Positions 1-64,000 of a DNA stretch of 64,000 bases are shown one piece after another. The notes under the pieces were generated by a model. The model was not told the origin of the DNA, searched no databases, and saw nothing but the letters and a program-made list of their open reading frames with translations. Source of the stretch: an uncultured Actinomycetes bacterium. GTDB taxonomy: Bacteria > Actinomycetota > Thermoleophilia > UBA2241. How positions within the stretch are numbered: position 1 is the stretch's first letter; every line of letters begins with the position of its first letter. A program made the position numbers and the translations under genes. Location of the stretch: assembly GCA_963755025.1 (NCBI GenBank), contig CAVWIH010000014.1, positions 352,001 through 416,000 of the forward strand. The letters are read 5' to 3'.

Positions 1-660
1 CAGCAGGCCAGAGACGCTGAGCACCGCCGTGGCCCAGTTGTAGTCGGGCCACGGCGAGACGCGCAAGATATAGGCCGTGCCGCCCGCCAGCGGCAGGATC
101 GAGGCCACCACCAACGAAAGCGACTGGCGCACGTGGATGCTGTGCGCATGCATCGTGTTGCGCACCAGTAACAGGGCGGCGACCAGCAGGATGACGTACT
201 CGAAGGGCATCCCGCCAAAGCGCCACAAGGGACCATAGTCGGGGTGCAGCGCGCTGAGCGCGCCGTGCGTGACCACCTGGGGATGACCCCGGAACGACCG
301 GTAGGGGTTCACGACGATGCCCAGGTAGAGCGCGCCGCCGGCCGCGCCCAGGGCGGCCCACACGGCGCGCGACAGCCCGCGGCGCCTGGTATAGACCATC
401 ACGACCTGCAGCCAGAACAGCGGCAGCGCGAGCATGGCCGCGTACTCGAGGTCGGCCCACACGATCTTCGCGTGCAGGCCCACGGCCATGAGCTCGAATG
501 CATACCCGATCGTCCACACGAGCAGCGCCGCCACCGTGGCGGCGAACCAGAGAGCGACGGGTTCGGCGCGGTTGCGCCAGGCCACGATAAGCATGACGGC
601 GCCGAAGAGCGCCGTGACCACCAGGGGGATGACGAAGGGCGTGTAGTGGTAGTGCGTCAT
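1..660 (-). CDS. Membrane sensor with N-terminal 7TM (HisKA_7TM-like) domain; runs off the window edge
   Basis: Not in the ORF track. Manual translation from ATG at 660 gives MTHYHYTPFVIPLVVTALFGAVMLIVAWRNRAEPVALWFAATVAALLVWTIGYAFEL..., with several TM helices and an open frame to position 1. Confidence 0.7.
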   Translation of the reverse strand, partial: MTHYHYTPFVIPLVVTALFGAVMLIVAWRNRAEPVALWFAATVAALLVWTIGYAFELMAVGLHAKIVWADLEYAAMLALPLFWLQVVMVYTRRRGLSRAVWAALGAAGGALYLGIVVNPYRSFRGHPQVVTHGALSALHPDYGPLWRFGGMPFEYVILLVAALLLVRNTMHAHSIHVRQSLSLVVASILPLAGGTAYILRVSPWPDYNWATAVLSVSGLL

Positions 661-859
661 CTACAGGGGTCGCGTCGGCTGTTTGAGCAAATCCCGCACC
701 TTTGTGTTGTCGGCTTTGGCTGCGCTCGCCTTGAGCGCGGCGCAGCCTCGCAGTCGTCGCCGCCGCGCCGTGTTGCGGCTATCCTAGACGTCGAGAGGCG
801 CGCCCAGGCCGGCTCCCCGGAGCCGGACAGCGCGCCGCACCCCCCGACGAAAGGCGCTC

Positions 860-1246
860 ATGACCGGCTACACCATCCTCAACCTGCTCGAGATCGACGA
901 CTCGGTCGCCGGACGCATGCCCGGCCTCGAAGGCCGCTTCGCCCGCACCAGCCTCGACTCCCGCGACATCGGCGTCAGTCACTTTCGCTACGCCGCCGAC
1001 CTGCGCTCCAAGATGGGCCATCGTCACGGCGTCCAGGAAGAGGTCTACCTCGTGGTCGCGGGGTCGGGCCAGGTGCTGCTCGACGGCACGGTCCACGAGC
1101 TCCACCAATGGGACCTCGTGCGCGTCGCGCCGCAGGTGGTCAGGGCGTTCGCGGCCGGCCCCGAGGGCCTCGACGTGGTCGCCATCGGCGGACCCAAGCC
1201 CGAAGGCAGCGACGGCGAGATGCTCGAAGTCACGTGGCCTGCCTGA
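860..1246 (+). CDS. Cupin-domain protein
   Basis: GHRHGVQEEVYLVVAGSG and DLVRVAPQVVR cupin motifs; AAAGG RBS upstream. Confidence 0.8.
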   Translation: MTGYTILNLLEIDDSVAGRMPGLEGRFARTSLDSRDIGVSHFRYAADLRSKMGHRHGVQEEVYLVVAGSGQVLLDGTVHELHQWDLVRVAPQVVRAFAAGPEGLDVVAIGGPKPEGSDGEMLEVTWPA

Positions 1247-1298
1247 GCTGAAGGCGACCCCGTCCCCGGGCCCGGCGGCCCGGCCAGCACATCTGGCC

Positions 1299-1326
1299 GG
1301 CGCCTGACCGGGCCCGGTCAGGCGCC
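1299..1326. terminator. Perfect 28-bp palindrome between convergent genes; probable bidirectional terminator
   Basis: GGCGCCTGACCGGGCCCGGTCAGGCGCC is its own reverse complement. Confidence 0.55.
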
Positions 1327-1336
1327 CGGTCCGCGG

Positions 1337-2509
1337 CTACATCCTGCGGACGACCTCGCCCATCAGGTCCTTCTCCTGCAGGCCGCTCTCGATGTCGGTG
1401 ATGAGCGAACAGCTCGTCGCCCAGAACGAGACGTCGACGCGCTGGCCTTCGTGCCACTCGTCGCGCTCGGTGCGAAAGAGGTTCTGCTGGAGGACCTGGG
1501 CCAGGTGGCGGTCGCCGAGGCTCACGATGAACTGGGTCACCGAGCCGACGTAGACCACCGCTTTGATCACCGCGGCAAAGACGTTCTCGCGATCGCCGGT
1601 CGCCGTGGTGTCGTGCTCGGCGGTAATCAGGAGCTTCTCGGGCCGTACGACGATGCCCACCTTGGCGCCGACCGCCAGGTCATCGTGCCCATGCACGGAG
1701 ACGACGACGCGCAGGCCGCCGGTCGTCACGCACTCGGCGACATCGCCGCGCAGCGCCTTCACTTCCGACGGATAGATGTTCGATACGCCGATGAAGTTGG
1801 CCACGAAGGCCGACTGCGGGTTCTCGTAGATCTCGGCGGGCGAGCTCACCTGCTCGACGACTCCCTGGCTCATGACGGCGATGCGGTCGCTCATGGTGAG
1901 CGCCTCTTCCTGGTCGTGGGTCACGTAGATGAACGTGATGCCGACGTCGCCCTGCAGCTTCTTGAGCTCGAGCTGCATGGCTTTGCGCAGCTTGGCGTCG
2001 AGCGCGCCCAGCGGTTCGTCGAGCAACAGCACGGTGGGCTGGTTGACCAGCGCCCGCGCCAGGGCGACGCGCTGCTGCTGCCCGCCCGACAGCTCGCTCG
2101 GCTTGCGCCGACTCATCTTGTCCATCTCGACCATCTCGAGCGACTCGCCGACGCGCCGCGTCACGTCGGCCCGCGACACGCGCTTGCGTTTCAGGCCGAA
2201 GGCGACGTTCTCCCAGACGTTCAGATGCGGAAAGAGCCCGTAGTTCTGGAACACCGTGTTGACCGGCCGCTTGTAGGGCGGCACGCCCGCCATCGGCGCG
2301 TTCGCCACGTAGATCTCGCCGGCGGTGGGGTGCTCGAACCCCGCCACCATGCGCAACGTCGTCGTCTTGCCGCAGCCCGAGGGACCGAGCAGCGAGAAGA
2401 ACTCGCCGGCGCGCACGCGCAGGTCCATGTCCTTGACGGCCACGTAGTCGCCGAAACGCTTGGTGACGTGCTCCAGCACGACATCGTCCGACCCAGCTTC
2501 TTGCGTCAT
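1337..2509 (-). CDS. potA: Polyamine-type ABC transporter ATP-binding subunit (PotA family)
   Basis: Walker [31 protein letters not shown] and a TOBE-like tail. Start MTQEAG at 2509 overlaps the upstream stop (ATGA). Ends in TAG. Confidence 0.9.
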   Translation of the reverse strand: MTQEAGSDDVVLEHVTKRFGDYVAVKDMDLRVRAGEFFSLLGPSGCGKTTTLRMVAGFEHPTAGEIYVANAPMAGVPPYKRPVNTVFQNYGLFPHLNVWENVAFGLKRKRVSRADVTRRVGESLEMVEMDKMSRRKPSELSGGQQQRVALARALVNQPTVLLLDEPLGALDAKLRKAMQLELKKLQGDVGITFIYVTHDQEEALTMSDRIAVMSQGVVEQVSSPAEIYENPQSAFVANFIGVSNIYPSEVKALRGDVAECVTTGGLRVVVSVHGHDDLAVGAKVGIVVRPEKLLITAEHDTTATGDRENVFAAVIKAVVYVGSVTQFIVSLGDRHLAQVLQQNLFRTERDEWHEGQRVDVSFWATSCSLITDIESGLQEKDLMGEVVRRM

Positions 2510-4588
2510 TGCGACGGTGCCTCGCTTTCTGGCCGCGACCCGAACAGGCGCGGCGTCGACCAGGACCAGGTGCGCTCGAAGAACGGCTCGTCGCCGTCGT
2601 GCGCGCTCAGCCGGGTCTCGACGTGGAATGCCTGTTCGTCGCAGCTCATGGTGCTGTCGACCTCGGTGACGGTCCTCCAGCCTGGACCGCCGATCTCCAT
2701 GGTGCGCTCGCAGCGCACGGTGGCCGAGAGCGGGTCGCCCTCGACGATGGCGTAGGTGTTGCGACCCCACTCGCCCACGACCAGCCCCGACGCGGTCAGG
2801 CGCACTCGCCCCGGCAGGCCATCGGGCTCGACCACCAGCTCGACGCGCCGCGAGAGCAGGTCGCGAGTCGTGGTGGCGCGGCCAGCCAGGGTCTCCAGCA
2901 CCTCGATCTCGAGGGGCGGCGCCACCTCGACCGGCGAGAACCGCGGCGCAGCTTCGGCCGCCGGGGCGCGGCGCACGGGCAACGTGAGCCGGCAGGCGCT
3001 GGGGCGCAGCGTGAGGGTCACCGGCTCGGGTGAGGGCCAGACCCACGGCCAGTAGGTCGGCGCCACCGTGAGCCGCAGGCTGTGGCCCTGCGGCACGCGG
3101 TAGCCGATGCTGTTCAGCGTGACCCGCACCGCGTACGGCCGCCCCGGCTCGAGCGCGGCCGGGCGCTCGCGGTCGTCACGATGCTCCAGGTTCAGGACGC
3201 CGCGCGTGACCAGGCTGACCGCGCCCGTGGGGTTCACGTCGCACAGGCGCACCGCCACGAACGCGTGGGGCCGGTCGGCGGCCACCTCGAGGTCGACGGT
3301 GGGAAAGCCCAGGATCTCGAGCGGCTCGTCCAGCGGCGCGGAGTCGAACGCCAGCGCCAGGGCGTCGTCGCCGCGCTGGTCGCCGGGCAGCGCCGCCTTG
3401 CCGGCGTGCGGGCACCACGTGCCCGAGGCGAGGCCCGAAGCCTCCACTCCCCGCACGCTGAGGGTCTCGTCGCCGCCCGCGGGCTGGGTACCGAGCGTGT
3501 GGGCGCCGAAGTGCAGCGTCAGGCCGGAGTCGTCGCGAGCGACCGGCGCGAGCTCGTCTACGCCGACCCAGTGCCCGGCGCGCTGCTCGTACGCCGTGGC
3601 CGGCTCTTCGGCGTCGAGCACGTAGGCCCGCAGCAGGGGTTCGCTCATCACGCCGGTCTCGATGCCCTTGAGCCACTGGTCCCACCAGCGCAGGCACTCC
3701 TGGTTGAAGCCGATCTGCGGACCGGGGGAGGCCTCGTCGGGGTACTGGTGCGCCCAGGGGCCGATCAGGCCGCGGCGCGGCGCGGTGAGGTTGGCGAGCA
3801 GGCGCGACACCGTGTCGTGGTAGGGGTCGGCCCAACCGCCGACCGTGAGCACCGCGCACTCGATGGCGCGGTAGTCCTCGCACACCGAGCCGTGCTTCCA
3901 GTAGTCGTCGTAGAGCTGGTGCGTGAGCCAGGCGTGCACGTACGGCTCGGCCGCCTCGAGACGCTCGCGCCAGCGGGCGCGCCACTCGTCGCCCAGCACC
4001 GCGGGGTCGGGTGGCCGCAGGTTGTAGGCAAAGGCCGTGATGCCCCACGAGAGCATGTCGTAGGCGAGCACGTTGCCGCCGATGTAGTGGCAGTCGCCGG
4101 CGTAGCGGTCGTCGGCGGAATGGACCGTGACGATCGCCTTGAGCTGCCTGGGCCGCAGCGCCGCCACCTGCAGCGCGTTGAAGCCACCCCACGAGTAGCC
4201 CATCATGCCGACCGCGCCGGTGCACCAGGGCTGCTGCTCGAGCCAGGCCAGCACGTCGAGGGCGTCCTCGAGCTCCTGCTCGAGGTACTCGTCGTAGATG
4301 AGGCCGTCGGAGTCGCCCGTGCCGCGCAGGTCGACACGCAGGGCGGCGTAGCCGTGGCCGGCGAAGTAGGGGTGGCGCAGCACGTCGGAGAGGATGGTGC
4401 CGTCGTTCTTACGGTACGGGATGTATTCGAGGATGGCCGGCACCGGGTCGCTGCTCGGCGTCGACCGGCAGCCAGATGCGCGCCGCCAGGCGGCAGCCGT
4501 CGCGCAGCGGGATCCAGGCGTGCTCGACGGTGCGGACCTCGCGCGGGAACTCCGTGCGCACGGTCCTCGGCGGAGCATTCAGTTTCAC
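2506..4588 (-). CDS. CocE/NonD family serine hydrolase; apparent frameshift near 4450
   Basis: N-terminus WIPLRDGCRLAARIWLP is in one frame; ILEYIPYRK, GYSWGG nucleophile elbow and GPWAH are in another. GTG start with GGAGG RBS. Confidence 0.85.
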
Positions 4589-4601
4589 CGACGCCTCCCC
4601 A

Positions 4602-5417
4602 CTAGTAGCCAAGGTCCCTGGTGAGGGAACGCTTGCCGGAGCTCGAACGACCCAGTATCCAGACGAACAGGAACGTGATGCCGATCAGCAGGACGGTGAC
4701 GAACGTGCCGATCGCGTTCACCTCGGGCGACACGCGGAAGCGGATCAGGCCGAAGATGAGCAGCGGCAGCGTCGTGACGTGCGAGCCGGCCAGGAAGAAA
4801 GCGGTCACGACGTCGTCGAACGACAGGCTGAAGGCAAGGACGGCGGCCGCCAGTATGCCGGGCAGCAGGCCCGGCAAGGTGACCCTGAAGAAGACGCTTG
4901 CCGGTCTGGCGCCCAGGTCGGCGGCGGCCTCTTCGACCGCCGGGTCGAGCAGCCGCACGCGCGCCTGCAGGATGACGGTGGCAAAGGCCGAGTCCCAGAC
5001 GCTCTGGCCGATGACCGTCGTGGCTATGCCCAGCTGCACGCCGACGCGCGTGAAGATCAGGAACAGGGCGGTCGCCGAGACCACCGCCGGCAGCACAAGG
5101 CGCACGTACACGGAGACGTCGAACACGCGCCGCCCGCGCGGCGTGGCGTGGCGCCACCACAAGACGCCGGTGAGCGCCGCGAACACCGACACCACCGTGG
5201 TCAGCAGGCCCACCTGGAGCGACGTGCCGAGCCCAGAACGCACGCTGGGGTCGCTCACCGCCTGCCTGATCCAGGTCGAGGTGAAGCCGCCCCAGTGCAC
5301 GAGCGTGGAGTCGGCGTTCAGGGCGTTCAGCACCACGACGACGATCGGCAGCCACATGAACACGATGCCGAGGACACCGATCGCGACCACGACGGGGTGC
5401 TTGCGCAGAAAGGTCAT
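4602..5417 (-). CDS. potC: Polyamine-type ABC permease (PotC family)
   Basis: EEAAADLGA EAA loop, SFDDVV, TLPL; start overlaps the potB stop. Confidence 0.85.
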   Translation of the reverse strand: MTFLRKHPVVVAIGVLGIVFMWLPIVVVVLNALNADSTLVHWGGFTSTWIRQAVSDPSVRSGLGTSLQVGLLTTVVSVFAALTGVLWWRHATPRGRRVFDVSVYVRLVLPAVVSATALFLIFTRVGVQLGIATTVIGQSVWDSAFATVILQARVRLLDPAVEEAAADLGARPASVFFRVTLPGLLPGILAAAVLAFSLSFDDVVTAFFLAGSHVTTLPLLIFGLIRFRVSPEVNAIGTFVTVLLIGITFLFVWILGRSSSGKRSLTRDLGY

Positions 5418-6274
5418 GCCCGCCTCGCGCGGCGTAGCAGCGGCTGCACCAGGAGCATGAGGATCACGAGGGCGATGAGGCACATCGCGAGGGCCGAGCC
5501 GAACGACAGGTTGCCGATGTCGAGGAACTGCGTCGCGATGACATTGCCCAGCATCAGCGTCTTGCCGCCGCCGAGGATCTGGGGCGTGACGAACTCGCCG
5601 GTGGCCGGGATGCCGACGAGCAGGGCGCCTGCGATCAGCCCCGGCCGCGCCAGCGGCACGACGATGCGCCACATGAAGTGCCAGCCGTGGCTGCCCAGGT
5701 CTTCGGCGGCCTCGAGCACGGTGGGGTCGAGCCGCTCGAGGGCCACGTAGACCGGCAGGACCATGAGCGGCAGGTAGCCGTAGACGATGCCGATGGCGAT
5801 CGCGGTCGGCGTGTAGAGGATGCCGAGTGAGCCGTGCAGGACGCCGAGGTGGCGCAGCACCGACTCGAGCAGGCCGCCGTTCTGCAGGATGTTCGTCCAG
5901 GCGTAGATACGGATCAGGAAGCTGGTCCAGAAGGGCACGATGACCGCCAGCAGCAGGATCACCTGCACGCGGCCGCGCTGACTGACGATGAAGAAGGCGA
6001 TGGGCACAGCGAGGATGGCGCAGGCGAGGGTCGCGCTCGCCGAGAGGATGAGCGAGCGCTCGATGGTGCCCAGGTAGAGCGAGTCGCGCAGGCTGGTGTA
6101 GTTACCCAGCGTCCAGCCGAAGTGCGTGCCGAAGGTGACGAGGCTCGTCGTGCCCAGAGAGTACAGGGCGATCAGCGCCAGCGGCGCCACGAAGAACAGG
6201 GCGACCAGCAGCACGGTGGGCGCCGCCAACAGCAGGCGCCCACCGTGCAGGCCGAAGTGCGTCGTTCGTTTCAA
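5414..6274 (-). CDS. potB: Polyamine-type ABC permease (PotB family)
   Basis: VPFWTSFLIRIYAW, LEAAEDLG, PQILGG. Confidence 0.85.
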   Translation of the reverse strand: MKRTTHFGLHGGRLLLAAPTVLLVALFFVAPLALIALYSLGTTSLVTFGTHFGWTLGNYTSLRDSLYLGTIERSLILSASATLACAILAVPIAFFIVSQRGRVQVILLLAVIVPFWTSFLIRIYAWTNILQNGGLLESVLRHLGVLHGSLGILYTPTAIAIGIVYGYLPLMVLPVYVALERLDPTVLEAAEDLGSHGWHFMWRIVVPLARPGLIAGALLVGIPATGEFVTPQILGGGKTLMLGNVIATQFLDIGNLSFGSALAMCLIALVILMLLVQPLLRRARRA

Positions 6275-6336
6275 GGCAGGTCCGCGCCTCGACTAGCGCT
6301 GGTCTTCGTGCTCGTGACCGGTCGCGCGGCTCGCCG

Positions 6337-7491
6337 TCACGCCGCCTCGAACTTCGCCCAGGCGGTCCCCCACAGGGCGGTCGCCGCGCCGACGAACTGC
6401 GTCCACTCGACCTTTGCGAGCTGCGCCGCGGTGGGCTTGAGGGGAGCGCTGCTGCGCAGACCGGCGGTGACGTACGGATCGGCGGCCGACTCGACCCACG
6501 AGCTGCCCGTCGCGTTGACGAAGGTGGCGTAGACCTTGGGTTCGAGGTGGAAGTTGAGGAACGCATACGCCGTGTCGAGGTGCTTGGCGCCCTTGATGGG
6601 TATGAAGCCCTCGATGTAACCGACCGTGCCCTCGCTTGGCACAACCCAGCCGATGTTCTTGCTCGACTGCATGGCGACCGCGGTGTCGTAGTTGTAGCAA
6701 TGCGCCATGACGATCTCGCCCTTGGCGAGGCCGGTGGACACGTTGACCGACTGCGCGGCCAGCAGGTGCGGCTTGAGCTGGATCAGGGCCTTTGACGCCT
6801 GGTCGAGCTCGGCAGCGCTCGTCGAGTTGGCCGAGTAGCCCAGGTACTTGAGCGCGATGCCCAGCGTGGCGCGGTCGAGATCTTCGACGGTGACCTTGCC
6901 GCTGTATTTGGTCATGGCCAGCTTCCAGAAGTCGGCCCAGCTGGTAAGGGGCTCCGTGACGATGTCTTTGCGGTAGCCGATGACCCCGAACCCGTAGTCG
7001 TTGGGCACGGCGTCGGGATAGTCCTTGCGATAGGTCGCATCGACGTTCGAGATGTTCGGCATGGCCGCCCAGTCCGGCTCCTGGTACACGCCGGCCGCCT
7101 TCATCTGGCCCAGCGTCGGCAGGTCGCCGAGCGCGGCGTCGTACGCCCCCGGGTTGTTCTTGATGAGCTCGACCGTGCCGGCGATGGTGCTCGGCATGCT
7201 GGTGTTCATGTAGATGCTGGCCGTGGGGAACTGCTTGTGAAAGTCGGCGACCTCGTGGGGGCCGATCCAGCCGGGGAAGTTCGAGATCACGGCCTGGCCG
7301 ACTGGCGTGGCCGCGCCGGAGGACGATGCCGACGCAGCCGAGCTCGGCGAGCTGCTGCCGCAGGCGGCGAGGAAGGTTCCGGCGAGCGCCGGCACGGAGA
7401 GCACCAGCGCGCCGCGCGCGAGAAACTGCCGGCGCGAGAGCGGGCCGCTGAAATACCGAGAGAGGTCTGGGGTGCCGGCGTCGTCTGTCAC
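6337..7491 (-). CDS. potD: Polyamine-type ABC substrate-binding lipoprotein (PotD family) with Tat signal
   Basis: SRRQFL twin-arginine motif, LAAC lipobox, PSEG motif, AYAFLNF; GTG at 7491 follows GGAGGA. Confidence 0.8.
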   Translation of the reverse strand: MTDDAGTPDLSRYFSGPLSRRQFLARGALVLSVPALAGTFLAACGSSSPSSAASASSSGAATPVGQAVISNFPGWIGPHEVADFHKQFPTASIYMNTSMPSTIAGTVELIKNNPGAYDAALGDLPTLGQMKAAGVYQEPDWAAMPNISNVDATYRKDYPDAVPNDYGFGVIGYRKDIVTEPLTSWADFWKLAMTKYSGKVTVEDLDRATLGIALKYLGYSANSTSAAELDQASKALIQLKPHLLAAQSVNVSTGLAKGEIVMAHCYNYDTAVAMQSSKNIGWVVPSEGTVGYIEGFIPIKGAKHLDTAYAFLNFHLEPKVYATFVNATGSSWVESAADPYVTAGLRSSAPLKPTAAQLAKVEWTQFVGAATALWGTAWAKFEAA

Positions 7492-7715
7492 GTCTCCTCC
7501 AAAAGTAGCTCTTGGACGGTATTGTTGAGTGCTCATATCAACATGGCCGCGAATTCTAGTGACGCCTGCGGCAGGGTGCAACCCTGGGGCGGCGACTTCA
7601 CGACAACGACGGCGGGATGAGGTGGGCGTGACCGAAGCGCGTAGAGAGAGCCTCTATAGTCGGCGTTCCGCCCGCACATTTCAAGCGCAGCCGAAGCAAC
7701 CGCTGTTCGCGGCGC

Positions 7716-9065
7716 TCAGGGCACGGCGTCCAGGGCGGCCTGTGACGCCGTTTCGGGCTCGCCGGGCAGCGCACCCTCCAGCGCCTGGTCGAGGTCGCGC
7801 AGCAGATCGCCGGCGTCTTCGGTGCCCACCGAGATGCGCAGGGTGTCTTCGAACACGCCGGCGCGCTCCTGCTCTTCGGCCGTCAGGCCGTGGTGGATCG
7901 ATGTGGCCGGGTGGACGATCATCGACTTGGTGTCGCCCACGTTGACCATGTAGTCGAAGATCCGCACCCGCTCGAGCACGCGCTTGGCGCCGGCCAGCCC
8001 GCCGCGCACGCGCACGCCGAGGATGGCTCCGGAGCCGCGCGGGAAGTACTTCGCCGCAAGCTCGTGATAGGGGCTCGACGGCAGCGACGCATAGGCCACC
8101 TCGAGCACGGCCGGGTGCCCCTCCAGGAACGTGGCCACCTTGAGCGCGTTCTCGGCGTGCCGTTGCATGCGCAGCGACAGGGTCTCGACGCCGTTCAGCG
8201 TGAGGAACGCGGTCATAGGGCTCATGTGGCCACCGAACTCGGCGAGGTACCGCATGCGCAGCCGCCGCGTGAAGGCGGTGTGCTGCAGGGCGCCGGGCTC
8301 GATGTAGCGCGCGTTGTCGTCGAGGAAGCGCGCGAACTGCGGAAAGCGTCCGTTGCGCCAGTCGAACCCGCCCTTCTCGACGACGATCCCGCCGATCGTC
8401 GTGCCGTGGCCCGAGATGTACTTGGTCGAGGAGTGGCAGACGATGTCGGCGCCGAAGTCGAAGGGACGCAACAGGTACGGCGTGGCGAACGTGCCGTCGA
8501 CCACCAGAGGCACGCCGTGCTCGTGGGCGATCGCCGCGACCGCCTCGATGTCGACGACGTTCACCGACGGGTTGCCGAGGCTCTCGATGTAGAGCGCCTT
8601 CGTCCTGCCCGTGATGGCGGCCGCATAGGAGCGCAAGTCGCCGGGGTCGGCGATCCAGTTGGTGGTGATGCCGTAGTCGGGGAGCACGTCGGCGAGCAGG
8701 GTCGTGGTGCCGCCGTACAGCGTCTGCACCGCAGCGATCTCGTCGCCTGCCTGCGCCAGGTTGAGCAGCGTGCCCGAGATGGCGCTCATGCCCGAGGCCA
8801 GGCAGACGGCCGCGGCGCCTCGCTCGAGCGCGGCCATGCGCTTCTCGAGGACGTCGTTCGTCGGGTTCGAGAATCGCACGTAGGAGTGCCCTTCCTCTTC
8901 GTAGTTGAAGAGGCGCGTGCAACGGTCGAAGTCGCCGAGCTCGAAGGCCGCGGTCTGGTACACGGGCACCGCTTTTGAGCCGTTGTGCCCGGCGGGGTCG
9001 TAGCCGGCGTGGAGCTGGAGCGTGTCGAACGCCAGGCTGTCGTCGCTGTGGGCGTCGTAGGCCAC
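7716..9065 (-). CDS. metY: O-acetylhomoserine sulfhydrylase (Cys/Met metabolism PLP enzyme)
   Basis: YVRFSNPT, HSSTKYISGHG (PLP lysine), NVGDTKSMIVHPATSIH, LRISVGTE. Confidence 0.9.
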   Translation of the reverse strand: MAYDAHSDDSLAFDTLQLHAGYDPAGHNGSKAVPVYQTAAFELGDFDRCTRLFNYEEEGHSYVRFSNPTNDVLEKRMAALERGAAAVCLASGMSAISGTLLNLAQAGDEIAAVQTLYGGTTTLLADVLPDYGITTNWIADPGDLRSYAAAITGRTKALYIESLGNPSVNVVDIEAVAAIAHEHGVPLVVDGTFATPYLLRPFDFGADIVCHSSTKYISGHGTTIGGIVVEKGGFDWRNGRFPQFARFLDDNARYIEPGALQHTAFTRRLRMRYLAEFGGHMSPMTAFLTLNGVETLSLRMQRHAENALKVATFLEGHPAVLEVAYASLPSSPYHELAAKYFPRGSGAILGVRVRGGLAGAKRVLERVRIFDYMVNVGDTKSMIVHPATSIHHGLTAEEQERAGVFEDTLRISVGTEDAGDLLRDLDQALEGALPGEPETASQAALDAVP

Positions 9066-9084
9066 CGCAGGGTCCTTTCTCGGG

Positions 9085-9134
9085 CCTAGTCGAACGGGGT
9101 CATACTAGGTATTCTTGACCGGATTTGTCAAGAA
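9085..9134 (-). promoter_or_regulatory. sigma70-type promoter of metY with overlapping inverted repeat
   Basis: Minus strand TTGACA (9131-9126), 18 nt, TAGTAT (9107-9102); palindrome TTCTTGAC-N7-GTCAAGAA at 9112-9134. Confidence 0.6.
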
Positions 9135-9210
9135 GAGCTTGCCGACGGTCCGCGCGGCGCCGCCGGTGAACAGGCGCACCGCGGCCGTACCCGGCGATAA
9201 GCCTGCCGGG

Positions 9211-10317
9211 CTACCGGCGCCCGCGCGGACCGCGAGCCGCCCTGCCGCGCGAGCGCGCCCGCTTCATCTCGTACATGCGCCGGTCGGCCTCGCGCAGAAG
9301 GTCGTCGACACCAGCCGAGTCGGCGGTGTGCATGCCCATGCTGGCCGAGATCCGGGGCAGCTTGACGACGTTGTGCTGCGCGATCGCTTCGTTGACCTTG
9401 AACGCCACGCGCCGGGCGCCTTCGGCGTCGGTGCCCGGCATCAGCATGACGAACTCGTCGCCGCCGTATCGCGCCACGATGTCGGTCTCGCGACAGCTCG
9501 TGCCCAGCAGCTCCGCCAGGTCGCGCAGCAGGGTGTCACCGGCCGGGTGACCCTCGCTGTCGTTGACGCGCTTCATGCCGTCGACGTCGACGAAGAGGAT
9601 GCTCACCACCCCGCCGTTGCGGCGCAGCTCCTTGGCGGTGCGCTCGAGCGTGAGCTCGAGGTAGCTGCGGTTGTACACGCCGGTGAGACCGTCGTGCACG
9701 GCCATGGAATCCTTTTCTTCCATGAGCTGCCGGTTGTCGAGCGCGATGGCCGTCTGGATGGAGAAGGTGCGCAGCATGGTCCGCTCGTCCTCGCCGAACT
9801 GCTGGGGACGTTCGTAGAAGAGGACCAGCGCGCCGTATGTGCCGCGGTAGGTGTGGAGCGGCGCCGCGAGCAGGGCGCGGCAGTGGCTCGCGCCGGCCAG
9901 CCCCTCCCCGTCGGAGCCCTCCGCCTGCAGGTCGTCGACCGCGATCGTCTGGCCGTTCAGGATGACGCGGCCGAGGAGGGCGTCCTCGAGGGGCACGACG
10001 AAGAGCCGCTCGTCTCGGTCGGGCATGCCGTGCGCGTGCTTGGCGACCAGGACGTCGCCGCGCACGACGAGCAGCGCCGACCTCTGGGCGTTCATCAGGC
10101 GGGTCGTCTCGGTGAGGATGGTCTGCTCGAGCGAGGCCGAGTCGAGACTGCGATGCACCATCTCGGCCGCCTCGAGCAAGTCGTGCTGGCGGTCGATCCT
10201 TCGCTGCTGCTCGCGAAACAGCAGGGCGTACGACAAGTCGTGACGCGAGGGCTCCGGGAGCCGCGGCTCCGAAGGCGAAGGCTCGGGGGGCGATGGTCCG
10301 GGGGGCGATGGTTCCAT
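9211..10317 (-). CDS. GAF-GGDEF diguanylate cyclase
   Basis: HDGLTGVYNR, DVDGMKRVND, RETD I-site, RYGGDEF; GAF domain upstream. The ORF-track extension to 11037 is a shadow of the overlapping gene. Confidence 0.85.
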   Translation of the reverse strand: MEPSPPGPSPPEPSPSEPRLPEPSRHDLSYALLFREQQRRIDRQHDLLEAAEMVHRSLDSASLEQTILTETTRLMNAQRSALLVVRGDVLVAKHAHGMPDRDERLFVVPLEDALLGRVILNGQTIAVDDLQAEGSDGEGLAGASHCRALLAAPLHTYRGTYGALVLFYERPQQFGEDERTMLRTFSIQTAIALDNRQLMEEKDSMAVHDGLTGVYNRSYLELTLERTAKELRRNGGVVSILFVDVDGMKRVNDSEGHPAGDTLLRDLAELLGTSCRETDIVARYGGDEFVMLMPGTDAEGARRVAFKVNEAIAQHNVVKLPRISASMGMHTADSAGVDDLLREADRRMYEMKRARSRGRAARGPRGRR

Positions 10318-10402
10318 ACGACTATGATGCCACACACAACGCAGCGGCCAACGCGATACGAGCTTGCGGGCCGCGCGGCGAGGCTGCCGACCCGCGCCGG
10401 TA

Positions 10403-12218
10403 TTACCCGCGCCCGGAGCCTCTTCCGTGACCGCGGGAGTGCGACCGTCCGCGGCCGTAGCCCCCGTGCCCCCTGCCGCGAGCGCCGCCGCCGCGCCAGC
10501 GGTGAGCGCCGCCACGCGAGCCGCGCGAGGCGTGCGAGCGCTGGCCCCGACCGCCGCCGTGGCCGCGCCAGGCGCCGCCGTTGGCGGCGTCGCCGCGCGA
10601 GCGGGGGTGCGACTGCCCGGACGAACCGGAGTGCGAACGGGTGTCGCGCGCACCGGAGTGCGAACGGGTGTCGCGCGCACCGGAGTGCGACCGCGCATGC
10701 GAGCGCGCTGCGACACCTGCGCGCCTGTGGAAGCGCCCGTCGTGTTTGGCGTGGCGGTGCGACTGTGCGGCGTGACCGGTATGGCCGTTATGGCCGGCAC
10801 GGCTGAGACCGACCCCGACGGCCGTGCCGACGGCGCCCGCAGCGCCGGCGCCCGCCGAGTGCCCGGCGGTGCCCGGCCGGCCGTTGCTCGACGTCGTGCC
10901 GCCGCTGGTCGTGGACCCGGTGCTGCCGGTCGTGGATCCGGTGCTGCCGGTCGTCGATTCGGTACCGGAGGTCGGATGCGTGCCGCTGGAGCTTGCCGCG
11001 CCGTCGCCGCTTTGCGAGGCGCCGCTTGAGTGCACACTCGTCAGGTTGGCGGTGGCGATCAGCGGAGTGCTGGCCGCGACGGCGCTATGGGTCGACTGCG
11101 TCGTGTGCGCGGCGGCCCTGGGCGTGCGCTTGCGGGCGGCGTGCTGGACGACGGCGACCTTCGCCGAGTCGCGCGGTGCGAAGATGGCCGAAGAGGCGGG
11201 AGGCCGCGGCACGAACAGGATGATCTTCTGCAGCTCGCGATGGGAGCCGAACATGACGACCCCGACGAGGGCGGCGAGGCAGGCGGCTGCGACGACGTAG
11301 GCGGTCGCCTTGCTGCCGACCACCTTGCGGAACCTGATGAGCGCGCCGACGACGGCGCCCGTACCGCAGGCGACGCCGGCCGGTGCGATCGTTGCCGGAG
11401 CGACGGGCGCAGCCCACGTGCCGAACACGGGCACCTTTTTCAGGGCCTGCGGGAGCGGAGCTTCGCCGACGAACAGCGCGAGTCCGGCGGCCCCGAGGCC
11501 CCAGGCGGCGGTCGTCGTGCGGCAGGGCTCGCAGTAGCGGGCGTGGTCGTGCAGCCGGCGGGTGTCGTCGGCCGACAGGCCGCGACCGACCGACGTGGCG
11601 GCCTCTTGCTCGGCAAAACGGCAGGTCGCGACAGTCTGGTTGCCCGAGAGCGCCTCGAAGGCGCCGCGGAACCGTTCGCCGGCGCGAAAGAGCAGGGTCT
11701 TGGCGGCCTCCGCCGACACTCCCATCACGGCAGCCGTCTCGCCGTACGACAGACCGTGCACGTCGTTCAGCAGAAGGGCCGCGAGGTCGCGATCGTTCAG
11801 GCCCTCTGAGGCCTGGCGGAAGCGCCGCGCGAGATCGCTCTGCGGGTCGGCGCCGGTCGCGGCGTCGGGTTGGGGCGCAGCGGGCATGGCGGGGGAGCCG
11901 GGAAGCCGCGGCGAGGTGTTCGCGGCAGGTGTCGAACGCCACTCCGTAGACCCACGGTCGCAGGTCGATCGCGCCGCTGTGGAGCAGGATCTTGCGATAG
12001 GCGCGGACGAAGACCTCGTGGGTGATGGCTGCGGCGTCGCCGCGACCGCGCATGAGGCGCGCGACGAAGCCGTAGACGCCGGAACGGTACGTTTCGAAGA
12101 ACCTTCCGAAGGCTTCGCGTTCGCCGTTTCGCAGGTCGTCGACAGAGGCGTCGAACCCCGGGCCCACGACTGAGCCAAGACCGAGCGACTGCGTGGTCGG
12201 ATGGATCTGCTTGGTCAT
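10403..12218 (-). CDS. ECF sigma factor fused to a ZAS zinc finger, TM helix and low-complexity tail; apparent frameshift near 11900
   Basis: Region 2 (EVFVRAYR...LRPWVYGVAFDTCREH) is in the 12218 frame. Region 4 (GLSYGETAAVMGVSAEAAKTLLFRA), HARYCEPC, a TM segment and an S/T/G/H-rich tail are in the 12178 frame. Confidence 0.75.
10629..10690. repeat. 27-bp coding tandem repeat in the ECF tail
   Basis: GAGTGCGAACGGGTGTCGCGCGCACCG x2+ (RSHSGARDT); 21-bp repeats encoding TTGSTGS also occur near 10907-10960. Confidence 0.7.
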
Positions 12219-12434
12219 ACACCGTCTCTATCGGCAAAACGACCAAGGTAATGAGGGCTCGACGCGATTGTTTTTGGGAAACCTGGCGGCAAGCCCGGCT
12301 CACGCTCGCCGCACGCCTGCCGGCGGCGGCCCCGCTCCGGCTTTATGGGGCCGCCGCAAGCGGCAACGGTTACCGCCTGCGAGCGTCGCGGTACAAGCCC
12401 CAGCGGCTAGTCGGCGGCGCGGGAGGTCGAGGGG

Positions 12435-12809
12435 ATGTTCGGTTCGGCAGTGACGATCGGTCGCGCGACCGCGGTACACGGCAAGAAGGCCCTGGCGAGC
12501 GCCGACGAACGTCCTCGTACCTACGGCGCCGGCCGCGTCTGCGCCACGGAGGGCTGCGGGACGGTCCTGTCGAGCTATAACCCCAGCGCCGTCTGCTGCC
12601 TGCACAGCCAGGGCTGGACGGTGAAGCGCAGCTCGGTCGAACGCCGCATCCGCGAGCGCCCCGAGCTCGCCGGCACCTGCCAGAACGCACAATGCGGCAC
12701 CGAGTTCGTCACGACCAATCCGGCCAAGAAGTACTGCTCCGACCGCTGCCGCATGCAGGCCTTCCAGGCCCGCGTCGCGGCCGAGCGCAAAGGCTCAGTA
12801 GCCGCCTGA
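12435..12809 (+). CDS. Small Cys-rich zinc-finger protein (CGNR-like C-terminus)
   Basis: CATEGC...CCLH and CQNAQC...KYCSDRCR; GAGGGG RBS. Confidence 0.65.
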   Translation: MFGSAVTIGRATAVHGKKALASADERPRTYGAGRVCATEGCGTVLSSYNPSAVCCLHSQGWTVKRSSVERRIRERPELAGTCQNAQCGTEFVTTNPAKKYCSDRCRMQAFQARVAAERKGSVAA

Positions 12810-13220
12810 CTGCTCGCGGCCCGGGTAACTCTGGCCGTCGTGCCCGGCGAACGCGTTTTCGAGTGACAGCAGCACGGCGGCGTCGGCCGCCCTTACGAGC
12901 GCCGACAGCAGCTCGTTGGTGGTCTGGGTGCCCGCGGCGCCAAAACCGTGGCGCGCGATGATCACGCACTCCTCCTCGAGGAACTCGTGGACCGCCTGGT
13001 CGTCGGCGGCATACAGACTCGCGAGGCGCACGAGACGGGGGTCGTCGTCGGGGAGCGCTTCGACGGCGCGGGCGGCAACGTAGAGGGCCCTGGCCGACTC
13101 AAGGTTGCGCTCGTCGCCGGGCTCGTCGGCGGCGTTGGCGCCACGCCACTGCAGCCATCCGTACAGGCTCTGGACGAGCCAGTCACGGTAGGCCCGCACG
13201 CCACTGACCTCGGCCGCCAT
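12795..13220 (-). CDS. Hypothetical protein; paralog of 49795-50241
   Basis: Shares ALPDxDPRL, FLEEE, RHGFG, TQTTxELL and AADxAVL with the 50 kb ORF; GGGGGAG RBS. Confidence 0.7.
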   Translation of the reverse strand: MAAEVSGVRAYRDWLVQSLYGWLQWRGANAADEPGDERNLESARALYVAARAVEALPDDDPRLVRLASLYAADDQAVHEFLEEECVIIARHGFGAAGTQTTNELLSALVRAADAAVLLSLENAFAGHDGQSYPGREQSGGY

Positions 13221-13307
13221 CACTCCCCCCCGTCGTACGCGCTTCGACTGGGTGTTGCACGGGCGGGCGCCTACTATTCCCGTTGGGGTCGCGCGGCCCG
13301 GCCCCGG

Positions 13308-16300
13308 TCAGGCCAGGCGCAGCACGACCACCTGCAGGTCGTCGCGCAGCGTACCGGCGAACTCGAGGGCGCCGGTGCACACCGCGTCGGCGACCGCTTG
13401 CGCCGAGCGCCCGCGCAGGTCGCCGACGATGTCGACGAGGCGCTGCTCGCCAAGCAAGTCGCCGCCCCGGCGGGCCTCGGTGACGCCGTCTGTGTACAAC
13501 ACCAGGTAGTCGTCGCGGGTGAGCACCGCGTGCGCGTTCGTGTAAGGCCTCGCAAACGAGCCCAGCGGAGGGCCGAAGGTCACGTCGAGCGGGCGGCAGG
13601 CGGAGGCGCGCAGGTGGACGGGCGCGGGGTGACCGGCGCTCGCGTAGCTCAGGCGCCCGGTGTGCGGGTCGAGCACCGCGAGAAAGGCGGTCACGTGCGG
13701 TTCGTCGGGATCGAAGCGCAGGAGCAGCTCGTTGGTCTGCGCCAGCACGAAGGCGGGTGTCGGGTCGACCGCCGCCAGGGCGCGCACGGTGCTGCGCACC
13801 GTCTCGGTCATGCCCGCCGCCCGCACGCCCTTGCCGGCCACGTCGCCGATCAGCGCCACCACGTGGGCGTCGTCGACCACGAAGACGTCGCTGAAGTCGC
13901 CGCCCACCAGCACGGGCTCGTCGGCAGTCCGCGACACCACGCCGAGCTCGAGCCCGGCCACGTCGGGCAACTCGTGGATGAAGTTCTCCTGCAGGGTGGT
14001 GGCGATGCCCTCCTGCTCCTCGTAGAGCCGGGCGTTCTCGAGACCGAGCGCTATCTCGAACGCCACCGACTCGAGGAACGAGACCTCGTCCGGGTCGAAG
14101 CCGTGCGGTTCGGCCCACGCGAGCGCCAGGCAGCCGGTGACGGTGCCGCGCACGATGAGCGGCAGCGAGGCTCCCGACCGCTGACCGAGTGACAGCGTGA
14201 AGGCGCGTCCGTAGTCCGACAGCGAGGGGTCGGTCGCGACGTCGCGCACGAACGAGGGCGACCCGGCGCGATAGACCCTCGCACTCTCGCCGGGCCCGGC
14301 GAGGTCGATGGGCCCGGCGTGCTCCGCCAGGTACTGCTCCGATACGCCCGAGAGCGCCAACGCGACCAGGTGGCGACGCGACTGGTCGACGGCGAACAGA
14401 AAGGCGGTGCGCGGCTGCAGGGCGCGCACCAGCAGCTCGGCCTGACGCTGCGCCGTCTCGGTCCGGCCGAGCGTCGAGGCGCCCAGCTCGGCGAGCTCCT
14501 TGAGAAGCGACAACCGCTCGGCTCGCGCCGTGAGCTGATCTCGCTGCGCCGAGAGCTCGCGGTTCTGGCTGAAGACCTCGTCGCTCTGCGCCTTGAGCTC
14601 CTCGCCGGCGATCTGCAGGTCTTCGGTCTGCCTCTGCAGCTCGGCGGCGAGCTCCTCTACGCGCGCCTGCTCGGCGAGCTGCGCCTCGCGGGCGGCGTCG
14701 GCTCGGGCGAGGGCGACCGCGGCGGCCCGGCGCCGCTCGACCTGTTCGCTCAGGGCCCGGGCCAGCAGACCGGCGAGTATGCCGGCGGCCAGCCAGATCG
14801 CCGTCGAGATCATGGTCGTGGCGAGGGAGGACCTGGCGCCCTCTCCACCCACCGTCACGTAGAACACGCCGCCGGCGGCGACCGCCACGAGCCCGCCGAC
14901 AAGGGGACCTGCCAGAGCGCCCGCGACGATGGCGGTGAGCGCCGTCACCGACCCGGGCAATCCCAGAAAGTGCCGCGTGTCGTTGAGCTCGTCGAGTCCC
15001 GCGAGGATCGCGCTCTGCAGCGCGATGGCGACGACCAGGACGAACCAGCGGCGACCGTGCAGACGCCGCAGGAACCGCGTCGCGCGTTCGGGCCGCTCGA
15101 AGCGCGCGGCCTGGCTTTCGCGCTCGAGCAGGCGCCCGTGCTCGACGGCGGCGCCGGCTTGCGCGGCGATGGCCTCGACCACGGCGATCTCGCGCGCGCT
15201 GAAAGGCCGAGCCGCACCGGGCTCGTCGACCATGATGAGCCCCACGAGGCGATCGCGGTAGACGATCGGCACGGAGAGCACGAGCAGGAAGGCATGCTCG
15301 TCGACGTAGCGCTGCATCTCGCCGCGCAGCGCGGTCTGGGTGTAGTCGATGACCCGCGTCGTTCTGGCGGCGATCACCTCCCTGGCCGCCTCGGAGATCT
15401 CGTCGAGCGCGAACCGCCGTCGGGGAACGACAGTCGCGCCCCGCGACACCGCGACCTCGACCTCCTGTCGCTCCGCGTCCCACAACTCGATCAGCACTCG
15501 CGAGTGGTCTGTGGACCTCACCAGCAGGTCGCCGAGCTGCTCCAGCATGTGGTCGAGATCTGTCCACGAGGTCGCCGTGGCGGCGGTCTCGAGCAGGAGA
15601 GCCGAGGTCTCGAGCTCCCGGCGCGCCTCGCGTTGCGCCGCGACCTCGGCCTCGAACAGGCGGGCGTTCTCGACGGCGACCGCCGCCTGCGCGGCGATGC
15701 CCTCGACCAGCCTGATCTCGCGCCCGGTGAACGCGCAGCGCTCGCCGGGGTCGTCGACCACGAGCAGGCCGACCGTCTTCTCGCGGCGTACCAGCGGCAC
15801 GTGGAGGGCGAGGTGAGAGCGGTACGGCGCCGCGGCCCGGCCCCGCTCCGCCTGCGGCAGCGCGTCGAAGTCGGCCATCTGCGTGACGCGCTCGTGGATG
15901 GCTGTGCGCGCGGCCGACGACACACCGGCGATCGGCCAGCGCGCGCCCAGCGGCAGCGGCATCGCCCCCTCTGAAGCGGCTACCTCGATCTCGCCGCGCG
16001 GCTCGTCCCACAGGTCGACGATCACGCGCGAGTGCGGCGTGGCGTTCAGCAACGTGCGCGCCAGGCGGCGCACGATCTCGCCCAGGTCGGTCCACTCGGC
16101 GAGCGCTTCGGCCGCTTCGAGGAGCTGCGTAGTGGTCTGCAGCTCCTGCCGCGACCGCCCCTGCGCCTCGGTAGCCGCTTCGTAGAGACGCGCCTTCTCG
16201 AGACCCGTGCCGAGCTGGTCGGCCACGCTCTGATACAGCGCCACGTCGCCGGGATCGAACGGTCGAGCGCTCGCGAACGAGAAGCCCAGCGTGCCCACGA

Positions 16301-17556
16301 CGCTGCCGCCCGCTCTCATGGGCAGGATGATCCAGCCACTCCGCGCGGCGCCGGTGACCTGCCGCACCCTTGCGCCCGTCGCCCGGCGCTCACGGGCGTC
16401 GCCGTCGGGCGCGCCGGGCGCGTCGTGCGTCGCGACCACGCCGGTCAGGGCGACACGGCCGCTGATCGTGCTGTCGTCGAGCGGCACATCGCCATACTCC
16501 TGAAGGGCCTCGCTGTGGATGCCGCGGTTCGCCAGGCTGCGCAGCGTGCCGGCGGCCTCGTCGATCAGAAAGACGTTGCCCGTGGTGGCGCCGAGCAGGT
16601 CCTCGGCCGCCGCGAGCGACTGGTCGGCCAGCTCTTTGAAGTCGAGCGTGCCGGCCGCCGCGGCGGCGATCCGGTTGAGCAGCGTGGTGCGCGCCAGCAT
16701 CTGGTCGTGCGCCTCTTCCTTGCGCTTGCGCTCGGAGATGTCGCGCCAGAAGAGGCTGATGCCGGTCGAGGTCGGGTAGACGCGCGCCTCGATCCAGCCC
16801 TGCGTGGTGGGGTAGTCGGCGATCGACGGCCTGCCCAGCACCATCGCCGCGCGAAGGGCTTCGCCTTGCGGCTGTGTGGCGAGAGCCGGATCGAGGTCCC
16901 AGATGCACCGCCCGAGCATCGCTTCGCGGGACAGGCCGGCTTCGCTCAAGACGGCGGCGTTGACGTGCAGATAACGGTACTCCCAGTCGAGGGCGGCGAA
17001 GCCCTCGTCGATCTCGTCGAGCGTGGCGAGCGTGCGCGCGTCGCCGAACGGCCCGGCGTCGGGCGCGCCTTCGCTCGGGCCGGCGCCCGGGAGCGAGGGT
17101 GCGCAGCGCGCCACCGCCCGCGTCGTCATACGCACTTCGAGCCCGCCGTCGCGGCGCAGCTCGAGCGACTCCATGAGGGCGGCAGATGATGAACAGGCCG
17201 CGACCGTGGTCGAGAAGCGGGTCGGTGGGCGCCTGCGCGTCGAAGCCCTCGAGGTCGAACCCACCGCCGCGGTCCTTGACCACGGCCACGAGGCGGTCGG
17301 CGTCGAACTCCAGCGAGATCGCGACGGGCTCGGGCGAGCCGCTGTGGCGGATGGCGTTGGTGCAGGCCTCTTCGACGCAGAGCACGACCTCGTCGATCAC
17401 GCGGGGGGCCGCACAGTACTGGCGCAGGTAGTCGCGCAAGCGCTCGCGAGCCCGCAACAGATGAGCCGCCTCCGGGACGACGTCGAAATGCAGGCGCGGT
17501 GGCGCGGCCTGCGGCGTTACGCTGCTGCTCTGCGACAAGTGGCTCCCGCGTGGCAT
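13308..17556 (-). CDS. Multidomain SpoIIE/PP2C phosphatase (RsbW-like HATPase, PAS, several GAF, TM, GAF, PP2C); apparent frameshift near 17190
   Basis: N-terminal EEACTNAIRH...DRGGGF...GRGLF in the 17556 frame; VGGDF, IGDVAGKG, SAGHP, LYTDGVTE, DDL in the 17264 frame. Start uncertain. Confidence 0.8.
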
Positions 17557-17774
17557 CCGCTCGAAGGGCAGACGGTCATTCTACGGTCCCTGAACTGAGC
17601 ATCGACCGTTGGCAGGCGCGCCTCGCGACGCGCCGTCCGCGGCGCGCGGCGGTCGCTCGACCGCGGGAAGATGATCGGGACCGGGCGAACGCGGACAGGA
17701 TCGCTCGCGAGGCGACCGCGGGCAGGATCGCTCGGGGTCAGGGCGGCCCGGGCCGACGCTCGGGCGGCGCCCGG

Positions 17775-18146
17775 CTACTCGTCTGGGCGCTTCTCCGGTT
17801 CGACGTGCCCGCGACGTGCGTGGCGCGCCGCCGTCGGGGCGGAGGTCCAGACGCGCGAGCCGGGGCGTTTGAGCGGGTCGGAGGCGGCCGAGGGAGGCGT
17901 GACCGTGGCGTTCGCGCACAAGTCGCAGCGGCAGCCCTCGCGGTGGCGCCAGCCGCCGTCGATGGTGTGGTCGCCGTCGCGCAGCGCCGAACGCTTCACG
18001 GAGAGGACGCCCTGGTACCCTTCGGTCGCCGGCGGCTCCAGGCGCACAGCGCGAAACAACTCGCCGTCGACCCAGAGATAGCCGAGGGGATGCCAGGCGA
18101 ACTGCGGGGATCCGCGCACTTGCAAGAGGGTGAGGATCTGAGCCAT
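17775..18146 (-). CDS. Hypothetical protein with CxCxxC motif
   Basis: ATG with AGGAGG RBS; GCRCDLC. Confidence 0.5.
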   Translation of the reverse strand: MAQILTLLQVRGSPQFAWHPLGYLWVDGELFRAVRLEPPATEGYQGVLSVKRSALRDGDHTIDGGWRHREGCRCDLCANATVTPPSAASDPLKRPGSRVWTSAPTAARHARRGHVEPEKRPDE

Positions 18147-18445
18147 TGGAGCGCCTCCTGACCTTGCCAGAGCTGCCTCCCGGGCTCATGTGCGAAACAA
18201 GAGCGGGGATTCAGCCTACGCCCGTTGAGGGCACTGTCAAGTCGCACGGGCGTTCCGCCGGCCGACGTGAGACCCGGGCCGATGCAGGCGCTTCAGACGA
18301 CCATCGGTCCACCGCGACCCCGGCCCGGAAGAGTCGCGGACACGAGGGCGCGGGAACGTACGGTCTGGCGGAGCGCCCCGTACGGCGTCCGCTCCACTAT
18401 CCCGACCGTTTGCGTTGCACGGCTTCGGCAGTGTAGAGGTGTCCC

Positions 18446-19372
18446 ATGGTCTACCTTCTGGCGACGATCGCGGCGCTGGCCAACGCGCTCACCAGCATCC
18501 TGCAGCGCATGGGAGTGCAGGACGCCCCCGACAGCGACACGCTGCGCCTCAGCCTGCTGACACACGCCATCAGGCGCGGCGTGTGGCTCCTGGGGTTTGC
18601 CTTCATGGTCGGCTCGTTCCTCTGCCAGGCGGTGGCGCTCCACCTCGGCAATCTCAGCCAGGTCCAGCCCATCCTCACCACCGAGCTGCTGTTCCTGGTG
18701 GTCATCCTGGCCACCTGGTTTCGCTACCACATCGGCCGGCGCGGCTGGCTCGGCTGCCTGGCCGCGGCCGGCGGCCTGGCCGGGTTTCTGATCTTCGCCC
18801 AGCCGACCACCGAGAACCTGGTGCCGTCGACCCTGGGCTGGATCCTCACGGGCGGCGCCTGCCTGGGCGCGATGGGTCTCGCGGTGGCGCTCGCCCTGCG
18901 TGGTCCGCGCTGGTGGCGCGCCTTCATGTTCGGGGCGGCCAGCGCCGTCGGGTTCGCCCTCACCGCGGCGCTCGTCAAGACGGTGGGCGACTACGTGGCC
19001 GCGGGCTGGACGGAGCCGTTCGGCCACTGGGAGACCTACGCCTTCGCGGCGTGCGGTCTCACCGCGGTGTTCCTCGCGCAGAACGCCTTTCACGCGGGGC
19101 CGATCGCGGCCTCGCAAACGTCGCTGGTACTGGTCGATCCCCTGGTCAGCCTGATCATCGGCATCAGCCTCTACGGCGACGACCTGCGCACCTCGGGCGC
19201 CTACGGACCGCTCGAGGCGCTGTCGCTGCTCATCATGTTCGTGGGCGCCGCCGAGCTCGCCCGCTCGCCGCTCGTCGCGGGCATCAGGGAGCGCGACGGA
19301 CGCTACTCGGACTGGCTCGCCGAGCGCCGGCCCCCCAAGAGTGGCGAAACGACGCCCGGCGCCGACTCGTGA
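18446..19372 (+). CDS. DMT-superfamily integral membrane protein
   Basis: About 9 TM segments; ALHLGNLSQVQP, QNAFHAGP. Confidence 0.8.
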   Translation: MVYLLATIAALANALTSILQRMGVQDAPDSDTLRLSLLTHAIRRGVWLLGFAFMVGSFLCQAVALHLGNLSQVQPILTTELLFLVVILATWFRYHIGRRGWLGCLAAAGGLAGFLIFAQPTTENLVPSTLGWILTGGACLGAMGLAVALALRGPRWWRAFMFGAASAVGFALTAALVKTVGDYVAAGWTEPFGHWETYAFAACGLTAVFLAQNAFHAGPIAASQTSLVLVDPLVSLIIGISLYGDDLRTSGAYGPLEALSLLIMFVGAAELARSPLVAGIRERDGRYSDWLAERRPPKSGETTPGADS

Positions 19373-19445
19373 GCGCCGGCCGGCCCTGTCCCGAGCGAGT
19401 GCCGGGGCCGCTGCCGAGCCCCGCGACGGGCTCGTCCCCGGCCGG

Positions 19446-19899
19446 TCACGCCGCCAGCAGCTCGCTCAGCTCGTCGGCGGCCGTGCGATCCTGCCCGGCG
19501 GCCTTCGTGAAGGCTCGCGAGCTGGCGGCCAGCACGTCTTCGCAGCAACGCACGAAGTCGTCGTGATAGCGCGCCGCGGCGCGCTCGGCGGCGATGAGCT
19601 GCGTGACGACGGCCGGCCACGAAGTCGCCGGATTCCTGGTCGAGCGCCCCCAGGTAAGCGTCGCCGTCGAGCACGTGGATGGGCTCGAGGATCATCTCGT
19701 TCACCTCGCGGCGGACCGCCGTGAGCTTTGCGACGCGCCCGGCGTGGCCGCGGGCGAGCTCTTCGAACCTGGCGCGCCAGCGCTCGTCGGGCGCCTGGGC
19801 GGCGGCCGCCGCGGCGATCTCGGCGGCGGCCTCCTCGGCCTCGAGGGCAAAGCGAAAGGCCGAGCCGTAGGCGACGATCTCGGGGAACTGTCGCGACAC
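19446..19899 (-). CDS. Ferritin-like (rubrerythrin-type) helical protein; apparent frameshift near 19630
   Basis: FALEAEE...FEELARGH...EMILEPI, continuing in another frame as LIAAERAAARYH...DELSELLAA* (TGA at 19446). Confidence 0.55.
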
Positions 19900-19925
19900 G
19901 TCTGCTCCTCTCTCGCCGTCGCCCG

Positions 19926-21429
19926 CTACCAGCGGGTGATGACGACCTTGCTGTCGGTGAAGAACTGCACCGCGTCTCTGCCCTGGCCGTGGAGCGTGCC
20001 GAAGAACGAGTCCTTCTGGCCGCCGAACGGAAAGTACGCCATGGCCGCGGCGATGCCGAGGTTCACGCCGATGTTGCCGGCCTGCACCTCGTACCAGAAG
20101 CGGCGGGCATGGCGCCCGCTCGTCGTGTAGATACTGGCCGCGTTGCCGAAGGGCGACGCGTTCGTGACCGCGATAGCCTCGCCCAGGTCGCCGACGCGCA
20201 TGAGCGACGCCACCGGGCCGAAGATCTCCTCCTGGGCGTGGGTCATGTCCGGGGTGACGTCGTCGAGCACGGTTGGCCCGATGAAGTAGCCGCCCTCATG
20301 GCCCGGCACGACGACGTCGCGACCGTCGAGCAGCAGCGTGGCGCCCTGCTCGATCGCGGTGGCGATGTAGCGCCGCACGCGCTCGAGGCTTTGCGCCGAG
20401 ATGACCGGGCCCATGTTGACCGACTCGTCGAGGCCGGGTCCCACCTTGAGACGGCTCGCGGCCTCTACGAACTTCGCTTTAAGCTCGTCGTAGACGCCGC
20501 CCACGGCCATGAGGTTGGCGCCGGCCAGGCAGCGCTGCCCGGCGCAGCCGAAGTACGACGACATCAGGTTGCCTGCCGCGCCGCTCGACCTCGGCGTCGG
20601 GCATGACCGTCACGAAGTTCTTGGCGCCGGCCTGGCAGAGGGCGCGCTTGCCGGTCTCGCCGCAGCGCGCGTAGATGTTCCTGGCGACCGGGGTGGAGCC
20701 CACGAAGGTCACGCCCTTCACCAGCGGGCTGTCGAGGATGGCGTCGACCGCCTCCTTGTCGCCGTGCACCAGGTTGAGCACGCCGTCGGGCAGGTCGGCC
20801 TCTTGCAGGATCTCGAAGGTGCGCAGCGTGGTCAGCGGCGTGCGCTCCGACACCTTGACCACGAAGGTGTCGCCCGCCGCCAGCGCATAGGGCCAGAACC
20901 AGAACGGCACCATGCCGGGAAAGTTGAAGGGCGTCACGCAGGCAAAGACGCCCAGCGGCTGGCGCACGGCGGCCTCGTCTATGTTGCGCGCCGCGCCGTC
21001 TTCGAGGTTGTAGCCCATCATCAGGCTGGTGATGCCGGCCGCGGTCTCGACGTTCTCGATCGAGCGCAGGGTCTCGCCGCGCGCTTCGTCGATCGCCTTG
21101 CCGTTCTCCTGACTGGTGATGCGGGCGAGCTCCTCGTGATGGCCGTCGAGAAGCTCCTTGATCTTGAACAGGTAGCGCGACCGCACGAGCGGCGGGGTCG
21201 TGCGCCACTCCCAGAAGGCGTCGTGAGCCGCCTTGATGGCCCTGTCGGTCTCGGCTTTGGTGCTCATCGGCACCCTGGCGATCGTCGCGCCGGTGGCAGG
21301 GTCGATCACGTCGCCGTGACGCTCGGTCTCTGAGGCGACCCACTCGCCGTCGATGAAGTTGCGGATGGTCCCGTAGTCGCGCTTGTGCGGTTCGAGCAGG
21401 TGGTAGGTGCTCTCGGCTGTGTCGGTCAT
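19926..21429 (-). CDS. mmsA: CoA-acylating methylmalonate-semialdehyde dehydrogenase; apparent frameshift near 20575
   Basis: TPFNFPGM, FVGSTPVA, GAKNF, GQRCLA, EEIFGPV, FPFGGQKDSFFG. Confidence 0.85.
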
Positions 21430-21718
21430 GGTGCGGCACGTCCTCCTTGTCGGTCGCCCGGCCGGGTGGCGTTCAGCACTGCACCTGTTGTTTTGCCCAG
21501 CCACGCGGGCGCCGGCGCACAGACCGCCGATGGGGTGGCGGATCGGCCGGACCGGTCGGTCTCTCAGGGGTCTCACAAGAGATGCACAACAAGCCCCCAG
21601 CTGCACCGGCAATAACCCCTGCAAAGCCATGCAATCAGTGGGCTCATGGGCCGTGCGGCGATCGGGCGAGCGCTGGTCGAAAAACGCCGGCGCGGGCAGC
21701 GAGGCAACGGAGGAACTC

Positions 21719-22117
21719 TTGTCAGGTGAAGGACCGTTCTGGCGGCGTCACCGCGTGCAGTCGCTGCGCGACCTGCGCGGCGAACTACGCTGGTTCTTCG
21801 AGCAGCAGGCCGTTCCCGCCGCCGTCTCCGAAGACCTCATCCTGGCCGCCCAGGAAGCCTGCAACAACGCGTGCCGCTACGGCGCCGCTGGGGCGGACTG
21901 CGACCTCGTGGTGACCATCGCCGGCGGCGCGGTCACGATCGAGGTCGCCGACAGGGGTCCGGGGTTCGACCTCGAGGCGGTCAAGGCGACCTGGCCCCCT
22001 GCGCTGCTCGACGCCGGCGGCCGCGGCCTCTTTCTCATCGCCGAGCTGACCGACCAGATCGAGGTCGTGCAGCGCCGGCCGGGAACGCTCGTGCGTATCT
22101 TCAAGGCCATTGACTGA
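21719..22117 (+). CDS. RsbW-like anti-sigma factor / HATPase_c protein
   Basis: EACNNACRY, DRGPGF, GGRGLFLI; TTG at 21719 after GGAGGA. Confidence 0.75.
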   Translation: MSGEGPFWRRHRVQSLRDLRGELRWFFEQQAVPAAVSEDLILAAQEACNNACRYGAAGADCDLVVTIAGGAVTIEVADRGPGFDLEAVKATWPPALLDAGGRGLFLIAELTDQIEVVQRRPGTLVRIFKAID

Positions 22118-22144
22118 GCAAAGCGAGCACGCAGACAGAGGGAG

Positions 22145-22356
22145 GTCGGCGCTCAGGCGGGCGCGACTTCGTTGCGGGCTCAGCCGCCGATCGACTTCGT
22201 CGTCGGCGCTCAGGCGGGCGCGACTTCGTGGCGCGCCTGGTACCGAGGATCGACTTCGTCCTCACTCGCTCAGGCGTGCGTGACTTCGTGGCGCGCCTAG
22301 TACCGAGGATCGACTTCGTCGTCACTCGCTCAGGCGTGCGTGACTTCGTCGCGCGC

Positions 22357-22365
<9 letters not shown>
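22145..22365. repeat. About 3.5 copies of a 60-bp tandem repeat with an internal 30-bp GACTTCGT periodicity, overlapping the mreB stop
   Basis: Unit CGCTCAGGCGTGCGTGACTTCGTGGCGCGCCTAGTACCGAGGATCGACTTCGTC(G/C)TCACT; GACTTCGT at 22165, 22193, 22222, 22252, 22282, 22312, 22342. Confidence 0.85.
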
Positions 22366-23403
<1,038 letters not shown>

Positions 23404-23629
23404 GACATGCTCCTTTCGGTCTGGATCGGTGAGTCATGCTACATGGCGGCCCGGGCGCTGCCAAACCCAAAGCAGGTCAATGCCACGGGTTATCGGCCGC
23501 CGAAGGCCGGGCACGTTTTTGCCAAGAACATCTGTCGGCCGACCGCCCCGGCGCCCGCCGGCCCCGGCCGGGCGACAGGCCAGCCATCTTGGGCAACGCC
23601 CCACCAAACCATTGGAACGGAGGCTCGCC

Positions 23630-24484
23630 ATGAGCATGTTCACGACAAAGGACGGCACGCGCATCTACTACAACGACTGGGGCCAGGGACAGCCCATCGT
23701 CTTCAGCCACGGCTGGCCGCTCGACGCCGACGCTTTCGAGGACCAGATGAGCTTTCTCGCTTCGCACGGCTACCGTTGCGTCGCCCCCGACCGCCGCGGC
23801 CACGGCCGCTCCGACCAGCCCTGGAACGGCAACGACATGGACACCTACGCCGACGACCTGGCGGAGCTCGTCGAGCACCTCGACCTGCGCGACGCGATCC
23901 ACGTGGGCCACTCGACCGGCGGCGGTGAGGTCGCCCGCTACATCGGGCGCCACGGCACAGACCGGGTCGTCGAGGGCGGTGCTGATCGGCGCCGTCCCGC
24001 CCCTCATGCTCAAGACGCCGGGCAACCCCGCCGGCTCGCCGATGGAGGTCTTCGACGAGCTCCGCGCCGGCGTCGTCGAGGACCGCTCGCAGTTCTTCAA
24101 GGACCTGAGCCTGCCCTTTTACGGCTACAACCGGCCTGGCGCCAAGGTCTCCGAGGGCGTGCGCGAGAACTTCTGGCTGCAGGGCATGATGGCCGGGTAT
24201 CCGGCCGCCTACGACTGCATCAAGCCCAGTTCTCCGAGACGGACTTCACCGAGGACCTCAAGAAGATCGACGTGCCGACCCTGATCATTCACGGCGACGA
24301 CGACCAGATCGTGCCGATCGGCGCCTCGGCGATGATCTCGTCGAAGATCGTCAAGGACGCCACGCTGAAGGTCTACCCGGGTGCCCCCCACGGCCTGTGC
24401 ACGACCCTCAAACATCAGATCAACGACGATCTGCTGGCGTTCGCCCAGGGTCGCCAGGTGGTGCGCGAAGAGCGGGCCGCGTAA
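23630..24484 (+). CDS. Non-heme chloroperoxidase-like alpha/beta hydrolase; apparent indels near 23970 and 24225
   Basis: [27 protein letters not shown]; the middle segment ([14 protein letters not shown]) is in an alternative frame. Confidence 0.85.
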
Positions 24485-24495
24485 GCGCGTCGCGG

Positions 24496-25533
24496 TCAGT
24501 CGATGACCGGCAGCAGCTCGGGTTCGGGCTGCTCGCCGGCCATCATGGCGCCGCGACGGGCGGCCAGCAGCCCGCGCGCCGCGAGCACCGCCAGGGCGAC
24601 GATGATGAGCGCCATGCCGATCCCCTCGAGGAGGGCGGGCGCCTCGCCGAGCTGGATCCACGCCGCGATCACGCCGACCACCGGGATAGCCAGCGTGCCT
24701 ATGCCGGCCGCCCCGGCCGGCAGCGAGTGCAGCGCGTAAGCCCACAGCACCCAGCACACGGCGTTGGAGAGCAGCGCCGAGTACGCCAGCGTCAACACGA
24801 ACGTGCCCGACCACACCGGCCAGCCGCTGTGCGTCAGCAGCGCGGCGGCGATCAGCGGCAGACCGCCCAGCCCCATCTGCCAGGCGGTCAGCGAGATCGC
24901 GTCGACCTGGGTGCGACGCTGCAGCAGCTTGACCACCATCGCGCCGGCCGCCCAGGAGAGCCCCCCGGCGCAGGCCAGAAGACCGCCGAGCGCCCCGCCT
25001 ATGTCCCAGGGCCGCACGACCAGGACGAGACCGGCGAAGGCGAGAGCGACGGCCGGCCACTGCAGGCCGTGCAGGCGTTCGCCCAGGAACAGCCAGGCGA
25101 GCAACAGCAGCCAGAACGGCATGGTGTAGGCGAGCACTGAGACCTTGCCGGCGCCGCCCTCGGTGAGGGCGATGGTGACGAGGCTGGCGAAGAGCGACGT
25201 CTGCAGCAGGGCGATCAGCACGGTCCAGCCGAGCGGCGGCGGGCGCAGCGAGCGGCCGGTGAGGGCGAGCACCACGAACAGGCAGGCGACGCACACCATC
25301 GTGCTGATCGCCACGTAGGTGAACGGCCGGCAGTACTCCAGCGCGATCTTGCTGGCCACCCAGCTGTACCCCCAGATGGGGGCCATCACCACCAGCGCCG
25401 TCACGCCCAGGTTCCGACCCGGCGACGGGCCGCGGCTGCGCCCGGCCGCCTCCGTTAGGGGGCTGCTGTCCGCTGTCGATGGCGCCGCGTCGCTCACACA
25501 GACCATGCTAGCTGCCGCGCTGGGGTTCGGCAT
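24496..25533 (-). CDS. EamA/DMT family transporter (start uncertain)
   Basis: IWGYSW, YTMPFW, FLGERL; two EamA repeats. Confidence 0.8.
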   Translation of the reverse strand: MPNPSAAASMVCVSDAAPSTADSSPLTEAAGRSRGPSPGRNLGVTALVVMAPIWGYSWVASKIALEYCRPFTYVAISTMVCVACLFVVLALTGRSLRPPPLGWTVLIALLQTSLFASLVTIALTEGGAGKVSVLAYTMPFWLLLLAWLFLGERLHGLQWPAVALAFAGLVLVVRPWDIGGALGGLLACAGGLSWAAGAMVVKLLQRRTQVDAISLTAWQMGLGGLPLIAAALLTHSGWPVWSGTFVLTLAYSALLSNAVCWVLWAYALHSLPAGAAGIGTLAIPVVGVIAAWIQLGEAPALLEGIGMALIIVALAVLAARGLLAARRGAMMAGEQPEPELLPVID

Positions 25534-25566
25534 CCCGGGCGGCTCCGCGGGTATGCTCGCGGTGCG

Positions 25567-26214
25567 ATGATCGAAGGCGGCCGCTCATACGACGGCGTGA
25601 TCCGCGAGGCGCGCCTTGCCGAAGGGCTGACGTTCGCCTGGATGGTGGTCGAGCTGGTCGTGGCGCTTTGGGCCGGGATCGCGGCGCGGTCCGTCGCCCT
25701 GACGACGTTCGGGGTCGACAGCGGCATCGAGCTGTTCACGGCGGCGGTCGTGCTGCGCCAGCTCCTGCTCCACACAGACAGGGCGACCGACGAGGAGCTC
25801 GACCGCCGCGAGCGCCAGGCCTCGCGACTCGTCGGCGTGGGCCTCTACGGGCTCATCGCCTACATCGTCGCCTCGTCGGCTTGGGCCCTGCTCAGCGGCG
25901 ACCACGCGGAGGCGTCGCCGGCCGGCATCGCGCTGGCGGTCGCGGCGCTGATCGTCATGCCCCTGCTGTGGCGCTGGCGGCGCGGCCTTGCCGAGCGCCT
26001 GGACAGCCCCGCGCTGCGCGGCGACGCGGCCTGCTCGGTGGTCTGCATCTTCATGTCGGCCGTCCTGCTCGTCGGCCTGCTGGCGAACCGCTTTCTGGGC
26101 TGGTGGTGGGCCGACCCGCTGGCCGGCCTGGCGATGATCTGGTGGATCCGCGGCGAAGCCCGCGAAGCGCTCGAGGCGGCGAGCACCGGCCGGCGTGACG
26201 ACTGCGACGACTAG
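25567..26214 (+). CDS. Cation-efflux-like membrane protein
   Basis: SVALTTFGVDSGIE, SPALRGDA, WWWADP. Confidence 0.75.
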   Translation: MIEGGRSYDGVIREARLAEGLTFAWMVVELVVALWAGIAARSVALTTFGVDSGIELFTAAVVLRQLLLHTDRATDEELDRRERQASRLVGVGLYGLIAYIVASSAWALLSGDHAEASPAGIALAVAALIVMPLLWRWRRGLAERLDSPALRGDAACSVVCIFMSAVLLVGLLANRFLGWWWADPLAGLAMIWWIRGEAREALEAASTGRRDDCDD

Positions 26215-26398
26215 GTTGCGGCCGCCGCGCCCGGCCGGGCGGCCGCGTTGCCGGGTAACGGCCACGGCGCTCTCGCCCGCTCGTCGCGGGAAGACACCCT
26301 GTGTGAGTGCGGAGCCGCGCGACGGTCCTGCCGGATGGCCGCCGGCTCCCGTAACGTCGTTCGTTCGATCTGGGGCGCACGAATCAAGGAGGCACGTC

Positions 26399-26701
26399 AT
26401 GGCGATCGTCGCGGTGTTCGACTTTTCCAACGAGCCGATCGAGAAGTACGAGAAGGTCATGGAGCTTGGGGGTGCGGCGGTACGCGACCAGCCGGCACGC
26501 CTCTCGCACGTCTGTTACCGCACCGACACAGGCTTTGCCGTCGTCGACGTATGGACCGACGAACAGTCCTTCGCGGCCTTCGGCGCCACGCTCATGGACT
26601 ACACGCGCAAGGCCGGCCTCGAGGCCCGACCCGCCATCTACCAGCTGGAGAACATCGTCTACCAGGATGGCACGAACCTGTACGACCGCAAGGCGGCCTG
26701 A
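26399..26701 (+). CDS. Small hypothetical protein (dimeric alpha-beta barrel-like)
   Basis: AAGGAGG RBS; MAIVAVFDF...GFAVVDVWTDEQSFAAF. Confidence 0.7.
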   Translation: MAIVAVFDFSNEPIEKYEKVMELGGAAVRDQPARLSHVCYRTDTGFAVVDVWTDEQSFAAFGATLMDYTRKAGLEARPAIYQLENIVYQDGTNLYDRKAA

Positions 26702-26736
26702 GGCCGACGGCGGCGCCGACCACCCCAGACGTGCGT

Positions 26737-26776
26737 CGGGGCGGAGCGAAGGCCTGCCGGCCTTCGCTCCGCCCCG
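26737..26776. terminator. 18-bp hairpin between convergent genes
   Basis: CGGGGCGGAGCGAAGGCC-TGCC-GGCCTTCGCTCCGCCCCG. Confidence 0.7.
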
Positions 26777-26800
26777 CAAGAGGCTTCTGAGACCTGACTC

Positions 26801-28031
26801 CTAAATCAGGTCGTAGGCGGCCTCGCCGAACTCCGAGTCGTCGAGACCCTTGAGCTGTACCGAGTCGGGCACGCGGATCGGGTCGAAGACGTTGATCAGC
26901 TTGAGGATGAGGTACGTCGCCACGAAGGCATACGCAGCCAGCGCGACGGCGGCGAAGACCTGCCAGGCGAAGAAGTGCCAGTGGCCGGTGATCAGGCCCT
27001 GGCCGCCGGTCGGGTTGATCGCGTAGGTGGCAAAGACGCCGAGCAGGATGATGCCCAGCGTGCCGCCGACGCCGTGGCAGGCCCAGACGTCGAGTGCGTC
27101 GTCCCACTGCATCTTGCTCTTGAAGATGCAGGCGAAGTAGCAGATCGAACCGGCGCCGAAGCCGATGATGAACGCCGCCCAGGTGGGCACGTAGCCGGCG
27201 CAGGGAGTGACCGTGGCAAGGCCGGCCACGGCGCCGGTGAGCGCGCCGACCAGGCTGGGCTTGCCGTCGTGCCACCAGGTCAGGGCGAGCCAGGTGCACA
27301 TGGCGATCGAGCCGGCGATGTCGGTGTTGACGAAGGCCTGGGCGGCAAAGCCGTTGGCGGCGTATCCGTCGCCGCTGTTGAAGCCGAACCAGCCGAACCA
27401 CAGCAGGCCGGTGCCCAGCGCGACGAAGGCCACGTTGTGCGCCAGGCTGCGCTCGCCGGGGGCGAACTTGCGCTTGCCCACCACGAACACCGAGGCCAGA
27501 GCGGCATACCCGGCGCTCACGTGGACGACCGCGCCGCCGGCCCAGTCACGCACGCCGTGCTGGGCAAACCAGCCGCCGCCCCAGATCAGATGGACGAACG
27601 GGATGTAGACGATGATGCTCCACAGCACGAGGAACCAGAGGTAGCTCTTGAACTTGACGCGGTCGGCGAAGGCGCCGGTGATCAGCGCCGGGGTGATGAT
27701 GGCGAACATCTCCTGGTAGACGAAGTGCGCCTGCGCCGGGATGGTCGGCGCCCACGGTCCGGGCAGTCTGACCGACGTGGTTGAGCATGGCCCAGTGAAA
27801 GTTGCCGATGATGCCGCCGGCGCCGCCCGAGAAGGCCAGCGAGTACCCGAACAGCACCCAGATCGTGGTCACGATGCCCATCGAGATGAACGACTGCATC
27901 ATGATCGCCAGGAAGTTCTTGCGGCGCACAAGGCCGCCGTAGAAGAACGCGAGAGCCGGCGTCATGAGCGCGACCAGTGCCGCGCAGATCAAGACGAACG
28001 CCGTATCTCCTGTGTTGATCTGCCCCACCAT
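26801..28031 (-). CDS. amtB: Ammonium transporter; apparent frameshift near 27750
   Basis: NTGDTAFVL...LMTPALAFFYGG, then MFAIITPALITGA, DWAGGAVVH, LWFGWFGFN, DDALDVWACHG. Confidence 0.9.
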
Positions 28032-28408
28032 CCGCTCCTCCTTGGATCCGCTCAGGCGCCAAGGAGGGACCCCCCTCTGCCGCGTGAGCGTCGTTGCGGG
28101 CACGCGGGGGATCTGACCTCGACCCCGCATCACCCCGTGGAGCGCTAGTTTGAGCCTTTCCGGGCGGACCCGCAAACCGAACTTTGCCAACGGCGTCGGG
28201 CCACGCATGAGAGAGCGTGCTCGCCGACCACGGCGCCGCCCTCACACCGCGAGGATACTGAACAAGAGACGACTCGCTTTGCGAGTCGAAAGCCGACGCC
28301 GCAGGCAGAAGGAGAGAGGGCTCGTCCGGCCAGATCCTGCTCGCCGTGGACGGCTCGGTGCAGGCAAAGGAGGCGGGCGGGCCGCTTGGCCGACAGCGGC
28401 CCGCGGAC

Positions 28409-28570
28409 CTAGGAGACCAGGTAGCCGCCGGTCTCGTGGACTTCGGGGCGGATCTCCAGGGCGGCGAGCAGGCGGCTGAGGATCTCGTCGTCGCCGACGA
28501 GCAGCGCGCCCAGGTAGTCGCAGCAGTCCAGCGCGCGCTCGACGGTATCGGCGCTCTCCTCGTGGGTCAT
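28409..28570 (-). CDS. Small hypothetical protein (53 aa)
   Basis: ATG with GGAGG RBS; MTHEESADTVERALDCCDYLGALL... Confidence 0.45.
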   Translation of the reverse strand: MTHEESADTVERALDCCDYLGALLVGDDEILSRLLAALEIRPEVHETGGYLVS

Positions 28571-28883
28571 CCGCGTCCCTCCCGCCGGCCCCGCGTGCCG
28601 GCCCTCCGACCTTTCAAGGGTGATATCGGCAGCCGGCCCCGCAGGGAGATAGACGACTGTGCGGGCTCCTGGGGACGCGACCTTCGCCCGGCAGCCCTCG
28701 ACGCGGTAAGTGCAGGCTGAACTCAGGCCTCCCGCAAGGTCTCGGGGCGAGCACGAATCCGTCGTCATGCAAGGCGACGCCAGGCCCGGCGTCAGTCTCC
28801 GGGGCGAAGCGCCGCCGGTGCGGCGCCGGCCCGGGGCGAAACGACGCGCAGCCGCACGACGGGGCGACGGTCCAGGGAGCATC

Positions 28884-28995
28884 TTGACAGACTAATCGTG
28901 ACCTCATATACACGTTGAATACACACGACGTGTATCAAGACGAATGAGACCACCCGGAATGTCCGGTCCGACTTGACGAACGACTAGTCGGTTCA
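28884..28995 (+). promoter_or_regulatory. Candidate promoter and operators for the APC-hydrolase-mttB1 operon
   Basis: TTGACA (28884), 17 nt, TATACA; inverted repeat ATACAC-N5-GTGTAT; palindrome CGACTAGTCG at 28981-28990. Confidence 0.45.
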
Positions 28996-29029
28996 CGGTC
29001 AGGCCCTGCGCGCTATCGAGGGGGACTCA

Positions 29030-30541
29030 ATGGCAACAGACCCAGTCACTCAGACGAGCGACGAACAGATCCTGCAGACGTTCGGATACCGGCAGCAGCT
29101 CAGGCGCTCGCTCAAGCCCCTGGCCGTCCTGGGCATCTCGTTCTCGTTCATGTCGATCACCACCAGCGTCTACGTGAACTTCGGGTTCGGCCTCGGCAAG
29201 TTCGGCACCGCCAGCATCTGGTTCTGGCCGCTCGTGCTCCTTGGCCAGTTGTTCGTCGCCTTCGTGATCGCCGAACTGGGCTCGCGCATACCCTTGGCCG
29301 GCTACTCCTACCAATGGGGGTCGCGCCTGGTGAACGCGGGCTACGGCTGGTTCATCGGCATCTTCGTCTTCGTCTACCTGCTGACGTGCGTGGCGACGAT
29401 CAGCTACGTGCTCGTCGCCCCCTTCATCGGCGTCATCTTCGGCTGGTCGCTCAGCAACCTCGACCTGCTGCTGATCGCGATCGCCACCGTCGTCGTGCTC
29501 ACCCTCGTGAACCTCGTGGGCGTCAGGCTCTTCGCCCGGGTCAACAATGTGGCGGTCTTCTGCGAGATCGTCTCGACGCTGGTGATTGCCCTCATCGTGG
29601 CCATCGCCGCCCTCGCCAAGCCGGCCAGCCACACTGTCTCGCTGTTCAACACCAACGGCGTGCACGGCTCTGCCATCTGGGGCGCCGTCGTGGGCGCGAT
29701 GGTCATGGGCTTCTTCGCCCTCACCGGCTTCGAGGCGGCCGCCGACATGTCCGAGGAGAGCGTCGGCGCCCGCCGCGCCATTCCCCGCGCCGTCATCTGG
29801 TCACTGGTGGGCACCGGCCTGTTCGGCATGATCGCCCTCATCTGCTTCGCCTCCGCCGTACCCACCGGCCACATGGCCGCCGTCGCCGGCTCATACACGC
29901 CCGTCTACGACGTGGTCTCCTACTGGCTGGGCAGCACCGGAGCGCGCGTGGCCCTTGCGTTCCCGCTGGTGGCGGTGCTCGGCACCTGCCTGTCGGTGGT
30001 CGCCGTGATGGGCCGGCTGATCTTCGCCCTCTCGCGCGACAACGTCGTGCCGTTCTCAAAGCAGCTGCGCGGCGTCAACGGCAGGTCGCAGGTACCGACG
30101 GTCGCGCTCGTGGTCGGCTCACTGCTCGCCATCGCGATGCTCGTCTACGCCTACTACCAGGTCAGCACCTTCGACGTGCTGGTCGGCGCCACCTCGATCC
30201 TGCCGTTCGTCTACTACCTGCTGATCGTGGTCGCCTATGCATTCAAGCGTCGCGAGCTCGAGGCGTTCCACGTGCCCGGCATGTTCACCCTCGGCAAGTG
30301 GTCCAAGGTGGTCTTCGGCATCGCTTTCGTCTGGCTCATAGCGGCGCTGCTCATGCTCACGCTGCAGCCCATGTTCCACCAGGCCGACATCGCCGTGCTC
30401 GGCACGCTGGGCGTGGGGGTCGTGTGGTACGTAGCGGCGCTGCACTGGCGCATCAAGGCCGGCAAGGCCGGCGCGCCCGCGGGCAGCTCAGACGGCGCCG
30501 AAGAGCTCCCGGCGCCTGAGCCGACCGGGGTGGGCGTCTGA
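29030..30541 (+). CDS. APC-family amino acid/amine permease
   Basis: About 12 TM; FGYRQQLRRSL, AELGSRIPLAGYSYQW, GFEAAADMSEES, FALSRD. Confidence 0.9.
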   Translation: MATDPVTQTSDEQILQTFGYRQQLRRSLKPLAVLGISFSFMSITTSVYVNFGFGLGKFGTASIWFWPLVLLGQLFVAFVIAELGSRIPLAGYSYQWGSRLVNAGYGWFIGIFVFVYLLTCVATISYVLVAPFIGVIFGWSLSNLDLLLIAIATVVVLTLVNLVGVRLFARVNNVAVFCEIVSTLVIALIVAIAALAKPASHTVSLFNTNGVHGSAIWGAVVGAMVMGFFALTGFEAAADMSEESVGARRAIPRAVIWSLVGTGLFGMIALICFASAVPTGHMAAVAGSYTPVYDVVSYWLGSTGARVALAFPLVAVLGTCLSVVAVMGRLIFALSRDNVVPFSKQLRGVNGRSQVPTVALVVGSLLAIAMLVYAYYQVSTFDVLVGATSILPFVYYLLIVVAYAFKRRELEAFHVPGMFTLGKWSKVVFGIAFVWLIAALLMLTLQPMFHQADIAVLGTLGVGVVWYVAALHWRIKAGKAGAPAGSSDGAEELPAPEPTGVGV

Positions 30542-30629
30542 AACGGGGCGGGCGTCTGAAACGCGGTGCCCGTCTGAGGGGCGCCGCGTTCGTCGCCCTG
30601 GCCGTCGCGAACCACCTGCCGAAGATCGG

Positions 30630-31480
30630 ATGCATCACGTGACCTGGACCGTCGACATCATCGAGGTCGGCACGCTGCCCGACACGGCGCTGAGCGCCTA
30701 CGTGTACGGGGCGCTCGACGAGGTGCTCCTCGACGTACCCTGCTTCTGCTGGCTGCTGCGCGACGGGCAGCGGTCGTTGCTGGTCGACACGGGTCCTGAC
30801 CTCGAACAGTCCGTCGACGTCGGCTACGAGGTCGGGGGCGACCCGCGCGCGAGCCTGCTCGCCGCCCTCGAGCGCTGCGGAGTGTCCCCGGCCGGCATCG
30901 ACCAGATCGTCCACACGCACCTCCACCAGGACCACGTGCAGAACGACGCGCTCTTTCCGAACGCGCGGGTGCTCGTACAACGCGAGGAGCTGCGGTCGGC
31001 GCTCGCCACGGAAGCGTCCTGCGAGCTGCTGTCCGCCGCCGCCCGCGAGGCGCTCGCGGCGGGGCCCTACGCCGAGTCGCAGGCGGCCGGCGTGCTGGTA
31101 CCGGGGGATCGCGAGCTTCTGCGAGGCCCTCGGCGAGCGCCTGTGCCCGGTGGACGGCCGTCACGAGGTCGCTGCCCGGGATCACGCTGCTGCCGAACGG
31201 CGGCCACACGACCGGCCACCAGAGCGTCCTCGTCGACACCGACGAGGGCGCCGCCTGCCTGTGCGGCGACATCGTCTCGCTGTCGATCAACCGCGACGTC
31301 GTCGGCCCCATGACTCCCGACGACGACGCGACCCGCACCTTCCTGCGCCGGCTTCGCTCGGAGCGCTGGGAACCGATCCCCGCTCACGAACCGGCCATGC
31401 GCGGCCACCGCTGGTTCGTCGAGGGTGGCCGGTCCGCCGAGACCCGCTCCCGGGAGCGCGACACCGCTCACTCACGATAG
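30630..31480 (+). CDS. Metallo-beta-lactamase-fold hydrolase (AHL-lactonase-like); apparent frameshifts near 31100-31170
   Basis: LVDTG, HTHLHQDH; C-terminal frame GGHTTGHQS...CGD...PAHE ends at TAG 31478-31480. Confidence 0.75.
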
Positions 31481-31534
31481 AGTGGACCAACGCACAGTGT
31501 CGGGTCAGGAGCGACCGAGAATGGAGCTGAGCCT

Positions 31535-33001
31535 ATGAAGCGCAATCTGCAGGCGGGGGCGCGACGCAGCGCCTTGCGCCTTGAGGTCTTCACCGAAGCG
31601 GACCTCGACGACATCCACCGCGGGACACTCGAGATCCTCGAGCGCACCGGCGTGTTCGTCGAAAGCGACGAGGCCCTCGACGTGATGGCCGACGGCGGCT
31701 GCCGGGTCGATCGCGAGACCAAGATCGTCAAGATCCCGCCGTACATCGTCGAAGACGCCATCCGCTGGTCGCCGAGCACGGTGACGCTCTGCGGGCGCGT
31801 GCCCGAGAACGACGTGGTGCTCGAAGGCGGCCGCGTCGGCTTCACCAACTTCAGCGCCGGCATCATGGTCATCGACCCGCGCACCGACGAGTACCGCAAG
31901 TCGACCACGCAAGACGTCGCCGACCTCGCGCTCATCACCGACTACCTGAGCGAGATCGACACCTACGAGCACTCCGTCGAGGGCCGCGACGCGCCCGAAG
32001 AGACGCTGGCCGTGCGCGACACGGCGCTCGCCTTGAAGAACACGACCAAGTGCGTCGGCACCGGCGCGCTCTCCACCTACGACGTCGACGCCATCGTGGC
32101 CATGGGCGCCGCGGTGGCCGGCGGCGAAGACAAGCTGCGCGAACGGCCGCTCGTCTACTTCTGCGAGTGCCCGGTCAGCCCGCTCAAGATCACCCGCGAC
32201 GCCGCCGAGGTCATCATGGGCGCCGCCCGCCACGGCTTGCCCAACAACGTGATCTCCATGGCCATGGCCGGCGCGTCGTCGCCGGTCACCCTGGCCGGCA
32301 CGCTGGTCACCCACAACTGCGAGGTGCTCGCCAGCCTCACGCTGGCGCAGCTCACCGAGCGCGGCGCGCCGACCATCTACGGCTCGTCGACCACCGCCAT
32401 CGACCTGCGGCTCGCCGCGGCGTCGGTCGGCTCTCCCGAGCTCGGCCTGCTCAGCGCCAGCGTGGCGCAGCTCGCGCAACGTTACATGCTGCCCAGCTTC
32501 GTAGCCGGGTTATAGGCAGACTCCAAGCTCAGTGACATCCAGGCCGGTCACGAGAAGACCCTGACCGCCCTCATGGCAGCGTTGGCAGGCGCCAACCTGA
32601 TCTACGGGGCGGGGATGACCGAGTCGGGTGTCACCTTCGATTACGCGCAGTACGTGCTCGACAACGACATGGCGAGAATGATCAAGAAGACGGTGGCGGG
32701 CATCTCCGTCACCGACGAGAACCTCGACCTTGCCGACATCCACGCCGTGGGCTCGTTCGGCGACTACCTGTCGCTCGACTCCACGCTCAAGCACATGCGC
32801 GAGCTCAGTCAGCCGCGGTTCATGGACCGTCGCGTCCGCGAGGACTGGCAGGCCATGGGCGCCAAGGACGCCTACTCCGCCGCCAAGGAGGCGGCGAAGC
32901 AGATCCTTGACGAGCACAAGCCGCTGGCCCTGCCGGGCGAGGTGGCCGACAAGCTCGACGCCATCCTGCACGACGCCGAAGTCCACGGCGGGGTGGTCTG
33001 A
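31535..33001 (+). CDS. mttB: Trimethylamine:corrinoid methyltransferase, pyrrolysine-containing (mttB1; 488 aa, Pyl327)
   Basis: ORFs 31535-32515 and 32573-33001 are in the same frame, joined across TAG 32513-32515: [45 protein letters not shown], the canonical MttB Pyl context. Confidence 0.92.
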
Positions 33002-33013
33002 GGCCCAGCGTCT

Positions 33014-33058
33014 CAGGGGAGCGGCTTCGGGCTTGCCCGAAGCCGCTCCCCTGTTCTT
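33014..33058 (+). terminator. Intrinsic terminator after the full-length mttB1
   Basis: CAGGGGAGCGGCTTCGGGC-TT-GCCCGAAGCCGCTCCCCTG followed by TTCTT. Confidence 0.8.
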
Positions 33059-33144
33059 CATCGCGCTCGCCACGCGCCGTCGCCGCTCGAGAGGCGGCGC
33101 GGGCTCCCGCGAGCGACCCGCCCGCCGCGACCGGCCGGGCGGCG

Positions 33145-33588
33145 TCAGCTCTGGCTCAGCTTGTCGAGCGCCGACTGCAACGAGGCCTCGTAGGCCTGTG
33201 TCGTGTAGGTGGCTCCTGAGACCCCCTGGATGCTGGCGCTCTGCGCGCTCACCGTCTGCTGCTCCAGCTGCGGCACGGCGACCTGCTCGATCTGCGCCGA
33301 CCTGGGATCGTTCGTGTTGAGGGCGGCGGTCGTGGCCGCGGTGATCTTGCCGTTGGCGACGCTCACCCTGACCTGGATGTCTCCGTAGCGCCCACCGCCG
33401 ATGGCCTCGTCGGTGCCCGTGACCGTCTGCGAGCCGCTCGTGCTCCCCAGGCTCGCCGCCGCAGCTGGTGTGCTCGTGGCGCTCGGCGCCGTCGCCGACG
33501 AGGACGAACCCTCGGGCTTGGGGTGGTAGCCCAGGACGAGCGCCAGACCGGCTCCGGTCGCCACAAGCACGATGATCGCTCGGCGCAT
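33145..33588 (-). CDS. Secreted FMN-binding (flavinylation-motif) protein
   Basis: Signal/TM, YGDIQVRV, IQGVSGATYT ([S/T]GA[S/T] motif). Confidence 0.8.
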   Translation of the reverse strand: MRRAIIVLVATGAGLALVLGYHPKPEGSSSSATAPSATSTPAAAASLGSTSGSQTVTGTDEAIGGGRYGDIQVRVSVANGKITAATTAALNTNDPRSAQIEQVAVPQLEQQTVSAQSASIQGVSGATYTTQAYEASLQSALDKLSQS

Positions 33589-33978
33589 GTCGTGGTCTCC
33601 CTTCCCTGTCGTCGCCGGTGTGCGAGCCGGCGCTCGCGCGCGCCATAGGCACGCCGACCACCGGCGCTTGGCTTTGAGTCTGGCTCATCCTGCCCAGCAG
33701 GGGCTGAGCGTACGCTGAGAGAACACTGAGAATGACGAAGCGCGCCCAATGCGGACGCCTCATGACCGGCGTCGGCAACGGCGCTTTCCCCGTTCGCGGC
33801 GGCCTGCGCCCGTTACGGCGCCACCGCACAAACGACGCTTCTTGCTCAGCTTGTGGTTGTTAACTGCCGATACGGGCCATATAGGCGGTGGCTGGCCACG
33901 GCGTCGTCGTGGCGGCCATCTGTACTAGAGCGCGTACGTTCAGTTGTCGAGACTCGCTCATGAGACCGGGAGCACATC

Positions 33979-34179
33979 GTGGCCAAGGGAACAGTGAAGT
34001 GGTTCAACGCACAAAAAGGGTATGGCTTCATCGAGCAGGCTGACGGAGGCAAAGACGTCTTCGTGCACGTCAACTCACTCGCCGCCGGTGTCGGCACGCT
34101 GGCCGAAGGCCAGACGGTCGAATACCAGGTAGAGGAAGGCCAGAAAGGGCCCCAGGCGGCCGACGTCAGGCCTGCCTGA
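33979..34179 (+). CDS. cspA: Cold-shock protein
   Basis: [27 protein letters not shown]. Confidence 0.95.
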
Positions 34180-34650
34180 CCCAAGGTCTCGGTCTAGATC
34201 CCGACACCGCGCCCGGCCGGCCCTGCTTCAGGGCCCGGCCGGGTCTTCAGCCCCCACACAGCAAGAGGCACAGCGTGGCCGTGGGGCCGGCTGCTACCGG
34301 CCAGAGGCCCCGGCGGGCCGCGCCTTCTCTTCGGCTGGCTCGCTCCACTTCTTCGCGGCGAGCGCCGCGACGCTGCCGGCTACAAGGCTCTGCAGTTGTG
34401 GATACCCCATGACGGACCCCGACTTCGGCTTCTGCGATGCTTCCGCAGCGGACCCTCCGAGAGTGCCGCCGCCGTCATCGCCTTAGCGAGCCCCTTCGCC
34501 CGCTCATACTACTAGCTTACTGCTACCAAAGGCCCGCCGGGCCGTCTCTGGACACATGTTCTACACCCCGCGTCTACGCGACCTGGGTCGTCGGCGCCGT
34601 CAGGCCAGACCAGCCGAGGGCGGCGCCAACGATACGCGGGTCGTTCTGCT

Positions 34651-35412
34651 TCAGCCGTCTACGAGCTGCTGGCCACCGTCGACGTCGTAGGTGGCTCCCG
34701 TGAGCGCGGTGTTGGTCATCAGGTGGACGGCCAGAGCAGCCACGTCGGCGGGGCCGACGACGCGTCCGATGGGCAGCGTGGCGCGCAGCCGGCGGCGGCG
34801 CTCCTCGAGCTCATCGCCGAGGAGCGCCGCCGACAGGCCTGTGTCGACGAAGCCGGGAGCGATCAGATTGACGCGGATGGGGGCGACCTCGAGCGCCAGG
34901 TTGGCGACGAGGGCGGGCATCGCCGCGGTGACCGTCGAGACGATCGCCAATCCCAGGCCGGGACGGCGGGAGCCGGTGCCACCCATGAACACGAGCGAGC
35001 CCCCCGGCCGCACGCGGCCCATGGCGTTGCGGGCGACCTCGAAGGTCAGCATGAGGTGCTCGTCGAGCGCCCGGCGTGTCTGCTCGTAGTCCAGGTCGGC
35101 CAGGCGCCCGTACTTCGGCCGGCCGGCGGTGACCATCACGTGGTCGACCGGCTTGGGCAGCTCCTCAAAGAACCGCCGCAGCGCCGCCGCGTCGGTGGCG
35201 TCGAAGGCCGCGCTGCTGCGCGCCCCCAGTTCGCCCGCGGCCTGCTGCAGACGCCCGGGGTCACGGCCGGTCACAATGACGCCGGCGCCCTCGGCGCCGG
35301 CTCGCCGGCCCACCTCGAAGCCGATGCCGCCACTGCCGCCGATCACGACGACCGTCTGTCCCAGAAGTTCAGGTACGCGCTCGGGCTGCGGCGCGATGTT
35401 TGCTGTGGCCAT
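34651..35412 (-). CDS. Short-chain dehydrogenase/reductase
   Basis: VIGGSGGIG, PIRVNLIAPG, TGATYDVDGG. Confidence 0.85.
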   Translation of the reverse strand: MATANIAPQPERVPELLGQTVVVIGGSGGIGFEVGRRAGAEGAGVIVTGRDPGRLQQAAGELGARSSAAFDATDAAALRRFFEELPKPVDHVMVTAGRPKYGRLADLDYEQTRRALDEHLMLTFEVARNAMGRVRPGGSLVFMGGTGSRRPGLGLAIVSTVTAAMPALVANLALEVAPIRVNLIAPGFVDTGLSAALLGDELEERRRRLRATLPIGRVVGPADVAALAVHLMTNTALTGATYDVDGGQQLVDG

Positions 35413-35427
35413 GATCTCTCCTTATCG

Positions 35428-36798
35428 TCAGGCGGCCATCGGCGGTCTGACGTCGCTGGCTCCCGACGCCGCCGCGATCTGGCCGCGCAGCGCCTTGAGC
35501 GCATCGACGTAGATCTCCGAGAAGGTCGGGAACGGCTGGATCGTGTCGCGCAGCACGTCGAGCGAGACGCGGGCGCGGATCGCCAGCGTGGCCTGTTGCA
35601 GCCACTCGCCCGCCTCGGGGCCGAGCGCGTAGGCGCCCAGCAGACGTTCGCCGTCGCTCACCAGTGTCAGAAAGCCGTTCTGGTCGGCGGACGCCCTCGT
35701 GTAGGTGGGGGACTTCGCGATCTCAGACACGAGCGCCGTCGCGCTGAAACGCCCGCTCGAAGCGCCCACCGCCGCGGCTTGCGGGTCGGTGTAGACGACG
35801 CGCGGCACGGCCTCGTAGCCGGCCGTGCGCGGCTCGCCCAGGATGTTCGCGGCGACCACCTCGCCCTGGTATTTGCCGACGTGGGTCAGCGGCCAGATGC
35901 CGGTCACGTCGCCGATGGCCCACAGACGGTCGGCGACGCGCAGGTGCGCATCGACCGGTATCCCGTGGCCGTCGGGCTCGATGCCGACGGTCTCGAGGCC
36001 TATCCCGCGCACCCGCGCACGGCGGCCGGTGGCGGCGAGCAGCCGGTCGCCGCGCAGTTCGCGGCCGCCGTCGAGCTCGAGGACATAGTCCGCGCCGTCG
36101 CGCCGCGCGGCGGTCGCGATGGCGGACGGGACGAGCTCGATGCCCTCGCCGCGCAGGGCCTCGCCGAGCGCCTCGCCCAACGGCGCCGCTTCGCGCGAGA
36201 GCAGGTGTGCGGCCCTCTCGACGATCACCGCCTGGCCGCCGAGCCGACGCACGACCTGCGCCATCTCCACGCCGACCGGGCCGCCGCCCAGAACGAGCAG
36301 GCGGCGCGGGATCGCCTTCATCGAGGTCGCCTCGCGGCTCGTCCAGACACCCTCGAGCTCGCGCAGGCCCGGCACGGGCGGCACGACGGCGGCGGCGCCG
36401 TTGGCCAGCACCACGTGATCGGCCGTGTGCCGGACGCCGTCGACCTCGACGACGCCCGGGCCGGCGAGCCGCCCGTTGCCGCGCAGCAGGTCGATGCCGC
36501 GATCGGCCAGCCAGCGCTCCTGCCCCGCGTCGGACCAGTCAGAGACCATGTCGTCGCGCCAGGCAAGCGCCGCTTCGACGTCGACCTCGGCGTTCGCCGC
36601 CGCCTCGCGCGCACCGTGCACCGCCTCGCCGGGCCGCAGCAGCGTCTTCGAGGGGATGCAGGCCCAGTAGGAACACTCGCCGCCCACCAGCTCGCGCTCC
36701 ACGACGGCCACCCGCAGGCCGCCCTCGGCCAGGGCGCCGGCGCAGTGCTCGCCCGGCGCGCCGCCGCCGAGGACGATGACGTCGTAGTCGCTGCTCAT
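35428..36798 (-). CDS. Pyridine nucleotide-disulfide oxidoreductase (dihydrolipoamide dehydrogenase/mercuric reductase family)
   Basis: [33 protein letters not shown]. Confidence 0.85.
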
Positions 36799-36812
36799 CG
36801 CGGCAGCTCCTT

Positions 36813-37307
36813 TCAGCGGCCGGGAAGCCGCGTCGTGACCTCCTGGAACAGCCAGCCGTTGCCGTCGGGGTCGCTGAACGAGGCGAACGAGCCGTAGCTC
36901 GTGCGCTCGGGCGAGGGCCCGGCGACGCGGCCGGCGACGTGGAACCGGGCGCCGCGCGCGCCTTCGTGGAACACCTCGCTCACCTCGACGCCGCGCGCCG
37001 CCAGGTCGGCGCGCGCGGCCTCGACGTCGGGGACCGCCAGGTACAGGCTCTGGCTCGATCCCGGCGCGGCGGTGGTGAGGCTCTGACCGAACTGGATCGA
37101 ACAGCGAGAGCCAGGGGGCGTGTACTGGACGAGGCGAAAGTCGCCGTCGGCTACGTCGGCGTCGAGCCTCCAGCCGAGGCCCCCGTAGAACTCCTTGGCG
37201 CGATCGACGTCGGAGACCGCGATCACGACCACCTCGAGGTCCACCTCTCCGGCCTTCACCGGCGGAGTGCCCACGGCCCCGTCGCTGCTCCTGGGGACGG
37301 CGCTCAT
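36813..37307 (-). CDS. VOC/glyoxalase family protein
   Basis: [24 protein letters not shown]. Confidence 0.85.
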
Positions 37308-37666
37308 CTCGGGCCCCGTTCCCCTCCGACCCGGTCGCGCCAGTCCCTCGGTGGCCCCGGACTCCAGCCCGGCGGATGGCTGGGCGAGTCCTCGAACTCG
37401 GCCGGCTCCGCGGCGACGTCGTCGGCGTAGCAGTAGACCCAGTCCTCGGCGGGCTCGTAGGACTGGATCACGTGGTGCCCGGTCTCACGGGCATGCGCCG
37501 TCGCGTGGCGGTTGGGCGAGTCGTCGCAACAGCCGATATGACCGCACGTCAGGCAGCGGCGCAGGTGCATCCAGTGCCCGCCGCTCGCCAGGCACTCCAC
37601 GCATCCGGGTCCGCTGGGCTCGACGTCGGGAGACGCCTGAGCGATGTGGTCGCAGGTTTCATCCAT
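37304..37666 (-). CDS. UBP-type zinc-finger protein
   Basis: CVEC...[27 protein letters not shown]. Confidence 0.85.
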
Positions 37667-37821
37667 GGGAGCTACTCCGGGTCCGTCGTCTAGCCGTTCC
37701 AAGTGACATACCCGGCTCTGCCCGGCTCGCGCGATCTCGGCGTTTACGACGGCGGCGTACGCGCCTGACCGGTGGCCGCAGACCCACCGCGCGCGGTCGC
37801 ACGCCGGCCCGGACGCAGGCG

Positions 37822-37862
37822 AAACAAAGCCGCCTGCCCTCTCGAGCGCGGGCAGGCGGCTT
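37822..37862 (-). terminator. Terminator of the mttB2-corrinoid-APC operon
   Basis: 13-bp stem AAGCCGCCTGCCC / GGGCAGGCGGCTT followed by a T-rich tract on the minus strand. Confidence 0.65.
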
Positions 37863-37906
37863 CGGTCACACGGAGCTCTCGGTGGGCCTTCTTGCAGTGA
37901 GAAGCC

Positions 37907-39499
37907 TCAGGCCTCCTCGAGCACCGACGGCGCGGCCACGGCCGCCGGCAGCGCTGCCTCTGTCGCTCCCGAGGTCTCGCCGTCGAGCGCCAGCAGATCG
38001 CTGTCGCTCACGGCGCCGCTCGCGAGGTTGCGCCTGCCGATCAGCCAGAACACCGCGCCGGTGACGAAGAAGAAGCCGAGCGTGCCCAGCGTGACGGTCT
38101 CGAAGAAGACGCGAGAGACTCCCCAACTGGTCTCGATGTCGTAGCTCATCCCCAGCGCGCGATCGAGCAGCCCGGGCCAGAGCAGCGTGATCGCCGTGAG
38201 CACGATGATCGCCTCGGAGAGGATCACGCAGACCCACAGGCCGACGGTGCCGCCCGGCACCCGGAACGGGCGGCGCCGGTCGGGATACTTGCGCCGCAGC
38301 GGGATCACCGAGGGGAGCATGAAGAAGTACATGAGCGCCGTCAGCGAGATGACGAGCGTGACCATGACCGTGAAGAAGCTCTGCAGGCTGCCGCTCGTGA
38401 GCAAGAAGACCAGGGCGACGAAGATCGAGCCGATGACCGCCGAGACCACGTTCATCACGACCGGCGTGCCGGTGCGCCTGGAGAACGTGCCGAGCCACAG
38501 CGGCCCGGCGCCGTCGAGGCCGGCCACCGCCTGCACGCGCACGGCGCCCTGCAGCCAGACGCCGCCGGCGCTGATCACGGTGAGCACGACGAGCGCGCCG
38601 ATGAGGTAGTTGAGCCCCGTGTGCAGGCCACCGTGCAGCACGCCGGCGACCGCGAAGTAGGTGTCGGCGAAGCCGGTCGCGTTCGTGAGCTTACTGGCGG
38701 GGATGACGAGCAGCACACCCAGGATCAGCGAGCCCGTGACGAAGCAGGCCACCAGGCCGGAGCGCAGGATCATGACCGGCACGTCGCGCTGGGCGTTCTT
38801 CATCTCTTCGGCGGCGCCGTTGGAGAGCTCGAACCCTACGAAGAGGAACTGCAGCAGCCCGATCACCGCCAGAAAGCCGGTGACGCTGGGCTTGACCGAC
38901 GACAGGGTCACGGTGCCGGCCGGTTTGCCGTGGCTGATGAGGAAGGCGACGACGAGCACCAGGAAGATGGCCAGCATGAGCAGGCGCACGATCGTGCCGA
39001 GGATGCCGGTCCACTTGCCCCACTTGAGCTCGACGAGCGAGAGGCCCACGATCGCCCACACCACGGCGATGCCCACGACGATCGAAGGCAGCGTGCCCAT
39101 CGGGTTCTTCAGATAGAAGGTGTTGATCGCGGCGACGACCGCCGCCGCCAGCGTGCCGCCCATCCACACCGGGTTGCTCATCCAGTAGAAGACCGAGGTG
39201 AGCGCGCCCGGCAGGCGGCCAAAGGCCATGCGCGGCCACACGTAAGGCCCTCCCTCCACGGGGAAGGTCGAGCCCAGCTCCGCGACGATCATGCCGTAGG
39301 GCACGAGCCACACGAGGAGAATGACGATCAGCCAGAAGAAGGTCTGCCCGAGGCCGTAGGCCGCGGTCACCGCGATCGTGTCGAGGCTGATGAAGGCGGC
39401 GATGGTGAAGAAGACGATGTCGAAGCGCGTCAGGACCTTGCGCATCTTGGCGCGCTCCTGGCCCATCGCACCGGCCGTGGGGTCAGGCAGGGCGCTCAT
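37907..39499 (-). CDS. APC-family permease (candidate methylamine permease)
   Basis: AELGSTFPVEGGPYVW, GFELSNGAAEEMKN, RPFRVPGG; ATGA overlap with the corrinoid gene. Confidence 0.88.
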   Translation of the reverse strand: MSALPDPTAGAMGQERAKMRKVLTRFDIVFFTIAAFISLDTIAVTAAYGLGQTFFWLIVILLVWLVPYGMIVAELGSTFPVEGGPYVWPRMAFGRLPGALTSVFYWMSNPVWMGGTLAAAVVAAINTFYLKNPMGTLPSIVVGIAVVWAIVGLSLVELKWGKWTGILGTIVRLLMLAIFLVLVVAFLISHGKPAGTVTLSSVKPSVTGFLAVIGLLQFLFVGFELSNGAAEEMKNAQRDVPVMILRSGLVACFVTGSLILGVLLVIPASKLTNATGFADTYFAVAGVLHGGLHTGLNYLIGALVVLTVISAGGVWLQGAVRVQAVAGLDGAGPLWLGTFSRRTGTPVVMNVVSAVIGSIFVALVFLLTSGSLQSFFTVMVTLVISLTALMYFFMLPSVIPLRRKYPDRRRPFRVPGGTVGLWVCVILSEAIIVLTAITLLWPGLLDRALGMSYDIETSWGVSRVFFETVTLGTLGFFFVTGAVFWLIGRRNLASGAVSDSDLLALDGETSGATEAALPAAVAAPSVLEEA

Positions 39500-40137
39500 G
39501 TCGTCGACGCAGCAGCGACCAGGGCCTTGGCGCGGTCGACCGCCATGCCGGCGTTGGCGCCGTAGCCGTCGGCGCCCAGCGACTCGGCGAAGGCCTTTGT
39601 GACCGGCGCGCCGCCGACCAGCACCTTGACCTGCTCGCGCAGGCCGGCGTCCTGCAGCGCGGCGATCGTCTCGGCCATGCGCGGCAAGGTGGTGGTGAGC
39701 AGCGCGCTCATGCCGAGGATGGTCGCGTCGTGCTCCTTGACGGCCGCCACGAACTGCTGCGAGGTGACGCCGGTGCCCAGGTTGACGACCGTGAAGCCGG
39801 CGCCCTGCAGCAGCATGCCGACCAGGTTCTTGCCGATGTCGTGCAGGTCGCCTTCGACCGTGCCGATCACCACGGTGCCCAGGCCCCCGCTATCGCCGGC
39901 CCCGAGGTGCGGCTTCAAGATGTCGAGCGCGCCCTGCATGGTGCGCGCGCTGAGCAGCACTTCGGGAATGAAGCAGTCGCCCGAGCGCATGCGCTCGCCG
40001 ACCACGTCCATGCCGGGCAGCAGCGCGTCGTCCAGGATCTCGCGAGCCGGGGCGCCGCTCGCCAGCAGCGCCTGGGTGAGGGCGTTGACCGTGTCGGCGT
40101 TGCCGGCGATCAGCGCCTGCGTGAGTTGCTCTTTCAT
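39496..40137 (-). CDS. Methyltransferase cognate corrinoid protein (MttC/MtbC family)
   Basis: Cap domain FIPEVLLSARTM; B12-binding GDLHDIGKNLV...SALLTTT...VGGAP. Confidence 0.92.
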   Translation of the reverse strand: MKEQLTQALIAGNADTVNALTQALLASGAPAREILDDALLPGMDVVGERMRSGDCFIPEVLLSARTMQGALDILKPHLGAGDSGGLGTVVIGTVEGDLHDIGKNLVGMLLQGAGFTVVNLGTGVTSQQFVAAVKEHDATILGMSALLTTTLPRMAETIAALQDAGLREQVKVLVGGAPVTKAFAESLGADGYGANAGMAVDRAKALVAAASTT

Positions 40138-40209
40138 CTGTCCCCCTTGGGCAGCCGGCTCGAGCGGGCGAGCCGGCTGCAGTGTCCTTGCAGTCCGCCG
40201 GCGATGCGC

Positions 40210-41683
40210 TCAGGCGACGCCGACCAGCCGGTCCGTCTGCTCGACGATGGCGTGCATGCGCGCGGCGATGTCGTCGGGGATGGGCTCGGGCCGATACTCG
40301 CGCACGACGTCGCGCGCCTTTTCGAGGCAGCGTGGTGTAGAGCTCCTTGGAGCCGCGCGCGTCCCACTCCTCGCGCACGCGGCGATCGAGGAACTGCGGC
40401 TGGCTGAGCTCGCGCATGTGGAGCAGCGTGGCGTCGAGCGAAAGGAAGTCCCCGAACGGACCGACCTGCACGATGTCCTCCACCGCCAGCGTCTCGTCGT
40501 TGACCCGCACTCCACCGACCACGCGCTTGATCATGCGCGCGAACTCGTTGTCCATGACGAACTGTCCGCAATCGAAGGTGACTCCCGACTCGATCATCCC
40601 CGCACCGTAGATCAGGTTGGCCCCTGCCAACGCTGCCATGATTCCGGTGAGGGTCTTCTCGTGCCCGACCTGGGCGTCACCGAGCTTGGCATCCGTCTAT
40701 AACCCGGCGACGAAGCTCGGCAGCAGGTAGCGCCGCGCCATCTGGGTCACCGCCGCGCTGATCATGGCGAGCTCGGGCGAGCCCACGCAGGCAGCCGCGA
40801 GCTTCAGGTCCATGGCCGTCGTGGACGACCCGTACATCACCGGGCAGCCACGCTCGGTGAGCTGCGCCAGCGTGATGCCCGAGAGCACCTCGGCGTTGTG
40901 GGTGACCAGGGTGCCGGCCAGGGTGACCGGCGAGGAGCCGCCCGCCATGGCCATGCTCAGGATGTTGTTGGGGATCCACCAGCGCGACGTCTCGATGATC
41001 ACCTGGGTGGCGTCGCGCGGCAGCTTGAGGGGGCTCACCGGGCAGACGCCGCCGTAGAGGATGGGGCGGCGGCGCAGCTCGTCGGCGCCGCCGACGACCT
41101 CGGCCGCCATCTCGAAGATCGCCCTCGCCTCGATCCGCGACAGCGGTCCTATGCCGATCGGCTTGGTCGTGTTCAGGAGCTGCGCCTCGGTGTGGTGGAC
41201 GGCGGCGGTCTCGGGCGGCACGTCGCTCGCTCCCACGGCGGTCTCGTGGGTGTCGATCTCGCTCAAGTAGTCGTTGAGACGGGCGATGTCGGCGATGTCC
41301 TTCTTGGTCGAGTTACGATACTCGCCGGTCTCGACGTCGATGACCCTGATGCCTTCGCTGAAGTTGGTGAAGGCCACGCGACCCGGCTCCATGACGAAGT
41401 CGTTCTTGGGGTTGTTGCGGCCGTACAGCACGTACCGGCTGGGCGCGGAGCGGATGGCGTCGTCGACCACATGCGGCGGAAAGCGCACGATATGCGTGTC
41501 GCGGTCGACCATGCAGCCGCCGTCGGAGTAGATGTCGAGCGCCTCGTCGTCTTCGACGAAGACACCGGCACGCTCGAGGACTTCGAGACTGGCGAAGTGG
41601 ATCTCCTCGAGCTCGGATTCGGTGAACACGTTGACGCTGAGGCCGCCGCTGCGCGGCCGGCCGGCGAAGAGGTTGCGTTTCAC
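40210..41683 (-). CDS. mttB: Trimethylamine:corrinoid methyltransferase, pyrrolysine-containing (mttB2; about 490 aa, Pyl329); apparent 1-nt frameshift near 40330
   Basis: LPSFVAGL-TAG(40699-40697)-TDAKLGDAQVGHEKTLTGIMAALAGANLIYGAGM in frame. The terminal segment CLEKARDVVREYRPEPIPDD...* (40210) is in a shifted frame and aligns with the mttB1 C-terminus. Confidence 0.88.
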
Positions 41684-41720
41684 ACTGCACCACCCCCTGG
41701 AACACGTCGTAGGGATTTAC

Positions 41721-41768
41721 TTAGTTACATAACTAACGGTACAGTATCAGATGGTCGAAGGCTGTCAA
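41721..41768 (-). promoter_or_regulatory. mttB2 promoter with palindromic operator
   Basis: TTGACA (41768-41763), 16 nt, TACTGT (41746-41741) with TGn extension; TTAGTTA-CA-TAACTAA at 41721-41736. Confidence 0.75.
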
Positions 41769-41871
41769 GACCTCACGGTCACGCCGCGAGTGGCGCGCCC
41801 GGAGGCCGATGGATATCCTCTGGGTAGTCACCGTACGGGGCTCCTCGGGGGCCGACGAAGGGAAGCCGAGC

Positions 41872-42507
41872 TTGACGAGGTACGAGATACCGATCGAGGA
41901 CCCGGCGCCGCATCTGGCGCCGACCGCGGCGCGCATCCTCGACGCCGCCAAACGCGTGCTGGCCCGCGACGGTTTTCGCGCGCTCACCTTCGTCAACATC
42001 GCCGACGAGGCCGCCGAGAACCCGGCCCTCATCCGTTATCACTTCGGCAACAAGGCCGGCCTCATCGCGACGCTCGTCGACTCGGTCCTCTACCTCGAGA
42101 GCCTCGACTTGATCGAGAAGCTCACCAGCGTGCCGCCCGGCGACGAGCGCCGCCGCGCCCTGTTCGCGCTCCACCAGACCTACACCAAAGACCTCGAGGG
42201 CTACCAGCTGTTCTACGAGCTCGTGCCGCACATCTTGCGCGACCCCGAGCTACGGCCACACCTGAGCGCCCTGTTCGACTGGTATCGCAAGCTCGACGCC
42301 TGGGCCCTGGGCGCGCAGCCCGGCACCGAGCACCCGGCGCAGCTCGAACCGCTGGCACTGCTCAGCGTCGCGCTCGCCGACGGCGTCGCTCTGCAGGTCC
42401 AGGTCGACCCCGACCTCGACGTCGGCCCCGCCTTCGAGATCTGGCGCGGGCTGATCCTGAGCTATCTCGACGGCGCCGCCGGCGGCGGCGCACCGCCGCA
42501 ACCCTAA
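41872..42507 (+). CDS. TetR/AcrR family regulator, divergent from mttB2 (start uncertain, 41809 or 41872)
   Basis: RILDAAKRVLARDGFRALTFVNIADEAAENPALIRYHFGNKAGL HTH. Confidence 0.88.
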   Translation: MTRYEIPIEDPAPHLAPTAARILDAAKRVLARDGFRALTFVNIADEAAENPALIRYHFGNKAGLIATLVDSVLYLESLDLIEKLTSVPPGDERRRALFALHQTYTKDLEGYQLFYELVPHILRDPELRPHLSALFDWYRKLDAWALGAQPGTEHPAQLEPLALLSVALADGVALQVQVDPDLDVGPAFEIWRGLILSYLDGAAGGGAPPQP

Positions 42508-43991
42508 CGCAGCTCCTGGTCGGCGGCGGCGACGATGCGCCGCAGCTCCCGTACCTTGTCGTCGGCAAGCGGCGTGGGCACGTAGTGCTCGAGAATATCG
42601 AGCCCGCGCTCGCGAGCGACCTCGACGGGGTTGCGGTAGTGGACGCCGTCGGGGCCGATCTCCTGTCCGATCGAGCGCTCGACGGTCTCTTTCATGTGCC
42701 GCCGGGTATGCGGCTGACCCAAAAAGTGCCCGCCCGGCCCCACCGCGTCGATCACGTCGAGGGCCAGCGTCTCCTCGTCTAACTCGACGTCCTTGAAGGC
42801 GTTGGCGGCGCGGTGGTAGAGGTCGTCGTCGAGCATCATGTGCTCGGGGGTGAACAGCTGATAGCGATTGGTGAGGCCGATCGTGGTCATGAGCTCCGAG
42901 CCGACGAGGCTCGCCACCATCAGCGTGTGCGCCGTCTCGGCGGCGGCCAGCCAGGTGCCCGGCAGGTCGTCGTCTGTGCCAGCGTACCCGCTCATCGCCG
43001 GCAGGCCGAAGTGGTGCACCAGCTCGGTCGGCAGGAAGAGGCCGCGATGGTTGAGCGGCGCCGTCGTCAGCGCGGCCGTGCGCGGATCGGCGTGCACCGG
43101 CAACGGAAAGAGGATCACCGGCGCGCCCGGGTGGGCGAGCTGGATGAGCACGGTGGCGCTGATGAGCTCGGCGAAGCCCATGACGTAGGCGCCGGCCTTG
43201 GTCGCCGGCGCCGTGGTGCCGAAGGTCGGCATGGTCACGAAGCACACCGGAATGCCGGCCTCGGCAAAGACGAGGGCCGCTTCGATCCCGTCCTTGTCGT
43301 TGACCAGCGGCTGCACGGTGCCGATCAGGTCGCTCATCGGCGGCCGGCGCCGCAGCTCCTGCGGGCCGCCGGCGACGACCGTCGCCATCTCCACGGCGTA
43401 GCGCGCCTCGCGCTCGCCCTGGACCATACCCTGGAGGTGCTTGCCGGTGTTGTTCCAGGCCGCCTCCAGCTCGTGCAGCGTGTGCGTGTCGCCGCAGTCG
43501 GCGGCGGCCACGTTCGGCCACCAGAACTGCAGCGAACCGAGGTAGTCGATCATGCGGGTGATGGCTTCGAGGTCTGTCTTGGTCGGCTGGCGGCGCACGC
43601 CGTCGTGCCAGTCGATGACCTCGGTGCCGCAGCCGTTGGTGGTGTTGAAGGTGTCGCCGCCGGCGAGGTCGAGGTCGCGCTCGCCGTCGCGCGAGCCCAG
43701 CCAGAAGTCGCGCGGCGCGCTCGCCAGGGCGCGCGTCACCAGGTCGGGCGAGAGGCGCGCGATCCCCGTGGCGCGGTCGACGCGCGCGCCGTGCTCCTCG
43801 AGGATGGCGAGCGTCTTGGGCGAGGCGAAGCGCACGCCGGTGCGCTCCAGCACCTGCAGCACCGCGTCTTTGTAGCGGTCGAGTCGCGCGCGGTCGTAAA
43901 AGGTCGCCTTGAAGTCGGAGCGCAGCGGCAGGAGTGGTTGCGGCCGGCTGAGGTCGAGGTGGGAACGGCCGAGGTCGAGTTGGCTAGTCAT
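42504..43991 (-). CDS. Non-pyrrolysine MttB-superfamily methyltransferase (mttB3, 495 aa)
   Basis: VLERTGVRF, TTAPATKAG, GLPAMSGYAGTD (no amber at the Pyl-equivalent site), VGPGGHFLGQPHTRRH; ATGA overlap with the mtbB stop. Confidence 0.85.
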   Translation of the reverse strand: MTSQLDLGRSHLDLSRPQPLLPLRSDFKATFYDRARLDRYKDAVLQVLERTGVRFASPKTLAILEEHGARVDRATGIARLSPDLVTRALASAPRDFWLGSRDGERDLDLAGGDTFNTTNGCGTEVIDWHDGVRRQPTKTDLEAITRMIDYLGSLQFWWPNVAAADCGDTHTLHELEAAWNNTGKHLQGMVQGEREARYAVEMATVVAGGPQELRRRPPMSDLIGTVQPLVNDKDGIEAALVFAEAGIPVCFVTMPTFGTTAPATKAGAYVMGFAELISATVLIQLAHPGAPVILFPLPVHADPRTAALTTAPLNHRGLFLPTELVHHFGLPAMSGYAGTDDDLPGTWLAAAETAHTLMVASLVGSELMTTIGLTNRYQLFTPEHMMLDDDLYHRAANAFKDVELDEETLALDVIDAVGPGGHFLGQPHTRRHMKETVERSIGQEIGPDGVHYRNPVEVARERGLDILEHYVPTPLADDKVRELRRIVAAADQELR

Positions 43992-45388
43992 GACGTCACT
44001 CCCGTCAGGGTCGTGTGGCGCTTGAAACACTCCACCGAGTTCACCGGCACGTCGAGCGTCTCTGCGATATGGAACTTGGCCGCGATGGCGCCGGGCTGGT
44101 CGGGGTAGGTCAGGTCCTGCACCGGGATGCGGCCAAGTCCGAAGTCGCGGCGCAGGTCGTGCATGGCGATCGTGTCGCTCAAGTCGAGCACCGAGCAGCC
44201 GAGCTTCTCGGCGACGTAGCGCTTGGCCTGCGGGAGACGCATGCCTCGGGTGATCTGCATGCGGGCTACCAGGTCTCCGGCGGTCCGCATTCCGCCCATA
44301 CCCGAGGCGAGCGCGTGAGTGGAGGCTATCCCCAAAGGATCCCCCACGCCTACCTACAAGCCGTCGAGCTTGAGGATGTCGACCAGCGCGCGTGAGGCGC
44401 GCGACGTGGCGTCGACCGGAGGGTAGGGGCTCATCGGCACGCCGCCCACACCCATGCCGGCGTTCATGTGGACGGGGATGGTCGCCTCGGCGGTCACCGG
44501 CTTCACGAGCGCGCAAGCGCGCGCCGTGTTCCAGGCCAGCGACTTGGTGGTGTTCACGTTGACCGCCGGACCGAAGATCGTGGCGCCGGCCGCCGTGACG
44601 GCGCGCAGCTGGTCGAGCGGCCACATGCCGGCGAGGCGGCGGCCCTCGTACTCGAGCTCGCCGTGCATGCCGAGCACGAGCTCGCCGGCCTGGCCGACCT
44701 CGACCCCGATGTCGGGCCAGCGATCGCGGACCTGCCTGACGACCCGCAGCGTAGCCAGCAGGTCGGCGTCGCCGGCCGCGCCGGCCGTGTCGAAATCGAG
44801 GCCGTCGGCGCCGGCCGCGATCATGGTCTCGGCGACGATCAGCATGTCGTGCTCAAGGAGGCCGACGGCCTCTTCCTGGGCGCGGCGCGCTTCTTCGATC
44901 TTGCCCAGGGGCAGCAGCTGCGACCAGTTGTCGGCGGGGCCGTCGGGCTTCGAATAGCGGCCGAGGTCGGGCATGGCGCCGTAGTTCAGAGGGACCACCG
45001 TCTGCAGTTGGGCGTCCTTCATCATCTGCGCCTGAAACGAGAGCACGGTGCGCACGGCCTTGTAGGAGTAGTCGAGGTGCCAGAGCTCGAGCGAGTCGGC
45101 GCCGTGGTGGTTCTGGTAGACGAGCTGCTCGGTGACCGGATGCCCCAGGTCGCCGTTGCCGGCACCGTCGAAGCTGAGCACGACCTCGTCGCCGTAGTCG
45201 ACCGCGGTGAACTTCGATGGCGAGGTGAAGATGTCCAACAGGTGCGCGAGCTCGTCGGCGGCGAGCGGCTCCACCTTGGCGCGCCGCACCGCGGCCGCGA
45301 CTCCGGCCTCGAGGTCGGCCTCGATCTCGGCCGGCGTCATCTCGGCAAGGGAGCCGTCTCCGAGGCGTGTGGGTATGCGATGCGCCAT
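43988..45388 (-). CDS. mtbB: Dimethylamine:corrinoid methyltransferase, pyrrolysine-containing (466 aa, Pyl345)
   Basis: TRLGDGS, DYSYKAV, YGAMPDLG, DFDTAGAAGDAD; then LKLDGL-TAG(44356-44354)-VGVGDPLG...SGMGGMRTAGDLVARMQ...AKRYVAEKLG, the canonical MtbB Pyl context. Confidence 0.92.
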
Positions 45389-45418
45389 CGTCCCCCAGTT
45401 TCGTTCGCGGATTCTTAC

Positions 45419-45476
45419 TTAGTTACCTAACTAACTCCTGGCGCGCACGATACCGGGGACCCGGCGGGCGTGTCAA
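45419..45476 (-). promoter_or_regulatory. mtbB promoter with the same palindromic operator
   Basis: TTGACA (45476-45471), 18 nt, TATCGT (45452-45447); TTAGTTA-CC-TAACTAA at 45419-45434. Confidence 0.75.
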
Positions 45477-45564
45477 GGCTGCGGCGAGCGGGGCGGCGGG
45501 CGGGGGTCGGCGACACGTGCGCCGACGCTCGGATCGATCGGAGCGCGAGCCTGCGCGGGCGCCT

Positions 45565-46689
45565 CTACACGCGCGCCAGGCCGGCTCCCTCGACGAGGGA
45601 GCGCAGCTTGGCCCACGCCACGGTCGGGGTGACCTGAGGCCGGCCGACGAACGTACCGAAACCGCAGTCCGTACCCGCCACCACGCGCTCCGCCCCGACC
45701 ACCGAGGCGAACCGCTCGAGGCGCTGGGCGACCAGTTCGGGGTGCTCGACGAAGTTCGAAGTCGAGTCGATCACGCCGGGTATCAGGTACTTGCCCTCGG
45801 GCAGCGGCCGCCCGGCGAACACGGTCCACTCGTGACCGTGACGAGGGTTGCTGGCCTCGATCGACAGGCCGAGCGGCGTTGCGTCGAGCACGACGTCGAT
45901 GATGTCGGCCAGGGGGACGTCGTGCGTGTGGGGGCCTTCGTAGTTGCCCCAGCACAGATGCAGGCGCATGCGTTCGGGGGAGATGCCGCGCGTCGCGTGG
46001 TTGAGCGCCTCGACGTTGAGCGCGATGTCGCGGCGGAACTCCTCGAGACTGAGGCCGGCGAAGACCGTGTGTCTGCCGGCCGCCAGGTCGGGACAATCGA
46101 GCTGCAGCGTCACGCCGGCATCGACGATCGCTTCGTACTCCGGCCTCATCGCCTCGGCGAGCGCGCCGAGGTACTGCTCGCGATCGCCGTAAAAGCGGTC
46201 CTCGAAGAAGAGCGCGATCACGCCGGGCGAGGCGGCCGTCATGAACAGCTGGCCCATGTCTGCGCCGGCCGCGCTCGCCGCGGCGCGCAGGTTCTCGAGG
46301 TCGCGCCCCACGGCCTCGTCGTCGCGCCGCCGCACCGGCCCAGTGCAGGCCGGCGTGCGCACCTGCAACCCGCTCAAGACGAGGCCCATGCGCTCGGCGT
46401 CGTCGGGAAAGTCGGCAAGCTCGGCCAACGGCGAGAGGCCGCCGGGCTCTCCTGCGAAGCCGGTCAGGCGGTCCTTGATGTACGTCGAGTAGCCGACCTT
46501 GCTCTGTTCGCCGTCGTTTACGATGTCGAGCCCGATCTCGGCCTGAAGGCGCACGGCCTCGGCGACCGCGGCCGTCACTCGCTGCTCGAGTCCGGCGGGC
46601 GTCCCACCTTCGTCGCGCTCGACGACCATCGCCGCGAGGTCGGCCGGCCGGGGCAGGCTGCCGGTATGTGTCGTGAGAATGCTTGCCAC
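45565..46689 (-). CDS. Cobalamin-independent methionine synthase II-like protein (MetE catalytic-domain / epoxyalkane:CoM transferase family)
   Basis: TTHTGSLPRP, VNDGEQSK, HLCWGNYEGPH, SIEASNPRH, GTDCGFGT (Zn ligands). Confidence 0.88.
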   Translation of the reverse strand: MASILTTHTGSLPRPADLAAMVVERDEGGTPAGLEQRVTAAVAEAVRLQAEIGLDIVNDGEQSKVGYSTYIKDRLTGFAGEPGGLSPLAELADFPDDAERMGLVLSGLQVRTPACTGPVRRRDDEAVGRDLENLRAAASAAGADMGQLFMTAASPGVIALFFEDRFYGDREQYLGALAEAMRPEYEAIVDAGVTLQLDCPDLAAGRHTVFAGLSLEEFRRDIALNVEALNHATRGISPERMRLHLCWGNYEGPHTHDVPLADIIDVVLDATPLGLSIEASNPRHGHEWTVFAGRPLPEGKYLIPGVIDSTSNFVEHPELVAQRLERFASVVGAERVVAGTDCGFGTFVGRPQVTPTVAWAKLRSLVEGAGLARV

Positions 46690-46708
46690 GGCTACCTCCG
46701 GGGCCGCC

Positions 46709-47464
46709 CTACACCGATGCTCCGCTCTTGACCGCGGCCAGATCGGCTTGCAGAGTGGCCATGTCGAGCCCCGGCGGGTCGCCCTGGCCCCACGAGGGCA
46801 GCAGCACGGCGTAGGCTTCGTCGCAGTACTTGGCGAGGAATGCCCAGCTCGCCTTGATCGTCTGACCCCAGGTCACGATCGTCACGCCTTCGGCGGTCAC
46901 ATAGCCGGCCGTGATGACGCAGTGGCCGTTGTCTTCGTTCACCGGCGCCGTCGTGTCGGTCCAGTCGACGACCTTGGGCAGGGCCCTGACCACGCTGTCG
47001 GGCAGCGTCACCCCGATGTAGGCGAAACCGAAGAGATACACCGCCTGCCGCCAGTGGTCGTGGCTGCTCGGGTCGAAGGCGACGTAGGGGCCGCACCGCT
47101 GGCCGGCGACACCGGTCTCCTGCCAGTACTTGAGCACGTCGAGCATGTTCGCGCCGCGGTCGGTATCGGGCTTCCCGGGTACGTAGCCGGTGATCGCCGA
47201 GTAAGCTGCCAGCACCTGTGGCACGGTGATCGACGAAGGCGACTTCTCGCCGTAGGCGTCGCCGATCTGCTCCGCGTGACCGGCGGCCGCACACGTGCAG
47301 TCGCCCACGGTGTCGTTGCCCAGCATCCCCCAGCTCTCGCCGATCTGCGTGTAGTCGGCGGCCGCCGGGATCGGCGGAAGCTGCGGGGTCAGGTAGTTCG
47401 TCAACCAAAGTCTGCGCTCGAGTCTGGCCGGGTCGCTTGGCAGGCGTCCGAGTGCGTAGCTCAC
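46709..47464 (-). CDS. Papain-like cysteine peptidase-type hypothetical protein
   Basis: MLGNDTVGDCTCAAAGH...NGHCVITAGY...VTWG; GTG start after AAGGA. Confidence 0.6.
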   Translation of the reverse strand: MSYALGRLPSDPARLERRLWLTNYLTPQLPPIPAAADYTQIGESWGMLGNDTVGDCTCAAAGHAEQIGDAYGEKSPSSITVPQVLAAYSAITGYVPGKPDTDRGANMLDVLKYWQETGVAGQRCGPYVAFDPSSHDHWRQAVYLFGFAYIGVTLPDSVVRALPKVVDWTDTTAPVNEDNGHCVITAGYVTAEGVTIVTWGQTIKASWAFLAKYCDEAYAVLLPSWGQGDPPGLDMATLQADLAAVKSGASV

Positions 47465-47549
47465 AGCGTGTTCCTTCCACCCAATGCTGGCATGCGCCGT
47501 CTCTTCGTTTCGCCGCCCGGGCGTTCCTTCAACCCGTTTGCCCCGCACG

Positions 47550-47660
47550 GCGGCGAGGCCGCGCCGCGGAGCGGGCGGGCACGCCGGCACGACGGCGCGG
47601 CCGCGCCGCGGAGCGAGCGGTCGCGCCGGCGCGACGGCGAGGGCGCGCCGCAGAGCGGGT
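47550..47660. repeat. Degenerate GC-rich tandem repeat of about 42 bp
   Basis: CGGCG(A/C)GG(C/G)CGCGCCGC(G/A)GAGCG x3. Confidence 0.5.
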
Positions 47661-48226
47661 CACGCGCCCGCGGTCACGGCCTTCAACTCGTCGAGCGACT
47701 CTCGGATGAGCTGCGCCAGGTCGTCGTTGTCGGCCCCGCCGACCCAGCGCTCGAAGGCGATCTTGAAGACCGCGATCCCCGCTTCAGCCGCCAGGCTCGC
47801 AGCCGGGTCTTTGACGCCGCGCCGGCGCAGCGCCCCGGCGATCGCCGCGGCAAGCGATGCGAGCTTGATCAATTCGCGCTCCTGAAGCGCGGCGTTCGCG
47901 GCGATCACGGCCTGGCGCCGCCGGGCGTAGTCGCGGCGCTCCTCGAACACGGCGCCGGCGGCTTCGAGGGCGGCGGCGACCGCGTCGAGCGGCGCCGCGG
48001 TATCGGGCGCGCCCGCAACGGCGCTCACGAGGAGCTCCTGGAGGGCGCTTGCGCCCGCGAACAGGACCTCGCGCTTGTCGGTGAAATACCGGAAGAAGGT
48101 GCGCTCGGTGAGCCCCGCCTGCCTGGCGATCTCGACCACCGTGGTCTGCTCGAACCCGCGCTCGATGTAGAGCTCGAGTGCCGCCTGTTCGAGCCGTGCG
48201 CGCGCGTTTGGCTCCCATCGACCCAT
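47660..48226 (-). CDS. TetR family regulator
   Basis: MGRWEPNARARLEQAALELY...GLTERTFFRYFTDKREVLF. Confidence 0.9.
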   Translation of the reverse strand: MGRWEPNARARLEQAALELYIERGFEQTTVVEIARQAGLTERTFFRYFTDKREVLFAGASALQELLVSAVAGAPDTAAPLDAVAAALEAAGAVFEERRDYARRRQAVIAANAALQERELIKLASLAAAIAGALRRRGVKDPAASLAAEAGIAVFKIAFERWVGGADNDDLAQLIRESLDELKAVTAGA

Positions 48227-48242
48227 GGCCGCGATTGTACCC

Positions 48243-48289
48243 GATGACAGTGACCGACATCGGGTATAGTGATGACGGTTACTGACATC
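48243..48289. promoter_or_regulatory. Tandem TetR-type operators flanking a -10 box
   Basis: GATGACAGTGACCGACATC (48243-48261) and GATGACGGTTACTGACATC (48271-48289) around TATAGT. Confidence 0.65.
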
Positions 48290-48346
48290 AGTCTGTCGTC
48301 GGCCCCGCTCTCCGAGGCTCGGACAGGCGATCACCTGGAGGCACTC

Positions 48347-49280
48347 ATGCGTGTATTCGTCACCGGCGCGTCCGGCTGGATCGGCTCCGCCGTCGTTCCC
48401 GAGCTCATCGGAGCCGGCCATCGAGGTCGTCGGCCTGGCTCGCTCAGATGCCTCTGCCGTGGCCCTTGCCGCCACCGGGGCAGAGGTGCAGCGCGGCACG
48501 CTCGACGATCTCGATGTCCTGCGCGCCGCGGCCGCCGCGTCAGACGGCGTCATCCACCTCGCCTTCAAGCACGACATCGCCTTCTCGGGCGACTTTCAGG
48601 GCGCCGCCGACGCCGATCGCCGCGCCGTCGAGACCATCGGCGAGGCGCTCGCCGGCTCCGACCGGCCGTTCGTCATCGCTTCGGGAGTGCTCGGCCTCGC
48701 ACCGGGACGGGTGGCGACCGAGCGGGACGGCCACGGCCTCGACCCGGCTGCGGTCGCTCAGGGCGGTCCCCAGACCCGGCACGTCACCTCCGAGTTCGTG
48801 CTCTCTCTCGCCTCGCACGGCGTGCGCTCGTCGGTCGTGCGGCTTGCTCCAACGAATCACGGCGACGGCGACCACGGCTTTCTCGCGGCCATCGTGGGCA
48901 TAGCTGGCGACAAGGGCGTCTCAGGCTACATCGGCGACGGGTCCAGCCGCTGGCCCGCCGTGCACCGGCTCGACTCCGCGCACCTCTTCTGCCTGGCGCT
49001 CGAGCAGGCGCCGGCGGGATCGACCCTGCATGCGGTGGCCGACGAGGGCGTGCCGATCCGCGACATCGCCGAGGTGATCGGGCGGCGCCTGCAGCAGCCG
49101 GTGGTCTCGATCGCACCCGGCGACGCGGCCGCACACTTCACCTGGCTGGCCGACCTCCTGGTGCTCGACAGCCCCGTCTCGAGCGCGCTGACCCGCGACC
49201 TGCTGGGCTGGGAGCCGGCGCAACCGGGACTCATCGCCGACCTCGACCAGGGCCACTACTTCGACAAGCCGACCGCCTGA
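48347..49280 (+). CDS. NAD-dependent epimerase/extended SDR; apparent frameshift near 48420
   Basis: MRVFVTGASGWIGS, then VVGLARS...DGVIHLAF...WPAVHRLD in another frame. Confidence 0.85.
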
Positions 49281-49446
49281 GCGGCGCGAGTCGCGTCGCA
49301 GAAGGCGCTCGCGGCGGCGGGCCCCAGGAGCGCCGGCGTACTTTGCCCCGCCACGAGGCCTGCCGATACACTCCGTGAGATCGGGGCGAAAGCGCCCATT
49401 CCGTAGCGACTAAAGGGTCCGGGGCCGGCCTCGAGGAGCTGAGACG

Positions 49447-49731
49447 TTGATCTCACTGGTCGTCAACGTAGCTCTCGCTGTGCTGCTTGTGGCCGCGTGC
49501 CTGGCCGTCGGCATGAAACTGCGCGGCGTGCCCGTCAGATACGTCGATATCATCGTCATCGCCGCGCTGTGCACCGGCCTCGCCCTGCTGCCGAGCGTCG
49601 GTTGGGCCCTCGGCACACTGATCATGTTCCTCCTCGTCACCCGAGCGGAAGACGTCGACCCATGGCCCGACATGGTCGTGCTTGCGGTCGCGGCGAACGT
49701 GGTGTGGATGTTCGTGCTCGGCACCCTCTGA
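49447..49731 (+). CDS. Small membrane protein
   Basis: Hydrophobic, 3-4 TM; GAGGAG RBS before TTG. Confidence 0.55.
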   Translation: MISLVVNVALAVLLVAACLAVGMKLRGVPVRYVDIIVIAALCTGLALLPSVGWALGTLIMFLLVTRAEDVDPWPDMVVLAVAANVVWMFVLGTL

Positions 49732-49794
49732 CCGACATCGTGCCGGAGCGTCCCGGGTTCTGACCCCGGAGCCCTTGCGGCGCCAGACGGCAGG

Positions 49795-50241
49795 TCACTG
49801 TTTGGGACCCTCCTTGCCGTTGTTCTCCGGGTCGTCGTCGTGCGCGGCCCGCAGATCGTCGGCCTGCACGGCCCGCGAGTCGTCGAGCGATGAGAGCACC
49901 GCGTCGTCGGCAGCCGTCGCCAGAGCGGTCAGGAGTTCATCGGTGGTCTGGGTGGCATCGTCGCCAAAGCCATGGCGCGTGATGATGTAGTGCTCCTCCT
50001 CAAGAAAGTCGCCCACCGCCTCGTCGCCCGCCTCGTAGAGACGCACCAGCCGCCGCAACCGGGGATCGTGGTCGGGAAGGGCCGCGACATCGCGAGCCGC
50101 CGCGCGCAACGCGTCGGCCGAGCGGTCGTTGCGCCCGTCTTTCGGGTACTCCGCCGCCTTCGAGGCGCGCCACTCCGCGGCGTCTTCGAGGCTGTGGACG
50201 AGTTGTTCACGGTAGTCGCGAACGTTGTTGATCTCTGTCAT
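49795..50241 (-). CDS. Hypothetical protein; paralog of 12795-13220
   Basis: GGGGAGGAG RBS; AEWRASKAAEYPKDGRNDRSA...ALPDHDPRL...RHGFG. Confidence 0.7.
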   Translation of the reverse strand: MTEINNVRDYREQLVHSLEDAAEWRASKAAEYPKDGRNDRSADALRAAARDVAALPDHDPRLRRLVRLYEAGDEAVGDFLEEEHYIITRHGFGDDATQTTDELLTALATAADDAVLSSLDDSRAVQADDLRAAHDDDPENNGKEGPKQ

Positions 50242-50569
50242 CGCGCTCCTCCCCTGACCGCGCCCCGGCTCGTCCTGTGGCGCCCGAATCGCCCCAACCT
50301 CGCCCGATCGCGCAGTCGCACACCCTGGCAAGCGCCGGCGTGAGTATTCCCCCGGGCGTGGTAGCTCGCGCCGTAGCACGTCACAAGTTGCTGAAAGGCC
50401 AACGCCTTGAGTGCGGCGAGGTCGGGGTAGCTAAGGCCACCGGGCCACCGCCTGCCGAGGCCGCCCGACGGCGGGCGCCCTCGGCAGGCCTCGCGCGCCG
50501 GCCGGACGCCTCGAACAGGGCGACGACGGCCGCCGATGCGCCCGCCAGAACGACGAGGAGCCACTCACG

Positions 50570-53011
50570 ATGGAGCCTATGGGCGATGCAGGACCTGTGG
50601 CCAAGCGCGCAGCCGCGCAAGCGCCGCTCTCGAGCGAGGAGTTGCGCCTGATCGACGGCTACTGGCGCGCGGCCAACTACCTCTCGGTCGGCCAGATCTA
50701 CCTGCTCGACAACCCGCTCCTGCGCGAGCCGCTGCGCCCGGAGCACGTGAAGCCGCATCCTCTCGGTCACTGGGGCACGACTCCCGGGCTCAATCTCGTC
50801 TACGTGCACCTCAACCGGGTGATCCGCAGCTTCGGCCTCGACGCCATGTACGTCTGCGGACCCGGCCACGGCGCCGCCGGCATCGTCGCCAACGTCTACC
50901 TCGAAGGGACCTACAGCGAGGTCTACCCGACGGTCAGCGCCGACGCCGACGGCATGCGCAAGCTCTTCCGCCAGTTCGGCTTTCCGGGCGGCATCCCGAG
51001 CCACGTCGCGCCGGAGACGCCGGGCTCGATCCACGAAGGCGGCGAGCTCGGGTACAGCCTCGCCCACGCCTACGGGGCGGCTTTCGACAATCCCGATCTG
51101 CTGGTCTGCTGCGTCATCGGTGATGGCGAGGCCGAGACGGGCACCCTGGCGGCGAGCTGGCATTCGAACAAGTTCCTCGACCCGGTGCGCGACGGAGCCG
51201 TGCTGCCGGTCCTCCACCTGAACGGCTACAAGATCGCCGGCCCCGCCGTGCTGGCGCGTATCTCGAACGAAGACCTGCGGGACCTGCTGCGCGGCTACGG
51301 GCACGAGCCGTACATCGTGCAAGGCGACGAACCGGCCGCCGTGCACCAGGAGATGGCCGCCGCCCTCGACCGCGCCGTGGAACAGATCCGCGACATCCAG
51401 CGCCGGGCGCGCGAGCGCGACGACCACACGCGTCCCCGCTGGCCGGTGATCGTGCTGCGCACGCCCAAGGGCTGGACAGGGCCCAAGGAGGTGGACGGCC
51501 GGCCGGTCGAAGGCGCCGTGCGAGCCCACCAGGTGCCCATTCCCGACGTACGCGGCGACCATGGTCACCTCGCTCAGCTCGAGGCGTGGCTGCGCGGCTA
51601 TCGGCCCGAGGAGCTCTTCGACGACGACGGCGCCCTCGTCGCCGAGCTCGCCGCGCTACACCCGACCGGCGACCGGCGCATGAGCGCCAACCCCCACGCG
51701 AACGGCGGCGGCTTGCTCAGCGATCTCGTGCTCCCCGATTTCAGGGAGTACGAAGTCGCGCCCGCGGTGCGCGGTCAGACGCGCGCCGAAGCGACAAAGG
51801 TGCTCGGTTCGTACGTGCGAGACCTGCTGGCGGCAAACGGCGCGACCTTCCGCCTGTTCGGTCCCGACGAGACCGCATCGAACCGCCTCTCGGCCGTCTT
51901 TGAGGTCACGAGCCGTACATTCGCGGGTGAGATCCTGCGTGGCGACGACGACCTGGCGCCCGACGGGCGCGTCATGGAGGTGCTCTCGGAGCATCTCTGC
52001 CAGGGGTGGCTCGAAGGCTACCTGCTGACCGGACGTCACGGCCTGCTCGACTGCTACGAGGCCTTCGCCCACATCATCGACGCCATGCTCAACCAGCACA
52101 TCAAGTGGCTGAGAGTGACCCACGCCATCCCCTGGCGACAGCCGATCGCCTCGCTCAACTACCTGCTCTCATCACACGCCTGGGAGCAGGGCCACAACGG
52201 CTTCTCGCACCAGGACCCCGGCTTCATCGATCACGTGATCAGCAAGAAGCTGCGCGACTTCGAAGCCCACGACGACGCTCGGCCCGTCAAAGCCGAGGTC
52301 ATCCGCGTGTTCCTGCCCCCAGACGCGAACACCCTGCTCGTCGTGGTCGACGAGTGCCTGCGCAGCCGCAGCCAGGTGAACGTGGTCGTCGCCGGCAAGA
52401 CGCCGCGCCTGCAATGGCTGTCGATGGACGAGTCCATCCGCCACTGCGCCCGGGGCGCCGGCATCTGGGACTGGGCGAGCACCGACCGGGGCAGCGAGCC
52501 CGACGTGGTGCTCGCCTGCTGCGGCGACGTCCCGACGCTCGAGACGGTCGCCGCCGCCGCCATCTTGCGCGAGCACCTGCCGGACCTCAAGGTGCGTGTG
52601 GTCAACGTCGTCGACCTCATGCGCCTGCAGCCGCAGACCGACCACCCCCACGGCATGTCCGACCACGAGTTCGACGCGCTGTTCACCGAAGACCGGCCCG
52701 TGGTGTTCGCCTACCACGGCTACGCCGGGCTCGTCCATCGCCTTACCTATCGCCGCACCAACCACGGCAACCTGCGGGTGCGCGGCTACAAAGAAGAGGG
52801 CACGACGACGACCCCCTTCGACATGGTCATGCTCAACGACCTGGATCGCTACCACCTGGTCATCGACGTGCTCGACCACGTGCCGGGGCTGGTGTCGCGC
52901 AGCGGCCACCTGCGCCAGGACATGATCGACCAGCGCCTCGCGGCGCGCGCCTACACGCGCGAGCACGGCGAAGACCCGCCCACGGTGCGCGAGTGGACCT
53001 GGCCGTTCTGA
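50570..53011 (+). CDS. xfp: Phosphoketolase (XFP family)
   Basis: [65 protein letters not shown]. Confidence 0.95.
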
Positions 53012-53021
53012 GGCCGCGAGC

Positions 53022-54209
<1,188 letters not shown>

Positions 54210-54257
54210 GTCAGCCTCCTAGACTTCGCGGCCGCGTGCCGGCCGATGAGAACACCA

Positions 54258-55112
54258 TCATTTGCCCATGCCGAGGGTCAGGCCGCGGACCAGGTACCTC
54301 TGGAAGATGAGGTACACGACGATCGCCGGCAGGGCGCTCAGGAACGAGCCGCCGAGCAGGGCCGGGATGCTCGTCGTGCGGCCGGCGGCCAGGGCCGCCA
54401 GACCGACGGTGATCGTGCGCTGCTGCGGATTCTGCAGAAAGAGGAGGCCGACCAGCAGGTCGTCCCAGATCTGGATGAACTGCAGGACCGCCACCGTCGC
54501 CATGGCCGGGATCGACAGGGGGATGGCGATCCGCAGGAACGTGCGGAAATAGCCCAGACCGTCGATGACGGCCGCCTCGATGAGCTCGTCGGAGATGCCC
54601 CGGTAATGCGTCGCCATGAGGAAGGTGGCGAACGGCGTGCCCAGCGCCGCGTATACCAGGATCGCTCCGGCGTAGCTATTGACGAGACCGAACCTGCCGA
54701 GGTTCACGTATTCCGGGATGATGATCGACTGCAGCGGCACCATCATCGCCGCGACGACCGCGAGAAACACCATCTCACTGCCGCGGTAGCGCAGTTTCGC
54801 AAAGGCAAAGCCGGCGGTCGTGCTGACGAAGAGGATGATGAGGATGGCGACGAAGCAGATCAGCGTGGAGTTCAGCAGCTCGCGCGCCACGGGCAGGTCG
54901 TTGAAGAGCCTGGCCCAGCTGCTCGCCGAGTGCCCGCTCTGCTGGTCGAACTGGGCAGCGGTGCGGAACGCGTTGTTGAGCATGTAGTAGAAGGGGTAGA
55001 GCATGACGACGGCAACGCCGATCATGACGGCGAACAACGCGATCCGCGTCGCTCTGCGGCGCGCGCGTGCGCCCGTCGCCACGGGCCGGCGGACCGTCGT
55101 TTCGACGCTCAC
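54258..55112 (-). CDS. Carbohydrate ABC permease (MalG-like)
   Basis: AGFAFAKLRY, ELIEAAVIDG, WDDLL. Confidence 0.88.
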   Translation of the reverse strand: MSVETTVRRPVATGARARRRATRIALFAVMIGVAVVMLYPFYYMLNNAFRTAAQFDQQSGHSASSWARLFNDLPVARELLNSTLICFVAILIILFVSTTAGFAFAKLRYRGSEMVFLAVVAAMMVPLQSIIIPEYVNLGRFGLVNSYAGAILVYAALGTPFATFLMATHYRGISDELIEAAVIDGLGYFRTFLRIAIPLSIPAMATVAVLQFIQIWDDLLVGLLFLQNPQQRTITVGLAALAAGRTTSIPALLGGSFLSALPAIVVYLIFQRYLVRGLTLGMGK

Positions 55113-56050
55113 GAGCCGCCCCCGTCGTCGGGCCGGATCACCTTCAGCTGCACGAGCCCGACGGTGAGCATGATCACGAACAGGATGATGCCGTACAGCG
55201 CGGCGGTCCCGAACTCGCCGAGCGAGAACGCCGACTGGTAGACGAAGAACTCCAGGGTCGTCGTGCCGTAGCCGGGGCCGCCGTTGGTCATGACGAAGAT
55301 GAGGCTGAAGAGCGCCGAGAAGCAGCTGATCACCGTGATCACGAACGAGAACTGCACGAAACGCCGCAGGAGCGGCAGCGTCACGTGAACGAAGATCTGG
55401 CGGCTGTTCAGGCCGTCGACGCGCGCCGCCTCGAGCAGCGACGGATCGAGGGTCGCCATGCCGGTCAGGAAGATGATCGTGTTGGTGCCGATCATCGACC
55501 AGACGAACGTCAGGGCGAGGGCAAGCAGGGCGGTGTTCTGACTCGCCAACATGTCGGTCCGGTGGGCGCCCAGGCCGATGATGCCGAGCAGCCGGTTCAG
55601 GAGCCCGTTGTAGGCGAAGAACTGCACGGCGACGACGCCGATCACGACCCACGAGATCGCCGTCGGCAAGAAGTAGATGGAGCGGAAGATCTTCCAGCCG
55701 CGGACGTGCTCGTTCAGGAGCGTCGCGATGATGAGCGGTATGCCTATGGCGAACGGCACCGAGAGCAGCAGGAGCGCGTTGTTCTCGATCACTCGCCAGA
55801 AGGTCGGGTCGCGCAGGGCGTCGAGGTAGGCGCGCGGGCCGATCCAGGTCGACGTGATGCCGTTCCAGTCGGTCATCGAGTAGTAGATGGCCTGCCCGAT
55901 GGGGATCACGAGCAGGACCCCGACCACGACGACGGCCGGGACCGACATGAGCATGCCCGCCCTGTGCTTGCGGCGGACCAGGGGGTTGGTGCTGCGGCGC
56001 CGGCGTGAAGGAGCGCTCGCCTTTGTCGTGCGTGCTACTTCGATCGACAC
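55109..56050 (-). CDS. Carbohydrate ABC permease (MalF-like)
   Basis: SIYFLP, LLEAARVDG, MTNGGPGYGT. Confidence 0.88.
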   Translation of the reverse strand: MSIEVARTTKASAPSRRRRSTNPLVRRKHRAGMLMSVPAVVVVGVLLVIPIGQAIYYSMTDWNGITSTWIGPRAYLDALRDPTFWRVIENNALLLLSVPFAIGIPLIIATLLNEHVRGWKIFRSIYFLPTAISWVVIGVVAVQFFAYNGLLNRLLGIIGLGAHRTDMLASQNTALLALALTFVWSMIGTNTIIFLTGMATLDPSLLEAARVDGLNSRQIFVHVTLPLLRRFVQFSFVITVISCFSALFSLIFVMTNGGPGYGTTTLEFFVYQSAFSLGEFGTAALYGIILFVIMLTVGLVQLKVIRPDDGGGS

Positions 56051-56080
56051 CTCCGCTACCGCCTGCTCGGCCTAAGGGTC

Positions 56081-56122
56081 GGCTCGTCGCGGCGGCCCCA
56101 CCTGCGGCCGCCGCGACGAGCC
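56081..56122 (-). terminator. 17-bp hairpin after the SBP gene (mRNA stabiliser or partial terminator)
   Basis: GGCTCGTCGCGGCGGCC-N8-GGCCGCCGCGACGAGCC. Confidence 0.65.
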
Positions 56123-56150
56123 TTTAGCGCGCTAGACAACTAGCTACCTG

Positions 56151-57455
56151 TCAGTAAGAGCTGCCTCGCTGACTGGCCGGCAGCTGCTGCAAGGCGTTCT
56201 GCATCGCCTGCAGCGCCGCCTTGGGGGAGATGGTCCCGTTCAGGACGGAAGGCAGTTCCTTGTTGCCGACGCTCACGATCGACGGCTGGATGACGTTGTC
56301 GATCATGGGATAGACGGTCATCTTCTGCTTGGTGGCGAAATCGAGCATCTGCTGGTTGACGGGGTTCGTGGTCGTGGTGCCCTTGATGGCCGGGATCAGA
56401 CCCGCCGCATTGATGATGGCGGCGGCCTGAGGCGTGGTCATGAAGTCGAGGAACGCCATGTCTTCGGCCTGGTTCTTAGAGTAGGTCATGGCGGAGATGC
56501 CGTCGCCCGCGAAGTCGACGACGCCCTTGACCGGCGTGGGAGTGAACGGCGGCACGAAGGCCGCGACCTTCGAGCCGAGCGCGTCGGTGAACTTCTGGGT
56601 GTCCCAGGTGCCGTCCATGATCATCGCGGCCTTGCCGGTCTCGAAATCGCCGAGGTTGTCGGTCTTGGTGATGACGTCGGGGTTGGTGTAGCCCAGCTTG
56701 TGAAGCTGCGCCCACATCGCCAGCTGCGACTGGTTCGCCGACGCCGTCCACGGGATGGTCCCGTTGTAGAGTCCGAGCCACTGGTCGACGGGGTAGTTGC
56801 CGATCATCATGTAGCTGAGATCGTAGTAGGGGTAGAAGGTGGCCGTCAGCGGCTGGCCGCCGTTGCCGTACGTGAACGGCGTGTAGCCGGCCGCCTTGAG
56901 CTTCTTGCACGCCGCCAGGAGCTGGCTCCAGTCGGTCGGCACCGAGGTGACTCCGGCCTTGGCGAAGGCGGCCTTGTTGTAGAAGCCTATGTAGAACTGC
57001 GTCTCGAGCGGCATCACGTAGGGGCCGTTGGCGGGGTTGAACCCGTCACTCGTCCATTTGAGGGCGTCGGGCTCGATGCGCGCGAGGTCGGCCGCCGGCA
57101 CCTTCCCCTTCATGTTCACCAGGAAGCTCTTGTACTGCAGCGTGAAGAGGCCGGTCCACATGACGGCGAGGTCGGGGCCGGTCTTCGAGATCGCGGCGGC
57201 CTGCAGGAGGGCGAAGTAGTTGTCCGCCGGCTGGCTGACGATCTTGATGGTGACGTTCGGGTGGAGCTTCTCGAAGGCCGTGGCGAGGTTCTGCAGCGCC
57301 GTGGCGTTCTGCTCGGTGCCGTAGTTGTGCCAGATCGTCAGGGTCGTCTTGGCCGTACCTGGGCTGGCGGTAGAGCCTGAGCTCGAGTTGCTCCCGCAAC
57401 CCACCACGACCACGGCCATGATCGCCACGGTCACAAAGAGTAGACACCGTTTCAT
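56151..57455 (-). CDS. Carbohydrate ABC substrate-binding lipoprotein
   Basis: MKRCLLF...VVGC lipobox; FEKLHPNVTI, FYNKAAF, FETGKAAM. Confidence 0.88.
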   Translation of the reverse strand: MKRCLLFVTVAIMAVVVVGCGSNSSSGSTASPGTAKTTLTIWHNYGTEQNATALQNLATAFEKLHPNVTIKIVSQPADNYFALLQAAAISKTGPDLAVMWTGLFTLQYKSFLVNMKGKVPAADLARIEPDALKWTSDGFNPANGPYVMPLETQFYIGFYNKAAFAKAGVTSVPTDWSQLLAACKKLKAAGYTPFTYGNGGQPLTATFYPYYDLSYMMIGNYPVDQWLGLYNGTIPWTASANQSQLAMWAQLHKLGYTNPDVITKTDNLGDFETGKAAMIMDGTWDTQKFTDALGSKVAAFVPPFTPTPVKGVVDFAGDGISAMTYSKNQAEDMAFLDFMTTPQAAAIINAAGLIPAIKGTTTTNPVNQQMLDFATKQKMTVYPMIDNVIQPSIVSVGNKELPSVLNGTISPKAALQAMQNALQQLPASQRGSSY

Positions 57456-57666
57456 GCGGCCCCCTTTCGCCGGTTTCTCCCCGTGCGCCTGCGCCGGTCG
57501 GCGCACCCCGTGCACGCAGGGATCGACCCCATAATTGAACGCCCGATCGAGCGCGTGCAACTGTTTGCCCCCCGCGCGGCTCCGCCGGAACCGTTCGGCT
57601 GCCCAAGCCGGCAAGCCTTTGAAGGCGACTCGGCCTCATCTGATGCCGGGCCGCCCCCTCGCGCGA

Positions 57667-58640
57667 CTACCGTCCCGCCTCCCACGTAGGGTCCCAGGCG
57701 TCGCCGCTCACGACCGGCAAGGCAAACCCGACCTGCCGTGCGAACGGCTCCAGCACGCCTGCGATCGCGTCGTCGTCGGTCGACGGGCGCGCCGGGCAAG
57801 CGAACACGGACCATTCCTCAGCGTGCGAGATGGTCTTCCCAGGCGCCACCGACTGCAGCGGAGAGAGCGATTCGATGTCGATCCCCCAGCCGGCCGTGTA
57901 GGCCTCTGCGCTGCATCCCCCGTCCGGGTACGGCGCCCCCGGTTCGTGCCTGAACCGCTTCACCAGGCAGCAGCCGTTGTTGAGGTAGGCCAGCCAACCC
58001 GCCTCGTTGGCGTACCCCAGCTTGAACGCGGCGTCGTTGGCCGCATCGTGGTCGAGCACGACGTACCGCTGCCCCCAGTGCACTCGAGGGTCGTCCAGGC
58101 GCGCATACGACCAGAGCGCGTAGTGGGCGTTGGGCAGCAGTCCGGCGTTCCGCTGGACGACGGGCAGGATCAACCGGCCGTTGGGCGCGCCGAGGAACAA
58201 CGACCAGACCGCCATCTCGATCGGCCAGGCGCCCTTGTTGGTGAGGCTGCTCGTGACGGCGATCGACCCCGCCCCAAAGCGCACCTCGATCGACTTTGCG
58301 ATGTGAGTCCACGGCTCCTCCGCCTGCACGAGCAGCACGCCATCGTCCAGAGCTCGTAGCGTTCGAGGGGATGGTCGTCGGTGGCGTAGCTCCTCGGGAA
58401 GGCCTCGGGGCTGTGCCAGACCCGATGCCCGCCGAGGTAGCGGTAGACCGAGCCGTCGGGCAGGTCCTCTTTGAGGCCGCACTCGTCTGCGAACATGTTC
58501 GGCCCGCCCGGCAGAGAGACGTGCATGATGCGGGGCCCCACGTCCAGCGTGACGATCGCTTCGAGCGACCCGGAGGACAGCCGCAGGGCGCGCCCGTAGC
58601 TCAGGTACCGTTCGATCTCTGCGCATGCCATGGCGCTCAT
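57667..58640 (-). CDS. Hypothetical protein (mutarotase-like beta fold suspected); apparent frameshift near 58340
   Basis: VTLDVGPRIM...GGHRVWHSPE in one frame; YPDGGCSAE...ESLSPL...HAEEW in the next. Confidence 0.65.
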
Positions 58641-58668
58641 CGCACCCCTCCCTTCGCCCGGACCGCCG

Positions 58669-59163
58669 TCACTCGCCGACGATCTGGACCCGCACCGTGC
58701 GCTCCCGCGTGCGTGTCTGGTCGAAATCGGCGAAGTAGAACCTGCCGAAATCGCCGAGCATCATGGCGCCGTCCACGACCGGCACGCTCTGGGACCGCCC
58801 GAGGAGCACCGACCGCAGGTGGGCGTCGGTGTTGAGCGACCAGGACGGCAGCTCGTCACGGCCCCTTGCGGCCTCGATATGCAGGGGGCCGGGATGGTGG
58901 TACTGCCCCTGCGTGCGGCAGGTGGGAGCAAGGCCGTCGAGAATCGTCACGAGGTCCTGCATGAGCAACTCAGTGCCCCAGTAGTCGACGTCGTCAGACG
59001 CCTCCTGGATCAGCACGCTGCAGGTCGTGTGCTGCGAGAAGACCATCAGGATGCCGTTCCTGATGCCCGAGCCGGCAAGCACCTCCTCGACCTGTGGGGT
59101 CACGTCGTCGAATGTCGGACGTCTGTCCGACTGCACGGTGAACGTGCCGTGATGAACCGCCAT
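58669..59163 (-). CDS. YjbQ (UPF0047) family protein
   Basis: FSQHTTCSVLIQE, NTDAHLRS, FADFD. Confidence 0.85.
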   Translation of the reverse strand: MAVHHGTFTVQSDRRPTFDDVTPQVEEVLAGSGIRNGILMVFSQHTTCSVLIQEASDDVDYWGTELLMQDLVTILDGLAPTCRTQGQYHHPGPLHIEAARGRDELPSWSLNTDAHLRSVLLGRSQSVPVVDGAMMLGDFGRFYFADFDQTRTRERTVRVQIVGE

Positions 59164-59173
59164 CCTGCCTCCC

Positions 59174-59879
59174 TCAGTGGATGCTGTCCCAGGACTCACG
59201 CATCGCCTTGATCATCGACTCGAGCATCGCCGCGGGGTCGGGCGCCGTGAAGACCGCGCTGCTCGACCCGGCCCCCTGCGCTCCGGCGGCGGTCACGTCG
59301 TAGACGTCTTGCGGGCCGCTGATGCCCGCGCCGTGGAGCACGCGCACGGCCGGATCGACGCTCCAGATGGCCTCGTTGGCCGCGGCGATCGCCGAGCCGC
59401 TGCCTTCGCCGCGCCGCCCGCCGGCGATGAGCTCGGGCGCCTCCACGATGATGATGTCGGGCGACAGAGCGGCTACGGCGACCGCGTCGGGCACGTCGTC
59501 GGCGCAGACCATCGTGGCGAGTCCCACCTCGTGGGCGCGCCGCCATCGTCTCGACGAGCTCGGTACGCGTGAGGCGTCGCTCGACGTGGTTCAGCAGGAC
59601 GCCCTCGGCGCCGGCCGCCTTGACCGCTTCGGGCAGGACCGAACCGACGCCGCGGCCGGGATGCAGCGGGTCCATGTGTTGCGCGAAGACCAGAAGCCGG
59701 TCGACCGCCCGGGCGATGACGGGGATGTCGACGTATTGGGGAGTGACGATGATCTGCACGTCGTAGCTGCGGCTCAGCACGTCTGCGCGCTTGGCGAGCT
59801 CGAGCAGCCCCGCCCCGTAGGAATAGGCCTTCGGGCCGATCTCGAAGAACGGCGGCGTGATCTCAAGCTCGGGACGCAT
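59174..59879 (-). CDS. Triosephosphate-isomerase-family protein (short archaeal-like type); apparent frameshift near 59535
   Basis: IGPKAY, FAQHMD, LLNHVER, then VEAPELI, LHGAGIS, GSSSA. Confidence 0.8.
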
Positions 59880-59944
59880 CGCGGATCTCCTCGCTGGCCG
59901 CTGCGACTGTGGGCCGGACTGAAGCGGGTGGCGCCGTGCTCACC

Positions 59945-61333
59945 TCAGACGACCACCGCTTCGATCTGCAGCATGCGAGCCAGCGCGAGCAGCTGAGCCG
60001 TCCAGCTACCCTGGGCCGCCGCCATGTGGTGCCCCGCGCCCGCCTTGCACCACGCCGTGCACCAGTCGGCGATCTCGAGGGCGCCGTGGCGGAACAGCGT
60101 CTGGGGCGCCGACACCGGGCGCGGCGGGTAGGTCAGGAACTCGCCCTCGGAGATCACGAACCGCCAGCGCCCCTCGCCCATCGGGACCAGCGCCAGGTTC
60201 GTCACCGGCCCGGGCCGGTACGCGAACTCAAACCCGGCGCCGAACCCGTGTACTCCCGTGTAGTAGATCGAGTGCTTGATCTTGGCGGTCCCGGGCTCCG
60301 CCAGGGCGGGGTTGCCGTGGCCGTCGTGCGAGAAGACGACGGCGTTGTTGTCGAAGTCGATGACGTAGTTCTCGACCGTCGTCGACTGGCCGGCGAGCTC
60401 CTGAAGGGCGAGCTGGGCGACGCCGCAGCTCACGTCGCCTTCCGGCGCGGCCGGGATGCCGATCGCGCACAGCCGTCCGGTCGCGTACGAGGGGATGATG
60501 CCGATCCGGGGATCGCTCAGCCAGATCTGGTCGAGGGCGGTGAAGACGTCGAAGTGCTGCTCTTTTGTGACCGACTCCAGGGCCAGCGCGAGGCGCACCG
60601 AGCGCTCGAAGAGCGCGGGCTCCATGTCGACGGTGTAGGCCGCCCTCTCCGCCGCGGCGAGCGCATCGACCTCGGCCTGGGGGATCTCGCCGAACCGGAC
60701 CGCGATCTTCTCGGGTTCCAGCGGCCACACGATCGGTCCGAGCTTCTGGCGAAAGGAGAGGCCGTCGATCATGAGGTCGGTCATGCCCTCGAAGGGGTGC
60801 CCGACAAGGCCGACCCGGGCGTTGCGCAGCCGGCGCCGCACGGCGGCGGCCTGGACGATCTCGTGGACGCGGCGTCTGCCCGACTCGTCGTCCCACTGCG
60901 AGGTGACCATCTCGAACTCGCGCCCGGTGCGCAGCAGGACGGCGGTGAGCTCCGGCATGCCGGCCATGCCCGAGTTGAGCATGATCACGTCGAAGTCGTC
61001 GTCTTCGCCGAACCTGCGGATCTTCTGCGTGTTCCACACGAGGACCGGGGCGGTCGTGTCGATGAAGCAGCGGGCCGGGACGGCGCCCTTCGTGTAGGCA
61101 AGCTCCGTGGCGACGATGATGTCGACGTCCTCGGCGTTGAACAGGCGGGCTGCCGCGGCCGCCTGCTCTTCCTCTTCGACGAGCCCCGGGTGGACGACGT
61201 CGCCAAAGGCGGCGAACACGTCGGCGATCTCTCGCGCGGCGGCGGTCGCCGCGGGCCGCATGTGCGCGGTCTTGTTGTAGTCGTCCTCGAGCAGAGCCAT
61301 GACCAGGACCCCGATCTTCGGCTTCACGGCCAC
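59945..61333 (-). CDS. L-arabinose/L-fucose isomerase family protein
   Basis: PFEGMTD, APEGDV, FSHDGH, AGAGHHMA. Confidence 0.75.
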   Translation of the reverse strand: MAVKPKIGVLVMALLEDDYNKTAHMRPAATAAAREIADVFAAFGDVVHPGLVEEEEQAAAAARLFNAEDVDIIVATELAYTKGAVPARCFIDTTAPVLVWNTQKIRRFGEDDDFDVIMLNSGMAGMPELTAVLLRTGREFEMVTSQWDDESGRRRVHEIVQAAAVRRRLRNARVGLVGHPFEGMTDLMIDGLSFRQKLGPIVWPLEPEKIAVRFGEIPQAEVDALAAAERAAYTVDMEPALFERSVRLALALESVTKEQHFDVFTALDQIWLSDPRIGIIPSYATGRLCAIGIPAAPEGDVSCGVAQLALQELAGQSTTVENYVIDFDNNAVVFSHDGHGNPALAEPGTAKIKHSIYYTGVHGFGAGFEFAYRPGPVTNLALVPMGEGRWRFVISEGEFLTYPPRPVSAPQTLFRHGALEIADWCTAWCKAGAGHHMAAAQGSWTAQLLALARMLQIEAVVV

Positions 61334-61384
61334 CGTGTCACCTCCGGTTTCGTGTGTTGACGTGCCGGCGCCCTTCGCACTGTG

Positions 61385-62911
61385 TCAGGTCGCCCCCGCG
61401 TCCGAGTACATCGGCCGGAGCGCCTCGAAGAGCTGGATGTAGCGAGCGTATGCCGCGTCGTAGGCTTGATGGGCCGCGGGATCGGGCGGGTACCGCTCGC
61501 CGATCCTCACCATGGCCGCCGCGGCGGCTGCCAGGTCGGGGTAGACGCCGGCGGCGACGCCGGCCAGCATGGCGTCGCCGCGAATGGCCGCGTCCTCTCC
61601 CTGAAGGGTGACCACGGGCAGCCCGCAGACATCGGCCTTGATCTGGTTCCAGAGCGCGCTGCGGGCGCCGCCGCCGTGCGAGCGTATCTCGCGCGCCTGC
61701 GCGCCCGCGCCGGCCAGAAGCTCAAGGTTGCGCCGCAGCATGAAGGCGACGGCCTCGAGGACGGCCCGCACGAAGTGCGCCTTGCCGTGGTGCAGGGTGA
61801 ACCCGTAAAACGCTCCGCGTGCACCTGGTTCGTACTCCGGGCTGAAGGCGCCCATGAGGTGGGGCAGCATGATCAGGCCGTCGGCCCCCGGAGCGATCGG
61901 GGCGGCGAGCGCGGTCAGCAGGTCGTAGGCGCTGCCGTTCTCGCGCTCCGCGCGCGCCACCTCGTCTGCGCCGAACTGGTTGCGAAACCAGGTGAGCGTC
62001 ATGCCCCCGGTCGGGCAGACCGGGCAGTAGAGGTACCGGTCGCGCGCCGAGTGGATGTAGACGGGCGTCTGGCGCGTCGGGTCGCCGCCGTGGCGGTCGA
62101 CCGAAGCCTGCAGGGTCAGGGCCCCGCCGCTGCTCTCCGAGACGACGTCGGGGCCGACGTTGCCCACGCCGACCGCGCCGGCGCACTGGTCCATCCCGCC
62201 GGCCACGACGAGCGCTCGGGCAGGCAGGCCGAGCGCTGCGGCGGCCCGCGGCGCGAGCGCGCCGACGACGGCGCCGGGCGCGACCGGCTCGGCCAGCCGG
62301 TCCTGATCGATGCCCACGACCTCGAGCATGGGTTCCCACCAGCGCCGCTCGACGATGTCGTAGAGGAGCGAGCTGCAGGCGACGCCGCCCTCGGTGACGA
62401 AACGGCCGGTCAGGTGGTGCAGGACGAAGTCCTCGACGAAGAGGAACCGCGCCGCCCGGCCGAACACGTCGGGCTCGTGGCGACGCCACCAGAGGATCTT
62501 GCAGGCGGTCCAGGTCGGAATGACGGAGGGCACCCCCGTGACTCCGTAGACCGTCGCGTCGTCGAAACGCCGGGCGATCTCTTGCGCCTCGTCGGTGGCC
62601 CGGTTGTCGAGCCACACGAGCGCCGGGGCCAGCGGGCGGCCCTGCTCGTCGACCGCGACCACGGTCTCTCCCTGGCTCGACACGGCGATCGCCGCGACGG
62701 CGTCGGGGTCGGCCCCAGGTACGGCCAGCACCCTGCGGATCGCGGCCTGGGTCGCGCTCCAGTAGACGCCGGGGTCGAGCTCGGCACGGTCGGGCCCGGG
62801 GTGGTCGAGCCGGTATTCCTCGGCGGCCGAACCGAGCAGCCGACCCGAGGGGTCGTAGAGCCCGGCCTTGACCGAGGTCGTCCCGATGTCCAGCCCTATG
62901 AGGAGGCTCAT
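61385..62911 (-). CDS. FGGY-family carbohydrate kinase (xylulokinase-like)
   Basis: IGLDIGTTSVKA, WLDNRA, GGMDQ, GGGARSALWNQIKAD. Confidence 0.9.
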   Translation of the reverse strand: MSLLIGLDIGTTSVKAGLYDPSGRLLGSAAEEYRLDHPGPDRAELDPGVYWSATQAAIRRVLAVPGADPDAVAAIAVSSQGETVVAVDEQGRPLAPALVWLDNRATDEAQEIARRFDDATVYGVTGVPSVIPTWTACKILWWRRHEPDVFGRAARFLFVEDFVLHHLTGRFVTEGGVACSSLLYDIVERRWWEPMLEVVGIDQDRLAEPVAPGAVVGALAPRAAAALGLPARALVVAGGMDQCAGAVGVGNVGPDVVSESSGGALTLQASVDRHGGDPTRQTPVYIHSARDRYLYCPVCPTGGMTLTWFRNQFGADEVARAERENGSAYDLLTALAAPIAPGADGLIMLPHLMGAFSPEYEPGARGAFYGFTLHHGKAHFVRAVLEAVAFMLRRNLELLAGAGAQAREIRSHGGGARSALWNQIKADVCGLPVVTLQGEDAAIRGDAMLAGVAAGVYPDLAAAAAAMVRIGERYPPDPAAHQAYDAAYARYIQLFEALRPMYSDAGAT

Positions 62912-62928
62912 CTGGAGACCGTCGACGA

Positions 62929-63744
62929 TCAGTCCAGACCGTACTTCTCCGCCACCGCGCCGGGCTCGGCGCCCGCCTTCACGACCTCCTGCAACGCTTC
63001 GAGGAACCGCTCGGGCTCCTTGGCGCAGACCACGTTGCGCCCGAACACCACACCACGGGCGCCGTCGCGGATGGCGGTGGCGGCCAGCTCGAGCGCGTCG
63101 ATCTCGCGGTCGGCCTTCTTGGAGCCCAGGGCGAGGATGGGCACGGGCGTCGACCGCACGACCTCGGCGAACCGGTCGCCCGTGTGGAAGGTCTTGATGA
63201 GATCGACCCCAAGCTCGGCGACGATCCGGCAGCCGATCGAGATCTGCTCGTGGCGCTCTTCGGGGGCGACATCCTCGTGTCCGGCCGGATACACCTCGCC
63301 GACGATCGGCACTCCCGCCTCGCGCTTCTGCGCGACGCAGCGTGCGACCTCGGCCACGTTCTCGGCGTCGACCGCCTCTGAGCCGGTCTTGATGGACATG
63401 CCCACGAGCACGATGTCCGCACCCAGAGCGACCGCCTGCGCGGCCGAGAGCATGGGGACCGTGCGGCTCTCGTGGTACCCCCACTGGCTCGCGTACTGGG
63501 TGCCCCAGTTGAGCCGGAGCAACAGCGCCGGCGCCCCGCGGGTGCCGAACACCCTGGCCGTGTGGGCCACCATCCCGGGGCTCATCAGGATCGCGTCGGC
63601 GCCCTTCAGGCGCTCGACGAGGGTCCAGGGGTGCTCAAACCCGGGTCGGGGTCCGTTGTACAGGCCGTGGTCGATCGCCACGACGACCGCGTTCGCGCCC
63701 CCGTCAAAGAGCCGGCTCAATCGGATGTCTTCGCCTGTTGACAC
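62929..63744 (-). CDS. Class I aldolase, DhnA/LsrF family
   Basis: VAIDHG, AELGVDLIKT (Schiff-base Lys), GVVFGRNV; GTG after AAAGGAG. Confidence 0.85.
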   Translation of the reverse strand: MSTGEDIRLSRLFDGGANAVVVAIDHGLYNGPRPGFEHPWTLVERLKGADAILMSPGMVAHTARVFGTRGAPALLLRLNWGTQYASQWGYHESRTVPMLSAAQAVALGADIVLVGMSIKTGSEAVDAENVAEVARCVAQKREAGVPIVGEVYPAGHEDVAPEERHEQISIGCRIVAELGVDLIKTFHTGDRFAEVVRSTPVPILALGSKKADREIDALELAATAIRDGARGVVFGRNVVCAKEPERFLEALQEVVKAGAEPGAVAEKYGLD

Positions 63745-64000
63745 TCGTGGTTCTCCTTTCGAAGACGCATCGAACAACGCCGCCGGCTCGCGACGACGCC
63801 GGTCCTCCTACCCGTCCAGCCCTCTCGAGACAGCGACAGGATAGCAGCAGGCAAACAGAGGAGTCATAGCCGCCGCCCCGCGGTGACGCCGCCCGCGAAG
63901 ACGGGGTATGAGATGGAGGGGACGGTCTCTCGACGACGACGCACCGGTGGACCTCTACGACCAGACAAAGCACGCACGACGGTGGCTTGGGCGGCGCTTC

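Follow-up and report, generated by a model that had tools for sequence, protein, structure and literature searches.

Three methyltransferase genes in the 64,000-nucleotide stretch of DNA analysed here (the window) are each interrupted by one in-frame TAG, which raises the question of whether the source organism decodes UAG as pyrrolysine (Pyl) and, if so, which amines these enzymes would demethylate. An initial annotation, made from the letters of the window, had placed the genes in a high-GC, actinobacteria-like genome. This description held: the source genome (84% completeness and 5% contamination listed) probably belongs to the Thermoleophilia, family UBA2241, and the GC content was 70.6-70.7% on both the window's contig and that of the pyl locus.

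Amber-bearing methyltransferases and their operons

The features of the region are as follows.

29030-30541, + strand: APC-family permease, forming a separate unit with the next gene
about 30639-31480, + strand: metallo-beta-lactamase-fold gene, frameshifted here
31535-33001, + strand: mttB1, Pyl-type MttB (TIGR02369), TAG at codon 327 (32513-32515)
33014-33053: terminator after mttB1
37907-39499, - strand: APC-family permease, last gene of operon B
39496-40137, - strand: corrinoid protein (PF02607 and PF02310; B12-binding cap and core, DxHxxG motif), predicted methyl carrier
40210-41683, - strand: mttB2, Pyl-type MttB (TIGR02369), TAG at codon 329 (40699-40697)
41721-41736: operator palindrome of operon B, just downstream of TTGACA (41768-41763)-16-TACTGT (41746-41741)
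41809-42507, + strand: TetR-family regulator (PF00440), divergent from mttB2
42504-43991, - strand: non-pyrrolysine MttB-superfamily methyltransferase (PF06253), overlapping the mtbB stop
43988-45388, - strand: mtbB, dimethylamine-methyltransferase family (TIGR02368, PF09505), first gene of operon A, TAG at codon 345 (44356-44354)
45419-45434: operator palindrome of operon A, just downstream of TTGACA-18-TATCGT (45476-45447)
45565-46689: metE-like gene

Translated through their TAGs, mttB1 and mttB2 scored 670.6 and 650.9 bits against TIGR02369 (cut-off 525), and mtbB scored 422.3 bits against TIGR02368 (cut-off 369.1). The corresponding Pyl of Methanosarcina MtbB is presumably O356. The mttB1 TAG aligned with Pyl334 (X) of Methanosarcina barkeri MttB 7XCL. 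Moreover, Rfam matches to PYLIS_3 (twice) and PYLIS_2, in which model position 1 is the family UAG, began exactly at the three TAGs, with an RF02510 match at the mttB2 TAG and position 1 of RF02509 at the mtbB TAG. Several model pairs were broken, and the PYLIS matches, which probably reflect coding conservation, serve only to place the amber. Profiles, alignment and PYLIS matches agreed with the initial annotation on two MttB and one MtbB, each with a single TAG at the Pyl site.

MttB1 and MttB2 were 63% identical. The catalytic Tyr364 and Met249 were kept in both (NLIYGAG and SMAM) and in all five Pyl-MttBs of the genome. The position of Gly110 was Ser in both window enzymes. Gly110 acts via its main chain and was reported to be 100% conserved among 66 Pyl trimethylamine methyltransferases; it was kept by two other MttB copies of the same genome. 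As they lack Gly110, the window proteins were filed as Pyl-type MttB and not as trimethylamine (TMA) methyltransferases. In addition, compared with the loci of all 13 relatives for which an alignment was shown (14 rows, one genome twice), mttB2 carried a single additional base near 40330. This base is private to the assembly, and the last ~40 residues are therefore out of frame as assembled.

The non-Pyl MttB, corrinoid protein, TetR and two APC permeases described initially were all found by profile search. The best NCBIfam match of the corrinoid protein was MtgC-like (219, below the cut-off), and those of the operon B permease were amino acid/amine antiporters, all under cut-off. Atlas searches with this permease and with the non-Pyl MttB returned generic names only. 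The non-Pyl MttB is of the same superfamily as MtgB of Desulfitobacterium hafniense (PDB 2QNE/9YCE; PMC13080624; E 9e-48). Y97, R312 and H348 of MtgB were not kept but were C, M and T, and F356 was Y (numbering by hand, with a two-residue offset). Judged by these active-site residues, the protein is not a glycine betaine enzyme.

The operator TTAGTTAnnTAACTAA occurred at 41721-41736 and 45419-45434, compared with 0.00 expected in 100 shuffles, and these were its only exact copies genome-wide. The TetR protein presumably binds here and represses both operons. The shared operator of the initial annotation thus stands in front of the mtbB and mttB2 operons, while there is none at mttB1. With up to 3 mismatches allowed, the pyl locus and the other methyltransferase clusters contained no copy of it.

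Pyrrolysine machinery and the meaning of TAG

All six pyl genes (pylT, pylSn, pylSc, pylB, pylC and pylD) are encoded in the genome, on contig C10, in the order pylB-pylC-pylD-pylT-pylSn with pylSc 4 kb off. PylSn scored 125.8 bits (cut-off 51.15), PylSc 277.6 (178.15), PylB 423 (348) and PylD 173 (150). The pylC gene was frameshifted as assembled; its two frames scored 64 and 246 bits (cut-off 248) and covered model positions 2-370, and PylC matched a relative (L049) at 93% from the first residue on. ARAGORN placed pylT, a tRNA-Pyl with a CUA anticodon, at C10:71096-71168. Its cloverleaf has a CUCUAAA loop, a short variable loop, no T-psi-C and an encoded CCA, which are hallmarks of tRNA-Pyl. 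Under relaxed ARAGORN settings, a second candidate 'tRNA-Pyl' was reported at C14:123765.

These are the genes that the initial annotation had named for a search (pylT, pylSn/pylSc and pylBCD), and its proposal that the organism decodes UAG as Pyl is strongly supported by them. It is also strongly supported by two relatives, G002 and G014 (98% complete, 1-2 contigs), which lack pylSc together with mtbB and Pyl-type mttB.

TAG ended 918 of 2834 predicted genes (32%; own crude gene caller) and 93 of 256 genes in the top tenth by codon bias. Since the full machinery is present and TAG is kept as an ordinary stop, UAG would be ambiguous: a fraction of ribosomes would insert Pyl at the three ambers. 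A genome-wide reassignment of TAG (a bacterial 'code 34'), which would place Pyl in numerous proteins, is very improbable. Seven TAGs did lie inside six non-methyltransferase genes, including cysS and, with two of them, one molybdoenzyme; however, TAG remains a common stop even in the top codon-bias tenth, and in the two of these six genes that were tested across 89 genomes the internal TAG was private to the source assembly, with sense codons in all relatives examined. For cysS, a match was found in 81 relatives, and none of these 81 had a TAG. Read-through scans by codon score and Markov model yielded 52 TAG junctions, most of which were neighbouring genes in the same frame. These scans recovered 4 of the 12 known ambers; a small number of additional Pyl proteins may therefore exist.

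That the ambers are instead dead stops, marking pseudogenes or errors of an indel-rich assembly, would fit the many frameshifts and the private TAGs in housekeeping genes such as cysS. This reading was effectively refuted by the family-wide comparison, in which the amber position was TAG in every listed copy and the sequence past it stayed conserved, and by the pyl genes, which are present here and are lost elsewhere together with their targets. Binning contamination from a Firmicute or Desulfobacterota is equally negligible. The listed contamination and the position of the window and the pyl locus on different contigs are compatible with it, but the two contigs have the same GC content, the pyl locus keeps synteny with its housekeeping neighbours in 11 records titled as Actinomycetota, and the window module occurs at 85-93% identity in same-genus genomes. 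The family-wide distribution, with pylSc in 10 of 10 same-genus genomes, refutes it.

Distribution in the family and relation to known systems

pylSc was present in 73 of 79 family genomes and, within one class sample, in 83 of 401 genomes, nearly all of one family. The closest records with a title were labelled Thermoleophilia or Actinomycetota. In the PylSc tree the source sequence fell in a 100/99 clade with a bog_752 record, its neighbours being 69-84% identical, and in several genera pylSc lay ~12 kb from cysS. Contig pieces 97-100% alike to the pyl-cysS stretch occurred in soil and peat DNA runs, one of which may be the source sample; among the four runs compared in all, the RNA run held only pieces ~90% alike and gave no evidence of expression.

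The median family genome had 8 mtbB and 5 Pyl-type mttB matches. mtbB gave 638 matches in 89 family genomes, and the best 150 all had exactly one TAG; Pyl-type mttB gave 455 matches, with one TAG in 148 and two in 2 of the 150 listed. Orthologues of the window mtbB were 74-93% identical and carried the same TAG. The source genome contained 12 amber-bearing methyltransferase copies. Pyl-type mtmB was found in only 11-13 of 88 family genomes, and MtmB, which the initial annotation had also listed for a search, had no match in the source genome. Database entries hold these proteins as 327-residue fragments, so this metabolism is easily miscounted.

The conserved unit consists of Pyl-mtbB, non-Pyl mttB, tetR and Pyl-mttB. 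A TetR orthologue, present in 37 of 88 family genomes, was flanked by the three methyltransferase genes in 18 of the 19 loci retrieved; the remaining one was a 52% paralogue. The operator lay beside a TTGAC promoter in 18/18 orthologous loci at up to 3 mismatches (16/18 at up to 2). The corrinoid gene adjoined mttB2 in 8 of these 18 loci and a permease orthologue (at least 60% identity) was found in 7, some loci stopping at contig ends; both thus appear replaceable. The same trio occurred three times in the source genome (C14, C16 and C34); each copy has a regulator to itself and a non-Pyl MttB unlike those of the others.

The region as a whole did not prove to be one methylamine system: the conserved module includes neither the first permease nor mttB1. 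This permease and the metallo-beta-lactamase-fold gene were found together and intact in 4 of 88 relatives, with mttB1 adjacent in none of the four, and mttB1 stands alone. A second palindrome upstream of this permease occurs once in the genome, and the relatives with the upstream region shown do not conserve it. The metE-like gene was not found at any of 19 relatives' loci.

Pyl methyltransferases in Actinobacteriota are already published, and their bare presence here adds one more case of a known trait. Ellenbogen 2023 (PMC10805028) reported, in one sentence based on mttB amber truncation, Pyl mttB/mtbB transcripts in wetland Actinobacteriota, and named the genus Bog-752, classified as Thermoleophilia; UBA2241. 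This is the same trait in the same phylum; the available parts of that paper hold no analysis of pyl cassette, copy number, operon, operator or active site, and 'pylS' was absent from the supplements searched, two of these in part. Ellenbogen et al. was the only source on Bog-752 in the searchable literature; subscription papers and bioRxiv supplements lay outside this scope and may hold a fuller description. The PylRS survey of Guo 2022 (PMC9630628), in its available part, lists 81 bacterial genomes in all, compared with 83 of 401 in one class sample here, and two Actinobacteria with PylSn and PylSc. The initial annotation had noted that bacterial Pyl users are mainly reported among Firmicutes and Deltaproteobacteria; the surprise this implied was overstated in view of what these two sources already contain.

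Several bacteria resemble the source organism in having several Pyl mtbB/mttB, many non-Pyl mttB, and both Pyl and Sec, according to the available portions of the reports: the Olavius delta1 symbiont (eight Pyl copies, namely 6 MtbB, 2 MttB and 0 MtmB; PMC1976440), marine Deltaproteobacteria (up to five mttB; PMC8318568) and 'Ca. Formimonas warabiya' DCMF (seven Pyl-MttBs expressed, their role left open by its authors; PMC9768040). Those counts compare with the 12 amber-bearing copies and the family medians found here. Methanosarcina barkeri MttB (Pyl334; PDB 7XCL/7XCM/7XCN) and MtbB share with the window enzymes their families, amber site, Tyr364 and Met249, and have a corrinoid partner and permease nearby. 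The system here differs in Ser for Gly110, split PylSn/PylSc, the lack of an MtmB match, pairing with a non-Pyl MttB under a TetR operator, and a probable THF- rather than CoM-type sink. New here are the scale (almost a whole family, with many diverged copies), the conserved operator-linked trio and the Ser at Gly110.

Proposed pathway and substrates

Corrinoid-dependent demethylation of methylated amines is the activity predicted by the enzyme families, as the initial annotation had proposed. Judging from sequence, we give a probability of roughly 0.6 to a repressor-controlled three-step N-demethylation line feeding methyl-THF. TetR would repress both operons through the operator at each of the two promoters' start sites until an N-methylated amine is present. 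Operon A would then supply MtbB and the non-Pyl MttB, and operon B MttB2, the corrinoid protein and the permease, which would import the amine. The non-Pyl MttB would take a quaternary amine, Pyl-MttB a tertiary and Pyl-MtbB a secondary one, the amine adding to the Pyl imine of the latter two as in Methanosarcina. Each methyl group would pass to the Co(I) corrinoid protein, reactivated by two RACo/AcsV-type activases, and then to tetrahydrofolate via an AcsE-like methyltransferase. Its oxidation could run through MetVF-Hdr-Mvh, FolD, Fhs and a selenocysteine formate dehydrogenase and deliver electrons to either [FeFe]-hydrogenases or respiration; acetate could be a product in relatives that have acetyl-CoA synthase.

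Of the ramA and Wood-Ljungdahl/THF genes also named at the outset, two RACo activases, an AcsV-like gene, Fhs, a split MetF, acsC and acsD were present. The AcsE-like gene (C19:109710; 303 bits, cut-off 259), on another contig, was the only corrinoid:THF methyltransferase candidate, and no MtrH-type enzyme was found in the genome. FolD, Hdr/Mvh, Sec-Fdh and the hydrogenases are presumably encoded, as recognised from translations and known motifs. CODH and acsB (ACS) were not found in this genome of 84% completeness, which makes any assignment of the methyl sink uncertain; acsB was present in 60 of the 88 family genomes and in 6 of 11 from the genus. Motif scans, which are weak in a frameshift-rich assembly, gave no CutC-type glycyl-radical or betaine/glycine reductase proteins.

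One point against the three-step line is that co-regulation is no proof of a shared substrate. MttB1/MttB2 and MtbB might be plain TMA and dimethylamine (DMA) methyltransferases ending at monomethylamine, with the non-Pyl MttB merely co-regulated and acting on an unrelated quaternary amine. We regard this as rather unlikely, although both families scored above equivalog cut-offs and kept Tyr364, Met249 and the Pyl site, and Ser may be tolerated where Gly110 acts via its main chain. According to the available part of PMC13080624, the substrates of the three Pyl enzymes characterised so far are mono-, di- and trimethylamine, and the Olavius delta1 symbiont, as reported in the portion cited above, likewise has many mtbB and no Pyl-MtmB. 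On the other hand, the Gly110 position was Ser in 17 of 18 orthologues, but all 30 of the best-scoring family copies had Gly there (as did 16 of 21 amber-length cluster representatives). Moreover, six other diverged mtbB copies (~47-60% identity, one in fragments) are kept in the source genome, and three of the five full-length G000 rows that have relatives in the tree grouped in starred clades with copies from other genomes or with each other, which exceeds the need of one substrate. Other methyltransferase copies also adjoin choline/ethanolamine kinases.

Some diverged family copies may act on non-textbook amines. A plausible but still tentative extension of the three-step line, at somewhat less than even chances, is that the expanded paralogues are substrate-specific steps on larger amines (R-NMe3+ -> R-NMe2 -> R-NHMe -> R-NH2) and that the window Ser110 trio handles one such compound. 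For the window trio itself, the odds between TMA/DMA and larger N-methylamines are about even. If the larger-amine reading were true, activation by Pyl would extend to substituted tertiary and secondary amines, and an end product free of N-methyl groups would explain why Pyl-MtmB is rare.

The family offers many high-GC PylRS/tRNA pairs, as nearly all of the 83 pylSc genomes of the class sample belong to it, compared with the 81 bacterial genomes in the available part of the 2022 survey. It also offers a natural test of how a bacterium copes when 32% of its stops are TAG and a dozen of its genes need Pyl. Furthermore, the conserved trio and the Gly110-to-Ser clade form a defined gene set with which to ask whether bacterial Pyl methyltransferases act beyond simple methylamines. 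If they do, methanogens in soils and peat would have in the UBA2241 family a large, so far overlooked rival for plant and microbial amines of the betaine and alkaloid type.

Amber codons and pyrrolysine machinery

The initial annotation had proposed that three methyltransferase genes of the window each carry a single in-frame amber codon (TAG), and this was borne out. With TAG read as a residue, the full-length products scored above the NCBIfam cut-offs:

31535-33001 (+): mttB1, MttB, 670.6 vs 525; one TAG, codon 327
41683-40210 (-): mttB2, MttB, 650.9 vs 525; one TAG, codon 329
45388-43988 (-): mtbB, MtbB, 422.3 vs 369.1; one TAG, codon 345

The Rfam models PYLIS_3/PYLIS_2 start at the TAG in 3/3 genes, and the TAG of mttB1 was aligned with Pyl334 of Methanosarcina barkeri MttB. 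The non-Pyl MttB (43991-42504, -), the corrinoid protein (40137-39496, -), the TetR regulator and the two APC permeases were likewise all present in the window. In the alignment, the non-Pyl MttB was without three of the four betaine-binding residues of the glycine betaine enzyme MtgB. Near position 40330, mttB2 carries a single additional base, which is absent from all the relatives' alignments listed; because many such indels occur in this assembly, we read it as a probable error.

The pyrrolysine (Pyl) genes that the genome was expected to hold were all found on contig C10:

C10:67631: pylB
C10: pylC, in two frames
C10: pylD
C10:71096-71168: pylT, whose tRNA takes a cloverleaf fold (loop CUCUAAA)
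C10: pylSn
C10, 4 kb beyond pylSn: pylSc

Between pylSn and pylSc lie genes for a radical SAM protein and a corrinoid protein (C10:72256-73979), an arrangement seen in most relatives' pyl loci. In another record (L062, titled Ca. Hecatella orcuttiae), an archaeal pyl cassette adjoins an amber mttB, with Gly110 kept, and an mtbB. The genome of the window also encodes tRNA-Sec and a TGA-bearing formate dehydrogenase.

Because TAG ends 918 of the 2834 genes predicted with our own codon model, we regard it as an ambiguous codon and not a reassigned one. Internal TAGs were also met in other genes, named from their translations:

C10:88436: cysS, single TAG
C30:6207 and 5988: DMSO-reductase-family enzyme, two TAGs
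C29:40504: aldo-keto reductase, single TAG
C31:20669: carbamate kinase, single TAG
C10:1692: C45 peptidase, single TAG
C14:206947: ACR3, single TAG

Several stand at Tyr (TAC) positions. In the two genes compared across relatives, cysS and a molybdoenzyme, they are private to the assembly, the relatives showing TAC, TGG or other sense codons. These internal TAGs are likely errors, and some may be tolerated nonsense changes.

Operator, gene order and distribution

The palindrome TTAGTTAnnTAACTAA occurs at 41721 and 45419, each time directly downstream of a TTGACA promoter, and these are its only exact copies in the 3.37 Mb genome. The shared operator held for the mttB2 and mtbB operons, which it fronts, and not for mttB1. 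Two further points need correction: the first permease (29030-30541, +) pairs instead with a metallo-beta-lactamase-fold gene in 4/88 relatives, all without mttB1, and the metE-like gene of the window (45565-46689) was absent from 19/19 relatives' loci.

An orthologue of the TetR gene (41809-42507, +) was found in 37 of the 88 relatives, and 19 of these loci were compared. In 18/19 it is flanked by a Pyl-mttB, a Pyl-mtbB and a non-Pyl mttB, the 19th being a distant paralogue. The operator adjoins a TTGAC promoter in all 18 module loci (≤3 mismatches); the corrinoid gene comes next in 8/18 and a permease orthologue in 7/18. Such a trio stands at two further places in the genome, on C16 (with TetR) and C34 (with Lrp/AsnC), and its non-Pyl MttB is a different one every time; amber mtbB/mttB and non-Pyl mttB genes adjoin choline/ethanolamine kinases and APC permeases at C36:1507-17338 and C21:1084-6032. 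Upstream of the methyltransferase region of the window are a frameshift-split ammonium transporter (26801-28208, -) and a membrane protein resembling EamA/DMT transporters (24496-25533, -). A 293-aa ORF (46709-47590, -) had no Pfam or NCBIfam match; its stretch GDCTCAAAGH is presumably cysteine-peptidase-like.

The closest titled records belong to Thermoleophilia/Actinomycetota, and PylSc formed a 100/99 clade with a record titled bog_752. The PMC10805028 supplement classifies genus Bog-752 as Thermoleophilia; UBA2241, so this genome probably falls in that family. In the class sample, pylSc was found in 73/79 family and 10/10 genus genomes, in 9/61 of one other family (f4) and in 0/260 across ten others; in the phylum sample it was found in 2/401 including this genome, both from Thermoleophilia. 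Its neighbourhood is syntenic across titled relatives and cysS lies ~12 kb away in several genera, which suggests inheritance from the family ancestor. mtbB was detected in 85/88 relatives and Pyl-type mttB in 84/88, the median number of matches being 8 and 5; these are not copy numbers, since fragments inflate them and the limits of 16 and 15 scored candidates deflate them. MtmB-family genes occur in 70/88, full-length with TAG in 11 (13 with two fragmented copies); a search of the present genome found none. This genome has 5 amber mttB, 7 amber mtbB and ~22 non-Pyl mttB; one amber mttB and one amber mtbB also contain a frameshift. In two genomes (G002 and G014, 98% complete, 1-2 contigs), pylSc, mtbB and Pyl-mttB are jointly absent. 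Four others of lower contiguity or completeness (G110, G286, G306, G326) keep the target genes without pylSc, probably through assembly gaps.

The Pyl trait in the window is real, and it was already known in Actinobacteriota: according to section 9 of PMC10805028, which mentions Bog-752 by name, MAGs of the phylum express both Pyl genes, mttB and mtbB, and PMC9630628 lists PylRS for two Actinobacteria. Multi-copy Pyl methyltransferases are described for the Olavius delta1 symbiont, marine Deltaproteobacteria and DCMF. In the literature searched, which took in few subscription papers, nothing was found that describes how widely the trait occurs in the family, the operator or the Ser110 clade.

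Variation at position 110

Gly110 and Tyr364 are reported as fully conserved among 66 Pyl trimethylamine (TMA) methyltransferases (PMC9842639). Tyr364 and Met249 were retained in 5/5 amber MttB copies of this genome. Position 110 is Ser in mttB1, mttB2 and 17/18 orthologues; the copies on C16 and C34 have Gly there, and the one on C21 has Asp. Gly was found in 30/30 best-scoring family copies. In a 1.84-billion-protein library, the best 150 matches included 21 representatives of amber length, with Gly (16), D (2), A, L and S (1 each). From these counts, position 110 varies outside the published set, and the window has a non-Gly clade. Since Gly110 acts via its main chain, Ser need not alter the substrate. 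Five full-length MttB relatives near the Pyl clade (P0001, P0005, P0006, P0007 and P0022; 40-46% identity) have Trp at the Pyl position and are a possible Pyl-free sister group.

Proposed pathway and alternatives

In the published scheme (PMC9842639, PMC13080624), a tertiary or secondary amine becomes a methyl donor for Co(I) through addition to Pyl, quaternary amines are taken by non-Pyl MttBs, and Co(II) is rescued by RACo-type activases. In this organism TetR would repress the operons, a permease would import the amine, and three successive demethylations would pass methyl groups to THF via an AcsE-like enzyme (C19:109710), with oxidation via MetVF-Hdr-Mvh, FolD, Fhs and Sec-Fdh. The expected Wood-Ljungdahl/THF genes were found in part: these enzymes (several named from translations) and acsC/acsD are present, the latter in acsD-acsC-acsV-cooC (C8:2260-7446) with acsA/acsB not adjacent, and acsB and CODH were not found in the genome. 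acsB is patchy in the genus (6/11), and among the most complete genomes some lack it. A formaldehyde-activating enzyme (Fae) family gene (C28:87671-88174, L080) lies near two non-Pyl mttB and a corrinoid protein. Two sets of three corrinoid proteins have near-identical N-termini (C10:73338, C16:26009, C36:3784; C26:2103, C28:94197, C11:110026), which we read as recent duplication or gene conversion.

What the sequence shows directly is the genes with their ambers, the pyl cassette, and an operator and gene order that are conserved. The artefact readings, taken together, have very little probability left, even with the indels and private TAGs of this assembly. A loose TMA/dimethylamine system beside an unrelated neighbour gene is a less likely alternative, though well ahead of the artefacts. 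We favour, with a probability of about 60%, a TetR-controlled three-step demethylation line feeding THF, followed by oxidation. Judged by motifs, C37:19832-42873 carries two [FeFe]-hydrogenase clusters of several subunits, accompanied by maturase-like and sensor genes, and a heme-copper oxidase (C14:130031) and a cytochrome bd (C14:215633) were recognised in the same way; electrons may therefore end up in H2 or in respiration. That Pyl activates substituted amines in three-step cascades is a tentative reading, somewhat short of even odds.

Follow-up and report, generated by a model that had tools for sequence, protein, structure and literature searches.

An MttB-type methyltransferase gene with an in-frame amber codon at the pyrrolysine position in an uncultured bacterium of the Thermoleophilia lineage UBA2241

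MttB of Methanosarcina barkeri, known from the structures 7XCL, 7XCM and 7XCN, is the main point of reference for pyrrolysine (Pyl) containing methyltransferases of the MttB family (Li et al. 2023, PMC9842639). In this enzyme residue 334 is named Pyl334, Gly110 is said to be 100% conserved in 66 sequences, and the mutant Y364F has lost most of its activity (PMC9842639). In bacteria, comparable systems have been described in the Olavius delta-1 symbiont, in marine Deltaproteobacteria and in Desulfitobacterium (PMC1976440, PMC8318568). These systems have PylSn and PylSc, encode MttB and MtbB without MtmB, combine selenocysteine (Sec) and Pyl in one genome and use UAG as a frequent stop; a dual code has been described in Deltaproteobacteria (PMC8318568). 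PylRS has been counted in two Actinobacteria (PMC9630628). Some metagenome-assembled genomes of peatland Actinobacteriota express Pyl-encoding mttB and mtbB, and the genus Bog-752 is among the most active methylotrophs (Ellenbogen et al., mSystems 2024, PMC10805028). As to how the Pyl codon is told from a stop, a canonical RNA structure has been given for mtbB and no common one for mttB (PMC3639795), and according to a 2025 paper no organism is known to have a mechanism that targets Pyl insertion (PMC12626013). A term search found no occurrence of PYLIS or hairpin in the accessible text of PMC13663744.

Here, we describe mttB1, a gene in a window of 64,000 nucleotides (the whole stretch of DNA that was analysed) from an uncultured actinobacterium assigned to UBA2241. 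In the accessible part of the literature we found no report of pyrrolysine or mttB in Thermoleophilia, or on this topic for UBA2241. The host has the same trait and belongs to the same phylum as the peatland Actinobacteriota, and residues 1-174 of mttB1 share 97% identity with a public record that bears the title 'bog_752'. In the accessible part of PMC10805028 we found nothing on pyl genes, the number of paralogues, variation in the active site or signals in the mRNA, all of which are given here. The features of the mttB1 region, in positions of the window, are:

29030..30541, plus strand: APC-family amino acid/amine permease gene upstream of mttB1 (profile match; not kept beside orthologues)
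31523..31526, plus strand: GGAG, Shine-Dalgarno-like, 8 nt 5' of the mttB1 start codon (sequence)
31535..33001, plus strand: mttB1, Pyl-type MttB-superfamily methyltransferase (488 aa on read-through; TIGR02369 670.6 bits; model TM 0.95 to 7XCL)
31853..31858, plus strand: Ser107-Ala108, aligned with Gly110-Thr111 of M. barkeri MttB (alignment)
32513..32515, plus strand: in-frame TAG, codon 327, corresponding to Pyl334 of M. barkeri MttB (reading frame, alignment, homologue conservation, bridging contigs)
32581..32596, plus strand: hairpin of 6 bp closing an AGGC loop, at +69..+84 counted from the U of UAG, a candidate recoding signal (rare codons, paired changes)
32603..32605, plus strand: Tyr357, corresponding to catalytic Tyr364 of M. 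barkeri MttB, retained (alignment)
33014..33053, plus strand: intrinsic-terminator-like 18-bp stem with T-rich tail directly 3' of mttB1 (one such stem was seen against a shuffle mean of 0.8, so that the count alone does not exceed chance)

The original prediction placed an in-frame amber at the Pyl site of mttB1 and expected a product of MttB length, 488 amino acids, on read-through. Both statements hold. The frame runs from ATG 31535 to TGA 33001 with a single amber at residue 327 (context of 21 residues not shown), and its translation has 488 residues. In the phmmer alignment residue 327 stands opposite residue 334 of M. barkeri MttB, which is X in 7XCL and K in 7XCM. The score with TIGR02369 (trimeth_pyl) exceeds the curated cut-off of 525 bits, and an AlphaFold2 model built on a 31-sequence alignment (pLDDT 89) shows the MttB TIM-barrel fold. 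With M. barkeri MttB, mttB1 shares the amber column, Tyr364, Met249, Gly372, length and fold at 41% identity. The non-Pyl enzyme MtgB (PDB 2QNE, 9YCE) belongs to the same superfamily and has the same fold (30% identity, TM 0.91), but it acts on glycine betaine, has no amber and, in the alignment, no equivalent of Tyr364; it aligns to mttB1 with 207 bits as compared to 371 bits for M. barkeri MttB.

A TAG within a frame may also be a true stop or a sequencing error, which would make mttB1 a pseudogene or a split gene of 326 + 142 aa. Such a split is suggested by an in-frame ATG (32573), separated from the TAG by 19 codons. Inspection of the sequence, however, revealed no Shine-Dalgarno-like site 5' of this ATG, and the 19-codon stretch carries the conserved D-x-K...HEKT motif. 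These codons had been predicted to match mttB2, the second amber mttB of the window, and to be under protein-level selection. The match amounts to 12 of 19 identical residues (63%). Protein constraint is evident, but fixed rare codons reveal constraint at the RNA level too, so the conservation of the stretch is not a pure protein argument.

Conservation of the codon itself bears on the same alternative. We compared 103 distinct homologues with 45% identity or more (from fetched loci picked among the best matches, not a random sample); the Pyl column is TAG in 102 of them and TGG in one. It is likewise TAG in all 81 genes of the 80 best-matching loci out of 589 from metagenomes; by their GC3 of 0.80-0.97 these genes are probably kin. 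No stop is present at this column in 28 more distant homologues of the same alignment. Twenty of the 150 best 50%-cluster representatives terminate at the Pyl column, as expected for amber-truncated gene calls; the stop codon of the 20 is not visible. Close homologues occur in 27 named loci, 20 of Thermoleophilia (one of them UBA2241) and seven of Actinomycetes or Actinomycetota. Independent contigs bridge the mttB1 TAG as well. All seven differences of DNA contig X1 (31904-32589) and all four of RNA-library contig X4 (32380-32737) lie elsewhere, and none of the 16 listed differences (18 in total) of RNA-library contig X16 falls on the codon. The RNA-library contigs across the TAG come from two studies; they are no proof of transcription. 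Because homologues and independent contigs have TAG in the same column, the mttB1 TAG is neither chance nor sequencing error. The claim of a genuine amber has thus withstood scrutiny, since the alignment with O334 holds and none of the listed differences of the bridging contigs gives a sense codon.

A Trp-type MttB was observed at L094:5813-7273 (minus strand; G009:C11). It is about 50% identical to the amber clade, has Trp (TGG) at the Pyl column and Glu at the Tyr364 column, and is devoid of the hairpin codons discussed below. No close orthologue of it was found among the matches listed from 89 family genomes. Trp at the Pyl column is also present in 9 of 44 other cluster representatives printed, which points to a Trp-type group near the Pyl clade. 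As a clean control of the kind 'lost amber, lost hairpin' this paralogue is weakened by a placement support of 0.69 and by the wide spread of Trp-type relatives.

The host genome (3.37 Mb, about 70% GC, 84% complete) was searched for the machinery of Pyl decoding. On contig C10, pylB, pylC, pylD, the tRNA-Pyl(CUA) gene (C10:71096-71168) and pylSn are consecutive, and pylSc follows 4 kb further. Hence pylT, pylS (Sn and Sc), pylB and pylD are all found in the genome of mttB1, with profile scores above the cut-offs (in bits) for PylB (423/348), PylD (173/150), PylSn (126/51) and PylSc (278/178). A second tRNA-Pyl call on C14, obtained at relaxed stringency, was rejected for its broken acceptor stem. 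PylC exceeds the cut-off in 11 of 12 genus genomes and PylSc in 80 of 89 family genomes. Of 401 genomes sampled from the phylum as a whole, only two exceed the TIGR02369 cut-off, the host genome included; this sample holds one other family member, and at most three candidates were scored per genome. The pylC of the assembly has a one-base insertion as compared to three relatives, which counts against decoding of the UAG as Pyl, and none of the independent contigs listed bridges it. Similar frameshift breaks were seen in mttB2 (near 40330), in the mttB on C21, in one mtbB on C11 and in several non-Pyl mttB. Several breaks of the same sort suggest assembly indels, which are their likely cause; for mttB1 they lend some weight to a sequencing error at its TAG.

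The same genome uses TAG as an ordinary stop. In our own crude gene calls it terminates 916 of 2841 genes, ribosomal-protein-like genes included, which likewise speaks for a true stop in mttB1. A genetic code in which every TAG is read as Pyl has been described for archaea. Its feature, TAG depleted or unused as a stop, is absent from the host. A crude hexamer screen of TAG-ending genes revealed no new Pyl protein beyond MttB and MtbB, its output being mostly adjacent in-frame genes. Set against the conserved TAG of the homologues, the bridging contigs, the post-TAG motif and the pyl set of the genome, pylC with its insertion included, a true stop or a sequencing error is very improbable. Our best explanation is instead, with high confidence, that mttB1 is intact and that its UAG is decoded as Pyl, which would yield a 488-residue corrinoid-dependent enzyme, a predicted tertiary-methylamine demethylase. 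The UAG is very likely read as Pyl because it stands at the Pyl position of the methanogen enzyme and because the host carries the Pyl genes. Since TAG is otherwise an ordinary stop in this host, decoding is likely context-dependent.

Several further observations were made around the pyl genes. Homocitrate synthase-like and homoaconitase-like (two subunits) genes lie directly upstream of pylBCD (L031:1-5600; G000:C10:61803-66561), together with a homoisocitrate or isopropylmalate dehydrogenase-like gene; these names are readings of the open reading frames. The products could possibly supply lysine for Pyl synthesis. Both pylSn (L031:10319-10657) and a neighbouring corrinoid gene (L031:12330-12980) themselves terminate in TAG, and this could feed back on read-through. 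One non-Pyl mttB is preceded, at about 350 bases, by a tRNA-Sec gene (G000:C24:14507-14604); the host has tRNAs for both Sec and Pyl. TGA codons inside two MttB matches (L008; G014:C4) were rejected as selenocysteine, both lying upstream of the start codon. Three small family genomes of 1.7-1.9 Mb (G018, G020, G051) are without most MttB genes; in G020 and G051 nothing exceeds the PylSc cut-off, and G018 retains PylSc and one mtbB. They are possible controls for TAG usage.

mttB1 is one of many methyltransferase genes in this genome. The window itself encodes further members and their neighbours:

37907..39499, minus strand: APC-family antiporter/permease of the mttB2 cluster (profile match)
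39496..40137, minus strand: gene next to mttB2 for a corrinoid protein of the cognate type, the closest candidate for a methyl acceptor (profile match)
40210..41683, minus strand: mttB2, amber paralogue; TAG 40697-40699, hairpin 40616-40631 (one-base insertion near 40330 as compared to three relatives)
42516..43901, minus strand: non-Pyl MttB-superfamily gene without internal stop
43988..45388, minus strand: mtbB, amber dimethylamine-type methyltransferase; TAG 44354-44356, AGAC-loop hairpin 44268-44281 (TIGR02368 422 bits, cut-off 369)

An aldehyde dehydrogenase gene (methylmalonate-semialdehyde type by our own reading) appears to be split over two frames on the minus strand of the window (20479-21630 and 19926-20564).

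In the host as a whole we count five amber mttB, about 20 non-amber MttB-family genes and seven amber mtbB, one of them broken, and thus 12 amber methyltransferase genes as compared to eight in the Olavius delta-1 symbiont (PMC1976440, PMC8318568). No mtmB match was found in the host genome (84% complete). In these respects the host resembles the Deltaproteobacteria and Desulfitobacterium, which likewise pair PylSn with PylSc, have MttB and MtbB but no MtmB, combine Sec with Pyl and stop frequently at UAG. It differs from the M. barkeri system by being a 70% GC actinobacterium with split PylSn and PylSc and with five amber and about twenty non-amber paralogues, by the absence of mttC next to mttB1 and by the missing mtmB. 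Ten corrinoid-domain matches, two RACo activators and one gene that we read as AcsE/MtqA-like (a pterin-binding methyltransferase) are present. No acetyl-CoA synthase was detected in the host genome at its 84% completeness, which counts against our best explanation; 60 of 89 family genomes have it.

For mttB1 itself we observed a conserved amber codon opposite Pyl334, the pyl genes of C10, the fold and the retained Tyr364 and Met249; the later steps are drawn from Methanosarcina biochemistry. PylB, PylC and PylD would produce Pyl from lysine, PylSn and PylSc would charge tRNA-Pyl(CUA), and the charged tRNA would compete with the release factor at the mttB1 UAG. The amine would then add to the Pyl imine, assisted by a water held by Tyr364 and the carbonyl of Gly110 (from PMC9842639). 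The methyl group would pass to one of the host's corrinoid proteins, reactivated by a RACo/RamA-type protein, and onward to tetrahydrofolate via the AcsE/MtqA-like methyltransferase. There is no corrinoid gene adjacent to mttB1, a further point against this explanation. Since mttB1 is solitary and a comparison of the window with 27 named loci revealed no gene kept beside its orthologues, the enzyme would borrow its corrinoid partner from elsewhere in the genome.

The lack of a conserved neighbour in the same comparison led us to reject deduction of the substrate from the neighbourhood. mttB1 retains Tyr364, Met249 and Gly372 of M. barkeri MttB as Tyr357, Met242 and Gly365, but has Ser107-Ala108 in place of Gly110-Thr111 and Glu at the position of Leu218. 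Gly110, a feature of canonical trimethylamine MttB, is replaced by Ser107 in 25 of 25 members of the mttB1 clade (support 1.0), all of which have NFSAG and the Glu (FCECP) at the Leu218 position. The name mttB, which the original prediction had used, is appropriate as to family; with Ser-Ala at Gly110-Thr111, trimethylamine specificity is not assured. Accordingly, Pyl may be inserted while this subfamily demethylates another amine, a larger or second-charged N-methyl amine, with the paralogues split by substrate. Variation in the Gly110 column, which is sorted by clade in the 103 homologues (S 42, G 38, D 19, C 2, A 2), agrees with such a split, as do the clade-wide NFSAG and Glu, the presence of Phe at the Tyr364 column in 3 of 103 homologues, the position of four of the five host paralogues in separate clades or far apart within one, and the higher TIGR02369 scores of the Gly-bearing paralogues (728 and 711 as compared to 668). 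The 20 truncated cluster representatives have mostly Gly in the column (G 15, D 2, A 1, S 1, L 1). Against another amine speak the retained Tyr364, Met249 and Pyl, the absence of any substrate hint from the neighbourhood, and the fact that Gly110 acts by its main-chain carbonyl, which Ser may keep (PMC9842639). As Gly110 works via its backbone, Ser at this position may be a neutral change. On balance, another substrate is a serious possibility, though one we consider somewhat doubtful. Trimethylamine is the single most likely substrate, at about an even chance; we do not go higher because the subfamily departs from the canonical pocket. mttB1 is therefore not filed as a canonical trimethylamine orthologue, although it probably functions as such. 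Amber MttB genes in which Phe naturally takes the place of Tyr364 were observed in L055, L059 and L126 and in the metagenome loci L276, L285, L291 and L309.

The best candidate for a context that would favour Pyl decoding is a hairpin with an AG-R-N tetraloop downstream of the amber. It is found in 12 of 12 amber methyltransferase genes of the host and is preserved through rare codons (below 7% genome usage) and compensatory changes. Counted from the U of UAG, the loop lies at a distance of 75 bases in mttB and 81 in mtbB. At six of 482 positions in amber mttB (n=185), over half of the sequences use a rare codon; these six lie 6-42 codons 3' of the TAG. The codon at +24 is rare in 185 of 185 sequences and provides the first A of the AGGN loop closed by the stem +69..+84. 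Among 101 distinct sequences the pair +70/+83 is U-A in 80, C-G in 14 and unpaired in seven; the C-G form requires an Asn-to-Ser change and occurs in at least three separate clades. Six pairs are formed in 68 and five in 13 of the 81 metagenome mttB. Amber mtbB (n=60) behaves alike: five of 445 positions pass the rare-codon test; one of them directly precedes the TAG and the other four follow it. The codon at +26 is GGA in 60 of 60, giving the first A of an AGAY loop. This loop, 81 nt after the amber, is found in the mtbB of the window (44268-44281, minus strand) and in the six other host mtbB and mirrors the AGGN loop of mttB. Each of its seven pairs holds in 43-46 of 46 sequences, and the pair +75/+90 occurs as C-G, U-A and A-U. 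All these sequences are kin from the window lineage. The codon just 5' of the amber (32510-32512; mtbB 44357-44359) is rare TTG or TTA in 59 of 60 mtbB and in about half of mttB, which suggests a 5' context effect.

From the same genes we derived a rule that asks for a stem of 5 or more, an AG-R-N loop and a loop start between +72 and +84. That it recovers each of the 12 amber methyltransferases is circular. The background of the rule is low, with matches at 6 of 902 other TAG ends, 3 of 1684 TGA ends and 1 of 237 TAA ends; the six TAG matches were rejected as new Pyl genes, all having a negative coding score after the TAG. The five host mttB paralogues, too few sequences, gave no covariation signal, 104 of 500 shuffles reaching the pair-count score. 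The mttB1 region has z -2.3 as compared to dinucleotide shuffles, yet 40 of 300 codon-resampled controls are as stable, and we rejected whole-region folding energy as support for the hairpin. The Rfam model PYLIS_3 (RF02510) matches mttB1 with 77.3 bits (gathering 38), and PYLIS_2 (RF02509, mtbB) also matches above its gathering score. Several of the few pairs of PYLIS_3 are non-standard in mttB1 and the conserved hairpin lies outside this model, whose consensus does not have it; the match reflects likeness of coding sequence and was rejected as structural proof. The PYLIS_2 consensus already holds an AGAC-loop hairpin at the place of the mtbB hairpin. We found no statement of an AG-R-N loop common to mttB and mtbB in the literature searched, which did not extend to subscription papers and supplements. 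The hairpin common to the amber genes of the host contrasts with the bacteria of PMC1976440, for which no common RNA structure after Pyl codons was described.

Pyl may also be inserted by plain competition between tRNA-Pyl and the release factor, with the hairpin serving mRNA stability, protection from termination after drop-off at the UAG, or pausing. Reviews state that E. coli needs no cis element (PMC8211752). The loop lies 75-81 nt downstream in our genes, beyond the distance of the bacterial SECIS, which is nearer to its codon. The 99-nt region as a whole is not unusually stable by the codon-resampled controls, the mtbB hairpin alone has z +0.36, and a crude motif search of the host revealed one EF-Tu and no obvious extra elongation factor. 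In contrast, nearly every position with fixed rare codons is found, in both families, among the first 42 codons 3' of the TAG, and data cited in PMC3639795 indicate that downstream structure raises Pyl incorporation. We give plain competition nearly an even chance. That a post-TAG hairpin common to two unrelated gene families helps to distinguish UAG from a stop is what the codon patterns may indicate.

The Pyl-mttB trait is already in print for Actinobacteriota (PMC10805028), and mttB1 is one more well-supported case, in a lineage whose recoding was previously noted only briefly. The fresher leads are the tetraloop hairpin of mttB and mtbB and the non-canonical active-site residue. For annotation, standard gene callers cut such proteins at about 327 aa. 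The presence of PylSc in most family genomes makes the trait relevant to peat and soil carbon. The extreme codon bias of the 70% GC genome exposes constraint at the RNA level and offers exact synonymous and compensatory changes. As a tentative and rather unlikely extension, Thermoleophilia would mark their Pyl UAG with a cis-acting AG-R-N tetraloop (stem of 5-7 bp, about 75-81 nt downstream), arisen independently in the non-homologous mttB and mtbB, that lets UAG remain a stop in about a third of the genes, while the amber MttB paralogues including mttB1 would also spread Pyl chemistry beyond trimethylamine. If the hairpin is a true cis signal, it would be the long-sought bacterial PYLIS.

What the first reader, a model, noticed from the sequence alone, without database searches (positions are those of the whole stretch)
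43988..45388. Bacterial Pyl-containing dimethylamine methyltransferase (MtbB)
Seen: LKLDGL-TAG-VGVGDPLG...RTAGDLVARMQ gives 466 aa on read-through. This matches the archaeal MtbB pattern DG[IV]-O-IGVGDP as I recall it. To my knowledge MtbB is much less common in bacteria than MttB. Because MtbB and MttB are not close homologs, an amber at the correct site in both families is independent support for Pyl.
Basis: partly seen in the sequence, partly recalled or inferred. Interest (0 to 1): 0.85.

Follow-up and report, generated by a model that had tools for sequence, protein, structure and literature searches.

The report
Pyrrolysine-type dimethylamine methyltransferase gene, Thermoleophilia
This is an intact gene for a dimethylamine-type methyltransferase whose internal TAG "stop" sits where methanogens insert the rare amino acid pyrrolysine, in an uncultured peat or soil actinobacterium; it is a correct catch of something already reported for this lineage.

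Summary
On the minus strand, ATG 45388 to TGA 43988 gives 466 aa if the single TAG (44354-44356) is read through.

- **Family:** the joined protein matches Dimeth_Pyl end to end (527.6 bits) and passes the MtbB equivalog cut-off (422.3 vs 369.1).
- **Amber position:** the TAG aligns with positions 1-3 (UAG) of Rfam's mtbB PYLIS_2 model. It also aligns with the column where archaeal Methanomethylophilaceae MtbB fragments end.
- **Conservation:** all 126 homologous sites in related loci carry TAG.
- **Machinery:** the same genome holds pylB, pylC, pylD, tRNA-Pyl(CUA), pylSn and pylSc. It also holds five more full-length TAG-bearing mtbB copies and five TAG-bearing mttB genes.
- **Lineage:** related contigs are labelled Thermoleophilia. 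MtbB and PylS co-occur in two families of the class.

Translation of the TAG as pyrrolysine and dimethylamine as substrate are inferred, not shown.

Extras seen here:
- a conserved promoter and palindromic operator shared with the neighbouring mttB operon;
- a conserved pairing with a non-Pyl MttB-family gene;
- a 7-bp hairpin 74-91 nt after the UAG, kept by paired synonymous changes.

Ellenbogen et al. 2023 already reported expressed Pyl-encoding mtbB in Actinobacteriota (genus Bog-752). This scan noted the same thing in at least 25 other genomes. Verdict: real, well supported, modest novelty.

The parts
43988..45388 (-). mtbB coding sequence, 466 codons plus TGA, with one in-frame TAG
   Evidence: PF09505 527.6 bits over profile 4-462/463. 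TIGR02368 422.3 bits, cut-off 369.1.
44354..44356 (-). TAG codon 345, the presumed pyrrolysine codon
   Evidence: Same column in all 6 full-length paralogues of the genome. 126 of 126 homologous sites are TAG. Aligned to UAG of Rfam PYLIS_2 and to the end of archaeal MtbB fragments.
44257..44356 (-). Match to Rfam RF02509 PYLIS_2 (pyrrolysine insertion sequence of mtbB)
   Evidence: 73.7 bits, gathering 36, E 2.8e-17, model 1-100/100. Helix 1 is only 57% paired across 114 sequences.
44266..44283 (-). 7-bp hairpin with a 4-nt loop, nt 74-91 counted from the U of UAG, inside the codons for A-A-G-D-L-V-A
   Evidence: 98.7% of cells paired in 114 sequences. Two pairs of third-codon sites covary. 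0 of 500 shuffles reach the observed score. Tree-aware contrasts all go the compensating way but are too few.
45447..45476 (-). Sigma-70-like promoter, TTGACA-18 nt-TATCGT
   Evidence: 10 of 12 matches; 1 site found against 0.1 expected in shuffles. TTGACA is present upstream in 10 of 10 orthologous loci printed.
45419..45434 (.). Palindromic operator-like site TTAGTTA-NN-TAACTAA between promoter and start codon
   Evidence: Only two sites in the 3.37 Mb genome at up to 3 mismatches. Both half-sites are recognisable in 9 of 10 orthologous upstream regions, one of them (L026) with one mismatch in the first half.
42504..43991 (-). MttB-superfamily gene without an internal stop (495 aa); its ATG overlaps the mtbB stop (ATGA)
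   Evidence: PF06253 196 bits; TIGR02369 271.9 bits, below the 525 cut-off. It follows the mtbB orthologue in 13 of 15 loci; the other 2 loci end at mtbB.
41809..42507 (+). TetR-family regulator, the candidate repressor of both operons
   Evidence: PF00440 39.4 bits. Conserved next to the gene pair in related loci.
41721..41736 (.). Second copy of the operator-like palindrome, upstream of the mttB-corrinoid-permease operon
40210..41716 (-). mttB copy 2 with in-frame TAG at 40697-40699; reading frame shifts about 45 codons before its end
39496..40137 (-). Corrinoid (B12-binding) protein gene
   Evidence: PF02310 90.3 bits and PF02607 78.5 bits
37907..39450 (-). APC-type permease gene (approximate start)
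   Evidence: PF13520 133.8 bits
31535..33001 (+). mttB copy 1 with in-frame TAG at 32513-32515
   Evidence: PF06253 317.6 bits on read-through; 1 TAG

Best explanation
The gene encodes a pyrrolysine-dependent methylamine:corrinoid methyltransferase of the MtbB family in an uncultured Thermoleophilia-type actinobacterium. During translation, tRNA-Pyl(CUA) reads the UAG at codon 345 as pyrrolysine. The tRNA is charged by a split PylSn/PylSc synthetase with pyrrolysine made by PylB, PylC and PylD. Pyrrolysine then lies on a beta-strand of a TIM barrel. By analogy with the archaeal enzymes, it binds and activates dimethylamine so that one methyl group passes to the Co(I) of a small corrinoid protein, leaving monomethylamine. 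The gene forms a two-gene operon with a non-Pyl MttB-family methyltransferase. A conserved promoter drives the operon, and a palindromic operator follows the promoter. The operator recurs once more in the genome, in front of the neighbouring mttB(Pyl)-corrinoid-permease operon, so the TetR gene between the two operons probably switches both. Shown here: family membership, position and conservation of the TAG, presence of the Pyl machinery, synteny and the sequence signals. Inferred: actual Pyl insertion, dimethylamine as the substrate, the corrinoid partner, and the TetR control.
For: Family and amber position:
- PF09505 matches end to end across the TAG, and TIGR02368 scores above its equivalog cut-off.
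- The TAG is in the same column in all 6 full-length paralogues of the genome, and in 126 of 126 sites in related loci.
- It aligns to the UAG of Rfam PYLIS_2 at 73.7 bits.
- Archaeal Methanomethylophilaceae MtbB fragments of 354 aa end at that column.
- 97 of the 120 listed database homologues are exactly 344 aa, and none covers more than 74% of the query. Gene callers therefore stop at the same TAG.

Pyl machinery in the same genome:
- PylSc 277.8 bits; tRNA-Pyl with anticodon CUA.
- PylB 421.7, PylD 173 and PylSn 125.8 bits, all above cut-off; PylC 244.3 against 248.3, from an N-terminally short query.

Distribution in 301 genomes of the class:
- MtbB is in 63 and PylS in 61.
- Every PylS genome is an MtbB genome, and both are confined to families f1 and f4.

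Structure and partners:
- The AlphaFold model has pLDDT 90 and pTM 0.91, residue 345 lies in strand 343-347, and the matches are TIM barrels.
- The genome holds about 10 small corrinoid proteins and 2 RamA-like activases.

Operon and signals:
- Synteny with the non-Pyl MttB gene and TetR.
- Promoter and operator.

Literature:
- Passages of Ellenbogen et al. 2023 (PMC10805028) report Actinobacteriota MAGs expressing Pyl-encoding mttB and mtbB.
Against: - No protein-level evidence exists that the UAG is read as pyrrolysine.
- TAG is not rare in this genome: about a third of long coding-like ORFs end in TAG (447 of 1332, crude count).
- In two mtbB paralogues the first stop after the family domain is itself TAG. 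Decoding must therefore be partial, context-dependent or regulated.
- No corrinoid gene lies inside this operon; the nearest is 4 kb away in the next one.
- The protein is only 41% identical to the named archaeal MtbB fragments.
- It lies in a Thermoleophilia-only clade on a long stem (0.65) that lacks an 11-residue segment, so substrate identity with the Methanosarcina enzyme is not assured.
- No MtmB was found (the genome is 84% complete), so the fate of monomethylamine is open.
Confidence: 0.9

Rival explanations
1. The enzyme is a genuine pyrrolysine enzyme, but dimethylamine is not its substrate. The Thermoleophilia clade has radiated into paralogue lines that demethylate other secondary or tertiary amines. 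This copy works in sequence with its non-Pyl MttB-family partner on a quaternary amine and its products.
For: - The genome has six full-length paralogues only 47-60% identical to each other.
- Each own paralogue sits in a separate subclade that has orthologues in other MAGs.
- The clade sits on a long stem and lacks an 11-residue segment.
- The conserved coupling is to a non-Pyl MttB-family gene, not to mttB(Pyl) as in the C16 and C34 loci.
- Non-Pyl MttB relatives are described as specific for quaternary amines (passage in PMC10805028).
Against: - The protein scores above the equivalog cut-off of the dimethylamine model.
- The residues around Pyl (DGL-O-VGxGDP, AGDLVARM) are conserved with the archaeal type.
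- No assay or ligand evidence exists for any other substrate.
Confidence: 0.3
2. The TAG is a true stop, and the locus is a split or decaying gene that yields a 344-residue fragment.
For: Gene callers annotate it this way (97 of 120 listed homologues are 344 aa). TAG is a common stop codon in this genome.
Against: - The 121 codons after the TAG keep the frame, high GC3 (0.85) and family-level conservation.
- TAG, never another stop codon and never a sense codon, is kept at 126 of 126 sites across sequences as little as about 50% identical.
- The gene co-occurs with PylS.
Confidence: 0.02
3. The gene is archaeal contamination of the bin, or a very recent transfer from a methanogen.
For: The family was first known from methanogens. 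The bin has 5% estimated contamination.
Against: - The gene lies on a 442.7 kb contig of a genome with 70.7% G+C overall, and its own codons carry the same high GC3.
- The 80 best genome loci are all labelled Thermoleophilia, Actinomycetota or Actinomycetes.
- It sits in a starred clade of 44 rows, all from this genome or from contigs carrying those labels, with the archaeal rows outside.
- 53 of 55 sampled genomes of its family carry the gene.
Confidence: 0.01

Closest known systems
MtbB1-3 of Methanosarcina barkeri, the characterised dimethylamine:corrinoid methyltransferases with UAG-encoded pyrrolysine (models TIGR02368 and PF09505; role described in PMC9842639, passages read)
   Same: Same family above the curated cut-offs. 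Amber at the family's column. Same flanking motifs (DG-x-O-x-G-x-GDP and AGDLVARM). Same Rfam PYLIS_2 match. Expected to hand a methyl group to a small corrinoid protein.
   Different: Bacterial host with a split PylSn/PylSc. Only 41% identical to the named archaeal (Methanomethylophilaceae) fragments. Lacks an 11-residue segment. No coenzyme M pathway is expected, so the downstream methyl acceptor must differ. The Methanosarcina sequence itself could not be fetched here.
Pyl-encoding mtbB and mttB of Actinobacteriota MAGs (genus Bog-752) from Stordalen Mire, Ellenbogen et al. 2023, mSystems (PMC10805028; passages read)
   Same: The best genome hit, at 93% identity with the same gene order, is a MAG labelled bog_752. 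The paper states that such MAGs express Pyl-encoding mttB and mtbB.
   Different: Nothing in kind. The passages read give no analysis of the Pyl cassette, paralogue radiation, operator or hairpin. The paper's supplements could not be opened and may list these genes.
Pyl-decoding Firmicutes and Deltaproteobacteria such as Acetohalobium arabaticum and Desulfitobacterium hafniense (table in PMC3639795)
   Same: Bacteria with tRNA-Pyl, pylS and pylBCD, and amber-containing methylamine methyltransferase genes.
   Different: Different phylum, with a G+C-rich genome in which TAG ends about a third of genes. There are many more mtbB copies per genome here (6 full-length).
Non-Pyl MtbB homologue P0128 (463 aa, metagenomic, unnamed)
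   Same: Full-length relative, 35% identical, aligned over the whole protein.
   Different: No stop codon; it has Trp at the pyrrolysine column. Its function is unknown.

Membership tests
MtbB, [dimethylamine--corrinoid protein] Co-methyltransferase (TIGR02368 / PF09505) | Full-length match above the curated cut-offs | tested here: met
   PF09505 527.6 bits (cut-off 25), profile 4-462/463. TIGR02368 422.3 bits (cut-off 369.1), profile 1-465/466.
MtbB, [dimethylamine--corrinoid protein] Co-methyltransferase (TIGR02368 / PF09505) | Single in-frame UAG at the family's pyrrolysine column | tested here: met
   Aligned to UAG at positions 1-3 of Rfam PYLIS_2. Aligned to the end of archaeal 354-aa fragments and of 353-356-aa homologues. 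126 of 126 related sites are TAG. The number 356 itself was not checked against M. barkeri.
MtbB, [dimethylamine--corrinoid protein] Co-methyltransferase (TIGR02368 / PF09505) | Pyrrolysine synthesis and decoding genes in the same genome | tested here: met
   pylB, pylD, pylSn and pylSc above cut-off; pylC 4 bits below, from a short query; tRNA-Pyl with anticodon CUA.
MtbB, [dimethylamine--corrinoid protein] Co-methyltransferase (TIGR02368 / PF09505) | Cognate corrinoid protein (MtbC type) and reductive activase | tested here: inconclusive
   About 10 small corrinoid proteins and 2 RamA-like genes are in the genome. None is in this operon; the nearest is at 39496-40137. Which one partners this enzyme is unknown.
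MtbB, [dimethylamine--corrinoid protein] Co-methyltransferase (TIGR02368 / PF09505) | Dimethylamine-dependent methylation of the corrinoid protein | not testable with these tools
   Needs an enzyme assay.
MtbB, [dimethylamine--corrinoid protein] Co-methyltransferase (TIGR02368 / PF09505) | UAG translated as pyrrolysine in the mature protein | not testable with these tools
   Needs mass spectrometry. No RNA run was listed either.
Rfam RF02509 PYLIS_2 (mtbB) | Covariance-model score above the gathering threshold, starting at the UAG | tested here: met
   73.7 bits against 36, model 1-100/100. Much of the score may come from conserved coding sequence.
Rfam RF02509 PYLIS_2 (mtbB) | Helix 1 (nt 7-38) forms | tested here: not met
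   57.3% of cells paired in 114 sequences; several non-standard pairs in the window's own copy.
Rfam RF02509 PYLIS_2 (mtbB) | Helix 2 (nt 74-91) forms and is maintained | tested here: met
   98.7% paired. Pair types CG 66, GC 17, UG 15, UA 6, AU 2, other 8; and CG 67, UG 25, GC 19, UA 1, other 2. 0 of 500 shuffles reach this. Independent contrasts: 3 of 3, and 3 of 4 with 1 unchanged; each p = 0.25.

The most novel reading that the evidence does not exclude
The Thermoleophilia-only MtbB clade may not be a set of redundant dimethylamine enzymes. It may be a radiation of pyrrolysine-dependent demethylases with different amine substrates. In that reading, this copy is always coupled to a non-Pyl MttB-family gene and shares a TetR operator with the mttB(Pyl)-corrinoid-permease operon. 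Together they would form a regulated cascade that strips methyl groups one after another from a quaternary amine, in a non-methanogenic peat actinobacterium. The hairpin 74-91 nt after the UAG is also part of Rfam's mtbB model, whose seed sequences were not examined here, and is kept by paired synonymous changes. It would be a functional translation signal and not a by-product of the peptide sequence.
Probability: 0.25. Interest if true: 0.65.

Novelty: new member of a known kind. Interest (0 to 1): 0.35.

Why it matters
Pyrrolysine use outside methanogens is still poorly charted. Here a whole family of soil and peat actinobacteria carries the Pyl cassette together with many mtbB and mttB copies: 53 of 55 sampled genomes of the family for MtbB and 51 of 55 for PylS.

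These bacteria probably compete with methylotrophic methanogens for methylamines, which bears on methane budgets of thawing peat.

Standard gene callers split every one of these genes, so their abundance is under-counted.

The genome ends about a third of its genes with TAG. That makes it a useful natural case for asking how a cell reads UAG both as stop and as an amino acid.

For this gene as such, the value is confirmatory.

Tried and rejected
- **Solved structures:** the PDB sequence search gave no hit. Foldseek gave only generic TIM barrels at TMq 0.31-0.37, so no specific structural relative could be named.
- **M. barkeri reference:** a named MtbB1 sequence could not be obtained. The single genome-contig scan returned only actinobacterial loci, and Paul et al. 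2000 is not held. The O356 numbering therefore rests on indirect alignment.
- **Direction of transfer:** the tree has only two named archaeal rows, four unnamed representatives, N-terminal columns only, a quick search and no root. It excludes a recent archaeal origin but cannot give the direction of any ancient transfer.
- **Local folding:** the 150 nt after the TAG fold no better than shuffles (z = -1.09), so a strong local structure is not indicated. Rfam helix 1 is rejected for this clade.
- **Hairpin statistics:** a tree-aware test of the covariation has too few independent contrasts to be significant.
- **RNA runs:** no RNA holder was listed for 42507-46689.
- **Upstream gene:** the MetE-like gene (45565-46689) was considered as an operon partner. 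It was rejected because a promoter and operator lie between it and mtbB, and it has no counterpart in the 40 related loci examined.
- **Earlier findings:** the look-up near this place returned nothing, and a word search for the hairpin returned nothing.
- **Literature:** searches for pyrrolysine with Thermoleophilia, Actinobacteria plus mtbB, Actinobacteriota, and for Bog-752 found only Ellenbogen et al. as relevant. PMC10654671 mentions pyrrolysine only in a reference.
Full report
**Observation.** The coordinates are right, but the gene lies on the minus strand. It runs from ATG 45388 to TGA 43988-43990. It contains one in-frame TAG at 44354-44356, which is codon 345. The third-codon G+C signature of this 70.7% G+C genome continues after the TAG: 0.92 before it and 0.85 after it.

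**What it is.** The joined protein matches Pfam Dimeth_Pyl over profile positions 4-462 of 463 at 527.6 bits. It matches the NCBIfam equivalog for [dimethylamine--corrinoid protein] Co-methyltransferase at 422.3 bits, against a cut-off of 369.1.
- No solved structure of the family exists. Passages of PMC9842639 say the MtbB structure was still being pursued.
- An AlphaFold model built on 47 sequences is confident (pLDDT 90, pTM 0.91). It puts residue 345 in a beta-strand (343-347).
- Foldseek matches for the model are TIM barrels only: HisA/HisF, betaine-homocysteine methyltransferase and the MetH homocysteine domain, at TMq 0.31-0.37.

**Does the amber sit at the pyrrolysine position?** Three lines say yes.
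- Rfam's PYLIS_2 model for mtbB matches 44356..44257 at 73.7 bits (gathering 36). The model's UAG at positions 1-3 falls on this TAG.
- In an exhaustive search of cluster representatives, homologues of 353-356 residues all end at query residue 344. One of these clusters is named as MtbB of Candidatus Methanomethylophilaceae archaeon, and its 354-aa members end ...IAKVDGV opposite ...ILKLDGL.
- The window's clade lacks an 11-residue segment that other paralogues and the archaeal fragments have, so 345 corresponds to about 356 in the longer forms.

The Methanosarcina barkeri sequence itself could not be fetched, and Paul et al. 2000 is not held. The number 356 is therefore not directly verified.

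**Conservation.**
- The genome holds six full-length mtbB copies and one broken copy. Each full-length copy has one TAG, all in the same column.
- In loci L004-L009 and L013-L090, 126 sites with the motif DGx-stop-xGxGD were found, and all 126 stops are TAG.
- Among the 120 best database homologues, 97 are exactly 344 aa and none covers more than 74% of the query. Gene callers therefore cut them at the same codon.

**Machinery.** On another contig (L012 = G000:C10:66000-82000) lie pylB (421.7 bits), pylC (244.3 against 248.3, from an N-terminally short query), pylD (173), tRNA-Pyl with anticodon CUA, and pylSn (125.8). A corrinoid protein gene and pylSc (277.6), the latter on the opposite strand, follow within about 5 kb. 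The split synthetase is the bacterial arrangement (three classes described in PMC11363022, passage read).

The genome also has:
- five mttB genes with one TAG each, two of them in the window;
- about seventeen MttB-family genes without a stop;
- no MtmB found, in a genome that is 84% complete;
- two RamA-like activases;
- about ten small corrinoid proteins.

**Lineage.**
- The 80 best loci in species-representative genomes are all MAGs labelled Thermoleophilia, Actinomycetota or Actinomycetes. The best hit is 93% identical and is labelled bog_752.
- In 301 genomes sampled from the class, MtbB is found in 63: 53 of 55 in the window's own family, 9 of 55 in a second family, none in the others, plus the window's own genome.
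- PylS is found in 61 of the same 301. All 61 are MtbB carriers. Two MtbB carriers (93% and 83% complete) showed no PylS.
- A quick maximum-likelihood tree was built on the 344 columns before the TAG, with 53 rows.
  - It puts the window's gene beside the bog_752 gene (98*).
  - Both lie inside a starred 44-row clade made only of this genome's copies and rows from those labelled MAGs, on a stem of 0.65.
  - The genome's other paralogues fall in different subclades, each with orthologues in other MAGs.
  - The two archaeal rows lie outside.
  - This argues against contamination or recent transfer. With so few named outgroup rows and no root, it says nothing about an ancient donor.

**Surroundings and control.**
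- The mtbB stop overlaps the start (ATGA) of a 495-aa MttB-family gene that has no internal stop and scores below the trimethylamine equivalog cut-off.
- This pair is conserved. In 13 of 15 loci whose mtbB is at least 74% identical, the same gene (80-92% identical) follows. The other two loci end at mtbB.
- A TetR gene on the other strand follows the pair. After it come mttB(Pyl), a corrinoid protein and a permease.
- Upstream of mtbB there is a sigma-70-like promoter (TTGACA-18-TATCGT). One such site was found, against 0.1 expected.
- Between the promoter and the start codon there is the palindrome TTAGTTA-NN-TAACTAA.
- This palindrome has only one other copy in the whole genome at up to 3 mismatches. 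That copy is at 41721-41736, in front of the mttB-corrinoid-permease operon and next to the TetR gene.
- The promoter hexamer is present in 10 of 10 orthologous upstream regions printed. Both half-sites are recognisable in 9 of 10, one of them (L026) with one mismatch in the first half.
- I infer that the TetR protein represses both operons. This is not tested.
- The MetE-like gene upstream is outside the operon and is not conserved there.

**RNA signal.**
- Across 114 distinct 100-nt segments after the UAG, Rfam's first helix is poorly supported (57% paired).
- The whole 150 nt fold no better than shuffles (z = -1.09).
- A 7-bp stem at nt 74-80 and 85-91 (window 44266-44283) is paired in 98.7% of cells.
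- Five of its pairs are fixed by the codons of A-A-G-D-L-V-A.
- The other two pairs join third-codon sites and covary: CG 66, GC 17, UG 15, UA 6, AU 2, other 8; and CG 67, UG 25, GC 19, UA 1, other 2. None of 500 shuffles reaches this.
- On a tree of 109 of these 114 genes (five with too short an upstream frame were dropped), the independent contrasts go the compensating way in 3 of 3, and in 3 of 4 with one unchanged. None goes the other way. This is too few for significance (p = 0.25 each).
- The Gly codon in the loop is GGA in all 114 sequences, although third positions here are over 90% G or C.
- The hairpin is already part of Rfam's model, so it is not new. Its function is unknown, and it lies too far from the UAG to touch a ribosome paused there.

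**How UAG is handled.**
- In a crude count of 1332 long coding-like ORFs, 447 end in TAG, 762 in TGA and 123 in TAA.
- In two mtbB paralogues, the first stop after the family domain is itself TAG.
- The cell must therefore read UAG both ways: by competition, by context, or by switching the Pyl genes on only when needed. None of this is resolved here.
- TAG-ended ORFs are followed by at least 80 further coding-like in-frame codons more often than TGA-ended ones: 74 of 447 against 71 of 762. This fits a set of Pyl genes but was not dissected.

**Known or new.** Passages of Ellenbogen et al. [quoted passage not shown] They name genus Bog-752 among the most active methylotrophic bacteria.
- Four literature searches found no other relevant paper.
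- The paper's supplements could not be opened.
- This scan has noted the same kind of gene 33 times, in at least 25 other genomes, with the same verdict.

The finding is therefore a sound new member of a known kind. What is added here is the family-wide co-occurrence figures, the conserved promoter-operator pair, the coupling to a non-Pyl MttB gene, and the test of the two Rfam helices.

**Verdict.** Real gene, real recoding site. Confidence is 0.9 that it is a pyrrolysine-type MtbB-family enzyme, and about 0.6 that dimethylamine is its substrate. Interest is 0.35.

Noticed in passing
window 40210-41716 (-): The second mttB(Pyl) copy changes reading frame about 45 codons before its end. The expected C-terminus (...CLEKARDVVREY...LVGVA-stop) is in the next frame. 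This is either an assembly error or a real frameshift.
   Followed up: partly
G000:C24:57108-58541 (-), outside the window: An MttB-family gene with one in-frame TGA, in a genome that also has a tRNA-Sec at C24:14507-14604. Possible selenocysteine, or a broken gene.
   Followed up: no
G000:C11:13507-16429 (L006, L008): In two mtbB paralogues the first stop after the family domain is TAG, although each also has the internal Pyl TAG. Reading that TAG through would add 33-50 residues.
   Followed up: partly
G000:C11:17943-19303: A seventh mtbB copy is broken into three frames, with an extra TGA. It is a pseudogene or a poorly assembled stretch.
   Followed up: no
window 44276-44278 (-), nt 79-81 after the UAG: The Gly codon of the AGDLVARM motif is GGA in all 114 sequences aligned, in genomes where third positions are over 90% G or C. 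It lies at the stem-loop junction of the conserved hairpin.
   Followed up: partly
protein P0128 (metagenomic, 463 aa): A full-length MtbB homologue without any stop, with Trp at the pyrrolysine column. It may be a non-Pyl branch of the family, analogous to non-Pyl MttB.
   Followed up: no
window 45565-46689 (-): A 374-aa protein with a weak match to the catalytic domain of cobalamin-independent methionine synthase (47.7 bits) lies just upstream of the mtbB promoter. It is not conserved at this place in relatives.
   Followed up: partly
L012 (G000:C10:66000-82000): The gene order pylB-pylC-pylD-tRNA(Pyl)-pylSn is followed by a radical-SAM gene, a corrinoid protein and then pylSc on the opposite strand. 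From memory, this differs from the usual bacterial order pylT-pylSc-pylBCD-pylSn.
   Followed up: no
L087:5922-6021: One mtbB copy in a related MAG has a one-base insertion 65 nt after its TAG, so it is frameshifted or mis-assembled.
   Followed up: no
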